Shown here piece after piece: positions 1 through 64,000 of a stretch of DNA of 64,000 nucleotides. Origin of the DNA: Octopus sinensis (Eukaryota). The translations under genes were made by a program, and so were the position numbers. The DNA lies in assembly GCF_006345805.1 (NCBI RefSeq), contig NC_043003.1:44082001-44146000 (forward strand), in the 5' to 3' direction. How positions within the stretch are numbered: position 1 is the stretch's first letter; each line of letters begins with the position of its first letter. The notes under the pieces were generated by a model. That model searched no databases, was not told the DNA's origin, and saw only the letters and a list, made by a program, of their open reading frames with translations.

Positions 1-27
1 ATAGATAGATAGATAGATAGATAGATT

Positions 28-118
<91 letters not shown>
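1..118. repeat. (ATAG)n microsatellite
   Basis: Near-perfect tetranucleotide run at the window start. Confidence 0.98.
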
Positions 119-790
119 GCTTATGTACATGCGTATATGGATTATCGGAGATATTATAGTACTCATTACAAACACTGGGGTTACATGATCTTGATCCTGA
201 AGTTATGCAACAATGTCTATTGTAATTGGACATTAAACTTCCACTGTATTCTTGCTGATTTATTTGTAATACATGATTCACTTATCCCACACAAAATCAA
301 ATTTATTCTTCTACTACCTAATATAACATTGTAATATATCACATCTTGACTCGATATATTGATAAGAAGGAACCCAGAAAGTATGAATAAAATATATATC
401 CCCAGAAAGATTGTTTTATATGAATAATATCAAATACCATTTCGTTGAGAACTACCAATTTGAGATGAATAAGTGGTTGAAGCTAAAGGATTGGCTAAAC
501 GTAAAAGGGAATGTATATCAAAATTTCAGATCAAAGGGGAGAAAATTCAATATAGTGGAAGTGGTAGAGCGGGTGGATACCCTTCAGCAGTCTCTTTGAA
601 ACTGAAATTGCTGTATATAAGTGTATATGTTTAATATTATTACACGTAAGTGTTATTGTATATGGATGCTGGACTAGCTAGAAAAAGCCATCAGTCCTTC
701 CTTAAACCATTCCATGCTGACTTCAAAATCAGAGGAAACATTGCAAAAATATATTATGCCTTCAAAAATAAAGCAACATATGGGCAGTTC

Positions 791-1218
791 TATATTTAAG
801 AGATGAGGAATTATATACACTATTTACATTATATACATTCGACGGATATCTGTCCTCATCTTGTTTGTTGTCAACACAACGTTTCGGCTGATATACTCCC
901 CAGGTGTCTTGGGGAAATTTAGAACCTGGGTTCTCATTCCTAACTATTTACATTATTTTACACAAACTATTTACACTATTTACGTTATTTATATTCGACG
1001 GATATTTGTCCTCATCTTGTTTGTTGTTAACAACGTTCCTGCTGATATACCCCCCAGCTTTCTTCAGGTGTCTTGGGGAAATTTAGGAATGAGAATGCAG
1101 GTTCGAAATTTCCCCAATACACCTGAAGAAGGCTGGAGGGTATATCAGCCGGAACGTTGTGTTAACAACAAACAAGATGAGGACAAATATCTGTCGAAAG
1201 TAAATAATGTAAATAATG
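791..1218 (-). mobile_element. Penelope-like pLTR cluster: two tandem minus copies plus one inverted copy, with degenerate hammerheads
   Basis: The segment cgacggatat(c/t)tgtcctcatcttgtttgttg occurs at ~840 and ~996 and inverted at ~1165-1197. The plus copy reads acac-CTGAAGA-aggctg..cagcc-GGAA-cgtt-gtgt. Confidence 0.7.
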
Positions 1219-1524
1219 AACATATGTTTAGTTGCAATGTTCTTATTTTGAGACATGCTTGGGATAATACAGACGGACACACACACATACATATACATGG
1301 AAGTCCTATATATTACTCCAGGCAATTCATAGTACATATACTGATAAGCACATAGATATATACTCAAAGTATAAACCTCAGTAATATTGGGACGTCTGCA
1401 CTGACACGTATGTTATGAAACTCGGAAGTAATAGATAAAAGACTGGATAAAATATAAGAAAAACATCAACAATCTCGTTGAGGAATGTATTTCTTAAGCT
1501 CTATGACTATTTATATATTATTTT

Positions 1525-2205
1525 ATTCTTTTATTTGTTTCAGTTATTTGACTGCGGCCATGCTGAAGCGCTGCCTTTACTCGAGCAGATTGCCCCCAGG
1601 ACTTATACTTTGTAAACCTAGTAATTGCTCTATCGGTCTATTTTGATGAACCACTAACTTACGGGGCACACCAACATCGGTTGTGAAGCGTTGATGACGT
1701 GGGACAAGCACAGATACACAGGCACATATATATAAGCATTAAACACAGACACAGATACACACACACATATATATATGTTGATATATATATTATATGTGGA
1801 GGCGCAATGGCCCAATTGTGGTCGTAGGATCGCGGTTTCGATTCCCAGTCCGGGCGTTGTCAGTGTTTAGTGAGCGAAAACACCTAAAGCTCAACGAGTC
1901 TCCGGCAGGGTGTGGTGGTGATCCCTGCTGTATTCTTTCGCCGCAACTTTCTCTCATTCCTTCTTATGTTGGCCTGCTCGCTTAGCCAGCGGGGTGGCGT
2001 CATTTGAAGGCTAAAACAATGCGAATGGCATTGTCACCAGCGATATGTAGCAACATCTGATCGCCTGGTCGGTCAACGGGCTTCTTTCAGTTTCCGTCTA
2101 CCGTATCCACTCTCTCGGCTTTGCACAAGGCATTCACCGAAGGTGTAACACAGTGTGACTGAACTTGAAATGATGTGGTTGGGAAGGAAGCTTCTTACTA
2201 CTCAG
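1525..2205 (-). mobile_element. Degenerate SINE (family C) interrupted by a family B SINE
   Basis: Shares the blocks gactgcggccatgctg, cgagca..ccccagg and ctttcagtttccgtctacc with 58772-59185. Confidence 0.75.
1797..2074 (+). mobile_element. tRNA-derived SINE (family B)
   Basis: Head ggaggcgcaatggccc with B-box-like gtttcgattcc; an inverted homologue lies at 19549-19838. Confidence 0.8.
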
Positions 2206-2486
2206 TAAATAAGTGTACAAGTTTACACCTACACTTACACACACATACGTATATATACACAAAAACACGTACACAACGCATATATTCACATATATTCACA
2301 CACACACACATAGACACACACACTTACACACAAACACATGTATATATATATATCTTAAACATATATATTCCCCTGTGTACCATACCAAGTGATACTTGAT
2401 TATATGATTGAGTTAAGCTGTTTCGATGACACAATCACCGCATAATTGGATACGCGCATATTGATTTACATTTAGACGGGAACGTC

Positions 2487-2537
<51 letters not shown>

Positions 2538-3154
2538 GCATATCTTGATCTACGTTAGAGAAATTGGTTAATAGAACATATATAATTATTTAGTCTTCGG
2601 GGGATTGTGGACCAAACGTACTTCCACAAGCCTGATTGAACGTATTGCATATTACCGTTCGTAATGTTTGTGTAATATAATTTATTCTAACCTTTACTCT
2701 TTTGCTTTTCTCAATATAAATTTATTGAGTTTGTCTCTATACTATTTTCGTCTTTGTTTACCTCCAGCCATCCTCTCTGATCATTTGACTTCGTCTACGT
2801 AGTCAAAATGAAGTCACCCTCTTCATTGAAATATATATAAGACAATTGCAACGGAGAATTGGGCCTAGTTTTCCATGTTTTACACGTGAGTCATCCAGTA
2901 CAACTGTATTACATCAACATAGGCTCACTCCAGGTATACCTGCAGGTACTTCTGTTTCATCATGTGGTCTTGCTAAGAAATGTTCATTAATGACCGTAAC
3001 AGGCATAACTGATACCTTATCAGGTTACACTCTTTTACGCTTTCAGTCTTCTCGGCCTCGCCGCTGCGGTCATTCTTTTTCACTACTGTGGTCTTTCTGA
3101 TTTTCTCAGTCTTGGATGTTTCACATCACCACTCCTGTATGTGCCTTTCTCCCT

Positions 3155-3375
3155 GCTGTTACCCAACAGGGGAGTTTGATTCTCCTGCCCCCGTCTGCAC
3201 CACATGTCGGGCTGCTGGATCATCCGGTATTATGGAGAGAAGGTTGTCTAGTTCCTTTTTGAAGATATCTACATCCACATTACGCAGATATCTTAATTTT
3301 TTTGGCTGCGCATTGAAGAGCTGCGGGCCTTTGAACATCAGACCATTGCAGTATCTGTACCTGAATTCAGATAGA
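3155..3375 (-). mobile_element. CR1-group LINE 3' fragment
   Basis: Peptide YCNGLMFKGPQLFNAQPKKLR..FKKELDNLL is homologous to the C-terminus of the LINE at 9944-10429. Confidence 0.8.
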
Positions 3376-3497
3376 GTAAATGGTACCATTCGTACAAAAG
3401 AATGGCTGGCGTATACAATATTTGCTTATGTACAACTGCATGTATACATACATACATACATATATATATATATAATATATATATATATATATAATAT

Positions 3498-3528
<31 letters not shown>

Positions 3529-3608
3529 CATATATGTATACATGCAGTTGTACATAAGCAATTATTGTATATGCCAGGCATTGTTTTGTACGAATGGTAC
3601 CATTCACT
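3375..3608. repeat. ~76-bp inverted repeat with a (TA)-rich spacer (MITE-like)
   Basis: 3375-3450 is the near reverse complement of 3533-3608. Confidence 0.8.
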
Positions 3609-3619
3609 ATATATATATA

Positions 3620-3795
3620 TTGTATTTCGGAATGGTCATTTTGTCAGTTTAGCCAATAAAAACACACGCACTATATATTTGGTGTTGCTTTGCTTCAGTG
3701 TTATTTATTGGCTAAACTGACAAAATGACCATTCCGAAATACAACAATGTCTGTTTCAACACACGACTTCACATAAAAAAATCTTGCACAACAAA
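3620..3795 (+). mobile_element. Small fold-back element with 3' tail, between (TA)n tracts
   Basis: Perfect 41-bp arms at 3620-3660 and 3704-3744, followed by a ~50-nt unpaired extension. Confidence 0.75.
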
Positions 3796-3835
3796 TATAT
3801 AAATGTAACATATAGATATATATATATAATATATA

Positions 3836-3877
<42 letters not shown>

Positions 3878-3968
3878 TAATATTTACATGCCTGTATAGA
3901 AACACACACACACCACACACACACAAATAGAATAGATATATACATTGTTAGTTAGATAGATAGATATG

Positions 3969-4775
3969 AATTGAATTGAATTTAACTAGTTTCGGCGCCC
4001 GAGCTGTGGCCATGCTGTCGCACCGCCATTTGGCGTTGCTACATAGTTTTTACTTCACTAATTCTTTTTAGAACTTGACATTTGGTACATGACGGTGTTT
4101 GACGCTGCTGCGCTCATTTGCACTTCCTGCTGTGAAGGTTCTTTATCTGGGACTCTTGACAGCAAGAGATTCACTTTACATGCACACTATGTAATTCTTT
4201 CAGCTCTTTCGGGCGGATATCGAAGATCTGTGGTCATTTAAAGCCAGGACTATTGCAATAACATGTTCTATACAGTGGCGTCTTGTTCTAGCATTAGTGC
4301 AACTCTGATTGCCAAGTTTGGGACAAATTTCTTGAAATACTTCCAGATGTATATTACGCATATCTATCCCGCCTACATTCTGATAATCTATCCGGTGAGC
4401 CGCCAGTATCGCATTGCCATCTTAGCAACATGCACATGGAAGGATGCGTCATTACTCGTGTAAATGTTCAGGCCTTGCATTGACTGTGTCTCTGGAATTG
4501 CAGACCCTCCAGGTCCATTGTATTTAATTGATATTGTATTTTGCTTTTCATGCTGATAGCACAATACTGGGAACTTTTAAGCATTAAACTGCATGGCATT
4601 CTTCTTTGTCCACCTGTATATACACGTTGCAGGAGTATGGCGTCTTCAGGTTCTGTATTAGCCGCAAAACCTTTGAATCATCTCCATAACTTGTGATTGT
4701 TGCTCTCTGTCTGGCTGAGGGCACGTCTGAGAGATTCTTTATTGTGCAAGAGTTAACACCCTTTCTCTGCAACAA
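3969..4775 (-). mobile_element. Degenerate CR1-group LINE 3' part
   Basis: Similar to 9870-10960 (gagctgtggccatgctg 3' UTR; ATITSYGDDSK, the YADD-type RT motif). Confidence 0.8.
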
Positions 4776-5068
4776 CCCCTAATTCTCACTATTTCTGTGT
4801 GCGTCAGTCACCTGCTGACACATTAGCATTTCAGAAATATATTGGTATTTTATCGGCATAGTTCCCTATTTTAGAATAAATAAATAGATAAAATTTTTAA
4901 AAGATAAACAGGACAAAAAAAAACACAACTCAGAATTGTTTACTTTAGAAAAATCATATTATGAAAAAATAGACAGAAAATTGGTTATTAACGTAGGCAT
5001 ATGAAAATAGAGATGTGCAGACCAGACATATATATATATATATATATCTGTGTGTGTGTGTGTGTCTG

Positions 5069-5137
<69 letters not shown>

Positions 5138-6568
5138 ATATATATATATATATATATAGTGATATTTAGCACAAGCAACAGAATTGCTCATGGTATGATT
5201 GTTTCGTACGTTGGTAGTTACAAAACTCTTACACCTACATGTCTGTGTATGTATGAATATATATATGTGTGTGTGTGAGAGAGAGAGAGTGTGTGTGTGC
5301 GTGTGAGTGTATGTATGTGTGTATGAAGAGATAAACCCCTTAATATATCTGTACAATAATGTACAGATTGATATGCATGCGAAGTGATACCCAGATGAAA
5401 GAGAAAATAGTTAAACAGATAGAAATATATATATATATATATTGACGCAGATATAAATAGACAGACATAGATGTAGAAACCTGGAAGGAGATGGCGTATT
5501 TTATACTTTGTGTCCTTACGGACATTATGATTCTTGTGGAAATTAATTGCAACGCCTATAGAGCACATTAGGTTGCATCACATATTAGCATTAACACCGT
5601 CTATATCATAAGCAACCGCAACATTTGACACAATCACACTCCAGTCAGGCATATATGCAAGAAGCCATGAATTTTTACTAAATATAATGGTTATTTTCGT
5701 TCGGCAATCTTTCTTTGGGAAACTAAATTAATATTGAAAATGTATCTTATGGAAAATAACAAAGTTCCGTTTGAAAATATGGTTCTATCTAATGGTATTA
5801 TAAATTATTTCATAAATTTGGCTTAGACTTTTACAAAAGGTAAATAAATGTTTTATATATTTATATTAATACTGTATTTATTTTCATTTTATAAAAACAA
5901 CAAAGTCATCGTAAGCCGGCTTGCTCAGATTATACATGTGAGTAGCTTTATGTTGTTCAAACATTATATTTATTCCATAAAATGGTTTCATTTGTGGCCG
6001 GTTAAGTGTGAAGGTAAAATTTTAAAGTTACACGATAGAGGAGAAAATTGCTACTTTCATCTCCGTAAGTGAAGCGAATGTGTCGTAAAATGCTGAACAG
6101 AACAGAACATGAACAGAAGGTATTATGGTCTCTGGGGAAAACTGACGATGCCAAGTTCTATCAGTAAAATTTTGTGACCATATATGTATATTCTGTTTGT
6201 TGTTGACATATATGTGTGTGAGGGCGCATCCGTGCGTCTGCGTGTATATATGCATATGTGTGTCTGTGTGTGTCTGTGTGTGCGCGCTCGTTGTGTACAG
6301 AGATAAGAAAGAGAGAGAAAGAGAGGGAGATGGGGAGAGACAGAAGGCGTGAAAGAGAAAAATACTTTGATAGATATATATAGAAAAATAAAAAGATAGA
6401 AAGATATTGCAAAATTATTTATTTAGTTTGAAAACCTCATATCCATGCGGGTATTTGCTAATATCAGAGTGGCGTACAGTTTGTCTTTGTTTATGAGATT
6501 TTTCCTATCCATTTCCTGAACGTCCAATTATGCATTTAAACAGGATTCGATTATATAGCGCACTGGCA

Positions 6569-6618
<50 letters not shown>

Positions 6619-8558
6619 GATATTTCATATCATAGGTGGAAAATAATAAAATAATATAGATAGAAATGTATCATCCATAAATGAAGACTCCGTAGGAAGA
6701 TGTAATAAAATACATCCACTCGTCCTTACGAGTTACAAATTGTAAATTTCATTATATGCGTATGAAAAACTTTGTGTGAAGTATATCTGTAGCTATAGCC
6801 CTTTCTGCAATATTGCAAATTCACGTGGACAGCAATGTGTATGTTTACAAGTACAATAATGCAGTAGATTCCACATATGGAAAAAGTCTATTATGTTGGG
6901 ACTTTTTTACCTTTAATATTCTATATCTCAAGGGTTTCTGTGTGGCAATAATATGAGAGTAGTTTACATGATTTATTTTAGTTAAGATAAATCTAGACTT
7001 AGATTTGTCATTAATCCCCATCCCTGTTTCGAATAGAACAACCAATAATTTTTCTGGTGTAAATGTAATCGTAATTATTTAGACTGTAAAATGATGATCT
7101 TGGAATTAAATTAGAAATACACGTAGCAGTGGCCGGTGGTTGTACCGCAATGTTGGCTAGAAGAGCTTTAAATTGGTTTTACACGCCGAAAATTACAGGA
7201 CCAGAACAAATCAGATGCATTTAAACAATGTATGTGTGTGTCACTTCTAATTTTCTTGTTTATCAACTAGTTTGATATGTCGTTTTTGTGATGATTCGTT
7301 GTTATGAGGATGTCATAGTTGTGGGGACTATAGGAATGAAGATATTTCCTTCGTTTTGCTGCTTTTTTTCTACGAAATGAGAAGATACATTGCGGAAGTG
7401 ATATTGTCACGCATTGCTTTTGTTTATCTCCCGATGAGATATCCCACTCGTAAGGGATCGATGCTAGACTAGAGTGCATCCACTAAGCAAAATACTTGAG
7501 AAAAGTACCGGGTACGATTGAATGGAAATATGCGTGCATACGTATTATTGTGCATAATAGAACAAAACAGAAATGCTCTTATATGCCAATGTAAGTAAAA
7601 ATAAAGCTGCTTTCTTAGGCAGAGCACTTTCTGGATGGGCCAACCTTGGTTTTATTCATCTCGTACATCTTGAACAGCTGACTTCGTATACAATACACAT
7701 AATTTTAAGCTAGATTTCCCTTTCCCCCCACAACAATACTAAGCGTACATTTATGTGTTCTTTTTAGTGATGTGTTGGGTATTGTACTTCAATATTTTAG
7801 GTTACAATCTGCGAAAACATTTATATTTTTATATGCATTTTAGACGTTAAATGCGTTTCACTGCATTTACTTTGCTTTCAGTAGGGAGGGACTGTCTTTG
7901 GATCTCAAGCGGCCAACACATAACAAAGGATCTTGTTCGAAAACAACAATTCATCGGTTTTCTCGCATTTGTTTACATGACATAGAGAGTCGCATGTAAT
8001 GCACATTTAGACAAAGAACAATTCCAAACGAAATGAATACACCGCAAATCTTCCATTCACATTCGAGAATGAACACAAATATGCGCACAAATATATACAG
8101 AAATATTCAAACAAATATACACATGAGGTGTATTATAAAATGAGAGAGAGAAAAGTTAAAGAGAAAGACCGTGGAAGTTGAAGAAAAATTTCGTTACTGG
8201 AATATTTACATAAGCAAACACAAACGAGACTCAATGAAATAATATAGATAATCATTTACATGGTGTATCGAATTTTCAGTTGGTAATAACACGGATGGGG
8301 TTCAGAATGTTTTCATAATTTAGATTACTCGCGTCATGACGTTAAGAACGTTATTTCTTTCAGGTAAAATGTGACAGCTTTTCTGTACAAGAGATACAAA
8401 TTGTTGTTTTTAGTTCACTCCGGGGAGAATTGATAACCAAAAATCGTAAACAGAAGCCACTTGTATGTCAAAAACCCCTATATTTATTTTAAATTACTTC
8501 GGTTCTTGCATGCCAAAATTTTCTGAGGGTGTGCTGATGCAAACACACACACAAACAC

Positions 8559-8593
<35 letters not shown>

Positions 8594-9857
8594 CACTCAC
8601 ACACTCACACAAACACACACATAATAATACTAAATAACATTTAGCATAACATTTCCGTTTTACTATGTTTTATCTCTCAGTAAAACAGGGAGCAAATGTA
8701 GAAAATAGTATATCTATTGTCTTTTTCCTTTTTTTATTCATCAAACAACAATGTAAAGATACATTTGTTAGGATATACTGTCATTCTCGGACACCATAGA
8801 TAATTTTACAACACATGTCACATTTATCGCACACGAAATGTGGATCACAACGACGCCAAATCTCTCAAACACTATTCTTTCACTTTGGTTCGTATTCTAG
8901 TTTCGCACAATGCTAACCAATTTTACGCTGGCTAAAGGAAAAGTTGTCGAGACAAAACAATTTCCATAACTTTCTGTCAATATTTAAATAAATGCAGTAT
9001 GAAAATCTCTAGAAAATTTTCATAACATTTGTTTTGTCGCTTCAGCCATTGACGTCAATAATATGTCCAGTGACATGAACAATCAATAACAGATGCTTAC
9101 AGTCAAAACCCAACAAGTTTACTTCAATTATATTTATTAGTAATATTTTCTACAGAAGTGATGCTATATATCATATTGAGTCATAGAATATATGAGACAT
9201 TGTTTGTAGTATATCAGTGAATTAAAAGTAAAATCATCGTCTATTCAGACAGCTTGTATATAACGTGATATTTTTTTCCTCTATAAACATTTCTATTGAA
9301 AGTAAATTAAAAGATATATGTTGTCCAAGAATGACAGATGAGTTGATGATTTGATGGCTTCTTGGCGGAGCTTATCGTCAAAGTTCTAATGTTTGAAATT
9401 GACAACAAACTACCAAACAGTTAATTTGTGTAACATTTCGGAAGAATTTCCAAACGACGGATTTTTCTGCTGCTGCTGTTACTGCCACTACTACTGTTAT
9501 CATTACTACATAATAGGACATCTGACGCACTAGAAAGAGCATCTCTTATGTGTTTAAATATACACTGTATTTTTCTATGAATAATATATAGTCTATTGAC
9601 TAATTCTTCCTTCTCGCTAGACCACTGGTAGAAAAGAAATTTTCTAAAATTTTTTTACTACCCTTAGATTTATTAATTACTGATAAAAGGTTTTTTGGCT
9701 AATTTTGAAAGAAAATCGGCAATTGTATTTACTGCTGCAAAACCCGTGCGTGCGTGGTGGATTTTGAAAAGTTATAGCATATAGATACACTACATGGTCC
9801 TTATCGCCTCGTGCCTATATATTAGCCTTGGCTTCCTGCTGAAGATGGCAACGCCTA

Positions 9858-12360
9858 TTGATTGATTGATTGATTCTAGTTTCAGCTCATGAGCTGTGGC
9901 CATGCTGGGGCACCGCCATTTGGTGTTGCTACTTGGTTTTACTTCACGAAAGCTTTTTAGCAACTGCCATTTGGTGCATGAGAGGGTTCGATGCAGCTGC
10001 CCTCATCTGCACCTCCTGCCGTGAAGTTGGTTCATCTGGGACACCTGACAGGAAGAGATCCAGTTCCATTTTAAAGACACCTGCATCCACCCCATGCAGG
10101 TCTCTCAGGTTCTTCGGGAGGATATTGAAGAGCTGTGGGCCACGGAAGCCCAGGCTATCACAGTATCTTGTCCTACATCTTGATGGCAAATTTGGTGTCC
10201 TAGGCACCACGCAGTGGCACCCAGTTCTGGCACTTGTGTAACTCTCGATGCCAAAGTTTGGGACACGTCCCTCCAGGATCTTCCAGATGTATATTATGGC
10301 ATATCTTTCCCGCCTACGCTCCAAGGAATATAGTTTTAATCTCTTGAGTCTTTCCCAGTAGCTTACATTCTGCATAGAGGCTATCTTCTTCGTGTAGCTA
10401 CGCTGGATCGCCTCGAGCTCTGTGCTCAACTTGACACTGGACGGTGACCATAACTGAGAGCAATAGTCAAAGTGGCTTGAGCTCTGTGATCAACTTGACA
10501 CTGGATGGTGACCATAACTGAGAGCAATAGTCAAAGTGGCTTAGGACAAGTGTCCTCCAGAGGACCATCATGGTTTCTTGTTCTCTTGTTCTAAAGGTTC
10601 TGAGAATCCATCCAGCCAGCCGTCTACATTTTATTGCCAGTTTAGCAACATGTACATGAAAGGTCGCGTCATCACTCATGTGAATACCCAGGTCACGCAC
10701 TGATTGTGCCTTTGGGATTGCAATCCCTCCGGGTCCAGTGTATTCATTGGGTGTTGCATTCAGTTTTGCATGCTGATAGTATAAAGCTTGAAACTTTTCA
10801 GCATTGAACTGCATGCTATTCTTTTCAGCCCATTTGTATATTTCGTCCAGCTTACATTGCAGGTGCTTAGTGTCTTCAGGGTTCTGTATTGCCTGTGAAA
10901 CTTTTGTATCATCTGCATAACTTGTGATCGTGGCTCTCTGCGTGGCTGAGGGCATGTCTGAGAGGGCCATTATGAACAGTAGTGGTCCCAAAACAGTGCC
11001 CTGCGGAACACCGCTCACTATTTGTGTGTTAATGGAAGTGGCCCATTGGCTGTAACCACCTGACTTCTATTCTTCAGAAAGTCATGACGCCATTCTCCCA
11101 ATTTTCCAACTATGCCAAGATCACGCAGTTTGTGACATATCATTCCATGATCGACTTTATCAAAGGCCTTTGCAAAGTCGAGATATATGACTTCCACATT
11201 TGAGTGGTTGAGCAGTTGTTTCAGCACCCAGTCATAGTGTTGTAGGAGCTGAGTTAAACAGCTTCTTCCTGGTCGGAAACCATGTTGGGTGTCAGGCAGC
11301 AAGTCATTTTCTTCAAGGAAGGTGATTAGTTTCCTTCTGACTATTCGTTCCATGACCTTGCTGATGTGTGAGGTGAGAGAGATAGGTCTGTAGTTCTTGG
11401 CCTCTGCTCTGCTACCACCTTTATGAATAGGGCATATTTTACCTTCCTTCAGTTTTTTTGGAAGTTTGCCAGCTGCAAGGAAGCTCTGAAAGAGGATCTG
11501 CAGTGGTCTTGCTAGGACTCTCTTACATACTTTTAGGAGGATTGCCGGGAATCCATCGGGGCCAATAGCTGATTCTGTTTTCATTTCATCTATGGCCTTT
11601 ATTACATCGTCTTCCTTTATATCGATGTAATTTATCGTTGCCGCCTCTGATTTTATATCTGCAGTGGTAAAGAAGTCAGTTGGATTGGTGATTTGGAAAT
11701 GCCCGAGGGGTGGAGTGAAAACACTCTTGAATTGCTCATTCAGTATTTCACTTACCCTCATTGGTTTTCCTGTGAGTGTGCCATCCTTTTCAAGGAGTGG
11801 CCCTATCCTACAGTGCACCGTAGGCATACCTGTAGAAAGCTTTGGAGTTAGATTTTATGTTGTCTATAGCCCAGGCTTCTTTGTCTGCTCTTTCCTTTTC
11901 ATGGGAGAGTTGCAGACATTTTTCAATTTCCAACAGTTTTATTTTCAGGCGGGACTTTTCACTGCTTTCAATCTGTTTGTTTAGGCGATTTGAAATTTTT
12001 GTACGCCGTCTCATTAAGATTTTCCTCTCTCTGGGGATTTTGTTCTTGTGTACAGTGGCCTTTTTCTCTGGGACACATTTGTAGCATATGGCTTGCGTTA
12101 CAGACATGAATTGTTGAAGTTTCACGTCGATGTCTGGCGAGGAGAGACATTTAGGCCAGTTTTGTTTGAGGATCTCTTTCTCAATTTGTTTCCAGTTTGC
12201 CTTATGGTAGTTCAAGCTGGAAAGATTCTGAGGGTTTCTTGTAGGCTGCATGTCCGTGCTCTCTTTTGGCCCGTACATGGTCAGCTCTACCGTGTTGTGA
12301 TCCGAGAGTTGTGTCGGTGTCACTTTCACATTATGGATGAGATCCATATCGTAAATTAAA
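9858..12360 (-). mobile_element. 5'-truncated CR1-group LINE, frameshifted ORF2 (end of APE endonuclease plus RT)
   Basis: Motifs LSDHN, NYRPISLTS, QHGFRPGRSC, YLDFAKAFDKVDH, SGVPQGTVLGPLLF, YADDTK and LYSLERRRER; (ATTG)n tail at 9858-9873. Confidence 0.95.
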
Positions 12361-12759
12361 ATCATCTTATGTTATTTACAATTGATTGCCGAAACTATGC
12401 ATAGTCCAGGAAAGATAGGGTAAACGTTTTCATTTTCATTCTCTTTCAGAATTACAACTATTAGTGGTTTGGAGTTTAACTGCTTTTTCTAATGAGTCAG
12501 ATGTCCTATTATGGTCATCTCTTATGTGTTTAAATATACAGTGTATTTTTCTATAAATATATAGATAGATAGATATATAACGTAGATAGACAGATAGACG
12601 TATATGCTACATATGTATATATATATATATATATATATGCCGTATATTACCAATTACGATATGATCCGTGTTATGTCGCACCCTGCAACTCACATGAATA
12701 GGACTACACTTCTTGTGTTTTTAAATGCCATTGTAAGTGTGAACATTCGTGAATATATA

Positions 12760-12799
<40 letters not shown>

Positions 12800-12802
<3 letters not shown>

Positions 12803-13126
12803 GCATGGCTCAGTGGTTAGAGCGTCGAGCTTACGATCGTGAGGTTGTGAGCTCGAATCCCGGACCGGGCTGCGTGTTGTGTTCTCGAGCAAGGCACTTT
12901 ATTTCACGTTGCTCCAGTTCACTCAGCTGTAGAAATGAGTTGCGACGTCACTGGTGCCAAGCTGTATCGACCTTTGCCTTCCCTTGGATAACACTGGTGT
13001 CGTGGAGAGGGGAGGCTGGTATGCATGGGCGACTGCTGGCCTTCCATAAACAACCTTGCCCGGACTTGTGTCTAGGAGGGTAACTTTCTAGGTGCAATCC
13101 CATGGTCATTCATGACCGAAGGGGGT

Positions 13127-13130
<4 letters not shown>
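12800..13130 (+). mobile_element. tRNA-derived SINE (family A) in (TA)n
   Basis: A box tggctcagtgg, B-box-like gctcgaatcc, non-tRNA body; second copy at 58442-58756. Confidence 0.9.
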
Positions 13131-13160
<30 letters not shown>

Positions 13161-13164
<4 letters not shown>

Positions 13165-13403
13165 ATAATAAATATTAGGGAATAAATCCAAATTTACAGG
13201 GAAACAAATCAGATTTAGGATTAAATCCAATTTTATAGTAAAATATTATAAAATATTATTAGAGACAAAACCACTATTTTGCAAAACAAACAAGGAAAGA
13301 CTTAATCAATACATAAAATTTTAATTTAAAATTTTATGTATTGATTAAGTCTTTCCTTGTTTGTTTTGCAAAATAGTGGTTTTGTCTCTAATAATATTTT
13401 ATA
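13161..13403 (-). mobile_element. Fold-back Penelope-like terminus, same family as 42404-42835
   Basis: Perfect hairpin 13247-13403 (centre 13325) plus an ~86-nt tail at 13161-13246; (TA)n on both sides. Confidence 0.88.
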
Positions 13404-13409
13404 TATATA

Positions 13410-13506
<97 letters not shown>

Positions 13507-14126
13507 GAAAATCAATAATCAAGAAATCTAAATTTCAAACGTGCAGATGTTAAAACGTGGCGGTTCCTACCTTTGTTTAAAAATCATTGCGATGGATGCT
13601 GCACATGTTTAAGTAAGCACTGAAATATTTGCTACTGAGAAACCATCAAAATTATCTAAATCTCAAGATAACTTCAGGAATTCATAATGGTTTTAGTTAC
13701 ATCCGTGTCCTATCCTGTCATGTCGTTTACCTTATCTAAACTTCCAATCGTGTCTGTTGTTGTACCAAACTTATTTACAGCGAGTTCATACAAGTTGTTA
13801 CTCTAGATTTTTGAAAATAACAGTTCGAAAACATGTTTAAGGAAAATATTTAAAAGTATTTTGATGTGATTGTCAATTTCAGCAAGCCCAGATATTTTGA
13901 GATTACAGCTTTTATATTGTATTATTCATCAGATATCATCCAATTCATTTAGAAATCTCGAAATATATCATTAGACATTGAAGATAATATAGGTGGACTA
14001 AGGAACACATGAGCTTTCAGATTTGTGAGTTTTGATATATTTCAATGTTTTACTGAGTAAACAGGTCCGTCAGCAGATTTAGATTCCACTGACAATGTTG
14101 TAGGGCCGTCAAGTATATATATGCTG

Positions 14127-14171
<45 letters not shown>

Positions 14172-14861
14172 TGTTTGTGTGTCTGTGCATCCCGGTTAAA
14201 GGTTTACGACTGCGGAAACTATAAAGTTTGAGGAGCATTTCATTCAAAGAAGGAAGAAGGTGAATCTTTCGAACTAATTTTACTATATTGATTTCAACCC
14301 CCACCGAAATAAACTTGATACATATACTTCTAAAAGAATGGTGAATTTTGCTAGCAGAAAGATTAATCCGGATAAATATGTTGATTTCGAACTTTGCACA
14401 TTGTAATGTAATAATACACAACATCACTTCAATTTTTTTATCGGCCGTGTGGCAACGTTACAAAGGAAATGGTTACCAATATTTCTGAGTGAATATATAG
14501 AGTTTTCAGTCACACTAAAAAGAAAACACTTCAGCAAGGCGGGTTTATTTTATCTCTGTACATTTGGCAGAGGCATTTAAAACAATGATGAAAAGTTAAG
14601 GAGAGAGAAAGTCTCCTGCAAATATTCGGTAACTAATTTTCATATTTCATAAGGATTCTTCCATATTTTATTTTTACGCCCATGTGCACATTTCAATTTC
14701 CGAGAATAATTTAATCTTGTCATGACGAAGTCTTGGAGTATTTTCGGCACTCAAAGTTCGAACGCCATTAATATTATCACATGTGCCTTCATTCGATCCA
14801 GCCAATAGTGAAGTTAATATTTCTTATTCATGTTTCACTTAATAGCAGTTGCTATTTGTTA

Positions 14862-14862
<1 letters not shown>

Positions 14863-14925
<63 letters not shown>

Positions 14926-14981
14926 TTATTATTATTATTATTGTTGTTGTTGTTATAATAATAATAATAATAATAATAATA

Positions 14982-15028
<47 letters not shown>
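14863..15028. repeat. Compound (TTA)n/(TAA)n microsatellite
   Basis: Seen directly; it forms the tail or target of the adjacent LINE. Confidence 0.95.
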
Positions 15029-17676
15029 GTTTGACTTTTGCTTTATATTTGTACAAGTTGGCTCCAAGTCTCACCCAGAGACCTCAAGAGACAACAGGTT
15101 GGAAGTTCACGTTGTTGTTATACCTAGTGTGCCATATATTTGGGGTTTTTTTATGGCTGTACTAGTGAATGTCTATTAAATAAATTTTTAAAATAGAGTT
15201 TGTTTTAAACCTTGAGATTACATAGAGAGTATTTTGCGTAGGATATGAGCAGTTTCCATGAGCACTATCTTTTGAATTTCTGCCATTTTGGGGTTTCCTG
15301 GTATCTGAGTTAGGTAGCTATCAGCCCCTTTTGCTATCATTCCCAGGGCACCTATGACAACAGGTATTGTTTTAGGCTTCAGCTTCCACATTTTGCTGAT
15401 TTTTATTTCAAGATCTTTATATTTGCTCAGTTTTTGGTAGGTCTTGACAGATACGTTTATATCGATTGGGACAGTCATATAAATGAGGAGGCATATTCTT
15501 TGTCTGAAGTCAATCAATATGATGTCTGGCCTGTTTGCATCTATCTTTCTGTCAGCGTTAACCTCCAGAGGAGTGAGATGTGGTCATTTTCAAGCACTGG
15601 AGGTGGATTGTGTTCCCACCAGTTTTTTTCATGGGGCAAATCCAGATTTTTCCAAATTACCCAGTGAATATATTGTGCAGCTCTATCATGCCTGTTGAGG
15701 TAGAAGACTGCACTTGGAGACAACATGATCAATGGTTTCCTTTTGTTGTCGACATGCACGACATGTTGGGCTACTGCCTTTCTTTAGTATGTTGGTTTGG
15801 TAGTTTCTTGTTGGTAGGCATTGATCTTGAGCTGCTATGATACACCCTTCTGTTTCTGATTTTAAGCCAGAGGCCATTAGCCATTTATGGATCAGGGCTT
15901 TCTCAATATCTGCATTATTCGCTCTCTTTGGGTATTTGCCATAGAGAGGTTTTTCTTGCCATTTTTTATTCAGAATATCTAAGGCCGCAGTTTTGGCACG
16001 GGTTTTCATGCGATTAGCTTTTTCTGTGCTTGTTTCTTGTATGTCTATCTCTAATTCCGAAATTTGTTGTATTCGGAATTCACTTAGATATTCCTTTGCC
16101 TGTTTTGTTACTGAGTATGATGCTTTCTTGTTTTCATGTTTTGAGACAAGTTTTAACATCCAGTCCTCAAACTTTTTCAGGTAGGTGTCTAGTCCAATTG
16201 TAGCAATCTTCATTGTCGTTGCCAGTTGTAAAAGACCATGGCGTCCATGTTTTCTTGGCAGATAAAGTCGTTTTGTATCTGCTTTAGGGTGGTGCATTCT
16301 ATGCATTGTCAACAGTTTTCGTATTTTTCTGTCAAGCTGACATATTTCAGTAATTGACCAGTTAACGATATTGAAACTGTAAGTCACGACTGGTATGGCT
16401 AATGCATTGATCGCTTCGATCCTGTTTCTTGCATTCAGCTCTGTCCTGAGTATTGCTCTCACTCTTCGATAACATTCTCTCCAGATCCTTTTCTTCATCT
16501 CTGAATGTCTTATTCAGTCCCCTTCAATTACCCCTAGGTACTTGTAGCTCTCCGCTGGGTCTAGTTCTTTTATGACATTCTGCCGGTCAATGTTAACGTT
16601 AGATGTTTCTGTCATTTTTCCTTTGATAAAGGTAGCTTTTGCACATTTATCGAGGCCAAATTGCATTCCGATGTCGTCACTGAATTGTTTGACTATCGCT
16701 AGTAAGCCCTTGAGTTGTTGGTCATTTTTTCCAAAGAGCTTTAAATCATCCATGTAAATGAGATGATTTATATTTTTATCAAACATTTTATACCCGTACT
16801 GCGCGTCATTGAGTAATTTTGAAAGAGGTATTAAGGCTAAACAAAAGAGGAGTGGTGACAGTAAGTCACCCTGGAAAATGCCACATGAAATCTTTACATC
16901 ACCAGCATTTAGGAATTCATTGTCACTGTTCAAAGTTAGTGTGGTTCTCCATGATCTAATACGTACAGTCAAAAGGTTTATCAGAGTAGGTGCTATCTTA
17001 TACATTTCCAGGCATTTCTTAATCCAGCTATGTGGTAGGCTATCAAAAGCCTTTATATAGTCTATCCAGGCTATTGATAAGTTTTTGTGTCGTTTGTGAC
17101 AATCTTCTAAATCATCTTATTGATAGGTAGCTGGTCTTTACAACCGTAGGATCCACGTTTACATCCTTTCTGTTCGTTAGGGAATATGCTGCTGTCTGTT
17201 AAAAAACTATAAGTATATTCCGTGTCAGGAATAGCGTTTATACATAGTTGTTAAGCAAGTTATGGGTCTATAGTTTTTTGGCTCATTTGTTTCTTCACTT
17301 TTTGGAAGCAGGAATGTTTACCCATTAACTAGCGAAGGAGGCATCCGACTAGGGTGTTGCAAAACATCATTGTACAGTTCTGTTAGAAGTTCATGGCTCT
17401 CTGGGAAGGCATTCAAACAGAAGTTAGGAATATTATACTTTCCTGGAGACTTCCATTTGTTTGACCTCCTGAGAGCAGATCATATATCTTCTACCTTGAC
17501 ACCCTCCGACTTTTGCTCTTCTAAGGAGTCCAGTTCTGTAGATGTTCTCTCAATCCAGGGGTCCTTTTCATTGTGTGTTCTTTCTTCAGCCCAAATTTGA
17601 TTCCAAAATCCCTGCACTTCTTCTTTTGATGGTAAAGACCTTACAGTGCTGTTTTTCCTATCTTCCTGTAAAAATT
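15029..17676 (-). mobile_element. 5'-truncated R4/Dong-type non-LTR retrotransposon (RT, CCHC knuckle, restriction-like endonuclease), frameshifted
   Basis: GIFQGDLLSPLLF, YMDDLKL, YKYLGV, CRACRQQKETIDHVVSKC, RHD, KLSKYKDL and PVVIGALG; flanked by (TTA)n on both sides. Confidence 0.92.
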
Positions 17677-17693
17677 TTTATTATTATTATTAT

Positions 17694-18250
17694 TGAGTGA
17701 GAGAGCAGTTCATGCCATCAAAGTGACACTGGGGTAAAATATACGAAGCCCAATATACCCATCATGACTACCCGTCTGATAAAGGTACACCAGGTACATG
17801 CATCACAACCATATGTGCGCGACATGGTGATCTCATATCAAGATAAACAGCACATGACCTTGCAGGTGGGGCCCAGTTAAAATTTTTTCAGGTTGCGTAG
17901 CCCATCCCGCTCAAACGGTCCCTGAATAAGGGTTGTTTAAGGATGTTGAAAGAACCACCCATGTTTCCAGAGGTGAACTATTCAAACTCCAAAGAATCCC
18001 TCTCAACACATGGCTATGATGCTCCCCCACTACTTCTGCTCGTGATCAGAGATGCACATATCGTCAGCCACTAAGGGACATGCTCAACTGGTTAAGGTCA
18101 AACAACTGACAAGCAAATCTGTGGTATTGAGCAGAATATTTGCTGTAGCCCATCTTTTATACCAAGACAAAACAATGTACATGATAACACTTCCAATCAG
18201 TTAAGATCAGAAGCCATGAGAGCCACTGCCTGGTACTGCATCAGGGCATT
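17694..18250. mobile_element. ~555-bp non-coding insert bounded by (TTA)n
   Basis: Unique-looking, GC-richer block lying exactly between two (TTA)n runs; no ORF. Confidence 0.5.
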
Positions 18251-18251
18251 T

Positions 18252-18329
<78 letters not shown>

Positions 18330-18642
18330 GTCATCATCATCATCATCATCGTCATTGTCGTCGACGTCCTCATCATTATTAGCATCAACATCATCATCAT
18401 CAAGATTGAATGTCCGATGTTCAAAAGCTTATATGTCGGATTTTTTGACATGTGTGCAACATGTAACAATATCAATAGAAATATGCACATATATATATGT
18501 ACTTACAACCATACACAGACACACATAGATATATATTAATAAAGTGGATATGCGTTTATATGCGTTCGCTTAGAGAGATATATTTATATATATGCATGTA
18601 CCTAAATTTATGTATATGTGCGTGTGTGAGTTTGTGCATATG

Positions 18643-18674
<32 letters not shown>

Positions 18675-19494
18675 CATATACATGTGTGTATATATCCGTT
18701 CATATATAAATACACACACACACACACACACACACATACATATATATATACAAACGCATGCGCACACACACACACACATAGCTTTCCATTTCTTTCCTGT
18801 ATATGTCTTATCTTCAATGAAGTTATTTTCAAAGGAAAAAGAACAACTCCAGACAATATCGATGAAGACAAGCTGACGCTCATATTATTGTAGTCTCTAT
18901 GACCTTCAGCTGAAGTACGCACTGTCTTGCAAGGAAAAAGTGAAAATAAAAGAAAGATAAACAATGTATATTAGATATTTTAAGAAAAAAAGTCGAAGAC
19001 AAATTGTCAAATGAAAGAAAAAAATGCATCGGAATCCATTTAGACTACTTTATTGTATACGTGTTTGTATATAATTTACCTTCAGAATTTCTTTTGTTCT
19101 GCTTCTAAAAACTTTTGTCGTAATTTTTCTTGATGTTCAAATTTTTTGAGTTTTTGCATCCTCATCTTCCATAGCTTGTGTAAAGTATTAGCTAAATTCA
19201 GTCGATGTAAAGGCAAGTATGGCTTATATAGTTCAATAGTCAGCAGACAATAACCATAACCATATCACCAACATCACTATTTACGTTGATAATAAAGATT
19301 ATGTTTAGTTTGAATTAGCTTGTTTAAATATATATTTATTATCACGTTTATATTTGGAGTGCATTGTAATTTTTACTTTTCACCTCATTATGCACAAACT
19401 TCTGTGTGAGCATGTCATACATAGCTACAAACCAAGGACGTCATATTTTCATTTATTGTCAATAGAACATAAGGCATTTAAACGCATGTGAATA

Positions 19495-19539
<45 letters not shown>

Positions 19540-19548
19540 TATGTATAT

Positions 19549-19838
19549 GTCACCGTCACCGACCAGGCTTTCAGATGTTACTACACATCGCTGGTCACAA
19601 TGCGCTTCGCATTGTTTTAGCCTTCAAATGACGCCACCCCGCTGGCTAAGCGGGCAGGCCAACAGAAGAAAGAGTGAGAGAAAGCTGTGGCGAAAGAGTA
19701 CAACAGGGATTGCCACCACGCCCTGCCGGAGCTTCGTGGAGCTTTAGGTGTTTTCGCTCAATAAACACTCACAACGACCGGTCTGGGAATCGAAACCGCG
19801 AGTCCGCTGCCCTAACCACTGGGCCATTGCGCCTCCAC
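19549..19838 (-). mobile_element. tRNA-derived SINE (family B)
   Basis: Reverse complement of 1797-2074; head gtggaggcgcaatggcccagtggttagggcagcggac. Confidence 0.85.
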
Positions 19839-19938
19839 ATATGTATATGTATATATGTATATATATGTTCTGATCATACACTTTACTGAACTTAGAGGTA
19901 TCAATGGAGGGCCGAAGTTGGGAGATTGGAGAGTATAA

Positions 19939-20330
19939 TCATGATGGGCCACGCAGGTGTGATAGGATGTGCTTCCTTTCATGTGGACAAGGATTAGAAA
20001 TGTTACTTCTGCAGTTCAGGTAAATATCTGTCTCCTGCGAACTCTCTAAAATCGTTCTTTTCTCAGTTGGGCATAGTTTGCACTTCCTGCCGCTACTGGA
20101 GTACGCTTTGCGTTTCTCTAAAATGTTCCACTTTATACTGTACTCGTTGCATTCGTTCACCGACTATACGTGCTTCACCAGTGTAATGTCGTTAAGTCTC
20201 TGCGAAATGTTGAAGGAGTACTTGGGGTCCTTATAGCAGGTGCTGAAGGGAAGTTCAGAGGCACGTTTGGTTGCCTATATAGTCTTATTGCTATTACCTC
20301 TGCCTCGTATACCACGGTCTCCGTGTTACC
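19939..20330 (-). pseudogene. Degenerate GIY-YIG endonuclease of a Penelope-like element
   Basis: VVYEAEV...YIG across frameshifts, then YSIKWNILEK..CKLC..E..LN..CPH, matching the layout of 43383-44060. Confidence 0.7.
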
Positions 20331-20854
20331 GTGGCCGGTCCGTGGATACATGAGTTACCACTACATGAGCATATCTATGCATATATAAGCTCTTTTTGTT
20401 GTATTTGTGCTCGAATTTTTCATAGTGTGTATCACTGAAGTCTCATGCTTGCATGCTTACCTGGTGCTTCTACTTATTCTTAGCCAGTGTCTAGTATTTA
20501 CTACGGTGCTTACACAATTCTCTTTTTCAATGATATGTCTTACAAATTAGCTCGAACAATTTATGCTTTATCGGAGTTCGCGTATATTTACAGGAGATTT
20601 AATTTGATACATAATTTTGATTAGAGAAAAGAATTCATTGATGACTGATGCAGTTGTATAATTCGCTGCAATTATTCAGGTTCACTTTTTTCCTGTCCGC
20701 TAAGAGTAACACAGATAAACTTAACAGCAATATATGGCAAATGTAAACTTCCTCACCGGACGCAAGAGAGCTTACAATTTTTACATACAAACGCTACGAT
20801 CTGCTCAAATTTCTGTCCGTGACCCCTCCCATCTCACTTAATACACACACACAT

Positions 20855-20890
<36 letters not shown>

Positions 20891-21439
20891 AAACACAAAC
20901 GCATACACACATATATATATATATACATGTACTTGTGTATATACTGATAATTAGGCACAGACGTACTCAAAAATACATGGTCTTTACGAAGAACAAATCT
21001 TTGGCAAATAAGTATTTTAAAACGGCATTAATAAACATTTGTCAAGTGTATTAATGTTCGTAACTCAAGTAAAAAATAATCTTAAGTCTACTGAAATTCG
21101 AAATCAGCTGCTTTTGAAAAATAGAAAAACATATCTAGAGATTTTCCAGTATGAAACGGCATATTTTGTTGTGAGGTGATGGGGAAAAGAACCTTAAAGA
21201 GAAGGGCCCTGCAGGGGACATCACGTACGTCCTCATCTCGGCACTCTATTTAATCCAGTTGATGAATTATTTATAATAATAATTAGCTTTGTTTTGAATG
21301 AGCGAGGTTCCCAGACAATGTATCTTTAATAAACAATAAAATATGTATGTAAGTTTTAACTTCATCATATGCTTCGAAATAGTAGCCCTGCGCTGCAATA
21401 CAATTATCTTAACATTCCTCCTAGTTTTGGAATCCGGCC

Positions 21440-22193
21440 TGGAAGTCATTTTCCGTAAATGAGTCGAAGAAGTTCAGTGATTTGTTCTGGACTTCGACAA
21501 CGGTGTTAGAAAGGCGACTTTTGAGTTGCATATTTTCAAATTGAGGAAGACAGGGATGTCAGCAGGTGTGACATTTGGCGTATAGGGAGTGTGCGGAAGC
21601 AATATCATATTGTTTTTGGTGAGAAACTCAAGAGTAAAGAGACCTCGGTGACATGATGCATTGTTGTCGTGAAGAATTCAATTGTTCGCGCCCCACACAT
21701 CCGGTTACTTTCTCCCACATATCTCCCACATATGCTTTAAAACGTTGCTGTAGAACTCTCGACTGATGGTCTAAAACTGGGTTACGAATTCAGGATGTAC
21801 AATATCACATTTCCAGTAGTGAGGCCTGTGGATGGTCTTCGAGATCGGTTATCGTCTTGCAGTGAGGTTGCTCCGATTTTCAAGGGCCCATGTTCCTCTA
21901 AATATTGTGTACGACCGATTGCCGCTTGCTGAAGTATACTGAACGTCTCTGTAGCAGGCCTCCCAAGTTTAATTTAAAATTTTACGATGGCTCTTCATTC
22001 CTTTCCATAACAAAATCGCAAACTACAGTATACACGTGATAACAACAACACAAATTTCTGAACTCGCCAATTAAACACAGCAATGTGATTTGGCCCACTG
22101 CCTCATGAGGGTCTTTGCCAGCCCACAGACCGTGTGCTGCCTTTTGTTGGCGCACTATAGAACTCGTCGGATAACTTTTGATACCATCTCGTA
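21440..22193 (-). mobile_element. mariner transposon relic
   Basis: Minus-strand ILHDNNASCH and PHTPYTPNVTPAD resemble the HDNA and YSPDLAP(S)D motifs; TIR-like tacgagatggtatcaaaagtt ends at 22193. Confidence 0.75.
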
Positions 22194-23583
22194 ATTTCTA
22201 AGTGCAATGCCTAATTTAATTTGCAGCTATTTTCTTTAAGTACTGTAAAATTGTATATAGTAATACCTCCTTCACTTTTGTCTCACTGGATAGTATATCA
22301 ATGGGGAAATAATGTTCACCAAAACACAAAACTCGATCTCAAGTAATGTAAAACGAGATATTACAAATTTAATGAAATAGCGTTAATGCATATGCTTCAG
22401 AAGCAAGAGTTAATAATTTCATCAGAATAATCTAAACGATGCAAATCCATTTAACTCTTTAAATATTCTCGTTAAAAATGTATATGAAGAAATGTTTAAT
22501 ATTTGCAAATATTCATTAAACGATTTATTAGCACCTCATAATACACCAGTCTTTAACTCTCTTCCCGTTCAACAATTGTGGTCTGAATATGTATCAATTA
22601 TATTACATCAATAACAGAATTTTATCTTAGTAATGTAGAACTTAATTTTCCAAAAGGGATTTCTGATTTTCTTTATCTTCATTTCGTTATTTAATTAATC
22701 ACAGAAACACTTTACAATTTAGACTTCATTTAATTATTGCAATTGCAAATTACTAACGAAATAAATTGTACGGCATTACAGAAGTCTGTGTTTTTTGTTT
22801 AAACATAGTGTAACTGAAAGCTGAATCCACTGGATATATCAGTCTTCATTCTATTCAGTATTAGTGCTGTTTAATTGACAACATACCTGAACATGTAATT
22901 GAATAGTAACCCTCTATTGTTGTGGTGGATATATATTACCCGGAATCACACATGGCTGTAGATATATGAAGAAAGGTATTTCGTTCGTGATAACCTTTCC
23001 TGTCGCATATCTTCAGTCACTATATTGATATTTTAAGTATAATATGATTGATACAAATAATAAGGTTTGTAATTCGGTCGATATTGATCCCAACAAACTG
23101 AATTTCATCAATGTTCATCTGTTGCAAATTGTTAGCTTCCATTGTGTCATTTTTTATATCTCAGTGGCGTGGGGGTAACGTGCAATATATATTAAATCTA
23201 TTTTTTTGTTTGTTTCATCGAGGACTGCTGAAAGTAAGTGTGGCAGGCATCCTTTAATCGCATAACCTTCCACGGAACTTAACACAAATTTGTTCAGTGA
23301 ACCAACGCGTTTAAGTTAAACGCATCAAAGGATGGTGTCTACGAAGAGAAAGAAATATAGGGAAAATATATCTGAAAATAATATTATCCAATACATTATC
23401 AATTATTCAAATATATACCATCTGCTACTGTGTTATTATATCAACATGAATATGTCAAATGTGAATACTTCATTGTTGAGTATGCAACATAATATCTAAG
23501 TATTCATTGCGAATTATAATGCGATGTTCCATCAATTTTGAGACTGTTCCGACATGCACACCCATCCAAACACACACACACAC

Positions 23584-23644
<61 letters not shown>

Positions 23645-23646
<2 letters not shown>

Positions 23647-23847
23647 TGTGTACCGTTGGCGATCTTTTTCTACTCTGTCTTCCCTTCTCTGGATCTTTCC
23701 TTCTCCTATGTTTCCGACGAAGAGCTCCGCTCGAAACGTTAAACCCTTCTTCTTTCCTTCTTTCCTGAGCGTCCAATAATACTATATTTGTTCCACGTCC
23801 TCACGTTGTTGTGTTTTTTTTGTGCTTTCTTGTTTGGATTAACTTTA
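23645..23847 (+). mobile_element. Short Penelope-like pLTR fragment with a variant minimal hammerhead
   Basis: 23710-23744 reads gttt-CCGACGA-a-gagc(tcc)gctc-GAAA-cg-TT-aaac; TA tracts on both sides. Confidence 0.65.
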
Positions 23848-24456
23848 TATTATATATATATAGTGAGAGTTTACAAAAGAACAAAAGACGAAGACGGGTG
23901 TTTAAACAACAAACACATGTAATAGTTTAATATGTAAGTATGTATGTGTGTGTGTGCATCTTGGTATAATGTACAAACATGCAACAGTTTATTTAGATAT
24001 CTATATGAGGCACCACAAAAAGATATTTATGATACGTACATCTAGTCTTAATTATTAGATTTATTGGAAATATATGTAGAGAAAATACAAAGAACGTGTA
24101 AGAGCTATATTTATTAAAACGTTTATCTCTTCTGTCCAACAATAATGCAAAGTCCAGTATATGAGTAAAATATTACATATTAATTTTACTGCTTCCTTTT
24201 TCCCCTTGAAGAGTACTTTACTGATACTATGGGAAAATTACTAACAAAGTTGATTTTTTAAAAGAATTAAGTACAATATTCTTCCATCACATAATGTTTA
24301 TATCATCTATAGGAGCGCAATAGCACAAGTATATATACAAAAATATCTACATATGTATACATGTGTAGGTGTGCATATAGTTGTATTTGTATGTATATGC
24401 ATGTATATATATATATATATACATATATTTATGCATATATATATATAATATGTGTA

Positions 24457-24505
<49 letters not shown>

Positions 24506-24541
24506 CTATATATGAATGTGCGTATGTATATATCTGCATGC

Positions 24542-24578
<37 letters not shown>

Positions 24579-24791
24579 GTGAAATAGAAAGATGAATAAT
24601 CTTGTAGTAGATTAATCAAAAGTTTAACCGATACCTTAGTAGCAAAAATCACAGCAGTAAACAGCACGGTTGGAGGTACAACCATCTGGCGTTGCAACCG
24701 TGCGTTGGTGCGGATAATTGAAATTAAAACATTATTGGTGAATTGAAGAAATGGAGCTGAACGCAGATTGAACAGAAATCGTTTTATTTCA

Positions 24792-24871
24792 TTCTACACG
24801 TGTTTCGAAAGGCACAAATTACCAAAATCCGATTGAATAATGGGACCATATTGTGTCTTTCTCTTCAGGAA
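24792..24871 (-). ncRNA. Type I hammerhead ribozyme motif
   Basis: Reverse complement of 25898-25977. Confidence 0.8.
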
Positions 24872-25897
24872 GAAAAAAGGAAATCCGTTGGAAAAACAAA
24901 AACAGAACAGAGGCGGAGCAAAAACAAAAACAAATCGAACTATGCTCCTAAGAGACCATGGCGAAACTGTTTATCAGTGTATGTTGAGAACCGGTGGCTG
25001 AAGAATTCAACGGGTCAGGCATCGGTCAATCATGTGGGTGAGGGTGTATAGATGTTCTTTGTGACCGAGAATAAAGTTCTGACTATTTAAGGAATATTGG
25101 ATGTTTTATAAGGGGCGAGAAAAAATCTACTTAGAGACGTGTGTGTGTGTATACTGTTCTATATATGTGTGTGTTGGCGTAGGGGTAGAAAACATTTTTT
25201 GTGTACGTGTGTGCGTTTGATCGTTCGGCTGTCAGTGGCTACTGCCGTGATAACCGTTGGGTGGCAGAAAGAAAAAAAATATATATATATTATGTTTTAT
25301 GTGTGTGTGTGTTCATCTAAGCCTGCCTTGTCAAGGAAACCCCCCGCTGTGAAAAAACCAAGCCCCGTTTGTCTTACAGGAGTAATTCCCCTTGCAGTGG
25401 TTAATCGTAGATATCTTAAAGGCTATTTCAGAATTTGTTACCAAGGGCTATGGGTGAACACACACACACATAAAACATAATATATATATTTTTTTTTTCT
25501 TTCTGCCACCCAACGGTTATCACGGCAGTAGCCACTGACAGCCGAACGATCAAACGCACACACGTACACAAAAAATGTTTTCTACCCCTACGCCAACACA
25601 CACATATATAGAACAGTATACACACACACACGTCTCTAAGTAGATTTTTTCTCGCCCCTTATAAAACATCCAATATTCCTTAAATAGTCAGAACTTTATT
25701 CTCGGTCACAAAGAACATCTATACACCCTCACCCACATGATTGACCGATGCCTGACCCGTTGAATTCTTCAGCCACCGTTCTCAACATACACTGATAAAC
25801 AGTTTCGCCATGGTCTCTTAGGAGCATAGTTCGATTTGTTTTTGTTTTTGCTCCGCCTCTGTTCTGTTTTTGTTTTTCCAACGGATTTCCTTTTTTC

Positions 25898-25977
25898 TTC
25901 CTGAAGAGAAAGACACAATATGGTCCCATTATTCAATCGGATTTTGGTAATTTGTGCCTTTCGAAACACGTGTAGAA
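25898..25977 (+). ncRNA. Type I hammerhead ribozyme motif with extended stem II
   Basis: ttc-CTGAAGA-gaaagacacaa...ttgtgcctttc-GAAA-cacgtg-TA-gaa; predicted cleavage GUA^ after 25974. Confidence 0.8.
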
Positions 25978-26045
25978 TGAAATAAAACGATTTCTGTTCA
26001 ATCTGCGTTCAGCTCCATTTCTTCAATTCACCAATAATGTTTTAT

Positions 26046-26093
<48 letters not shown>

Positions 26094-26560
26094 CGATAGA
26101 ATTACAGAATAACGATAGAATTAACGATATATATAAGTATATTAACGATAGATTTTTACAGAATGTAAACAGACCTTACATTTATTTACGGGTAAATTAA
26201 TTAATGTAATAAGGGTACTTATCTTATAGAAGGTATACGTAGACGTTTTTCAATGAAAGAAAAGAAAAACGGTTCTTTTTGCAGTTAGAGTCGACTGGAA
26301 ATAAATTTAGAAGATTTCACCACCTGCTAATTTCGACAGAGGAAAATCTGGCGTGCGTTGTTGAACTCAAGTGTACAAACTTGACTTGTAGCAGAATATA
26401 TTGTGGTTTTTAACCAAAATATCCAAGTACACGTCTATAAGGTAACAATTTCTACGTTTTTTATGAGTTTTCACCTATTAATTCGTCGATTTATGCAAAC
26501 CCTCTTGTTTTTTTTATCACAGAGCAAAGCAACACGTGTTTACTCTACGAAGCCGGAAGT

Positions 26561-26600
<40 letters not shown>

Positions 26601-26606
<6 letters not shown>

Positions 26607-26744
26607 AAGATAAAACTCTGAGTTTCAGATGCCGAAGTGGAAATCCACAACAACATTTCTTCGGTTATCTGGCCAGAGATAGTGTTGTGGATTTCCACTG
26701 CGGCATCTGAAACTCAGAGTTTTATCTTGACTATTAAGTAAATG

Positions 26745-26746
<2 letters not shown>
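26601..26746 (+). mobile_element. Small fold-back element in (TA)n; partial second copy at 27939-28072
   Basis: Arms at 26601-26652 and 26683-26734 (one mismatch), then a 12-nt tail. Confidence 0.8.
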
Positions 26747-26782
<36 letters not shown>

Positions 26783-26787
26783 TATAT

Positions 26788-26818
<31 letters not shown>

Positions 26819-28071
26819 GTCAGTGTGTGTGTAATTATATATATTTACGTATATACGAACACAAATATTTGGGGTCGAATCTATCACTTATTATTAAGGG
26901 AAATGGAAGCGATTTCCTTTTAGTGAGGTTAACATCCCTAAAATTAATTCAAATATATGACTTGAAATATGTTATACTAATAGAGTAGATTTCAAAATCT
27001 CATCAGTAATGTAAATGCATGTTTGTAATTCCTTACGAAATTCAGTGGCAATGATCTTTCATTTTGAGAATCAGCATTAACAAAACCAACTGCATAATGC
27101 ACAGTCCCTTTTAAATACCGTTACCATAAACATACTCAACATAAAACTGAAAACGTGAATCTGTAAAATATCTTGGACAACATCCTGAAGGGTTTACTAC
27201 AACCAATCGACCCCAGTACTTATTTATTTTAAAACTTTTCTTTATTCTAATAGTAACTTTTCTGAAAAGATGAGATGCCAGCATGTGTACAAACCACCGT
27301 CAATTTTCCAGCGGTTGTAAGGGACAAACACGAAAGGGAAGGTCTCACATACATAGAAGTACACACACACACACATACACACATACAAACACACTTACTT
27401 ATAAGCAATGTTTATCGCCACTGTTGCGTAGGGAGCGATGCGAATGCTACTTTTAACCTCAGGAGAACGCCTCCTTCAGATTGTTATTGAATGACATCAG
27501 TACATACATACATACATACATACATACAGACATACATATCATGAACTAAATGTTACTTTCTGAGATGCAGCATGTAATTTTGTCAGTGACCAGGTCACTG
27601 TTTCAGAACGACGGAAACATTCTGGCAACTTAAATGTAAATGTTAAACTGAATCTAACAGTTTTTGTTTGTGTTTAAATGGCTTATAAACAACCAACACG
27701 CTGTAGTTGTATTTGCTATGCATGTATATCTCTGTAACTATATATACATTCCAAACTAAAGTAAACAAAGCGACACTTAGTTTTACAAAGCCAAAATACG
27801 AAATACTGGTTGGTGAAAATCTCAAAATAGAATACTAAGCGTCAACCAAGCATCAATCCTCAAAATTGCACGAGGGCAAGATTTACATCAGAGGATAATT
27901 CAGAAATCTCCATACACAGCAGATATGGGATATGTAGCAACTCTGAGTTTCAGATGCCGAAGTGGAAATCCACAACAACATTTCTTCGGTTATCTGGCCA
28001 GAGATAGTGTTGTGGATTTCCACTGCGGCATCTGAAACTCAGAGTTTTATCTTGACTATTGAGTAAATGTA

Positions 28072-28105
<34 letters not shown>

Positions 28106-28474
28106 CTGTGTGTGTGTGTGTCAGTGTGTGTGTAATTATATATATTTATGTATATACGAACACAAATATTTGGGGTCGAATCTATCAATTATTATTAAGG
28201 GAAATGGAAGCGATTTCCTTTTAGTGGGGTTAACATCCCTAAAATTAATTCAAATATATGACTTGAAATATGTTATACTAATAGAGTAGATTTCAAAATC
28301 TCATCAGCAATGTAAATGCATGTTTGTAATTCCTTGCGAAATTCAGTGGCATTGATCTTTCATTTTGAGAATCAGCATTAACAAAACCAACTGCATAATG
28401 CACAGTCCCTTTTAAATACCGTTACCATAAACATACTCAAAATATAACTGAAAACGCGAATCTGTAAAATATCT
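26614..28474. repeat. Direct duplication (26614-27173 / 27939-28474) enclosing an inverted copy of 32429-33296
   Basis: Compared by eye; the mirrored ORFs 27643..27825(-) and 32546..32728(+) agree. Confidence 0.9.
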
Positions 28475-28623
28475 GCAACCGTAAGGCCAAATAATGGAAG
28501 AATAGTAATATATACTTTGTACTTCATTTTTGATAATTTAAAAAAAAAATAATAATATATCATGCGAATATATAAAATGATATTTATCTCATTTTATCTC
28601 ATTTTCATTTAAAATATACAATA

Positions 28624-29310
28624 TACAGCATGCGATGGGTAAATAGTCATTCATCTCTATTTTAAAGTTCGTGCATGGGCGTTTTTTTGTTTTTGATTTT
28701 ATCGTCTACACACTATAGTAGAGTCACTTAGGCACCGTATTTGAGTAAATGGCACCATGACGCCATTCACCCAGCCAGAAATTTATAAACGACCTGCTGA
28801 ACTGCTTCGCATTCGCGCCAGATGCTCCAATACAAACCTTTCAGAGTGCTTGGGTGTCAATCTGTGGACAGTACAGAGGATTCGGAAAGAGTTGGATGAA
28901 TCTAACTTTGATTACTAAGGTTCGGCAACTCGGAAAACACACTCTGATGGTTCTTATAAGGAAAGAGCTGAATGTGTTGGTGAGACCCAAGTGATGATTG
29001 ACAACGAACCCTGCAAGTCAATCAGGTCTATCGCAAAGGACATGGGAGTGTTTGAATTTCTTATCAGGCAGGAAGTGCATGAAGACATTCGGTATTCTTC
29101 AAGATGAGAAACTGGCAAGTTGTTATCCCGACACATCAAGAAGAAGAGATCACGTTACGAATCTTTTGAACAAAGTGAAGCATCCCCTTCAACCGAACAT
29201 TGTCTTTTCCTCTGACGAGAAAAAATTCTGCTAGGATTAGATGATGAATGTAGATGATTTAGATCTCATATAGAAGCATTTTGGAAGCTGAAGGCGGCTG
29301 TATTGAATAA
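28624..29310 (+). mobile_element. Internally deleted Tc1/mariner-superfamily transposon
   Basis: HTH-like KSIRSIAKDMGV, first catalytic motif FSSDEKKF and C-terminal FRSHIEAFLEAEGG..E* type end. Confidence 0.7.
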
Positions 29311-29594
29311 TATTTTAGAAAAGAATGTTTATTTTTATCGAATTACAAACACACATACACACACACACACACACATATATATATAAGAAATAGTTAATAA
29401 TTAATTTGGACAAATAAATATAAGTCGATTAGTGTGTTTAAATGATGAGAAGAGCACATGCACAGTTTAGGCTACTTGTTGTCATCCGCTTTTGTGGTAC
29501 ACTACCGTTGGATCTACTTCAGGACTTCCGCAGTCGCACTTAGGGTAATACTAGAAATTAATAAGCGATGGAAATCGTATTACACTTTTAATGG

Positions 29595-29639
29595 GTATAA
29601 CATATGTTTCGACCCATCATTCTGGATCTCATCAGATAC
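29595..29639 (-). ncRNA. Minimal type I hammerhead ribozyme motif inside a TA-flanked element (29385-29806)
   Basis: gtat-CTGATGA-gatcca(gaatga)tgggtc-GAAA-catatg-TT-atac. Confidence 0.82.
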
Positions 29640-30583
29640 ATTGATAAAGATGTCTCACTACAGAATTTTAGTGTCGGCTGATTTGTTGTTATAGGCCCAG
29701 CAACTTGATGGCCATATAATAACAACAGAGACCCAGCCAGATAAGTCGAAACATATGTAGTACACACTAAACTTCTAATACGTCTTCCATCTCCTATCAA
29801 TTAATACTATATATATATATATATTATATATATATATATATATATAACATTTGTGAAAACCAGAGTTATCTGTTGGAATATAAATATTACAGATATATTA
29901 CTTTAGTGGCCTTAACACACGTTGAAGAAATTTTCTATTATTACAAGAAAAGATGTTTTATTCTATTCTAAAGAACTATTTGCGTAATTGTATTTGGCAA
30001 GGGTACGACAATATTACATTTTCTAAACGATGCACACATCTCAGCTTGCTGTATTAGTGCAGTCGTTAGGATGTTAAAAGTAAATAAATTGGTAATATTA
30101 CTTAGATTTTGTAGCTGAAATGGCAAAGAAATAGCTTTTGAATTAATTTTGCTGCCGAAAAGTTGTAAGTAGCTATACATCTAAGCATCTTACAGAAGAC
30201 CAATGCAAAGGTTGAATCTAAATTAATGGAAGGCTACGGACAAATGCCGTATATAACGTTATAAACGCTGTTATAACATCTTAAATGTCGGTGGTTGCAT
30301 TAAAATAATAAGTAAGCGTTCTAGAAACCATCGCAAAATATAAAAAAATATATAAATAGATATAAAAATAAAATCATAGCTTGTCAAAGTCGATTATTGA
30401 AATTGTATTTAGCAAAGTATAAAATATTCTTATTGCAGTGTGGGCAATTTATACTACTGAAAGTCTTTCTTTTCAGCACCTAACATGCAGATATAATTAA
30501 ATGGCGTTTAACGCAAATTGAAAACATAGATAGATATTCTCATTGGCATACACATACCTATAGAAATATACACAGACACACAT

Positions 30584-30622
<39 letters not shown>

Positions 30623-30724
30623 GTTTGTGTGTCTCTGTATGCATGCATATGGACATATTCTTTTATACGTTTCAGCCCAATTGTTGTGGCCATGCTTGAG
30701 GACTGCCATATATTTTATCTATCT

Positions 30725-30779
<55 letters not shown>

Positions 30780-32864
30780 ATATACACTAGCAGAGATACC
30801 TGGCGTTGACCGTGTTACATGCAATTGAAGAAATAGACTTTACTGTTATATTTTCTGTAATGAACTGGAATATCTATGTTTCGAATTTCATAAAATTGCA
30901 GATAAGGGTTATTTCCCTCTTTACACACCCTAAAATAATTGTAATCGTGCTACATGTATCTCATACTACTGATTTGTATGCGCATATTCCAAAATTCCAG
31001 TCTTATTGAACCTGCTAAAAGGATTTTGCTCCTGAAAAATGAAGGTCATGGAGTTCTAAAATGTGAGAATGAAGGCACTTGTTGGGGTTGGGTGTCTTAA
31101 TGTCAAGCAGAGAAGTTGAATTACTGAGAATATTTTTAACTTGGATCTTATATCTATTGTTTGAAATTCTTTAAAATAGGAAATATATGTTCACTGGGTT
31201 TGTAAAAGAGAGCAAAGCTACAGGAAATCAAAAGACGAATGATCACAATAAGCCATCAGCTACCCTACCCTAGTTGTTACGACGCCCAATGTAGGATTCC
31301 TCACCATGCAGGTGACAGGCACAGCCGTGAGATGCATTACGAATCTATAGCAATTGGAAGGGTGTGACTCAACTGAAATAAACATTAATAACTGTGTGAC
31401 GTGAGGGCTAGGGAAAAATGAAATTGTCACTCCTGCAGTTTGCAAATGACCACTATACTGATATGTAACTGGGCAGAATAAATTTACAATCTATGTCTTT
31501 GAATAACCAGTCACTTATCTGGGAAGGCCCATTTTGCCGAGCGTGAGAAAATCGGATCCATGAAATCATTTTGGAAATCTTTGAGATGAGAATGTTTGTG
31601 TGATTTTTAGTATGTTTCTCCTTAAGTATGAAAGTGTGTGTGTGTGTGTATGTGTGTGTGTGTGTGTGTGTGTGCGTGTGATTGCGCGCGTGTGTGTGTG
31701 CATATATTTGTGTTTGAGCCCGTGTCTGTGTGCACTATGTATCAGTTAAGTGAATACTCGCAGTTATTTTAGTAACTGTAATGAGGTCATCGTTAATATC
31801 TAGTGATGCTCCCATTTAGTTATAAATGGAAATTATTTAATTTAAATAAAACTTTATCGTTTATTTAAAATATTTTTTACACGTTTAATTTTGTTACAAT
31901 GTTTTTTATGAAATGTAGTTGTAAGTGATTTTTTTCCACTTATTTTCGTAAGCGTAATGCGAAAATTAATAAGATCAAGTGTTAATCTGGTTTGGTTCAT
32001 CTAGGTAATTAATTATGTTATTTAGCATTTTACGTGTTTTTATTGATATATTTTTACAGTAATTCTACAGTATTTTTACAGAATGCCTACAGTATTTTTA
32101 TAGTAATTTGTATCATCTCTTGTGCATTTGTAGAAAGGAAAGATCTTGAATCTGCTTTTTTCGCATATTTTCAGATATTTGCTCAGCCGAATTTAACGTA
32201 ATTATTTTTATCTGAAATGTCTCTGGACTCTTGCACGTTGGTAAAGGGAGATCGAGGATTCTCCTATATAAGTCTCTGTGCAATTAGTGTGATGATGGTG
32301 CTGCTGGGGAGATGTTCTTCAGTAGATTATATTCTGAGTCTTGCAGTTCATATTGGTATTTCTTCAGAAAGAGAATCCACTTTCGAATTTCAAATGTGAA
32401 CCAGTGATCAGGTATTGAATTTTTTATTGTTGCTACATATCCCATGTCTGCTGTGTATGGAGATTTCTGAATTATCCTCTGATGTAAATCTTGCTCTCGT
32501 GCAATTTTGGGGATTGATGCTTTGGTTGACGTTTAGCATTCTATTTTGAGATTTTCACCAACCAGTATTTCGTCTTTTGGCTTTGTAAAACTAAGTGTCA
32601 CTTTGTTTCCTTTAGTTTGGAATGTATATATAGTTACAGAGATATACATGCATAGCAAATACAACTACAGCGTGTTGGTTGTTTATAAGCCATTTAAACA
32701 CAAACAAAAACTGTTAGATTCAGTTTAACATTTACATTTAAGTTTCCAGAATGTTTCCGTCGTTCTGAAACAGTGACCTGGTCACTGACAAACTTACATG
32801 CTGCATCTCAGAAAGTAACATTTAGTTCATGATATGTATGTCTGTATGTATGTATGTATGTCTG

Positions 32865-32897
<33 letters not shown>

Positions 32898-33879
32898 CTG
32901 TATGTATGTATGTATGTATGTATGTACTGATGTCATTCAATAACAATCTGAAGGAGGCGTTCTCCTGAGGTTAAAAGTAGCATTCGCATCGCTCCCTACG
33001 CAACAGTGGCGATAAACATTGCTTAAATGTAAGTGTGTTTGTGTGTGTGTATGTGTGTGTGTGTGTGCATATGTGTGTGTGTGTATGTGTGTGTGTACGT
33101 GTGTGTACTTCTATGTATGTGAGACCTTCCCTTTCATGTTTGTCCCTTACAACCGCTGGAAAATCGACGGTGGTTTGTACACGTGCTGGCATCTCATCTT
33201 TTCGGAAAAGTGACTATTAGAATAAAGAAAAGTTTTAAAATAAATAAGTAATGGGGTCGATTGGTTCTAGTAAACCCTTCAGGATGTTGTCTAAGAATGG
33301 TCGCAGTCTTATGACTGAAGAAATAATAAGGTAAGAGAGTATAGTTTCGTTACCAAAAGATGAATCAACATACAAATATATCATTGATAGGGATCATATT
33401 TTCTCTTTTGACACAAGCCATGCGTATTTGTCAAACTCATATTTCTTATATTGTGAGCAATGAATATCAATGTAGTATTTAGAAATCTAAAGTTATTCTC
33501 ACTTTTAAAATATATGCGTTGTACACATACATGTATATATACATGTATATATATAACATACACGCATACATACTTACATACATGCATACATACATAGATA
33601 CTTAGATACATTGTATTTCATTCACCGTTTTACGTCCACCATATTTGTCTCTTTTTCCCAACCTTTCAAAAACAGTGTAAGCTCAAAACGTGAAATGACT
33701 TTCCTTTTCTTGTCCAATTTTCCCGAGAAAACCTTGATACGTTCTACTATTTGTTATGAACCAGGTCGTCGTTATACACACACGCGCGCGCTGACAGAGA
33801 CACATACACACACACATACGTACATACATACATACATATATACATACATACACACATACATACATACATACATACATAC

Positions 33880-35720
33880 ATACATACATACATACATGCG
33901 AGATTGAGTGTGGTGCAGAAAACTGTAATTGGCCACGTCGCTTATTTCTGGAAACATTGTAGATGGAACATGGTGTCTATTCCTTCTGTAGTACAGTTAT
34001 AGAATGTAATACTATCTGGTGTTCTTTTTTTCTATTGTATTTTTAGCAATTGCAGCATCATTATTCATTGCGCTCAGTAGGATAATACCCCTTTCTTCGG
34101 AACATATGATGTCAGTGTAACATCCTTCTGGAAACCAAAGAAACCTGTGTATTCCGTTGTGTATCTTGAAACGACAAACCGAGGGGGAAGTTCTATCTGT
34201 TTAACTGTTTACGTATAAAACTGATAAATGAAATTGTTGCGGGTTGTGCTTTCTCCGGCTTCAGTCGCAGCGGTAACGGAAAACTCACCATCTAAGTACG
34301 GATAAAACACACTCTGCACGATGTATTAATTACACTGTGTCTCATTATGCGTAATTGTTGTCGTGTCTCTTTGTGTACACGTGTGTGAATACATAACTTT
34401 TAACAAGGAAATGGAGGTATCACACATTATAATGTTCTACTAACATCAGAATATTTGAATTCATTCATTTTCTTTTATCAGTTGCTGAGCATCCAAAACA
34501 AAATCTCAAATGAGATTTATGCGTAGTAATTCTCCTAAGTAGGTAACGTTCTCTCCCGTGAGGCGCGTAGGCAGATGAGCTGATGATAAAGTAAGCAATA
34601 ACCTTAATTATGAATAATAAGACTACAGAATTAATACATCAGGAAGTATTACTTTACACTTTCATTTAGTTATTTTCCATCTACTGACACATAATTATGA
34701 TATACTTGAACGTGGGAGAGTAATATACTCTTATGTATATATGTGTATTTATCTTCGTGTATGTCTAAAAATGCCTACATACACACACATACATACATAC
34801 TACATACATACATACATGCGAGATTGAGTGTGGTGCAGAAAACTGTAATTGGCCACGTCGCTTATTTCTGGAAACATTGTAGATGGAACATGGTGTCTAT
34901 TCCTTCTGTAGTACAGTTATAGAATGTAATACTATCTGGTGTTCTTTTTTTCTATTGTATTTTTAGCAATTGCAGCATCATTATTCATTGCGCTCAGTAG
35001 GATAATACCCCTTTCTTCGGAACATATGATGTCAGTGTAACATCCTTCTGGAAACCAAAGAAACCTGTGTATTCCGTTGTGTATCTTGAAACGACAAACC
35101 GAGGGGGAAGTTCTATCTGTTTAACTGTTTACGTATAAAACTGATAAATGAATTGTTGCGGGTTGTGCTTTCTCCGGCTTCAGTCGCAGCGGTAACGGAA
35201 AACTCACCATCTAAGTACGGATAAAACACACTCTGCACGATGTATTAATTACACTGTGTCTCATTATGCGTAATTGTTGTCGTGTCTCTTTGTGTACACG
35301 TGTGTGAATACATAACTTTTAACAAGGAAATGGAGGTATCACACATTATAATGTTCTACTAACATCAGAATATTTGAATTCATTCATTTTCTTTTATCAG
35401 TTGCTGAGCATCCAAAACAAAATCTCAAATGAGATTTATGCGTAGTAATTCTCCTAAGTAGGTAACGTTCTCTCCCGTGAGGCGCGTAGGCAGATGAGCT
35501 GATGATAAAGTAAGCAATAACCTTAATTATGAATAATAAGACTACAGAATTAATACATCAGGAAGTATTACTTTACACTTTCATTTAGTTATTTTCCATC
35601 TACTGACACATAATTATGATATACTTGAACGTGGGAGAGTAATATACTCTTATGTATATATGTGTATTTATCTTCGTGTATGTCTAAAAATGCCTACATA
35701 CACACACATACATACATACA
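33880..35720. repeat. ~920-bp tandem duplication bounded by (TACA)n
   Basis: 33901 and 34821 start the same sequence; I saw only one 1-bp indel. Confidence 0.95.
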
Positions 35721-35830
35721 TACATACATACATTCATACATACAGGTATACATCCACAGACACACAGAGACGCACATATAAAAACACACAAACACGCACA
35801 CACACATATATCTGTTTTATCATGTATCTG

Positions 35831-38279
35831 TTAACCCTCCGCTGGTCCGTATCTGTATTTGTCATGGTTAGTGCGATGGTGAATGGAGAATCCCCACTCA
35901 TGGTTTTAGCTATTTTTAGTACTTTTTATTTCTTTATATGTATTTTTAAGCAATAATATTGTCAAAATCCTATTCTGATATAATGTATTTATTTAATATG
36001 TAAACAAACACAAACTTCTTAAAAGTGAAGGTGAAGCAAAATATAACTATGTTTCGTGGGGAGTGTTCTACTTTCATATTTATTATTTACTCGTTGTTTG
36101 CACTATCCTCCTCGTCATACTGAGCAAAGCAGCCAGTGCTCACGTGCGTAGCATGTTCCAAGTAGATATGCTTATAGTACTTCTGGCAGTAATTTCTTGT
36201 CTTACGATCTTTTGACCTTGGGCACAATGTGCATCGTTGTATGAAATTATCATGATGGCGTTTTGCAGGTAATTCCGTATATGATGAGAAATTTTGACTC
36301 TGATGGCCTCGACAACCAATGTTCACGTGTTTTATTCACAAAGACAGTAGCTGAAATAAACAAAACACTATACCGGAAGCAAGCTTCTTACCGTACAGCC
36401 ATGCCAGTATATTCACCAGGAATAAAGACTTTCTATTTACAAAATTTATGTCGTCACCGAATCCACATATGTATATAATAGTAGATATACACACATTCTT
36501 CCCCACTCGCAGATACAAATCATACAAATATTCACACACGAACACACACACACACCACACACACACACACACACACTTTCCTCAAATATGGGTTTGTCTT
36601 GCGATGATGGATATGGTCCTCCACCAACTTGAATCCCAATTATGTATTCAGTTCTGCCTCTTGAAACAACAAATTGAGGGGGAAGTTCTATTCTGTTCCT
36701 TCTCAGAGTGCCAACCAGCCAACTAATATTGATCTATAATTCCTCCAGAGATCACCAGCAAGTTTTTAACTTATGAACTAATTCTCCAGTATATTTATTC
36801 CAGATGCATTTATATGAATCCACCAATCGTTTTACCTATGCTGTCCCTGAATTATCTACTATAGAAGGGCCTTCTGGTTGTTCCCTCAAATAGACCTCCA
36901 TACATGACAAAGAAAGTTTCAGCATCTGCCAAAATAAATTTTCTTATGCCATATTTTGCTTTGTTAATTGGCATGAAGGCCCTGAATCGACAGTTTCCTC
37001 TAAAGTCAGCCAAAATCCAATCTATTCTCACATACACCGAGACAATATAATTAGCGATACAATTATCAACAAATTTCTCAAATAACTTTCTAAAAGTTGC
37101 AAACTTAACCCCTGACCTTTCAGTTTGGGTGTGGATGTCATCAAACCTCATGGACCTGAGCAGGAAACGGAATCACTGCAAGGGAAAATTTCATTTCCTG
37201 TAAGAACGGTTGACCTAACATCGTCCATATTCATTCGATTTGCTCTAAAAGCTCCTAACAGATAAAGCAGTCCTATTGCAGCTTTCAGCCGCTTTTCATA
37301 ATTATTTTTCTCTTTTTGACTAATCTTTACAATTTCTTTGTTTACTGTCAGTGTAGATATTACTGTGAGCTACTAATTCATTCAGAAGTTCTTCTGTGAG
37401 AAACAAACACCAGCAGTCCTCTGCAGCTTACACATGTTTCGCTGCTCCTTTGTGTACATTGTGTGCTGCAGGTGTAGATCGTGGAAGACTTGGGAGAACC
37501 TCTTCCTAGAGAGTTTTATTGTTTGGCATATAAACTATTTTACTGTGTCCCTGGTAGCCTGTTTTTTATCTGCATCATTAGCTTCATATGTTTCTTCTAA
37601 AGTATTATCTGGTGAGGTCTGCAACATGTCATCTGCTTCAGTTCCTCCCTTTTCATCTGTCATTTCTTCATCATCTGTTTGTTTCTTCCTCAGCTATACT
37701 CTCTCCTTCCCTTTTAGATTCTTCTTCATCTGGTTCTTTATCAAGAAATGATCCTGTTTCGTCTATATCTAATTCTCTCTCAACCATCTCTCTCATTTTT
37801 TCTATTTATCTTTCGTAGTCCATTGTGAATATGAGATGAAAGAACATTTCTCGCTTTTACGACACTTTTATTAATTAAACCCATTTCTCGAATTCCAATT
37901 CATTTTCGCTATAAAATATAGCCAGTAGGAAAAAGAAAGACTACTTTGAACGAATATGTTAGTCATTTGACAATATATAATTTTATACGAGAAATAATCA
38001 TCATTTCAGTTATAGAAATAACTAAGTGAAATACAAAATAATAAAGAAAAAAGGAAGTGAATTGCATGGTGGGGTATACACAACCCTAGAAACAAATAAC
38101 ACGTGAGTACACTTCTGATCACTAATAAATTAACTGAGCGGATGTAGTTCATTATCTCAGAGGAGTGTGCCAAGGAATTACATGGATGGAGAACACTATC
38201 ACGGCTGCCAGATGGAAGATACTCACATATAAACGTCACCTGGGGTATGAGTTACTCCACCGCATCACCGGAGGACTAA
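35831..38279 (-). mobile_element. piggyBac transposon relic
   Basis: Left end TTAA-ccctccgctgg; degenerate right TIR caccggagga-ctaa; transposase motifs RFDD and FRGNCRFRAFMPINKAKYGI; Cys-rich C-terminus RCTLCPRSKDRKTRNYC. Confidence 0.88.
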
Positions 38280-38299
38280 TTTTTTCAGCAATTAGATTG

Positions 38300-38528
38300 T
38301 GGCCTTGATGCAGCACCACCTTGAAGAATTAGATTCGAATGTATCAATCCGAGTATTTTTTAAAGCCAGATATTTGGGCTATCGAGCTCTTTTAACGAAC
38401 CGGTAAGTTATGGGGATATAAACACACCAACACACTGGTTGTCAAGTGATAGTGGCGGGTACAAAACAAACAAACACACACATACACACACGCACACATA
38501 CACATACGCACACACACACACACACACT

Positions 38529-38599
<71 letters not shown>

Positions 38600-38720
38600 T
38601 CCGGGCTTGTTTCAGTTTCCGTCTACCAAATCGACTCACTTTGGTCGGCCCGAAGCTATACTAGAAAACATTTGTACAAGTTGCTGGTCAATGGGACTGA
38701 ACACGGAACCATGTGGTTGT
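38300..38720 (-). mobile_element. SINE (family C), degenerate
   Basis: Blocks tttcagtttccgtctaccaaat and ttggtcggcccga. Confidence 0.75.
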
Positions 38721-38997
38721 AAAGCAAGATTCCTTATTTTATGAAATTGTCTATGAAAGCCTTACACAGAAAGGACAGCAGAAAGTGGGGATGAAAAGAA
38801 AAACGACGAATGACAAGAATGAATTAATATAATGACAGATGAAAAGAAGCCGTTTGGCCCCACCTCCGAGCAACTTCATTGAACCTGTTAATACAACTTT
38901 TTTAGAATACAATTATTTACAGTATCATTTACAACAATTAATCACCATTTTTTTTTACAATGTCTATAATGTATTTTTTGAATATATCTACATACAC

Positions 38998-39375
38998 AGG
39001 CGCAGGAGTAGCTGTGTGGTAAGTAGCTTCCTTACCAACCACATCGTTCCGGGTTTAGTCCCACTGCGTGGCACTTTGGGCAAGTGTCTTCTACTATAGC
39101 CTCGGGCCGACCAAAGCCTTGTGAGTGGATTTGGTAGACGGAAACTGAAAGAAGCCCGTAGTATATACATATATATATATGTATGTTTGTGTGTCTGTGT
39201 TTGTCCCCCTAGCAGTGCATGACAACCGATGCTGGTGTGTTGACGTCCCCGTCAACTAGCGGTTCGGCAAAAGAGACGGATAGAATAAGTACTGGGCTTA
39301 CAAAGAATAAGTCCCGCTGTCGACTAAAGGCGGTGCTCCAGCATGACCGCAGTAAAATGACTGAAACAGTAAAAG
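38998..39375 (+). mobile_element. tRNA-derived SINE (family C)
   Basis: Head ggcgcaggagtagctgtgtggtaag..ggtttagtccc; matches the minus copies at 58772 and 59953. Confidence 0.85.
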
Positions 39376-39383
39376 ACATACTT

Positions 39384-40800
39384 TATCCATACCGGCAATG
39401 TGCTGGTGTGTAATTTTTTGACCCACCACTTGCAGGCATAATTTTCCACATACTTATGTAATCTAAACACGTTCTCCGGGTCTGCCAACGCGCAGTGAAT
39501 GTTCTCGGGCAAACACCTTACTCCCGTTACATCCACTTTAATTACTCTGTTCCATGAGTCTACCTCATTGTACAGTTCTCCATTGTACAGTTTCACCATT
39601 ATACATTAGTATATATTTTTCTGTACAGGGCGGAGTTGTTTAAGTTTGAGGCTCCTGTATGTTTGCACTTGTTTTTATGTCAGGCAAGGTATGGGGAGGG
39701 TTGGTGTCTGTAGGGAGTCATTTGGCTAGAGTGGGTGTGAGTGAGGCCCGAGTGGCTCTGGGTTGGGGTTCATCCTTTACCAAATGTGTCCTCTTTTTAT
39801 TTTCTCTTCTCTTTTTTCTGCCATTTTCCAGCTGATATTCGCCTCCTCTTCCTCAACGCTTGTACATATTTTCGTTTGTGATGCAACATCACTTTCTTTT
39901 TCTTCCACAGGCAGTGGAATACCAACCATTTTTGCACTCTGTCACTCCTTAACCTTTTCTAGTGGTGGAGGACAATCCGCTCAAATGTAGCCTTTCAGGT
40001 CACATTTATAACACCGCGGAACCCTCTCTTCCACTCTGACTTTCAATATTGTCTCTCCTACTGTGATGGTCTCGATCATCTTTTCTATAGTTTCTTCCGC
40101 CAGTTGCACCACCATCTAAGGGTGTATCCCTTCCAGTTCCTATGTGGTGTTCTGGTGGCCAGGAGGACCACCACCTTCTCCTTCATGCCCAGCAGTCTGG
40201 CAGCAGCCAGGTTACATCCACATCCCTACGTCCTTCCAACCTTGAAACACGTCTCCCGTGTGTAGAAGAACCCCTTCATCTTCTTTCAGTGTTGATGCTG
40301 AGTGCAGCCAAGCGGTAGCTACCTTTCCGAACTGCACCTCCACCTTTTCAAACTTTTTCCTCTGGCAACGTAGGAAATCCTCTGCCAGATTGATCTCAGT
40401 GCCTTTTGTATTTGAGCCATTGAACTGATCTCGATCTTCTTTGCTGCCACAGAGAATGTTTGCTAAATTATTGTCATTTCTATTGCTTCCTTTAACACTC
40501 CTTTGGTGGAGAACACATTCACTTCGTTTCCCTCCCTTTTAAGCATTTCCTTGAACTGTCGCTGCAGCATAACTCCTTACTTCCATTGCTTCGTCTATCG
40601 TATTTAGACACTCCATCATTTCTTTCTCAGACAACACAAAGTACGAAGAAGGACAGTTTACAACTCCTGAAGCAGAATAATTCAAACATTAGCAACTCCT
40701 CACTCGACGACTCTCCATTAAACAAGAGGAAAAAAACGTGGCACCGCCAAGACAACCAAAAAACACGTGTTATTCACAAAGACAGCAGCTGAACTAAGCA
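39384..40800 (-). mobile_element. Degenerate LINE 5' region (ORF1 with zinc knuckle; L1/Tx1-like)
   Basis: Minus strand ~39965-40030 gives PRCYKCDLKGYI*ADCP, a decayed CX2CX4HX4C; boundaries approximate. Confidence 0.55.
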
Positions 40801-41096
40801 AAACGCTATACCGGAAGCTAGCTTCTTCCCAGCACAGCCATGGGAATGAAGACTTACAGTACTATTTACAAAATTTCAATCGTCACCGTTAGCAAATTCA
40901 TGCAGAATCCGCATATATATTATTGTTCATATACACACACTATTCCCCACACACAGATAAAATCATACACATATTCACACACAAACACACATACCCCCCT
41001 CACACACACAGACACATATATATATATACACACATATATATATAACTATAAATATAGAATGGTGACAACAATGCACCGATATTTACAGTAAGTTGC

Positions 41097-41632
41097 AGTC
41101 GATAATTTACGAAGATATGATAAAGCTTCACTGTATATACTGAGAAAGAAGTGTGCGGCTGGCGAGCATAAGAAATGTTATCTTACCTGTAGGAAGATCA
41201 TCAGATAAATGTCCAACTCAGTTGTGGATAATCTAGGACCTAAGTTTCAAACTTTCACAAGAGCAAAATTTCAAATGTTGCCACATCAATGCCAGTATTA
41301 TCGCCTGAACACCTAGCCGCTAACAGGAGCGAGAACAGTGAAAAAGTTTTCAAAGAAAAGATTTAACATACAGCAATACAAGAGTATTGTTTTCTCGTAA
41401 AAAAAGCACCATGCAGAAAAGTATAAATATAGATATGGAATGGTGGTACAACAATATACCAGTATTTACTGGAAATAACAGTCGATAATATGCGACGCTA
41501 TAATAAAGTTTCACTGTGTATAGTGGCAAAGATGTGTGCGGGAGGTGAACATAAGAAATTTCATCTTGTAGGAAAAACATCAAATAAATGTCCAACCAAT
41601 GTGTGGATTATCTAATGCCTAGGTTTCAAACT
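41097..41632. repeat. Old diverged direct repeat (~155 bp, spacing ~385)
   Basis: agtcgataat...gtttcaaact at ~41097-41252 and ~41480-41632. Confidence 0.7.
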
Positions 41633-41790
41633 CTTCGAGATACCTTTGTTAACGTAAACTTGATTAGTTTCCTTCAGCTAGATATGCCAGAACAAAATTA
41701 AAATAGTGCAAGTAAAATAAAGCATCATGCGGTTAAAGTATAAATATATGCGTGTGTGTTTGTGTAGGTGTATATATATATATATATATA

Positions 41791-42020
41791 TTTCTTTACT
41801 ACCCACAAAGGGCTAAACATAGAAGGGACAAACAAGGACAGACAAACGGATTAAGTCGATTATATCGACCCCAGTGCGAAACTGGTACTTTATTTATCGA
41901 CCCCGAAAGGATGAAAGGCAAAGTCGACCTCGGCGGAATTTGAACTCAGAACGTAACGACAGACGAAATACCGCGAAGCATTTCGCCCGGCGCGCTAACG
42001 TTTCTGCCAGCTCGCCGCCC
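41791..42020 (-). mobile_element. SINE (family D)
   Basis: Head ggcggcgagctggcagaaacgttagc and B-box-like gttcaaattcc; homologues at 44950-45300, 46200-47180 and 47413-47795. Confidence 0.85.
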
Positions 42021-42343
42021 AGTGTTCCAACCACTAACCCAGGACACTAACCCAAGTATTTTCCCGTCCCCGTGCATACATACGTCCACACATGCACATA
42101 TATACATATTATCGGATGGATGTTCACTACTCATGGAATCTTCTGCGTTTGACAGGTATTATTTTCCGTTCTGCAGGGTGTCCAACATTCATTCTTTTCA
42201 CTAAGCAATCTTGATGGGTTTCCAGTTTAGTCGCCGACGATCTCACCATGCAACAAGATGTCCTGGGTTACATGTTACCAGTTTCTCCCAACAGAGACTT
42301 GATATCCATGCCCATTATATGTATGTGTGTGTCTATGTCTGTA

Positions 42344-42413
<70 letters not shown>

Positions 42414-42500
42414 TATTAGAGACAAAACCACTATTTTGCAAAACAAACAAGGAAAGACTTAATCAATACATAAAATTTTAATAAATAGTCAAAAAAACCG

Positions 42501-42543
42501 CCACTACAATTGTTTCTTGTCTTGATCGACAATCTTCAGGTGG
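42501..42543 (-). ncRNA. Minimal type I hammerhead ribozyme motif
   Basis: Reverse complement of 42609-42651. Confidence 0.87.
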
Positions 42544-42608
42544 ACTTCCAATAAGTCAGTTTCAAATTATGAAATAACTTCATAATTTGAAACTGACTTA
42601 TTGGAAGT

Positions 42609-42651
42609 CCACCTGAAGATTGTCGATCAAGACAAGAAACAATTGTAGTGG
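42609..42651 (+). ncRNA. Minimal type I hammerhead ribozyme motif
   Basis: ccac-CTGAAGA-ttgtc(gatcaa)gacaa-GAAA-caattg-TA-gtgg; all stems pair; predicted GUA^ after 42647. Confidence 0.88.
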
Positions 42652-42831
42652 CGGTTTTTTTGACTATTTATTAAAATTTTATGTATTGATTAAGTCTTTC
42701 CTTGTTTGTTTTGCAAAATAGTGGTTTTGTCTCTAATAATATTTTATAATATTTTACTATTAAAATTGGATTTAATCCTAAATCTGATTTTTTTCCCTGT
42801 AAATTTGGATTTATTCCCTAATATTTATTAT

Positions 42832-42878
<47 letters not shown>

Positions 42879-42978
42879 ATATTAATTAGAGACAAAACCA
42901 CTATTATGCAAATCAAACAAAGAAAGACTTAATCCAATACATAAAAAATTTTATATAAATTAAATATAATTAAGATAT

Positions 42979-43024
42979 CCTCTACGATCGTTTCTTGTCA
43001 CTTCAATGGACATTCATCAGGTGG
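42979..43024 (-). ncRNA. Minimal type I hammerhead ribozyme motif (one stem I mismatch)
   Basis: ccac-CTGATGA-atgtc(cattgaagt)gacaa-GAAA-cgatcg-TA-gagg. Confidence 0.75.
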
Positions 43025-43382
43025 TTTCAAGACCAGACTCAATATTCAATAAACAGTTATATATTTAACATACATTAATAAGAAATTAATTAATACAATG
43101 AAATACCATCTATAATCTAACTATAATTAAAACCTAAACTACATAACTAAAATAAATTATTATAAAAGTACTCTAAACACTTAAAATTTATAATACCATA
43201 ATAAAACCCATAATAGGGAGCTATTTAATGTTATTAAATAATTATCATTTATCAGGAAACTTATTATATAAGTAAAGTAACCTGTGTCTGCATTTTATTT
43301 TGCGCTCTTCACCTGTATTCAGTAAATTATCATACTTATAAAATAAAATTTCCTTAAACTCATTAGAGCATAAATAACATAA

Positions 43383-44060
43383 ATAATAACGAATATTATT
43401 AAAGAGATTTTAGATATTATCGAACTTTTTATTCGAGATAATCGTAAATATAAAAACATTTTCTCTAGTAATAATTTTGGAGTAGGTTATTCCACCACTA
43501 ATAATGTAGGTAACATTATTTCTTCATTTAACAAATTTAAATTGAATAATTTTTATAAAAATAAATTATTTAATAATACTAATAATAAAGATAAGACATA
43601 TATTAACTGTACTTGTAGAGATAAATCTAAATGTAAATTAAATAATAAATGCGATATTAATGATGTAGTGTATAAATGTATAGTTACATAACATGATAAT
43701 AATTTTAAGAATAATAATTACCCAAAAGCAATTTATATAGGGTCTACTTCCTCTAAAATAAAATTAAGAATCGCACAACATCTGAATTCTTTTAAAAAAT
43801 AAAAACTTAATCAACTCCACTGGACTTAGCAAGTACATTTGGGACTTAAATCACAAAATACTAATTATAATTTATCTTGGGAAATAATTTGTAAAACTAA
43901 ATCATATACTATAGGAGCGAATTTTTGTTATTTATGCTCTAATGAGTTTAAGGAAATTTTATTTTATAAGTATGATAATTTACTGAATACAGGTGAAGAG
44001 CGCAAAATAAAATGCGGACACAGGTTACTTTACTTATATAATAAGTTTCCTGATAAATGA
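43383..44060 (+). pseudogene. C-terminal GIY-YIG endonuclease of a Penelope-like element (Hydra-type), with stops and frameshifts
   Basis: CTCRDKSKCKLNNKC (CxCx5Cx5C), VVYKC, IYIGST..K.RIAQH.NSF, STGLSKYIW, LSWEII, CYLC..E, LLN, KCGH. Confidence 0.85.
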
Positions 44061-46199
44061 TAATTATTTAATAACATTAAATAGCTCCCTATTATGGGTT
44101 TTATTATAGTATTATAAATTTTAAGTGTTTAGAGTACTTTTATAATAATTTATTTTAGTTATGTAGTTTAGGTTTTAATTATACAGACATAGACACACAC
44201 ATACATATAATGGGCATGTATATCAAGTCTCTGTTGGGTGAAACTGGTAACCTGTAACCCAGGACATCTTGTTGCATGGTGAGGTCGTCGGCGACTAAAC
44301 TGGAAACCCATCAAGCTTGCTTAGGGAGGAGAATGAATGTTGGACACCCTGCAGAACGGAAAATGATACCTGTCAAACGCAGAAGAGTCCATGAGTAGTG
44401 AACGTCCATCCGATAATATGTATATATGTGCATGTGTGGACGTATGTATGCACGGGGACGGGAAAATACTTGGGTTAGTGTTTGGAATACTGGGAGTGGG
44501 AAGCCCTTCTGTTGTCACAACTTCTCTCTAGGAGAGGAAGAATCTGAGAGAAAACCTGTGACACTGACACTCTTTAATGATGTAGACTAGTTCTTTTTTT
44601 CAAGTTTATGTTTTCCATGTCCAGGCAGTAGGATTGGATTTGTGCAAATCCTTGCCCACTATCAAAAAAAATTAAATTCTTCATGTACAGGCACTGCTTG
44701 TAAAAATAAACACAATACTTATTGCAAAGATGGCTGGTCGTAGACGTTACCTGTGTGGTACTTTCGATCAGGCGATTGCAATACTCCAACAAGAATTTGT
44801 AGCCATCTTATATGTATGTACGTAGGTATGTATGTATGCATGTATGTATGAAAAGGTTGTGTTAAAAGTTCCACCTAGTGCATGTGAATATATGTGAATA
44901 TATCTAATGTTATATTTTTTCTTTTCGTTGCACATTTTGCTTAATCGGCCATGAAACAAGCAAAACCTAAGTCAAGCTCGTTAGAATTTGAAATCAGAAC
45001 GTTAAAATGGAAGAAATGTCGTAAAGTATTTTGCTCGACATGATAACATTTCAGCCAGTTGACCGCCTTTATCCGTCTACTAAAAGGGATTTCAAATTTT
45101 GGCGCGAGACCAGTAAATTTGAAGCGGGTTGTTAAGTCGATTACATCGACCACATTGTTCAACTGGTGCTTATTTTATCGACCCCAAAATGTTGATTATC
45201 AAGGCTGACCTCAGCAGAATGTCAACTAAGAACGTGAAGAAACGCGAAATGCAACTAAACATTGTCCGATGCGGGAAAGATTCAGTTAGTTCGCTACGTT
45301 TATTTGTCTAGCTAGTGGAAGTAATTTGAGAATTGATGGGAAATTGTGTAATGTAACTCATGATTTGACACGTGATTTTTTTAAAGTTGTGTATTCTTGA
45401 TATAATAAGTTGAGTTTTGTTCAGGTTAAACCTATACCGACGTCATTGAATTATTATATTGATATGTTTCTAACTAGTAATGAGAGCCACGACGCCCCCT
45501 TGCGACTGGGCTGAGTGATTAAAAATCGTACCGGTGGAAGTGACGTTTGTGTGTTAGTTCAAGTTGATTTCGCAGAGAAGTCGGAAGGTGTCGGTTGGTT
45601 AGTTCGACTGGAATATTGATTGTTCGTGAAAAGTTTATTGCATGGTTATGTTGCTATTACGGCTGCGTCATTATCTTGTTTTCTGTTACCACACTGTACC
45701 AGTGTATCTAAACCATCCGCCACAATGTCGTGTTGGAACTACGATACGGGAAACAGAGAATGCAACACTAACTATACCAAAATAACCCATTTCCCGATAT
45801 TAGCTAATCAATGCTTCTATAATGTATGCGAGGTGATGATGTTTTGTGCATATTGTGTTTAAGATGCATTGGGGAAGGGAACATGATATGACGTGTGTGA
45901 GAGAGTAAAGAGAGAGTGATAAGAGTGGAGAGAGGCGGAAATCAGCTCAATGAGCAGAATAGTGAGAACGAGTAGATTGAGTGAGAGAAGAGAGAGAGAG
46001 AGAGAGAGAGTGATTGAGGGAGAGAGAGGGGGAGATAGAGTGAGAGTGAGAGAGAGGGAGAGTGACAAAGAGAGAAGGTAGAAATATCAACAGGGAGGGT
46101 AATGGGGAAGACTGGAGGCGAAAAGGAAGTAGCTTAGAGAATAATCCGCTTTTTTACAATTTCGAATTTAAAAGAGTTTATATTTCTTTGTGCTCGAGG

Positions 46200-47180
46200 C
46201 GCACGGCCTGACATTTTGTATGAGGTGATAGTCAATTACTTGACCCACGTGCCCGACCTCGGCGGAATTTCACCTTAGAAATGCCCCTAAGTTATTTGTA
46301 GTGCACAGTGTAGATTTTGCCAGTTCACCACCTCTAAAAGTATTAATATACTTTCCTACTCTTGACACAAGGCCCGAAATTTTTGAGAAGATCCAGTCGA
46401 TTAGACGTAACCCAGTACGCAACTGGTACTTAATTTATCGACCCCGTAATGATTAAAGGCATAGTCGACCACGGTGGAATGAAGAATTTTTATATTCTAG
46501 GCACAAGGCATTGAAAAGTTTTAGGTAAGGGGGATAGTTGACTGTTTCGAACCAAGTGTTTCACTGGTACGTATTTCATCGACCCCGAAAGGACGAAAGG
46601 CAAAGTCGACGTCGACGGGATTTGAACTCAGTACATAGCGGCAGACGAAATAACGCTAAAAGTATTAATATTATAACTGTTCAAAGGGGCGAGTTATCAG
46701 CAACATTAAGACGCGGGCGAAATGCGTAGCGGCATTTCATCTATCTTCATGTTTGGTGTTCAAATTCTGCTGCAGACGTTTTTGACTCTCAACCGTTCGG
46801 GGCCGATAAAAGAAGCAAAACTCATCTTGTGGCAAGATTTGAAAACAATTTTATAATTGTCCAAGGCGATGAGGTGGCACAATCGTGAGCACGCCGGGCG
46901 AAATTCTTAGCGGCATTTTTTTACTCTCTCTTTCATACTGTCGATATAATCGACTAGCGCTCTGCCTTGTACCATGCGGTGAGCCGGAAGATTTGTTAAC
47001 ACGACACGCTAAATGATTAGTGCTGTTTCCTACGTCTTTAGACTCTGAGTTCAAATCTTGCTGAGGTGGATTTCACATATTTGAGGATCGACCAAATAAG
47101 TACCAGCAGGAATTGGAGTTGATTTCAAAGACTTACCCATTTCCCAGTAATTGCTGGCCTTGTGGCAAAATATGAAACCA
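46200..47180. mobile_element. Cluster of family D SINE fragments in both orientations
   Basis: Repeated aactggtact..tttatcgacccc and gcgaaatgc blocks. Confidence 0.7.
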
Positions 47181-47412
47181 ATATTACAATTGTCCTATTT
47201 CCCTAAAACAGTATCAAAAACCATCGCTTTGTTTCCTCCATTTTATTCCTGCAGGAATTAAACCCATTTCTTGATTTGCAATTCATTTTCGCTATAAAAT
47301 ATAGCCAGTAGGAAAAAAAAGACTACTTTGAACGAATATGAAGGTCAACTGTTGCATATACACAACACTAAAACGTGACGAATTCTAATTCGTACTTTAC
47401 ACATATATACAT

Positions 47413-47795
47413 AGCAGCGAGCTGGAAGAAACGTTAGCACGCTGGACGAAATGCTTAGCAGTATTTCGTCTGCCGTTACGTTCTGAGTTCAAATTCTGCC
47501 AGGGTCGACTTTCCCTTTCATCCTTTTGGGATCGATTAAATAAGTACCAGTTACGTACTGGGTCGATATAATCGACTTAATTCGTTTGTCTGTCCTTGTT
47601 TGTCCCCTCTGTGTGTAGCCCCTTGTGGGTAGTAAAGAAATAAGTATTTCGTCTGTCTTTACGTTCTAAGTTCAAATTCGACTTTGCCTTTCATCCTTTC
47701 GGGGGTCAATAAATTAAGTACCAGTTGCGTACTGGGATCGATCTAATCGACTGGCCCCTTCCCCCAAAATTTGGGACCTTATGCCTTGAGTAGAA
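47413..47795 (+). mobile_element. SINE (family D) with an internally repeated body
   Basis: Reverse complement of 41791-42020 plus a second aagtaccagtt unit. Confidence 0.82.
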
Positions 47796-49815
47796 ACGAA
47801 TTTATACATACTTACATATTCATACAAGCATAACACACGATACACATGAACACATCTTACATACACACATACGTGCATACATACACACACACATACATGT
47901 ACACACGTAAATAATACAAAAACAATGTAGACGTTCGGGGATTTGGAAGGTATAGATAACACAGGATATCTATATTCTCTGTTTTACCACTTTTCTCTAC
48001 TCCACTTTTGGCCTTGATATCTGTGTTTTTGTGATGGTTATTCTCCTTTCATTTGTTATTCGAAATTTTTTATCCATTCATCACTAATATTAATGGAATC
48101 ACTTTATATGTTTGAATGTTCACTTAAAGGAAAATAGATTATTTCTCTTTTCTAAGATTAATGTCAATGTGATTGCCATTTTCTATATCCCACATGCATA
48201 ACCGATATACTTTTCAAATACTTGCTTCTGTTTAAATGTGTACTGCATAAACAACAAGAACTTCGGGATTCTGTTGCGCGGCGAGAAACAGCATAGATTT
48301 CCAAACGCATGCGTTATACTTTGTAAGCTCAAGTTATTCACCTCTCTAGCTATCTACCCATCCATCGATCTATGTATCTATTTAGCTAACTAACTCGGAA
48401 GCTATCTGTTTGTCTATTTACCGTTTCTTTACATTATACTTAGAACCAAAAGCTGAAGTTTCACATACCAGTTGTCTTCGTATCAAAATATTTGAAAGCT
48501 TGAAATTATTTTGATTGAGAGTCCAGAAAAGTTTTTAATATGTACATGTTTATGAATGCATACACACAAACGCACACACACAAAAATACATACACAAACA
48601 CACGCTTCTGTTTATCTGTCGTATTAAGATAAGAAAAGAAGACAAAGTTCGACTAAACCATATAAACGTACTTTTAAAGTGTTATTCTGTTAAAATTTCC
48701 TGGGAGTATAGTTAATTTCACCTTTTGGCTATGCAGAGGATTGAGAAATACTCTCTCACAAAAATCAGACAATAAACAGAACACAAAATCTTCCACAAGG
48801 ACACTATTTAGCATTTGTAATTAAATAATTATATGTACACGAAAATGAGAATCCCTGGTGGGTGAAGGACAGAAGTTTTAGACCGCTTTTGGTTTGTGAC
48901 CTTCATATCCTGAGTAGAGTTCTTACTGAAGTCAGATACCACTTTAATCTTTCTGGGGCTGATCGAATATTGAACCAATCACTTACTGGGACCAAAACGT
49001 TGTAATCAAATAAACTTCTTCCCTCACATTTGCTAGATTTATACTTAAATATTGCATTTGCTTACAAAATCGTAAACGTTAACGGAATAAAGTCAACAAA
49101 CCACTAACTTGTATTTGATATTTTTTTAAAGTGACAGAATATTCGCATTTCCCCCATGTCTGACTTTTCCAACTGTCTTTATTTCCTTCTTTATTGATCT
49201 AAACACTATGCCAACTTCTGACTTAGCCATTTTCTAAAGGAATAATACTTTATGCATTTCGGTAATTGCTTCGTATTTCTATCACCACCAGATATTCCGT
49301 TTTCCTATTGTGCTATGAATAATAATATAAAATTAGAATTATGCAGAAATTGTTTTCTGTTATTTTCATACATTCTTCTATTCTATAACCACTTCAATAT
49401 CTTTCACAATGAAACATAAAAAAAAAAATGCCACCACGAAATCGGAAAACAGAATACAAATGAAGAAAGAAAGAAACATAAACTTTTATGACGATTATTC
49501 TAGAAGGAATAAAATATCTTTCGTGTACGCACTGAAATGTTTACACATTCTCGTAACAAATCTATTCAAATTTTCTGTCTTTCTGTTTCTGCTGTTGATA
49601 TTATGAGTTATTAACTGAGCACTTGGTGACGAGACATTACTGAAAACCTCATATGTTTTCAATTGAAATAATAAAATAGAGAGTTTACACGATATAAAAG
49701 CCACATCCTAATACACAACTACAATAACAACAAGAACGGTATGTGATTTATCTTCTCATATATGTATCGTGTATGTACATGTATTTATAATTATGTATGA
49801 ATGTATATATCAATA

Positions 49816-49887
<72 letters not shown>

Positions 49888-51200
49888 TATATATAGTAGA
49901 ACATATGCATTTACATATATATACATATAGATATATATATATATATATATGTGTGTGTGTAGATATGTACGTGTAATACACTCGCGTACACACACATACA
50001 CACACACGCACATGTATATATATATATAAAGCACAATCCTCTTTGTGAATGTGTTTTATGTGTGTGTGTGAGTGAGTGTGTGGATAGTAGTATGCAGATG
50101 AAACCTTGAAATACGTATGAGTGGGACAATTTAGAAGACGAAATTATTGGTACACGCGGAAAGCAAAGCTTTAATGCATTCTAACTGTGCCGGCTCTGCT
50201 TGGTGTCATAATGATTTGTTATTCAATGTATAAGCAAAAGCATGGAACCCTATGGTGTAGGACAATATTGCTATGGTTAATGCAAATCTGAGTGACTAAA
50301 GTAAAGGGTAGTACTAAAGTGCGGTTAGAACGCTGTTATTAGATCGGAAACGCTTTTATGTGCTGCATTTGTATCGCTAAGCATTTGTGTAAGGACTCAC
50401 TTTGTTTGAATTTTGTGGACAAATAATGATTATCAAGTATCAAGTAAACCAATGGACAATATGTACGATTATTTTTGCTATAAAATTGATGAAAGGGAAA
50501 CTTGTGATTCCGGATATTGTTTCAGGAATTAAGTTGGCTTTGTAAAAATGGAAACGAAGGTGTTGTTATGGTTGGTAGAAGCGAAAATGCCCAAGAGATT
50601 AACTCGCTTGCAGATTTGCTGGACATGATTGATGCGAAGTTTTGGGATGTATAGTAATTGATAAGGTGTTGCATAAAAGATTTGTGTCATTTATGGTTTG
50701 GGGAGTGAGAACGATGTGCACGTCCTTATAACAAGGTCCAGTTAACTGAGAAATATAACCTTCATAATGAACAGCGCACATTTGCCAATTGTCTTGGAAA
50801 TTGTGAAATAAATTTTCCGTTGTTTTCTAGTATATTTATTCCATATTGAGAACAGCAATTTCAAGAATATCCAAGAACATTTACCCCCTGCGTGAATCTG
50901 AATGATCTACAGATATATTGAAATCAATTAAATTCAAGTAGGTCGTATTTGTAAACCAGATGAAAACATGTGCCTTTAGGAATCCCCTTTATTTGTAGTG
51001 TTATAAATGGAAACATCATTAGTAATCAGGTCATACGATGCGTTGCAACATTAAGGAGGGGAAAGAAGGAAAATGAAGCAATGAAATGAAGGAGATGATA
51101 TTAGTAGGGAAATGGCTGGGTGATAGAACAAGAGAGAGAAAGAGAGCGAGAGATAGTGTGAGAGCGGGAGAGAATGACAGAAAGAGAGTTAGTTAGAGAG

Positions 51201-51242
<42 letters not shown>

Positions 51243-51339
51243 AGTAAAGTCGCTAGGGGCAGGTGTTGAATAGAGACAATTGATATAAACAGCGGTATTT
51301 AGAGCCAGAAAGTAAGCAGTGTACATCGAAATAATAACT

Positions 51340-51810
51340 CTCAATGAGAAGCAACACACTAGGTTTCTATTACTTGATGTCACCAACTGTGTAAAGAACA
51401 TTAGGTACGAAAACAAACGAGTTAAATATGCAATCAGCGGGAGCAAATGAAAAACTGGATAAATAACAGAGAGAACGGCGCTTCATCAGTTGACGCTTGT
51501 CTATCTACTCCTCATTTAGAGAATTCAACCAGAATATGAGTCTTCGAAGACAGTTGCTCCCATAAAATCCAAAATAAAATTTTGAATTTATGAAGGGTCA
51601 AATTTGGGACCAAACACAGGAGAGTTGCGACATAGAAGAAAACCGAACGAAAAGAGAAACGATAGAAGAGAGAGCTAGATGTACAGTCCTTAGAACGTCG
51701 GACAGGAAAAGAAAGAGGGTTACGCGAGGAAAAGAAAGATGGACGACGGTTACGTGTATGCAACGAGAGAGAGAAATAAACATAAAGACGGAGAGAGAGA
51801 GTTAGACAGA
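51340..51810 (-). mobile_element. Degenerate Penelope-like pLTR; related fragment at 52338-52563
   Basis: Both contain cttcatcagttg (minus strand caaCTGATGAag) followed by ttcaacca.aatatgagtcttcg.agaca.ttgctcc. Confidence 0.55.
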
Positions 51811-51968
51811 CAGATAGAAGTCGGTGAAGGGGAGAAAAGAGGGATTAGAGAAGAATGGATGAGGAAACAGTATAGAGAGGAGTCGCATGAAAACGATTAA
51901 GATAAAATTACTTGGAAATGGATGCGTGACATTTAGTTATATAATATAAATAATATATATATATATAT

Positions 51969-52303
51969 AAATTCAGGATGAATACTTGATAAATGTAAGC
52001 ACCTATATATGCCAGCTAGTAGCAGAGGTGAGAGGACATAAGTATCAAATGAAATAAAAAAAACAGAACACAAAGGATGTCGCGGTACACGTGTTTCAAG
52101 CTTTATAAAACAACTTATTCTTACATCAATGTATAATCGACATAACATATGGTTTAAAGCTCTCTTCAGCAATTGCACGCGGCTGAAGAGAGATTTAAGC
52201 CATCTGTTATGTCGATTCTACATTGATGTAAGAAAAGTTGTTTTATAAAGCTTAAAACACGTGTACCGCGACATCCCTTGTGTTCTGTCTTTTATTTCAT
52301 TTG

Positions 52304-52306
<3 letters not shown>
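51969..52306 (-). mobile_element. Fold-back element with a hammerhead motif in each arm, in (TA)n
   Basis: Arms at 52043-52170 and 52182-52306; ~75-nt tail; 52178-52270 reads cgcgg-CTGAAGA-long stem II-(A)AAA-cacgtg-TA-ccgcg. Confidence 0.82.
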
Positions 52307-52354
<48 letters not shown>

Positions 52355-52570
52355 GGTACAGGACGTCACCACCTGTCTAACCAACATGAAGTGCGAAAAC
52401 AAACGAGCTAATTACACAAACGACGATAGAAAAATGGAAAACAGGACAAATAACAGAGAGAATGGCCCTTCATCAGTTGTCGGCTGCGTATCTACCGGTC
52501 ATATCGAGTATTCAACCAAAATATGAGTCTTCGTAGACATTTGCTCCAATACATTCCAAAATTATGTATA

Positions 52571-52643
<73 letters not shown>

Positions 52644-52811
52644 AATAATAATAATAATAATTATTATTATTATCATTATTATTATTATTATTATTATTTT
52701 TATTAATTTAACACAACGCATCCATTTGCAAGTATGTATATATATTTATTTATTTACATATATGTATATACATATATGTATATATATATATATAATATAT
52801 ACATATATACT

Positions 52812-52846
<35 letters not shown>

Positions 52847-54064
52847 CTTATATATATATATATATATATTATATGTGTGTGTGTGTGTGTGCGTGTGTAT
52901 TTCCCTGTGTCTATGTATTTCTCTGTGTGTATGTATTTAGGCGTGGGTGTGTTTCTGTGTGTTTCTGTGTCCGTGTGTATGAGTTCGTGTATAGAGATAT
53001 ATATGTGACTATACGTATATGCATACACACACACGAAGACCTATAGTAATTTGTTGATCATGACATGCAACCTTTTCTCACTTTACTTTTTGCCAGCAAT
53101 GTCAAATCTCATTTATCTGCAATGGCAAATAATAAATGTTTTGGGTAATGGAAAGGAGCAGAGACACCGGCAAGAAACTTGGAATGCTTCCCCTAAAAAA
53201 GAATAATCATATATTCCCTTGAATAGCGGAATGAAAACCAAATTCGTTGTAGAATATTCACTAAATAGTAAAGAAACTACGAATTTATTTGTCCTCATAC
53301 ACAATATTGTTTGATGTTATTTGAGGCGTATATAAATAATTAATTAAAGTATATGCCTGCCTGTATGTCAGTAAGTATCCGAGCGAGTGAGGGAGTATAG
53401 TAATACCTAAGTGCGATGAGTATATGCGTCGTAGAGAATCTGTTTGACCTATATACGTAAGCAGAACTATAACTGAAAGCAAAAGAATGTGTTGGGAGTA
53501 AGAAATCACTAGAATAAATTGCATAGCAACTTTGGCACTTTTGACCATTGTCTCATTCTTCAACTCATGGTCTGTTGGGATATCTTATCGTTTTTCTCTC
53601 ACTGTAAACGTGGTAAATTGCATCGAAGACCTGACGTAAATTAAACATTCGTCACCTCTGGGTCAATAGATTTCTTAATGTGTGAAAACGAAGATGAAAT
53701 ATTTTCTATTTTCATTGAACCAACGTAAAGTGTTCTAACCGAAGCCAACTATGCAGCTGATCAAAAGTGAATATGATAAACTACTAAATAAAGAGAAAAA
53801 CAAGACGAAATAAACCGAAATATCATGAAATATTATAATGCAAAACTAAACTGATTTCGACTATTTTCTTTTTGTGATATTCTCAGAGAATAGGGACTGT
53901 CTCAGATCAATGAATTTAGCGTGCTAGGGCAACATATAATCAGATATAATGAGTAATATTAATAAACATAAAAGTAACAATCATTATTCCTAATTTGGCT
54001 CGTTGCCATATACTGGTTTGAATGCAGTGTACAGTGTCTTAACTCTACCAAGTTTAATATGTAT

Positions 54065-54163
<99 letters not shown>

Positions 54164-55876
54164 GTATATATATACATATATATATACATATATATATATA
54201 CACATATATATGCATACATATATACACTTAAAAAATCGCGCATGCAAACACACACACACACGCACACATATCTATGAATGTATACATTACACATGTATAT
54301 ATACATATATATTAGAATTGAATACACTTCAATCAGCAAATTACGATATTTATACTTCCAACATTGATGCTGACTTGCCAAAATGTTGGAACTTTTGTGA
54401 GATATAAGAGAAATACTTCTAGAAATTTTATGGATATGAAGTATATCAGGGAAACAGGATATATTATAGTCATACGGAATTAGTCATTTCTACTTAATTT
54501 CGCATTTTCGACAATATTTGCTAGTATATAAAGCCATTTGGATGAAGGATGAAGGAGTCTGCTGTAGTACCTTTTCTTCATGGTGGTCCATTAATATCAT
54601 GCTGTACGGTTTCAATCGCTTTCAGAAATTCACAAATACATCGTAGAGTTTTCTGTGATTGCCTATATTTTGAAGACTGTGCAGAATTTGGGTCCCTTTA
54701 AATAGTGTTTGTAAATAGAGGGAAAGCTGCTGCGTATTCCCTAGAAAGCCTTTTTGTTCGATATCTTAGCCTGTCCAGCATAATGCTGAACTTTACATTG
54801 CTTTCTAAGAATATATCTCCGAAGATTCAATATTGCGTAGTTGGGTATTGCTAACGTTTGAAAGCATTACGACCAGCAAGTCCAGATTATGTGCATTTAA
54901 TATATTTGTATTGTCCACTGGTGATATCTCGGTACAAAGAAAGGTATCTGGACAGGGAAGAATACCGGGGAAATCATAAAGGATAAATCTCAGAATACAC
55001 GAAGAGACAGAAACAGATATACATGTTTGTGTATGAGCCTTCGTGCGTGCGTTTGTGCAAATGCAGACTAAGTGTGTGCGCAAGCGAGCTTATATCTGTG
55101 TGTATATGTATGTGTTTGTGTGTTTGTGTGTTCGTGTCTCTGTGTATGTCTATCTGCGTCTGTCTGTTTATGTAATGTGTTAGTTATTCATAGGTCCGAA
55201 ATTAGCATGCCCCAAAATTCTTTTACTTTATATTTTTTATACAGTCATTGGTCATGGCTGGTAAGAAACTAACCATTGATTCCATGTCTATCATTGCTCT
55301 AATCAATGTAGGAGGCCCAGGAGACGAGCGGACTGTATGTAGATAATTTCTTCATCAATGGAGGTAAGAATACAATGTTTGCCAGCATAGGATTGGTAAA
55401 ATTCATGAGACATAATTGTTCGAAGTTAAAAGACATACCGGGTGAAACGGAGCTACCTCCATGGAAATTTCAGTTGTGTCCAAATGTGGTCAGTTTATGG
55501 ACATTTTCAGTAGTCCCTAAGCGGAAAATGTCTTGCCTCGTTTTTATCATAAAATGTCCCAAAGTGTGTTCTCACCTGTCTCCTATTGCCTATTCTGTCG
55601 TCGCCTATAGTGCTAAGAACAATATTAGACGTGAAAACAATCTAATCGTCCAAAACCAACGACTACATAAATATATATATATATATATACTAAGCAATAA
55701 GGGTTTAGCAACGAGTTGCCTTACCACATACCGAATTTAGAAATAGCAGTCAAAGGGTTATAGCTATTTCTTCTACTAAAAAGGGAGATCTCAGTAAAAA
55801 CAGCATTTGGAAGGCAGACACAAACAGGTAAGAGAGAATGAATTGACTGCAATCTATCATACATTTTTTTTAGTTA

Positions 55877-55983
55877 TCCACGGACGTACGTTTCGAAATC
55901 AAGTTTTAAGGAAAGCATAAGAATTAAATATTAAATATTAAATAATTCTATCTTACCGAAACTTCTTTTCTCTTCAGCGTAGA
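55877..55983 (-). ncRNA. Type I hammerhead motif (inverted unit)
   Basis: Reverse complement of the unit motif, intact core. Confidence 0.8.
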
Positions 55984-56167
55984 ATACTATAATCATAAAT
56001 GATTATATATTGAATTTTGGTGGGAAGGGGCTGTTGACACAATCGTTTCATTCACAAATTGAATTCGGTGATACCAGTTGCGGATTCTAGCTCGCTCTGA
56101 TACTGAGTTGAGTTGGTGCCTTCTGGTATCTCAAAATTCAATATATAATCATTTATGATTATAGTAT

Positions 56168-56272
56168 TCTACGCTGCAGAGAAAAAAGTTTCGGTAAGAT
56201 AGAATTATTTAATATTAATATTTAATTTTTATGCTTTCCTTAAAACTTGATTTCGAAACGTACGTCCGTGGA
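56168..56272 (+). ncRNA. Type I hammerhead motif, unit 1 (core variant CTGCAGA)
   Basis: As unit 2 but with an A6C change in the core. Confidence 0.65.
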
Positions 56273-56764
56273 TAACTAAAAAAATGTATGATAGATTGCA
56301 GTCAATTCATTCTCTCTTACCTGTTTGTGTCTGCCTTCCAAATGCTGTTTTTACTGAGATCTCCCTTTTTAGTAGAAGAAATAGCTATAACCCTTTGACT
56401 GCTATTTCTAAATTCGGTATGTGGTAAGGCAACTCGTTGCTAACCCTTATTGCTTAGTATTACTTAAATTTTCCTCGAATGAGGCTTTTACATGCCGAAG
56501 ACTACTTGGTGTAATTGATAATTTTTCCAAATTAATTAATTTCACCCTTCATTATTACGGATAACCATATTTTATCTCAGTAGATGACCACAGCATCTTG
56601 TTTTGGCTACACGCGGGTGGGAAGGGGCTGTTGACACAATCGTTTCATTCACAAATTGAATTCGGTGATACCAGTTGCGGATTCTAGCTCGCTCTGATAC
56701 TGAGTTGAGTTGGTGCCTTCTGGTATCTCAAAATTCAATATATAATCATTTATGATTATAGTAT

Positions 56765-56875
56765 TCTACGCTGAAGAGAAAAGAAGTTTCGGTAAGATAG
56801 AATTATTTATTTAATATTTAATATTTAATTCTTATGCTTTCCTTAAAACTTGATTTCGAAACGTACGTCCGTGGA
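56765..56875 (+). ncRNA. Type I hammerhead motif, unit 2
   Basis: tctacg-CTGAAGA-gaaa..~80-nt stem II..tttc-GAAA-cgtacg-TC-cgtgga; predicted GUC^ after 56869. Confidence 0.83.
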
Positions 56876-57366
56876 TAACTAAAAAAATGTATGATAGATT
56901 GCAGTCAATTCATTCTCTCTTACCTGTTTGTGTCTGCCTTCCAAATGCCGTTTTTACTGAGATCTCCCTTTTTAGTAGAAGAAATAGCTATAACCCTTTG
57001 ACTGCTATTTCTAAATTCGGTATGTGGTAAGGCAACTCGTTGCTAAACCCTTATGCTTAGTATTACTTAATTTTCCTCGAATGAGGCTTTTACATGCCGA
57101 AGACTACTTGGTGTAATTGATAATTTTTCCAAATTAATTAATTTCACCCTTCATTATTACGGATAACCATATTTTATCTCAGTAGATGACCACAGCATCT
57201 TGTTTTGGCTACACGCGGGTGGGAAGGGGCTGTTGAGACAATCGTTTCATTCACAAATTGAATTCGGTGATACCAGTTGCGGATTCTAGCTCGCTCTGAT
57301 ACTGAGTTGAGTTGGTGCCTTCTGGTATCTCAAAATTCAATATATAATCATTTATGATTATAGTAT

Positions 57367-57479
57367 TCTACGCTGAAGAGAAAAGAAGTTTCGGTAAGAT
57401 AGAATTATTTATTATTTAATATTTAATATTAATTCTTATGCTTTCCTTAAAACTTGATTTCGAAACGTACGTCCGTGGA
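57367..57479 (+). ncRNA. Type I hammerhead motif, unit 3
   Basis: Same motif; predicted cleavage after 57473. Confidence 0.83.
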
Positions 57480-57968
57480 TAACTAAAAAAATGTATGATA
57501 GATTGCAGTCAATTCATTCTCTCTTACCTGTTTGTGTCTGCCTTCCAATGCTGTTTTTACTGAGATCTCCCTTTTTAGTAGAAGAAATAGCTATAACCCT
57601 TTGACTGCTATTTCTAATTCGGTATGTGGTAAGGCAACTCGTTACTAAACCCTTATTGCTTAGTATTACTTAAATTTTCCTCGAATGAGGCTTTTACATG
57701 CCGAAGACTACTTGGTGTAATTGATAATTTTTCCAAATTAATTAATTTCACCCTTCATTATACGGATAACCATATTTTATCTCAGTAGATGACCACAGCA
57801 TCTTGTTTTGGCTACACGCGGGTGGGAAGGGGCTGTTGACACAATCGTTTCATTCACAAATTGAATTCGGTGATACCAGTTGCGGATTCTAGCTCGCTCT
57901 GATACTGAGTTGAGTTGGTGCCTTCTGGTATCTCAAAATTCAATATATAATCATTTATGATTATAGAT

Positions 57969-58075
57969 TCTACGCTGAAGAGAAAAGAAGTTTCGGTAAG
58001 ATAGAATTATATAATATTTAAATTTTAATTCTCATGCTTTCCTTAAAACTTGATTTCGAAACGTACGTCCGTGGA
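57969..58075 (+). ncRNA. Type I hammerhead motif, unit 4
   Basis: Same motif; predicted cleavage after 58069. Confidence 0.83.
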
Positions 58076-58441
58076 TAACTAAAAAAATGTATGATAGATT
58101 GCAGTCAATTCATTCTCTCTTACCTGTTTGTGTCTGCCTTCCAAATGCTGTTTTTACTGAGATCTCCCTTTTTAGTAGAAGAAATAGCTATAACCCTTTG
58201 ACTGCTATTTCTAAATTCGGTATGTGGTAAGGCAACTCGTTGCTAAACCCTTATTGCTTAGTATTACTTAAATTTTCCTCGAATGAGGCTTTTACATGCC
58301 GAAGACTACTTGGTGTAATTGATAATTTTTTCCAAAAATTAATTTCCCTTCATTATTACGGATATATATATATATATTATATATATATATATATATATGT
58401 GTGTGTGGTGGTGTGTGTGTGTGTGTGTGTCTGTGTGTGAA

Positions 58442-58756
58442 GGCGCATGGCTCAGTGGTTAGAGCGCCGAGCTTAGGATCGCGAGGTTGTGAGTTCGAAT
58501 CCCGGACCGAGCTGCGTGTTGTGTACTTGTGCAAGACACTTATTTTCACGTTCTTCCAGTTCACTCAGCTGTAGAAATGTGTTGCGATGTCACACGTCCC
58601 AAGCTGAATCGGCCTTTACCTTGCCCTTGGATAATACTGGTGGCGAGGAGAGGGGAGGCCGGTATGCATGGGCGACTGCTGGTCTTCCATAAACAACCTT
58701 GCCCGGACTTGCACCTCGGAGGGTAACTTTCTAGGTGTAATCCCACGGTCAGTCAT
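58442..58756 (+). mobile_element. tRNA-derived SINE (family A)
   Basis: A box tggctcagtgg, B box gttcgaatcc; homologous to 12800-13130. Confidence 0.9.
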
Positions 58757-58771
58757 ATATATATATATATA

Positions 58772-59185
58772 CTCTTTTACTCTTTACTCTTTTACTTGTT
58801 TCAGTCATTTGACTGCTACCATGATGGAGCACCGCCTTTAGTCGAGCAAATCGACCCCGGGGCTTATTCTTTGTAAGCCCAGTACTTATTCTATCGGTCT
58901 TTTTTGCCGAACCGCTAATTGACGGGGACGTAAACACACCAGCATCGGTTGTCAAGCAATGCTAGGGGGACAAACACAGACACACAAACATACACACATA
59001 TATATATATATATACATATATACGACGGGCTTCTTTCAGTTTCCGTCTACCAAATCCACTCACAAGGCATTGGTCGGCCCGGGGCTATAGCAGAAGACAC
59101 TTGCCCAAGATGCTACGCAGTGGGGCTGAGCCCGAAACCATGTGGTTCGTTAGCAAGCTACTTACCACACAGCCACTCCTGCGCC
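58772..59185 (-). mobile_element. SINE (family C)
   Basis: Reverse complement of 38998-39375, with an (actctttt)n tail. Confidence 0.88.
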
Positions 59186-59952
59186 TATATATATATATTT
59201 TTTAAGAATATATATATATACTTACAACAGACAAGACCCACACATACAGGGATAATTTGTAGAGTTCTCGTCATACATAAAATCACATCCACTACCTAAC
59301 GAGCGGAAGAACGTACACACGAATAGAAAAGCGTATGCCTACATGGCTGTATAGTTTAGTACATTTTTTTATGTTTGTATGCGTATGGATAGTTTTTTTG
59401 TTTGTTTTAGCATTGTGTGAATAATACATAAATATTTGTAATGTACTCCCGAGAAAAAACAAAAAATAAATATATAACTAGATAACAAGATGATATAGAT
59501 TGTGTACCAGGTAAAGCTTCGTTTGACTGACGCTCGTGTTATTTACTAGTTTGAGGAAGAAATTGGCGAGAAAAACACGTAACGTTATCCCTTATTTATC
59601 ATACCTTCTTGGCAGTGATGCAAGACATAATTAGATTGTGTTGTTCCTCTTGTTTCCAGTGCTGTTTCTGATGATTAAGGTGCAAATGATCGTGCTGGTG
59701 TTGCTGACAATGATGCTGATGTCGACAACTACGTTGATGCTGATGTGATGGTGGTGTGATGGTGGTGATTGGTTACAAAAGTCGGATGATAATGATGATG
59801 ATGATGATGATGTAGCGTCGATGGGGGTGATGATAATTGTGGTGGTGCTGGTGATGGTAATGATGACGCTCATGATTAAGATGAGTAGGCGGAGAATGAA
59901 GATGAGGATGACGTCACCGACGGTCATGACGGCGAAAATGATAGTACATTTG

Positions 59953-60342
59953 TACTTGTTTCAGTCATTTGATTGTGGCCATGCTGGAGCACCGCCTTTA
60001 GTCGAGCAAATCGACCACAGGTCTTATTCTTAGTAAGCCTAGTACTTATTCTATCGGACCCTTTCGCCGAACCGATAAGTTACGGGAACATAAACACACC
60101 ACCATCGGTTGCCAAACGATGCTGGGGAGGGTCAAACACAGACGCATAAACATATATATAAATATATAAATATATACATATATACGACAGGCTTCTTTCA
60201 GTTTCCGTCTACCAAATCCACTCACAAGGCTTTGGTCGGCCCAAGGCTATATTAAAAGACACCAACCCAAGGTGTCACGCAGTGGAAATGAACCCGGAAA
60301 TATGTGGTTGGTAAGCAAGCTACTTTCCACACAGCCACTTCT
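59953..60342 (-). mobile_element. SINE (family C)
   Basis: Direct homologue of 58772-59185. Confidence 0.88.
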
Positions 60343-61779
60343 GATAGTGATCATTATGTACAGAAGTCGCAGTTGGTGGATGGTGTGGGATTATTACAAT
60401 GAGGATATTGATTAGAAAATTTGGTTTGTATTATAACTGGTCATGATAACAATGCTTTTATTGCAAAGATTTGAATGAAAAAAAATATATGATATATAGA
60501 AAATAAATTAAAACGAGCAAGCAACTTCCAAAAACATAACCTTCCTCATTAGCAACAATGGTACGAATGACCACAATGACCGTATGGGTAAAAAAACATT
60601 TCTACTATTCTTAAGCTTTGGGAGCGGTCGCCTGCCGTTTACATTGTACCCAGTGCTGAAGTCGTGCATATTTCATCTACACGAAACAATGAAGAATCAT
60701 CCTCTGCGTAATTTGATCTAAGAAGACAACACCAAAAGAAAGCATTTCACCTGGCACCTTAACAACCATGACAACAAGACAACAATATTAAAATTAACAA
60801 CAACAAGATAAATAATGAAAACAATCTTTTTTACTAAAGCTACGAAGCCTGTAATTGTGGGGAGAGGCTACTCGATGTCATCGACCTCAGTGTTTCACCT
60901 GTATTTAGTTTATCTTTATATATATATATCTAGTACATATGTGGAAAATCGGTGTGTGTTTGTTTGTGGCATTGTTAGCTAACTTCTCCTACATAGTTTT
61001 CTTTATTTTGATGAGACTTGGCACACGAGTAGATCTCACGACTCGAAACCTCGTGACATACTTAGATTGCTGAGAAAATCGATAATACAGCCCCTGGTAG
61101 TGACCATTATATCTACCTAATTTTTTTAAGCACCCAAGAGAAATTACCCATAGCATATGAACACATTTTTTAAAACACTCATGGGAAATAATCCATTTCA
61201 TTGTTTATGTGCTATTACCTAGTATATTGAATTTTTGTGTGTCCAATTTCTAATTTTGCAGACAATATCATTTTATTTGACACTGAATAGAACTCATGTC
61301 TGAAAACCTCGTGACATACTTAGATTGTTGAAAAAATTCGATAACATGACTCCTCCAATGGATCCTACTATCTACTACTTATTACTAATATTTTATTTAA
61401 AGAGCCCAAGGGAAATAACCCATAACACCTGCAGTTTTTAGCGAAGCGATAAATGTTTGATTCTCGTGATCAGCCGAACTAATTGTGCATTTCACTACTC
61501 ATATTTTTGAACTGCTAAACAATATTATTGCTTGAATTACATTTTAGACGTTACTTTTGAATCTTAATTTGAATCTTAGACCTTAACGACTTCATTCATA
61601 CATTTCTAAACATACATACTTTTTTGAACGGTCATAACTTCGATATTTCTGCATTTTTACAGTTACACTTTTTCGATGACAGTAGATAAATTTTTTATTC
61701 CACAATGTATGTGTAGTGGCTTCATGCAGGCGTAGCGTGGCTTCGATACTTGATTACCAAATTTCCTTTAACACTTCAA

Positions 61780-62200
61780 AAGCACTTTCCTCACAGTAAA
61801 ACAATAGTTTTTCTGTGAAAGGCAGCAGTTATAGATTTCCCAGATGCCTTCGCTAAGCAGAATAATGTCTTTGCCACTTGACCCTTCTAACCTCTTCTAG
61901 GCCACCACTAGCTTGAATGGAGATAACAGTCCTCCAACGAAATCATCTGTTCTGAAGAATATGTCTATCCTCCTAGCTGATTTTCGATAGTTATAAAAAC
62001 AAGAACTCCATAAGCTAAAGGCAGTTACTGAGAGCGACCATCAGTGAGTGTGAACGTTATTATTGCACTATTCATAAAGTTCACTTTAAAAATTCCACGA
62101 CAAAGTCACAGTATTTTCTCACCAACCTCAGAAAACCTCTCTTGCTAACCTCCAACAATCTCTCCTCCTCCAGGTGACATTTTTTCGTTCTTTTTCGCGA
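61780..62200 (-). mobile_element. Possible ancient L1/Tx1-like endonuclease fragment
   Basis: Minus-strand RRIDIFF and EGIWEIYN resemble the SRIDY and GxWKLN motifs; weak. Confidence 0.3.
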
Positions 62201-62390
62201 CGGAAAATACACCTTTTGTGGCACTTACAACGAAATTGCTTTCTTATAGCAGAGCATATCAAATATACCAACAGTTGGGACAAATGCACACACAGGAGTG
62301 GTGATTTGAAGCACCCAGTCTGAGGATATCAGAAAGACCTTGGTGGTGCTCCCGCATGACCACATGGTTGAAACGAGTAAAAGAGTAAAA

Positions 62391-62474
<84 letters not shown>

Positions 62475-63172
62475 ATATATACACATTGATACATACATAC
62501 ATGCATGCATATAATATATATGTATGTATGTATATATATATATATATATACACACATTTACACATTGATACATGCACACACACACACACACACATACACA
62601 CACACACACACACACACTGTGTCTCACGGTGCAGGTAGCAATATATATTACTAGCAATAAGAGCTACAAAATCTTCAAAAATGAGTGAGATGATCAGACT
62701 TCGTAAAGACTCACTTAATTTTGCGACTAGGATGGGCTTTATTTCCTATGTCTAACAATGTATTTGTTTCCCTGTACCGTCTGTCAGAATTAGTGGCAAC
62801 CGAATTCTTTGTTGGTTTTATATTTCTTAGTGCCACCTTCGTTATATTGTAATTTTCGCATTTTCATCTTCCTATATCATCCATTGATTCATACGGAAAA
62901 TACTATATTCTAACAGTCAGGATTTGATCAAACCATTCGGCGTCGGAACACTTATCGCTGACAAGCTTTAATTTCAAGCGAAACTTGAATTCTAGTATGA
63001 TGATGTAGCCCACCTAAGAGCGCATAGCTCCTCTCTCAGCTGTAGACCTGTCCTCCTTTGCGGCTGAGTGGGATTTCACCTCTTATTTCTAGCAATGTAG
63101 GTGCTACTATGCACCGTCTGTCACAATTAGTGACAATTGAATTATTTCTTTTGGTTTTATTTGTCTTATTGT

Positions 63173-63277
<105 letters not shown>

Positions 63278-64000
63278 AGGTATATGTCATGTAAGCACCT
63301 AAGTGTGGGCGTATTACACACACAACAACAACAACGTAGAGATGATGTTATTCCATTAACTTCGGATCTAGAAATGAAAAATCAACCCACAAGACGTTTG
63401 CCAAGTGGATTCCCCAGTGGAGGAAGTTGCTTAAGTTCAATGGAATTTGAGTTGACTCTAAAGTCCATAGCTTATACGTCATTGCTATCTGCTTACTCGT
63501 TTCAAAAGTAAACAATTTTTGAAAAAAGGCGAATTGATTTTGGAAAGAATTGTTTTTGCAATGGTGATCAATATCACGACAATGATGATATTGCCGATGA
63601 TCTTATTCCAACTAGTGCAGGCTTCTATAGATAATGTTAACAAAACATAGAAATGAGGTTATAAAACATGTTTATCTATAAGCATGGTAAGTCTAACAAT
63701 CTACGTACTTATGGATTTTACTGGTATGTATATTGCATGATATATGTTGTGTGAGTGTATGTATAAACATGCGTTTTCCTGTATATATATGTCTGTGTAA
63801 AAGAAACTGTGTGTGCAGGGTATATATATGTATTTGCTGTGTGCTTGATTTTGCATAGATGCATTTATAGAAAACACTAATATCTAATTTCATACACTGA
63901 AACATAATGATAACAAAAGATATACAAAACTGATATCTATGTAGGTATGTATCTATAAAAGCGTACACACACAAACACACACACACACACACACACACAC

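What the first reader, a model, noticed from the sequence alone, without database searches (positions are those of the whole stretch)
1119..58075. Several hammerhead families, most with a different palindromic stem III
Seen: the segment between GAAA and the cleavage site is always self-complementary but varies: CGTACG (array), CACGTG (25967, 52258), CAATTG (42640), CGATCG (~42985), CATATG (29601) and the short AACGTT form (23735, ~1153). Sequence changes while the palindrome is kept, and stems I and II also differ while still pairing, which argues for selection on structure. Known: minimal hammerheads with unstable palindromic stem III cleave as dimers. Inference: the palindrome could act as a family-specific pairing code, so that only tandem or same-family RNAs activate each other.
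Basis: partly seen in the sequence, partly recalled or inferred. Interest (0 to 1): 0.75.

Follow-up and report, generated by a model that had tools for sequence, protein, structure and literature searches.

The report
Self-pairing hammerheads of Penelope-like retroelements
The window holds many copies of a small RNA motif, predicted to cut itself, from several families of Penelope-like jumping genes; its self-complementary third stem is real and likely lets two identical copies fold together, an idea already published, but the palindromes are shared between unrelated families and change within a family, so they are not a family-specific code.

Summary
In detail: all seven palindromes lie at the stated positions, inside type I hammerhead motifs. 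Two families are tied to Hydra-clade Penelope-like element (PLE) ORFs. The 600-bp array is a non-coding tandem of retrozyme type. The genome holds tens of thousands of such motifs.

Self-pairing is under selection at the RNA level. G-U wobble variants outnumber their mirror-image A-C variants about threefold. Adjacent tandem copies are predicted to fold as a double hammerhead.

The 'family code' is not supported. Unrelated families share a palindrome. One lineage carries several. About 69 of 100 listed copies of the young 42613 family carry a non-palindromic wobble form, predicted to pair with both neighbouring palindromes.

Palindromic stem III and dimer cleavage are published, including a table of family-variable stems in Hydra PLEs. 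I did not find in print the long (45-90 nt) helix II class or the amplified wobble intermediates. An earlier scan report on another genome reached the same verdict. Cleavage is untested.

The parts
1119..1162 (+). Minimal type I hammerhead motif (extra nucleotide after the core, A-CG-U stem III); this copy reads GGAA for GAAA; inverted decayed twin with core at 1067 (-), within hairpin 964-1229
   Evidence: high-copy family
23710..23744 (+). Minimal type I hammerhead motif of a second family (A-CG-U stem III); this copy has the core variant CCGACGA
24725..26044 (.). 5'-truncated, inverted-arm insertion of the 3' end of a Hydra-type PLE (97-98% identical to the 3' ends of ORF-bearing copies in L270)
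24791..24872 (-). Hammerhead motif, 55-nt helix II, stem III CACGTG (inverted arm)
25897..25978 (+). Hammerhead motif, 55-nt helix II, stem III CACGTG
26609..26669 (-).
27934..27994 (-). Second copy of the odd-length family; 3' stem I strand lost
29595..29639 (-). Hammerhead motif, 18-nt helix II, stem III CATATG; relatives carry CATATG or CATGTG
42399..42752 (.). Hairpin insertion of a young family's 3' end (two 170-nt arms) next to (TA)n; motifs at 42501-42543 (-) and 42609-42651 (+), stem III CAATTG
42979..43024 (-). Hammerhead motif, stem III CGATCG, sister lineage of the 42613 family (same stem I); private stem I mismatch; about 220 nt downstream of the inverted endonuclease 3' end
43122..44183 (+). 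Broken GIY-YIG-type endonuclease remnant (about 43383-44060, CxCX5C linker, CxxC, CxH) with an inverted copy of its 3' end at 43122-43384
52043..52306 (.). Hairpin insertion; + motif 52178-52270 (AAAA for GAAA), - motif with core 52169 (5' stem I strand lost at the inversion); 64-65-nt helix II, stem III CACGTG
55687..58364 (+). Non-coding tandem array of about 600-bp units with one inverted 5' unit; hammerhead cores at 56174 (variant), 56771, 57373, 57975 (+) and 55977 (-); 74-82-nt helix II; stem III CGTACG

Best explanation
These are type I hammerhead motifs at the 3' ends of Penelope-like retroelements and their non-coding tandem derivatives, and the palindrome likely exists because two identical copies in one transcript must pair with each other to build stem III. 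Shown: the motifs, their link to Hydra-type ORFs for the 25901 and 43020 families, palindromy far above chance, and the G-U over A-C asymmetry. Predicted: in tandem RNA, copy 1 and copy 2 swap stem I strands and form one 8-bp stem III (double hammerhead), while a single copy could form only two pairs. Inferred: cleavage at both sites would release a unit-length RNA from a multimeric or pLTR-ORF-pLTR transcript, and a lone copy would stay uncut. Because the partner is an identical copy, any self-complementary sequence serves; the palindrome likely drifts by two transitions through a tolerated G-U intermediate (CGATCG-CGATTG-CAATTG; CACGTG-CATGTG-CATATG). Specificity between families would be a side effect of divergence in stems I and III.
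For: Patterns blind to the central four letters give 18,823 matches (control 1,002) and 11,900 (control 21). Of the first 100 listed, 71 are strict palindromes, 18 wobble-pairing and 11 other (by eye; chance about 1 in 16). 13 of 16 possible C-NNNN-G palindromes were seen (four of them once only). Wobble class against mirror class: 5,862 vs 2,339 (controls 587, 450) and 6,477 vs 1,965 (controls 604, 376). Private substitutions in four families show no matching strand bias (A>G plus C>T 23, T>C plus G>A 30). The unconstrained fold of two array units is the double hammerhead, 12 kcal/mol below two single folds, with stem III pair probabilities 0.84-1.0; the same holds in 11 of 11 adjacent pairs from four tandem families. 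In silico, 14 of 16 palindromic, 5 of 20 wobble and 3 of 220 other central tetramers keep that fold. L269 has two direct CGATTG motifs flanking RT and endonuclease remnants. An apparent non-palindromic family turned out to be a 10-nt palindrome.
Against: No cleavage or expression is shown. Most copies are single or inverted, and could not dimerise in cis from their present locus; selection must have acted on the source elements. Whole-genome counts are dominated by a few amplified subfamilies, so they are not independent events. One amplified subfamily has central U-U mismatches (CATTTG; nine near-identical rows among 100). Published PLE minimal hammerheads cleave poorly even as dimers (PMC4209133), and catalytic mutants did not affect insertion in vitro for one PLE (PMC11167929). 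No ORF link was found for the array, 29635, 52183 or 42613 families. The order of the steps in the drift path is not rooted.
Confidence: 0.8

Rival explanations
1. The palindrome is a family-specific pairing code, selected to diverge so that only same-family RNAs activate each other.
For: Different strict palindromes are predicted to pair poorly. 13 of 16 possible words are in use. Sister lineages 42613 and 43020 share stem I but differ in stem III.
Against: Words are shared by unrelated lineages and vary within lineages. The majority form of the 42613 family is predicted to pair with both CAATTG (-6.1) and CGATCG (-7.9). The two abundant minimal families both use ACGT. Published Hydra-clade families of one genome also share stem III (five Hydra magnipapillata families with the same one; File S2 of PMC8557442).
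Confidence: 0.07
2. The palindrome is a dimerisation signal that brings two separate template RNAs into one retrotransposition complex, with cleavage secondary.
For: In 2 of 23 informative multi-arm insertions of the 42613 family the two arms differ at the CAATTG/CGATTG site (L009, L010). The PLE protein is predicted to be a dimer, and hammerhead cleavage was dispensable for insertion in vitro (PMC11167929 passages).
Against: Discordant arms can also come from one source with two different pLTRs or from gene conversion. The catalytic core is conserved along with the palindrome. An 8-bp AU-rich helix is weak for pairing between separate molecules.
Confidence: 0.08
3. The motifs cleave as monomers, helped by the long helix II or by proteins, or the palindrome is a DNA-level site; wobble excess reflects strand-biased mutation such as A-to-I editing.
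For: One run guessed to be RNA shows A>G in 16 of 45 listed changes on the sense strand (no matching DNA run, so only a hint). Several words are CANNTG boxes (recalled).
Against: A monomer stem III has two pairs and positive energy, and a monomer would not need a palindromic loop. A DNA site cannot tell a word from its reverse complement, yet the counts differ about threefold. Private substitutions show no A>G excess, and CGATTG is linked to other subfamily markers, so it is inherited.
Confidence: 0.05

Closest known systems
Hammerheads of Hydra-clade Penelope-like elements (Craig et al. 2021, PMC8557442; seen: passages, section 11, supplement part 2 of 59 with Files S1 and S2)
   Same: Type I motif near the 3' end, short stem I, self-complementary stem III whose sequence varies between families and is shared by some; ORF motifs DKT, CxCX5C, CxxC and CxH; (TA)n targets; inverted 5'-truncated arms. 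The listed Hydra-1_oBim motif nearly matches a row.
   Different: Most listed stems III are odd-length with a one-letter centre, or longer; here even-length 6-nt words giving a perfect 8-bp helix dominate the searched classes. Listed Hydra-clade loops II are at most 10 nt; here helix II of 45-90 nt is very common. The text I saw does not discuss palindromes (0 occurrences of the term).
Minimal and palindromic-helix-III hammerheads of metazoan PLEs (Cervera and De la Pena 2014, PMC4209133; seen: parts 1-2 of 4). Lunse et al. (PMC5785218) seen only as a title and as cited in PMC6765202
   Same: Many consensus families per genome with covariation; palindromic 15.2-16.2 and loop 3; extra nucleotide after position 9; dimer model; copies on opposite strands 100-700 bp apart. 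The 1123 and 23714 families fit the minimal form.
   Different: The 6-nt families have a longer palindrome and much longer helix II than described in the parts I read.
Repeat-type hammerheads with palindromic stem/loop III (Perreault et al. 2011, PMC3088659; seen: passages and Fig. S8 text)
   Same: Fig. S8 lists differing palindromic stem III sequences, including variants within one species, and proposes dimeric pairing up to 10 bp.
   Different: A few species examples; no genome-wide wobble versus mismatch test in the passages seen.
Animal non-LTR retrozymes (PMC7229834, passages; bioRxiv 10.64898/2026.07.22.740005, parts 1-2 of 5)
   Same: Non-coding tandem units with one type I hammerhead each, low GC, proposed to derive from PLE pLTRs; amphibian ones need dimers.
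   Different: The 600-bp unit is longer than the 150-450 bp of PMC7229834 (within the 51-972 bp of the preprint) and has a 74-82-nt helix II; circular RNA is not shown here.
Retroviral dimerisation-initiation palindromes (PMC3884649 seen only in a search listing; otherwise recalled)
   Same: A short RNA palindrome pairs two copies of a retroelement RNA.
   Different: There it is a kissing loop between separate genomes; here it is part of a catalytic fold, most simply between copies in one transcript.

Membership tests
Type I hammerhead ribozyme | Core CUGANGA, GAAA and NUH in type I order | tested here: met
   15 motifs with at most one core change; 10 have a fully canonical core
Type I hammerhead ribozyme | Helices I, II and III around the core | tested here: met
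   Helices I and II pair; helix III is stable only between two copies
Type I hammerhead ribozyme | Match to an Rfam hammerhead model | tested here: not met
   None among the 150 of 156 matches shown
Type I hammerhead ribozyme | Loop I - loop II tertiary contact | not tested
   Not examined; helix II length varies from 12 to about 90 nt
Type I hammerhead ribozyme | Self-cleavage | not testable with these tools
   Only contigs were available
Hydra-clade PLE (25901 and 43020 families) | RT followed by a C-terminal GIY-YIG endonuclease, hammerhead downstream | tested here: met
   L269, L273, L274 layout. Pfam GIY-YIG only below cut-off, E 0.007, in 1 of 11 proteins; no Pfam RT match
Hydra-clade PLE (25901 and 43020 families) | DKT motif; CxxC and CxH around the conserved E and N | tested here: met
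   Translation of L273, a relative of the 25901 family; alignment; definitions
Hydra-clade PLE (25901 and 43020 families) | CxCX5C linker | tested here: inconclusive
   Present in the window remnant, L174 and L269; absent in L273
Hydra-clade PLE (25901 and 43020 families) | RWK motif | tested here: inconclusive
   KFRK in L273; RWR in an ORF of another element in L276
Hydra-clade PLE (25901 and 43020 families) | Placement in an RT tree with reference PLEs | not tested
   No tree with reference elements was built
Non-LTR retrozyme (array 55687-58364) | Non-coding tandem units, each with a type I hammerhead | tested here: met
   (L277 holds nine copies)
Non-LTR retrozyme (array 55687-58364) | Expression as linear and circular monomer RNA | not testable with these tools
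   No holder on record as RNA; contigs only
PLE minimal hammerhead (1123, 23714) | Extra nucleotide after position 9, G10.1-C11.1 pair, palindromic 15.2-16.2 | tested here: met
   definition
PLE minimal hammerhead (1123, 23714) | Location in the pLTR of a PLE ORF | tested here: inconclusive
   No sense-orientation ORF link seen in the loci fetched
Family-specific pairing code | One word per family, not shared | tested here: not met
Family-specific pairing code | Word invariant within a young family | tested here: not met
Family-specific pairing code | Different words do not cross-pair | tested here: inconclusive
   Predicted true for most strict palindromes, false for wobble forms

The most novel reading that the evidence does not exclude
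The stem III palindrome acts like a retroviral dimerisation signal: it joins two template RNAs in one Penelope insertion complex, which would explain inverted arms that differ in sequence, and it sorts co-active elements into compatibility classes bridged by wobble forms. The long helix II would be a further, undescribed functional module of these ribozymes.
Probability: 0.12. Interest if true: 0.7.

Novelty: new variant of a known kind. Interest (0 to 1): 0.35.

Why it matters
Dimer-type hammerheads in Penelope-like elements are known, so the core observation is not a surprise. The genome does give a large natural test of the dimer model: mirror-image wobble and mismatch variants differ about threefold, and wobble intermediates of compensatory change are caught as amplified subfamilies. 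The class with 45-90-nt helix II (at least 11,900 matches) is missed by Rfam here and may be missed by short-loop descriptors elsewhere. The role of PLE hammerheads in transposition is still open, and the 600-bp array and the 42613/43020 trio are ready-made constructs for testing it.

Tried and rejected
Rfam scan: no hammerhead family among the matches shown. Random 800 kb of the genome with a strict descriptor: only 8 hits, 4 palindromic, against 5 hits and no palindrome in three shuffles; too few for statistics. I first read the CTGACG family as a non-palindromic exception (about 18 of 100 rows); its flanks show a 10-nt palindrome, so I dropped that reading. A-to-I editing as the source of wobble forms: not supported by private substitutions or by linkage. 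Pfam and PDB searches of the ORFs gave nothing above cut-off; the Atlas gave no answer. Sequencing runs: no RNA holder listed; contigs of four runs could not show ends or cleavage, and listed no difference in stem III, with 17 rows not shown. No ORF link found for the array unit in ten ORF-bearing or tandem loci. Lunse et al. could not be read; it may already cover palindrome covariation or hetero-pair tests. Literature searches returned no paper, judged from listings and the passages read, on a family code, a wobble asymmetry or long helix II in PLE hammerheads; most subscription papers and the supplements of PMC4209133 and of the preprint were not seen.
Full report
Observation. The window is from a 2.7-Gb, microsatellite-rich animal genome. 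It is likely an octopus, since the published Hydra-1_oBim hammerhead nearly matches a row. A relaxed type I descriptor finds 15 motifs, 14 self-complementary, against 0.15 per shuffle. Two of the 14 are palindromic by construction, and the other 12 are copies of six families. Several copies have private core or stem damage, and most lie in inverted-arm hairpins. A further odd-length family lies at 26609-26669 and 27934-27994. Rfam shows no hammerhead match.

What they belong to. The 43020 motif follows the inverted 3' end of a broken GIY-YIG-type endonuclease at about 43383-44060. Relatives of the 25901 family carry RT and endonuclease ORFs 400-680 nt upstream of the motif. These ORFs show DKT, CxxC and CxH, and in the 43020 lineage and L269 also CxCX5C, features that define Hydra-clade PLEs (PMC8557442 section 11). 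Pfam gave only one sub-threshold GIY-YIG match in 11 proteins, and I built no reference tree. Inverted 5'-truncated arms and (TA)n targets are typical of PLEs. The 600-bp array is non-coding and young, with 98-99% identical arrays elsewhere; it fits the retrozyme description. No ORF link was found for the array or for the 29635, 52183, 42613 and minimal families.

Genome-wide scale. Patterns blind to the central letters give 18,823 matches for helix II of 14-44 nt (control 1,002), 11,900 for 47-77 nt with a G-C first pair (control 21) and 17,629 for the minimal form (control 227). Only the first 100 rows are listed per call; my tallies are by eye; 71 strict, 18 wobble, 11 other; 44 strict, with about 18 further rows from a family later shown to have a 10-nt palindrome; about 70 read CG. 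Thirteen of the 16 possible C-NNNN-G words were seen. Long helices II fold mostly as irregular rods, median z -1.8, 22 of 55 distinct inserts below -2.

Selection acts on RNA pairing. A word and its reverse complement are equivalent in DNA, but in RNA one gives G-U and the other A-C. The G/T class outnumbers the A/C class 5,862 to 2,339 at the inner pair (controls 587, 450) and 6,477 to 1,965 at the outer pair (controls 604, 376), or 2.8 and 3.7 times after subtracting controls. These classes also include G-G, U-U, A-A and C-C mismatches. The G/T listings contain near-identical amplified subfamilies; the A/C listings are mostly divergent single copies. A few bursts drive the ratio, so it is not a count of independent events. 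Private substitutions in four families show no such strand bias (23 against 30; small numbers from best-hit copies). Against a clean picture, one amplified subfamily has central U-U mismatches, and one run guessed to be RNA shows many A>G changes.

Mechanism. A single copy can form only two stem III pairs (+2.4 kcal/mol), while two copies form an 8-bp helix of -6 to -15 for strict palindromes. The unconstrained fold of two adjacent array units is the double hammerhead, with swapped stem I strands, 12 kcal/mol below two single folds. The same inter-copy helix appears in 11 of 11 adjacent pairs from four tandem families. Of 256 central tetramers placed in both copies, 14 of 16 palindromic, 5 of 20 wobble and 3 of 220 others keep the fold. 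L269 shows two direct motifs around an ORF. I infer that cleavage would need two copies in one transcript and would release a unit-length RNA. This step is untested, and published activity of PLE minimal hammerheads is low and was dispensable for insertion in vitro in one element.

The code idea. Different strict words are predicted to pair poorly, so the physical premise is fair. But words are not family labels. In 190 motifs from fetched loci, clustered into 30 lineages, CGATCG leads in five, and four lineages hold several forms (loci L201-L228 were selected for wobble forms, and several singletons may be chance). The window's 25901 and 52183 families share CACGTG, and both minimal families share ACGT. 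The 43020 lineage has CGATCG and CAATTG subfamilies. In the 42613 family, 2,591 copies match exactly over 27 letters, and the first 100 listed are 69 CGATTG, 28 CAATTG and 3 other. CGATTG is linked to other markers in about half of 20 copies and is predicted to pair with both CAATTG and CGATCG. In 2 of 23 informative multi-arm insertions the arms differ at this site. The simplest reading is drift through G-U intermediates, with any specificity arising from stems I and III together.

Relation to what is known. Palindromic helix III with dimer cleavage in PLEs is described in PMC4209133 and reviewed in PMC6765202 and PMC6466107 (passages). Differing palindromes are listed in Fig. S8 of PMC3088659, and File S2 of PMC8557442 tabulates family-variable, partly shared stems III in Hydra PLEs. 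Lunse et al. could not be read. My six searches did not turn up the long helix II class, the wobble asymmetry or a family code. An earlier scan report on another genome (e1-8664523) also rejected the code; I had reached that reading before consulting it.

Verdict. Real and ordinary in kind: dimer-type PLE hammerheads, with a long-helix-II variant and unusually good genomic evidence for pairing. Interest 0.35.

Noticed in passing
L009 and L010 (42613 family): The two inverted arms of one insertion differ at the CAATTG/CGATTG site (2 of 23 informative multi-arm loci); could mean two templates, two different pLTRs, or gene conversion.
   Followed up: partly
L114, L119, L127: A family with a 10-nt palindromic stem III, long enough for a four-pair monomer stem yet still fully palindromic.
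   Followed up: partly
L213, L214 and further rows: An amplified relative of the 42613 family with two central U-U mismatches in the predicted dimer helix.
   Followed up: no
window 51376-51575 and 52362-52562 (cores at 51489 and 52476, - strand): Two related repeats (80% alike) keep a CTGATGA half-core with no GAAA in the 80 nt shown downstream; may be a rearranged hammerhead like those in other scan notes on this genome.
   Followed up: no
window 33854-35737: Near-identical direct duplication of about 920 bp; each unit holds CTGATGA (34580, 35499) without a GAAA in the 80 nt shown downstream.
   Followed up: no
window 62954-63000 (+): Weak hammerhead-like match with a variant core and an imperfect 12-nt stem III; may be chance.
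   Followed up: no
window 9870-12371 (-) and 15218-17116 (-): Broken LINE-type reverse transcriptase ORFs of two kinds; the second ends in a restriction-like endonuclease motif (labels recalled, no family scan run).
   Followed up: no
window about 28750-29300 (+): Broken ORF resembling a Tc1/mariner transposase (recalled), just beside the 29635 motif.
   Followed up: no
run X2 laid on window 56467-57068: A>G makes up 16 of 45 listed changes on the sense strand, many at partial frequency; possible A-to-I editing, but the run is only guessed to be RNA and has no matching DNA.
   Followed up: no
window as a whole versus L031-L110: The window seems richer in hammerhead motifs than 800 kb of random genome (7 cores in 64 kb against 8; the descriptors differ slightly).
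   Followed up: no

What the first reader, a model, noticed from the sequence alone, without database searches (positions are those of the whole stretch)
3620..58364. Shared integration footprint: (TA)n, inverted partial copy, main copy, fixed unpaired 3' tail, (TA)n
Seen at 3620-3795, 13161-13403, 24576-26044, 26601-26746, 42404-42835, 51969-52306 and 55687-58364. The inverted copy stops short of the element end, leaving a tail of about 50, 86, 150, 12, 86, 75 and 100 nt respectively. The two independent insertions of one family (13161 and 42404) have the same outer boundary (tataaaatattattagagac) and the same tail but different fold-back points. Known: Penelope-like elements show inverted 5' pLTRs and a 3' extension. 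Inference: there are two fixed priming sites per RNA, one for each nicked strand of the TA target, with variable truncation where the two cDNAs meet.
Basis: partly seen in the sequence, partly recalled or inferred. Interest (0 to 1): 0.7.

Follow-up and report, generated by a model that had tools for sequence, protein, structure and literature searches.

The report
Penelope retrotransposon two-start insertion scars
These hairpins in TA repeats are head-to-head stumps of a known class of jumping genes (Penelope-like elements), and because almost every two-armed copy pairs one short end with one long end, each insertion is likely made by two copying starts on a single RNA.

Summary
Real, and known in kind. 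All seven hairpins exist. They belong to six repeat families. Four (A, B, E, F) are joined elsewhere in the genome to Penelope-like (PLE) endonuclease frames, A, B and F also to reverse transcriptase; A and F are Hydra-clade. C is a tandem hammerhead retrozyme; D carries a hammerhead. Each family has two fixed 3' ends. Two-armed insertions pair one short with one long end: family A 56 of 57 (1 unresolved); B-F 34 of 35 resolved. Both arms share allele states (20 of 20 at the best site), and in 8 of 47 the short arm reaches far beyond the long arm. This fits two primings on one RNA better than simple snap-back. Corrections: fold-back points are not random, they cluster at the spliced RNA's 5' end and just 3' of the hammerhead; the tail can sit on either arm; the 12-nt tail at 26601 is an eroded end (family tail about 70 nt). 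The footprint and two internal starts are published (PMC8557442, PMC11167929), and this scan reported the same on other DNA. Empty sites and raw reads were not available.

The parts
3620..3805 (+). Family E PLE stump: inverted short-end arm 3620-3665, sense arm 3698-3744, tail to about 3805
   Evidence: family has 1821 matches at up to 1 mismatch and is joined to a C-terminal GIY-YIG-type frame with two Cys between the motifs (L324, L336)
13161..13403 (-). Family A copy 1: tail 13161-13246, arms 13247-13324 and 13326-13403; folds back in the hot spot 3' of the hammerhead
24576..26044 (-). Family B PLE stump: tail 24576-24724, arms 24725-25323 and 25446-26044, predicted hammerheads at 24868-24795 (-) and 25901-25974 (+)
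   Evidence: family joined to RT and endonuclease frames
26601..26746 (+). Family F (Hydra-type) stump with eroded ends; the 12-nt overhang is not the family tail
27939..28071 (+). Duplicate of the 26601 hairpin (99% over 133 nt) with the same right flank
42404..42835 (+). Family A copy 2: inverted arm 42404-42573; sense arm from the inferred transcription start 42577; splice junction 42599/42600; predicted hammerhead core 42613-42647; short site about 42748-42752; tail to 42831-42835
42879..44183 (.). Older family-A relative, head-to-head: minus arm 43384-42879 with hammerhead 43020-42983 ending at the short site; plus arm 43385-44183 with a broken endonuclease frame 43383-44060.
51969..52306 (-). 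Family D stump: tail 51969-52042, arms 52043-52170 and 52182-52306, predicted hammerhead with long stem II at 52169-52086
55687..58364 (+). Family C retrozyme-like array: inverted arm 55687-56019, about 3.9 tandem 600-nt units each with a predicted hammerhead, tail 58265-58364

Best explanation
The seven loci are head-to-head stumps of Penelope-like retroelements and one retrozyme, and each two-armed insertion is likely made when both nicked strands of a (TA)n target prime reverse transcription on one RNA, one at a fixed 'long' site and the other at a fixed 'short' site about 60-150 nt upstream. Shown: the anatomy, the two fixed ends, the short+long pairing, shared alleles between arms, spliced and unspliced copies, linkage to RT and endonuclease frames. 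Published in vitro for another PLE: nicking and extension of both strands and internal starts. Inferred: the long-site polymerase either stalls where the short-site complex sits (abutting, non-overlapping arms) or displaces the other cDNA and runs on (overlapping arms); both cDNAs end at the RNA 5' end or at a barrier 3' of the hammerhead and are joined end to end through microhomology or short fillers. The tail is the RNA stretch between the two sites.
For: Pairing: A 56 short+long of 57 (sampled on one end, so each sub-sample can miss only one symmetric class); B 7 of 8, C 6 of 6 fully seen, E 10 of 10, F 7 of 7, D 4 of 4, these five sampled on a motif shared by both ends. One template: polymorphic sites agree between arms 20 of 20, 14 of 14, 12 of 12, 34 of 34, while arms differ privately at 49 of 9905 positions. 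Not copied from the long cDNA: in 8 of 47 the short arm reaches more than 50 nt further 5' than the long arm, and in 7 of these 8 the long arm stops at positions 140-205 around the short site (p about 0.002, window chosen after seeing the data); the same abutting form in B (L258, L264, L267), C (L066), D (L278). Sense RNA template: copies lacking a GT-AG intron, 38 spliced against 16 unspliced donor contexts among fetched loci, with overlaps not removed. Staggered nicks: interrupted direct repeats in 11 of 55 informative flank pairs against 4.6 in shuffles. Only 83 matches read through the long site into the ORF against 2869 at the long end. PMC11167929 (parts 1-2 of 4 read): both strands cut and extended, internal starts bracket the tail, dimer predicted.
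Against: PMC11167929 saw no difference in start site between the two strands in vitro, so the strict pairing is not explained by it. 28 of 47 family-A hairpins are symmetric within 12 nt, which snap-back explains equally well. Shared alleles could also come from two RNAs of one source locus or from gene conversion; non-nested arms could come from later asymmetric deletion of unstable palindromes. One short+short case (L255, family B). The direct-repeat signal is weak (44 of 55 show none). No empty site and no raw reads could be examined.
Confidence: 0.62

Rival explanations
1. Snap-back: one cDNA from the long site folds back on itself, is copied to the short site, and is cut or joined there (self-priming as in PMC3846280, endonuclease-mediated resolution as in PMC8557442).
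For: Explains shared alleles and the 28 of 47 near-symmetric hairpins; many apexes sit at short palindromes.
Against: Requires the inverted arm to lie inside the long arm; 8 of 47 in family A and further cases in B, C and D do not. One-armed short-ended copies show that the short site works as a start by itself. An antisense template fits poorly with precisely spliced copies. It may still make a part of the symmetric copies.
Confidence: 0.2
2. A protein dimer holds two RNA molecules, usually from the same source locus; each subunit uses a different site.
For: Overlapping arms need no strand displacement; a dimer is predicted in PMC11167929; mixed-length arms exist.
Against: No discordant arm pair at four polymorphic sites; long arms pile up at the short site; 32 of the 34 pairs whose arms both end in the two hot spots end in the same one (p 3e-7).
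Confidence: 0.13
3. The hairpins are fold-back chimeras of long reads or later palindromic rearrangements, not insertion products.
For: Young arms are 99-100% identical; no listed contig of the public runs bridges the 42576 apex with 31 letters on each side.
Against: Fixed family-specific outer boundary at 948 places; a tail on one side only; arms 5-7% diverged at 26601 and 51969; captured spacers between arms; short-end/TA junctions in contigs of three studies and one fold-back joint at the RNA 5' end in another study.
Confidence: 0.03

Closest known systems
Insertion unit of endonuclease-positive Penelope-like elements (Craig et al. 2021, PMC8557442, passages and the Hydra section read; Arkhipova et al. 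2013, PMC3846280, passages read)
   Same: Adjacent inverted 5'-truncated copy, tail at one end, partial tandems, hammerhead and TCACT initiator-like motif in the pLTR, (TA)n targets.
   Different: Tails here are about 60-150 nt against 30-40 nt; those papers propose self-priming or endonuclease resolution, and the passages read give no count of short+long pairing.
PAc, Poseidon element of Anolis carolinensis (Frangieh et al. 2024, PMC11167929, parts 1-2 of 4 read)
   Same: Internal starts that bracket the tail; both strands nicked and extended; AT-rich target; hammerhead upstream.
   Different: PAc starts lie 111-118 nt inside the ORF; family A's long site lies about 55 nt upstream of the ATG. 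PAc shows no strand bias for start site in vitro; here the two ends are almost always different.
Hydra clade of PLEs (PMC8557442 section 11)
   Same: Families A and F: C-terminal endonuclease without CCHH and a CxCx5C linker; A also has RxxWK, DKT, late CxxC and CxH; TA targets.
   Different: Family A has a long pLTR with an intron of about 1.15-1.4 kb and an Asn-rich insert, so a whole copy spans about 7 kb; no tree was built.
Metazoan non-LTR retrozymes (PMC7229834 passages; bioRxiv 10.64898/2026.07.22.740005 part 1 of 5)
   Same: Family C: tandem non-coding units each with a type I hammerhead.
   Different: 600-nt unit, inserted head-to-head with the same two fixed ends as the autonomous PLEs.
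LINE-1 twin priming (recalled, not read)
   Same: Two nicked strands prime on one RNA and give an inversion.
   Different: In LINE-1 the second site is variable and the pieces barely overlap; here it is fixed and the arms mostly overlap.

Membership tests
EN+ Penelope-like elements | Single ORF with RT and GIY-YIG endonuclease | tested here: met
   RT motifs (YRDD/YKDD) and C-terminal VVY...YIG/YVG frames in A (L343, L345), F (L348), B (L349); endonuclease frame in E. Read by motif; Pfam copy gave no hit. Not shown for D.
EN+ Penelope-like elements | pLTR-ORF-pLTR partial tandem | tested here: met
   L345, L346, L347
EN+ Penelope-like elements | Inverted 5'-truncated copy and one-sided tail | tested here: met
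   window locus 26601 is an eroded exception
EN+ Penelope-like elements | Type I hammerhead with palindromic helix III in the pLTR | tested here: met
   Pattern match in A, B, C, D; none seen for E and F; Rfam gave no match at gathering score; cleavage untested
EN+ Penelope-like elements | Spliceosomal intron near the transcription start, retained in some copies | tested here: met
   Family A donor and acceptor, spliced and unspliced copies, a 4-nt alternative donor; compare PMC2377424 passages
EN+ Penelope-like elements | Target-site duplication | tested here: inconclusive
   11 of 55 against 4.6 expected; clear 9-13 nt repeats at L275 and L281; hidden in pure TA
Hydra clade | RWK, DKT, CxCx5C linker, no CCHH, TA target | tested here: met
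   Family A all motifs; F linker and no CCHH; B no CCHH; E has two Cys between the motifs and is not Hydra
Hydra clade | Placement in an RT tree | not tested
   no reference set at hand
Non-LTR retrozyme (family C) | Tandem non-coding units each with a type I hammerhead | tested here: met
Non-LTR retrozyme (family C) | Self-cleavage and circular RNA | not testable with these tools
   needs RNA data or assay

The most novel reading that the evidence does not exclude
PLEs integrate by obligate, site-programmed twin priming: a dimer on one RNA assigns one fixed start to each nicked strand, so the class-wide inverted copy and tail are the direct product of first-strand synthesis at both ends, and the hairpin apex reports the RNA 5' end or a hammerhead-side barrier. 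Any RNA with the two-site module (short spliced 5' ends, retrozymes, host exons spliced onto the pLTR) would be written as a palindrome into TA repeats.
Probability: 0.45. Interest if true: 0.6.

Novelty: new member of a known kind. Interest (0 to 1): 0.38.

Why it matters
How PLEs make their inverted copy and tail is stated as open in PMC8557442 and PMC11167929. Thousands of young copies in six families give counts that separate the models and name a direct two-barcode experiment. The footprint itself is ordinary for the class; it also matters for annotation, because these stumps look like MITEs or assembly chimeras.

Tried and rejected
Cap-derived extra G at the RNA 5' end: suggested by 13 of 20 junctions but most of those G's can come from the other arm; only 2 of 22 one-armed copies next to TA have it. 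Rejected. Hammerhead cut as the second fold-back hot spot: of 43 places in the first 100 of 127 lines, 3 start exactly at the predicted cut, 1 a base later and most others in the T-run 7-13 nt downstream; cause unresolved, and no control window was searched. DNA searches for two families returned nothing because their words are too common; patterns were used instead. The family-A tally (34 long+long) came from a probe that also matched the short end; it was redone and agrees. The 12 long+long and 1 short+short rows come from loci chosen for read-through or cut at a locus edge; 4 long+long rows for C are arrays cut at the locus edge. Folding of the family-A RNA is no better than shuffles (z 0.21). 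Pfam and Rfam gave no hit for the PLE frames or hammerheads. No RNA holder listed; only contigs could be laid, and no listed piece bridges the 42576 apex. Empty orthologous sites: no second assembly was available. Paper searches: 'penelope + twin priming + inverted + giy-yig' 0 papers; some searches gave one paper each; supplements were not read and may hold such counts.

Full report
Observation. The window is AT-rich with dense (TA)n runs and lies in a 2.72-Gb animal genome; the nearest named relatives of the element protein are from Argonauta and Octopus. All seven loci are inverted arm pairs between TA runs with a one-sided overhang of 51, 86, 149, 12, 87, 74 and 100 nt. A pattern scan finds type I hammerhead motifs with a palindromic helix III in four of the loci (24576, 42404, 51969, 55687), always reading towards the overhang, so the tail is at the 3' end of the sense RNA. 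Rfam finds nothing at gathering score.

Families. A (13161, 42404): 948 exact short-end+TA matches, 2869 long-end matches (all subfamilies sharing that end) and 83 read-through matches, controls 0. Read-through copies enter an ORF about 55 nt after the long site. Whole copies show pLTR, RT, C-terminal endonuclease, pLTR (L345-L347) with the Hydra-clade motifs listed in PMC8557442 section 11. The 255-nt unit at 42577-42831 is the spliced 5' end of the RNA: a 23-nt exon, an intron of about 1.15-1.4 kb with GT-AG ends, then hammerhead, short site and long site. B has 1882 matches, ends at two sites 149 nt apart and is joined to RT and endonuclease frames. E has 1821 matches, a tail of about 58 nt and an endonuclease with two Cys between the motifs. 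F has 2471 matches, a tail of about 70 nt and a Hydra-type frame; the window copy stops short of both sites, so its 12 nt are an eroded end. D has a 74-nt tail (12 matches to a tight pattern). C is a 600-nt tandem hammerhead unit with two fixed ends about 100 nt apart.

Pairing rule. Two-armed family-A insertions are short+long in 56 of 57, one cut at a locus edge; an alignment-based count on the position-ordered loci gives 47 of 50, the other three being exon-1 pieces or partial matches, not ends. For B, C, D, E and F, sampled on a motif common to both ends, 34 of 35 resolved insertions are short+long and one is short+short. The tail may be on the short inverted arm while the whole element ends at the short site (L346). 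One-armed copies with either end are common. Both flanks are TA in 115 of 126 two-armed insertions.

Template. At polymorphic sites the two arms always agree (12 of 12, 14 of 14, 20 of 20, 34 of 34) although arms carry private differences (49 of 9905). This points to one template molecule or one source locus. In 8 of 47 insertions the short arm reaches more than 50 nt further 5' than the long arm, and the long arm stops near the short site in 7 of these 8; three more rows of that list were dropped as alignment effects of a palindrome at the 5' end. Abutting arms also occur in B, C and D. Copying back along the long cDNA cannot give these, unless they are later deletions.

Fold-back points. Contrary to 'variable truncation', they are bimodal in A: both arms end in positions 1-30 in 20 of 47 and both in 72-110 in 12 of 47, with 2 mixed (Fisher p 3e-7). 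Position 1 follows a TCACT initiator-like motif, as described for a rotifer pLTR (PMC3846280), and 22 one-armed spliced copies begin exactly there, so it is inferred to be the transcription start. The second hot spot is the T-run just 3' of the hammerhead, not the predicted cut itself.

Artefact check. Only contigs of public runs could be laid. Short-end/TA junctions appear in three studies and one contig of another study folds back at position 1; no listed piece bridges the window apex. Fixed boundaries, one-sided tails and diverged arms argue against read chimeras. Interrupted direct repeats on both flanks (11 of 55 against 4.6) fit staggered nicks but are weak evidence.

Comparison. The inverted truncated copy, one-sided tail and TA preference are described for PLEs (PMC8557442; PMC3846280); hammerheads with palindromic helix III and the 5' intron too (PMC4209133; PMC2377424; passages). 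PMC11167929 shows cleavage and extension of both strands and internal starts that bracket the tail, without a strand difference. I found no paper that names twin priming for PLEs, supplements unread. Earlier notes of this scan report the same footprint and a similar reading on other DNA of this genome and on another genome; they are not independent support.

Verdict. A real, family-wide and published PLE footprint. Interest 0.38.

Noticed in passing
L002:1164-1500: A family-A spliced unit is preceded by an apparent host coding exon (ABCA-transporter-like by recall; no Pfam hit) joined at an AG just upstream of the inferred start: possible host mRNA spliced onto the element and retrotransposed.
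   Followed up: partly
window 42044-42344 and 44181-44481: A 301-nt inverted repeat (96%) encloses both family-A insertions; inverted flank duplications also at 3376-3453/3530-3607 and in L057.
   Followed up: no
L016, L023, L041, L112, L118: Non-element spacers of 145-640 nt between the two arms, perhaps captured during joining.
   Followed up: no
window 29599-29635 (-) and 29748 (+): A further hammerhead motif with an opposed partial one before a TA run: probably an eighth, decayed head-to-head stump.
   Followed up: partly
L217, L219-L221, L225-L231: Tandem 240-300 nt units that run from inside the pLTR into the first codons of the ORF, bounded by the usual two ends: possible retrozyme-like arrays arising from an autonomous PLE.
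   Followed up: no
window 42600 (runs X6 and X13): Contigs join unrelated sequence exactly at the element's splice acceptor, which suggests host exons splice into it; RNA status of X13 is a guess.
   Followed up: no
L011/L012, L093-L095, L161, L167: Whole hairpin insertions duplicated in tandem with TA between them.
   Followed up: no
window 9876-12371, 15218-17116 and 36855-37172: Broken LINE-type reverse transcriptase frames and a piggyBac-like transposase piece.
   Followed up: no
window 33854-35737: Tandem duplication of about 920-965 nt at 99% identity.
   Followed up: no
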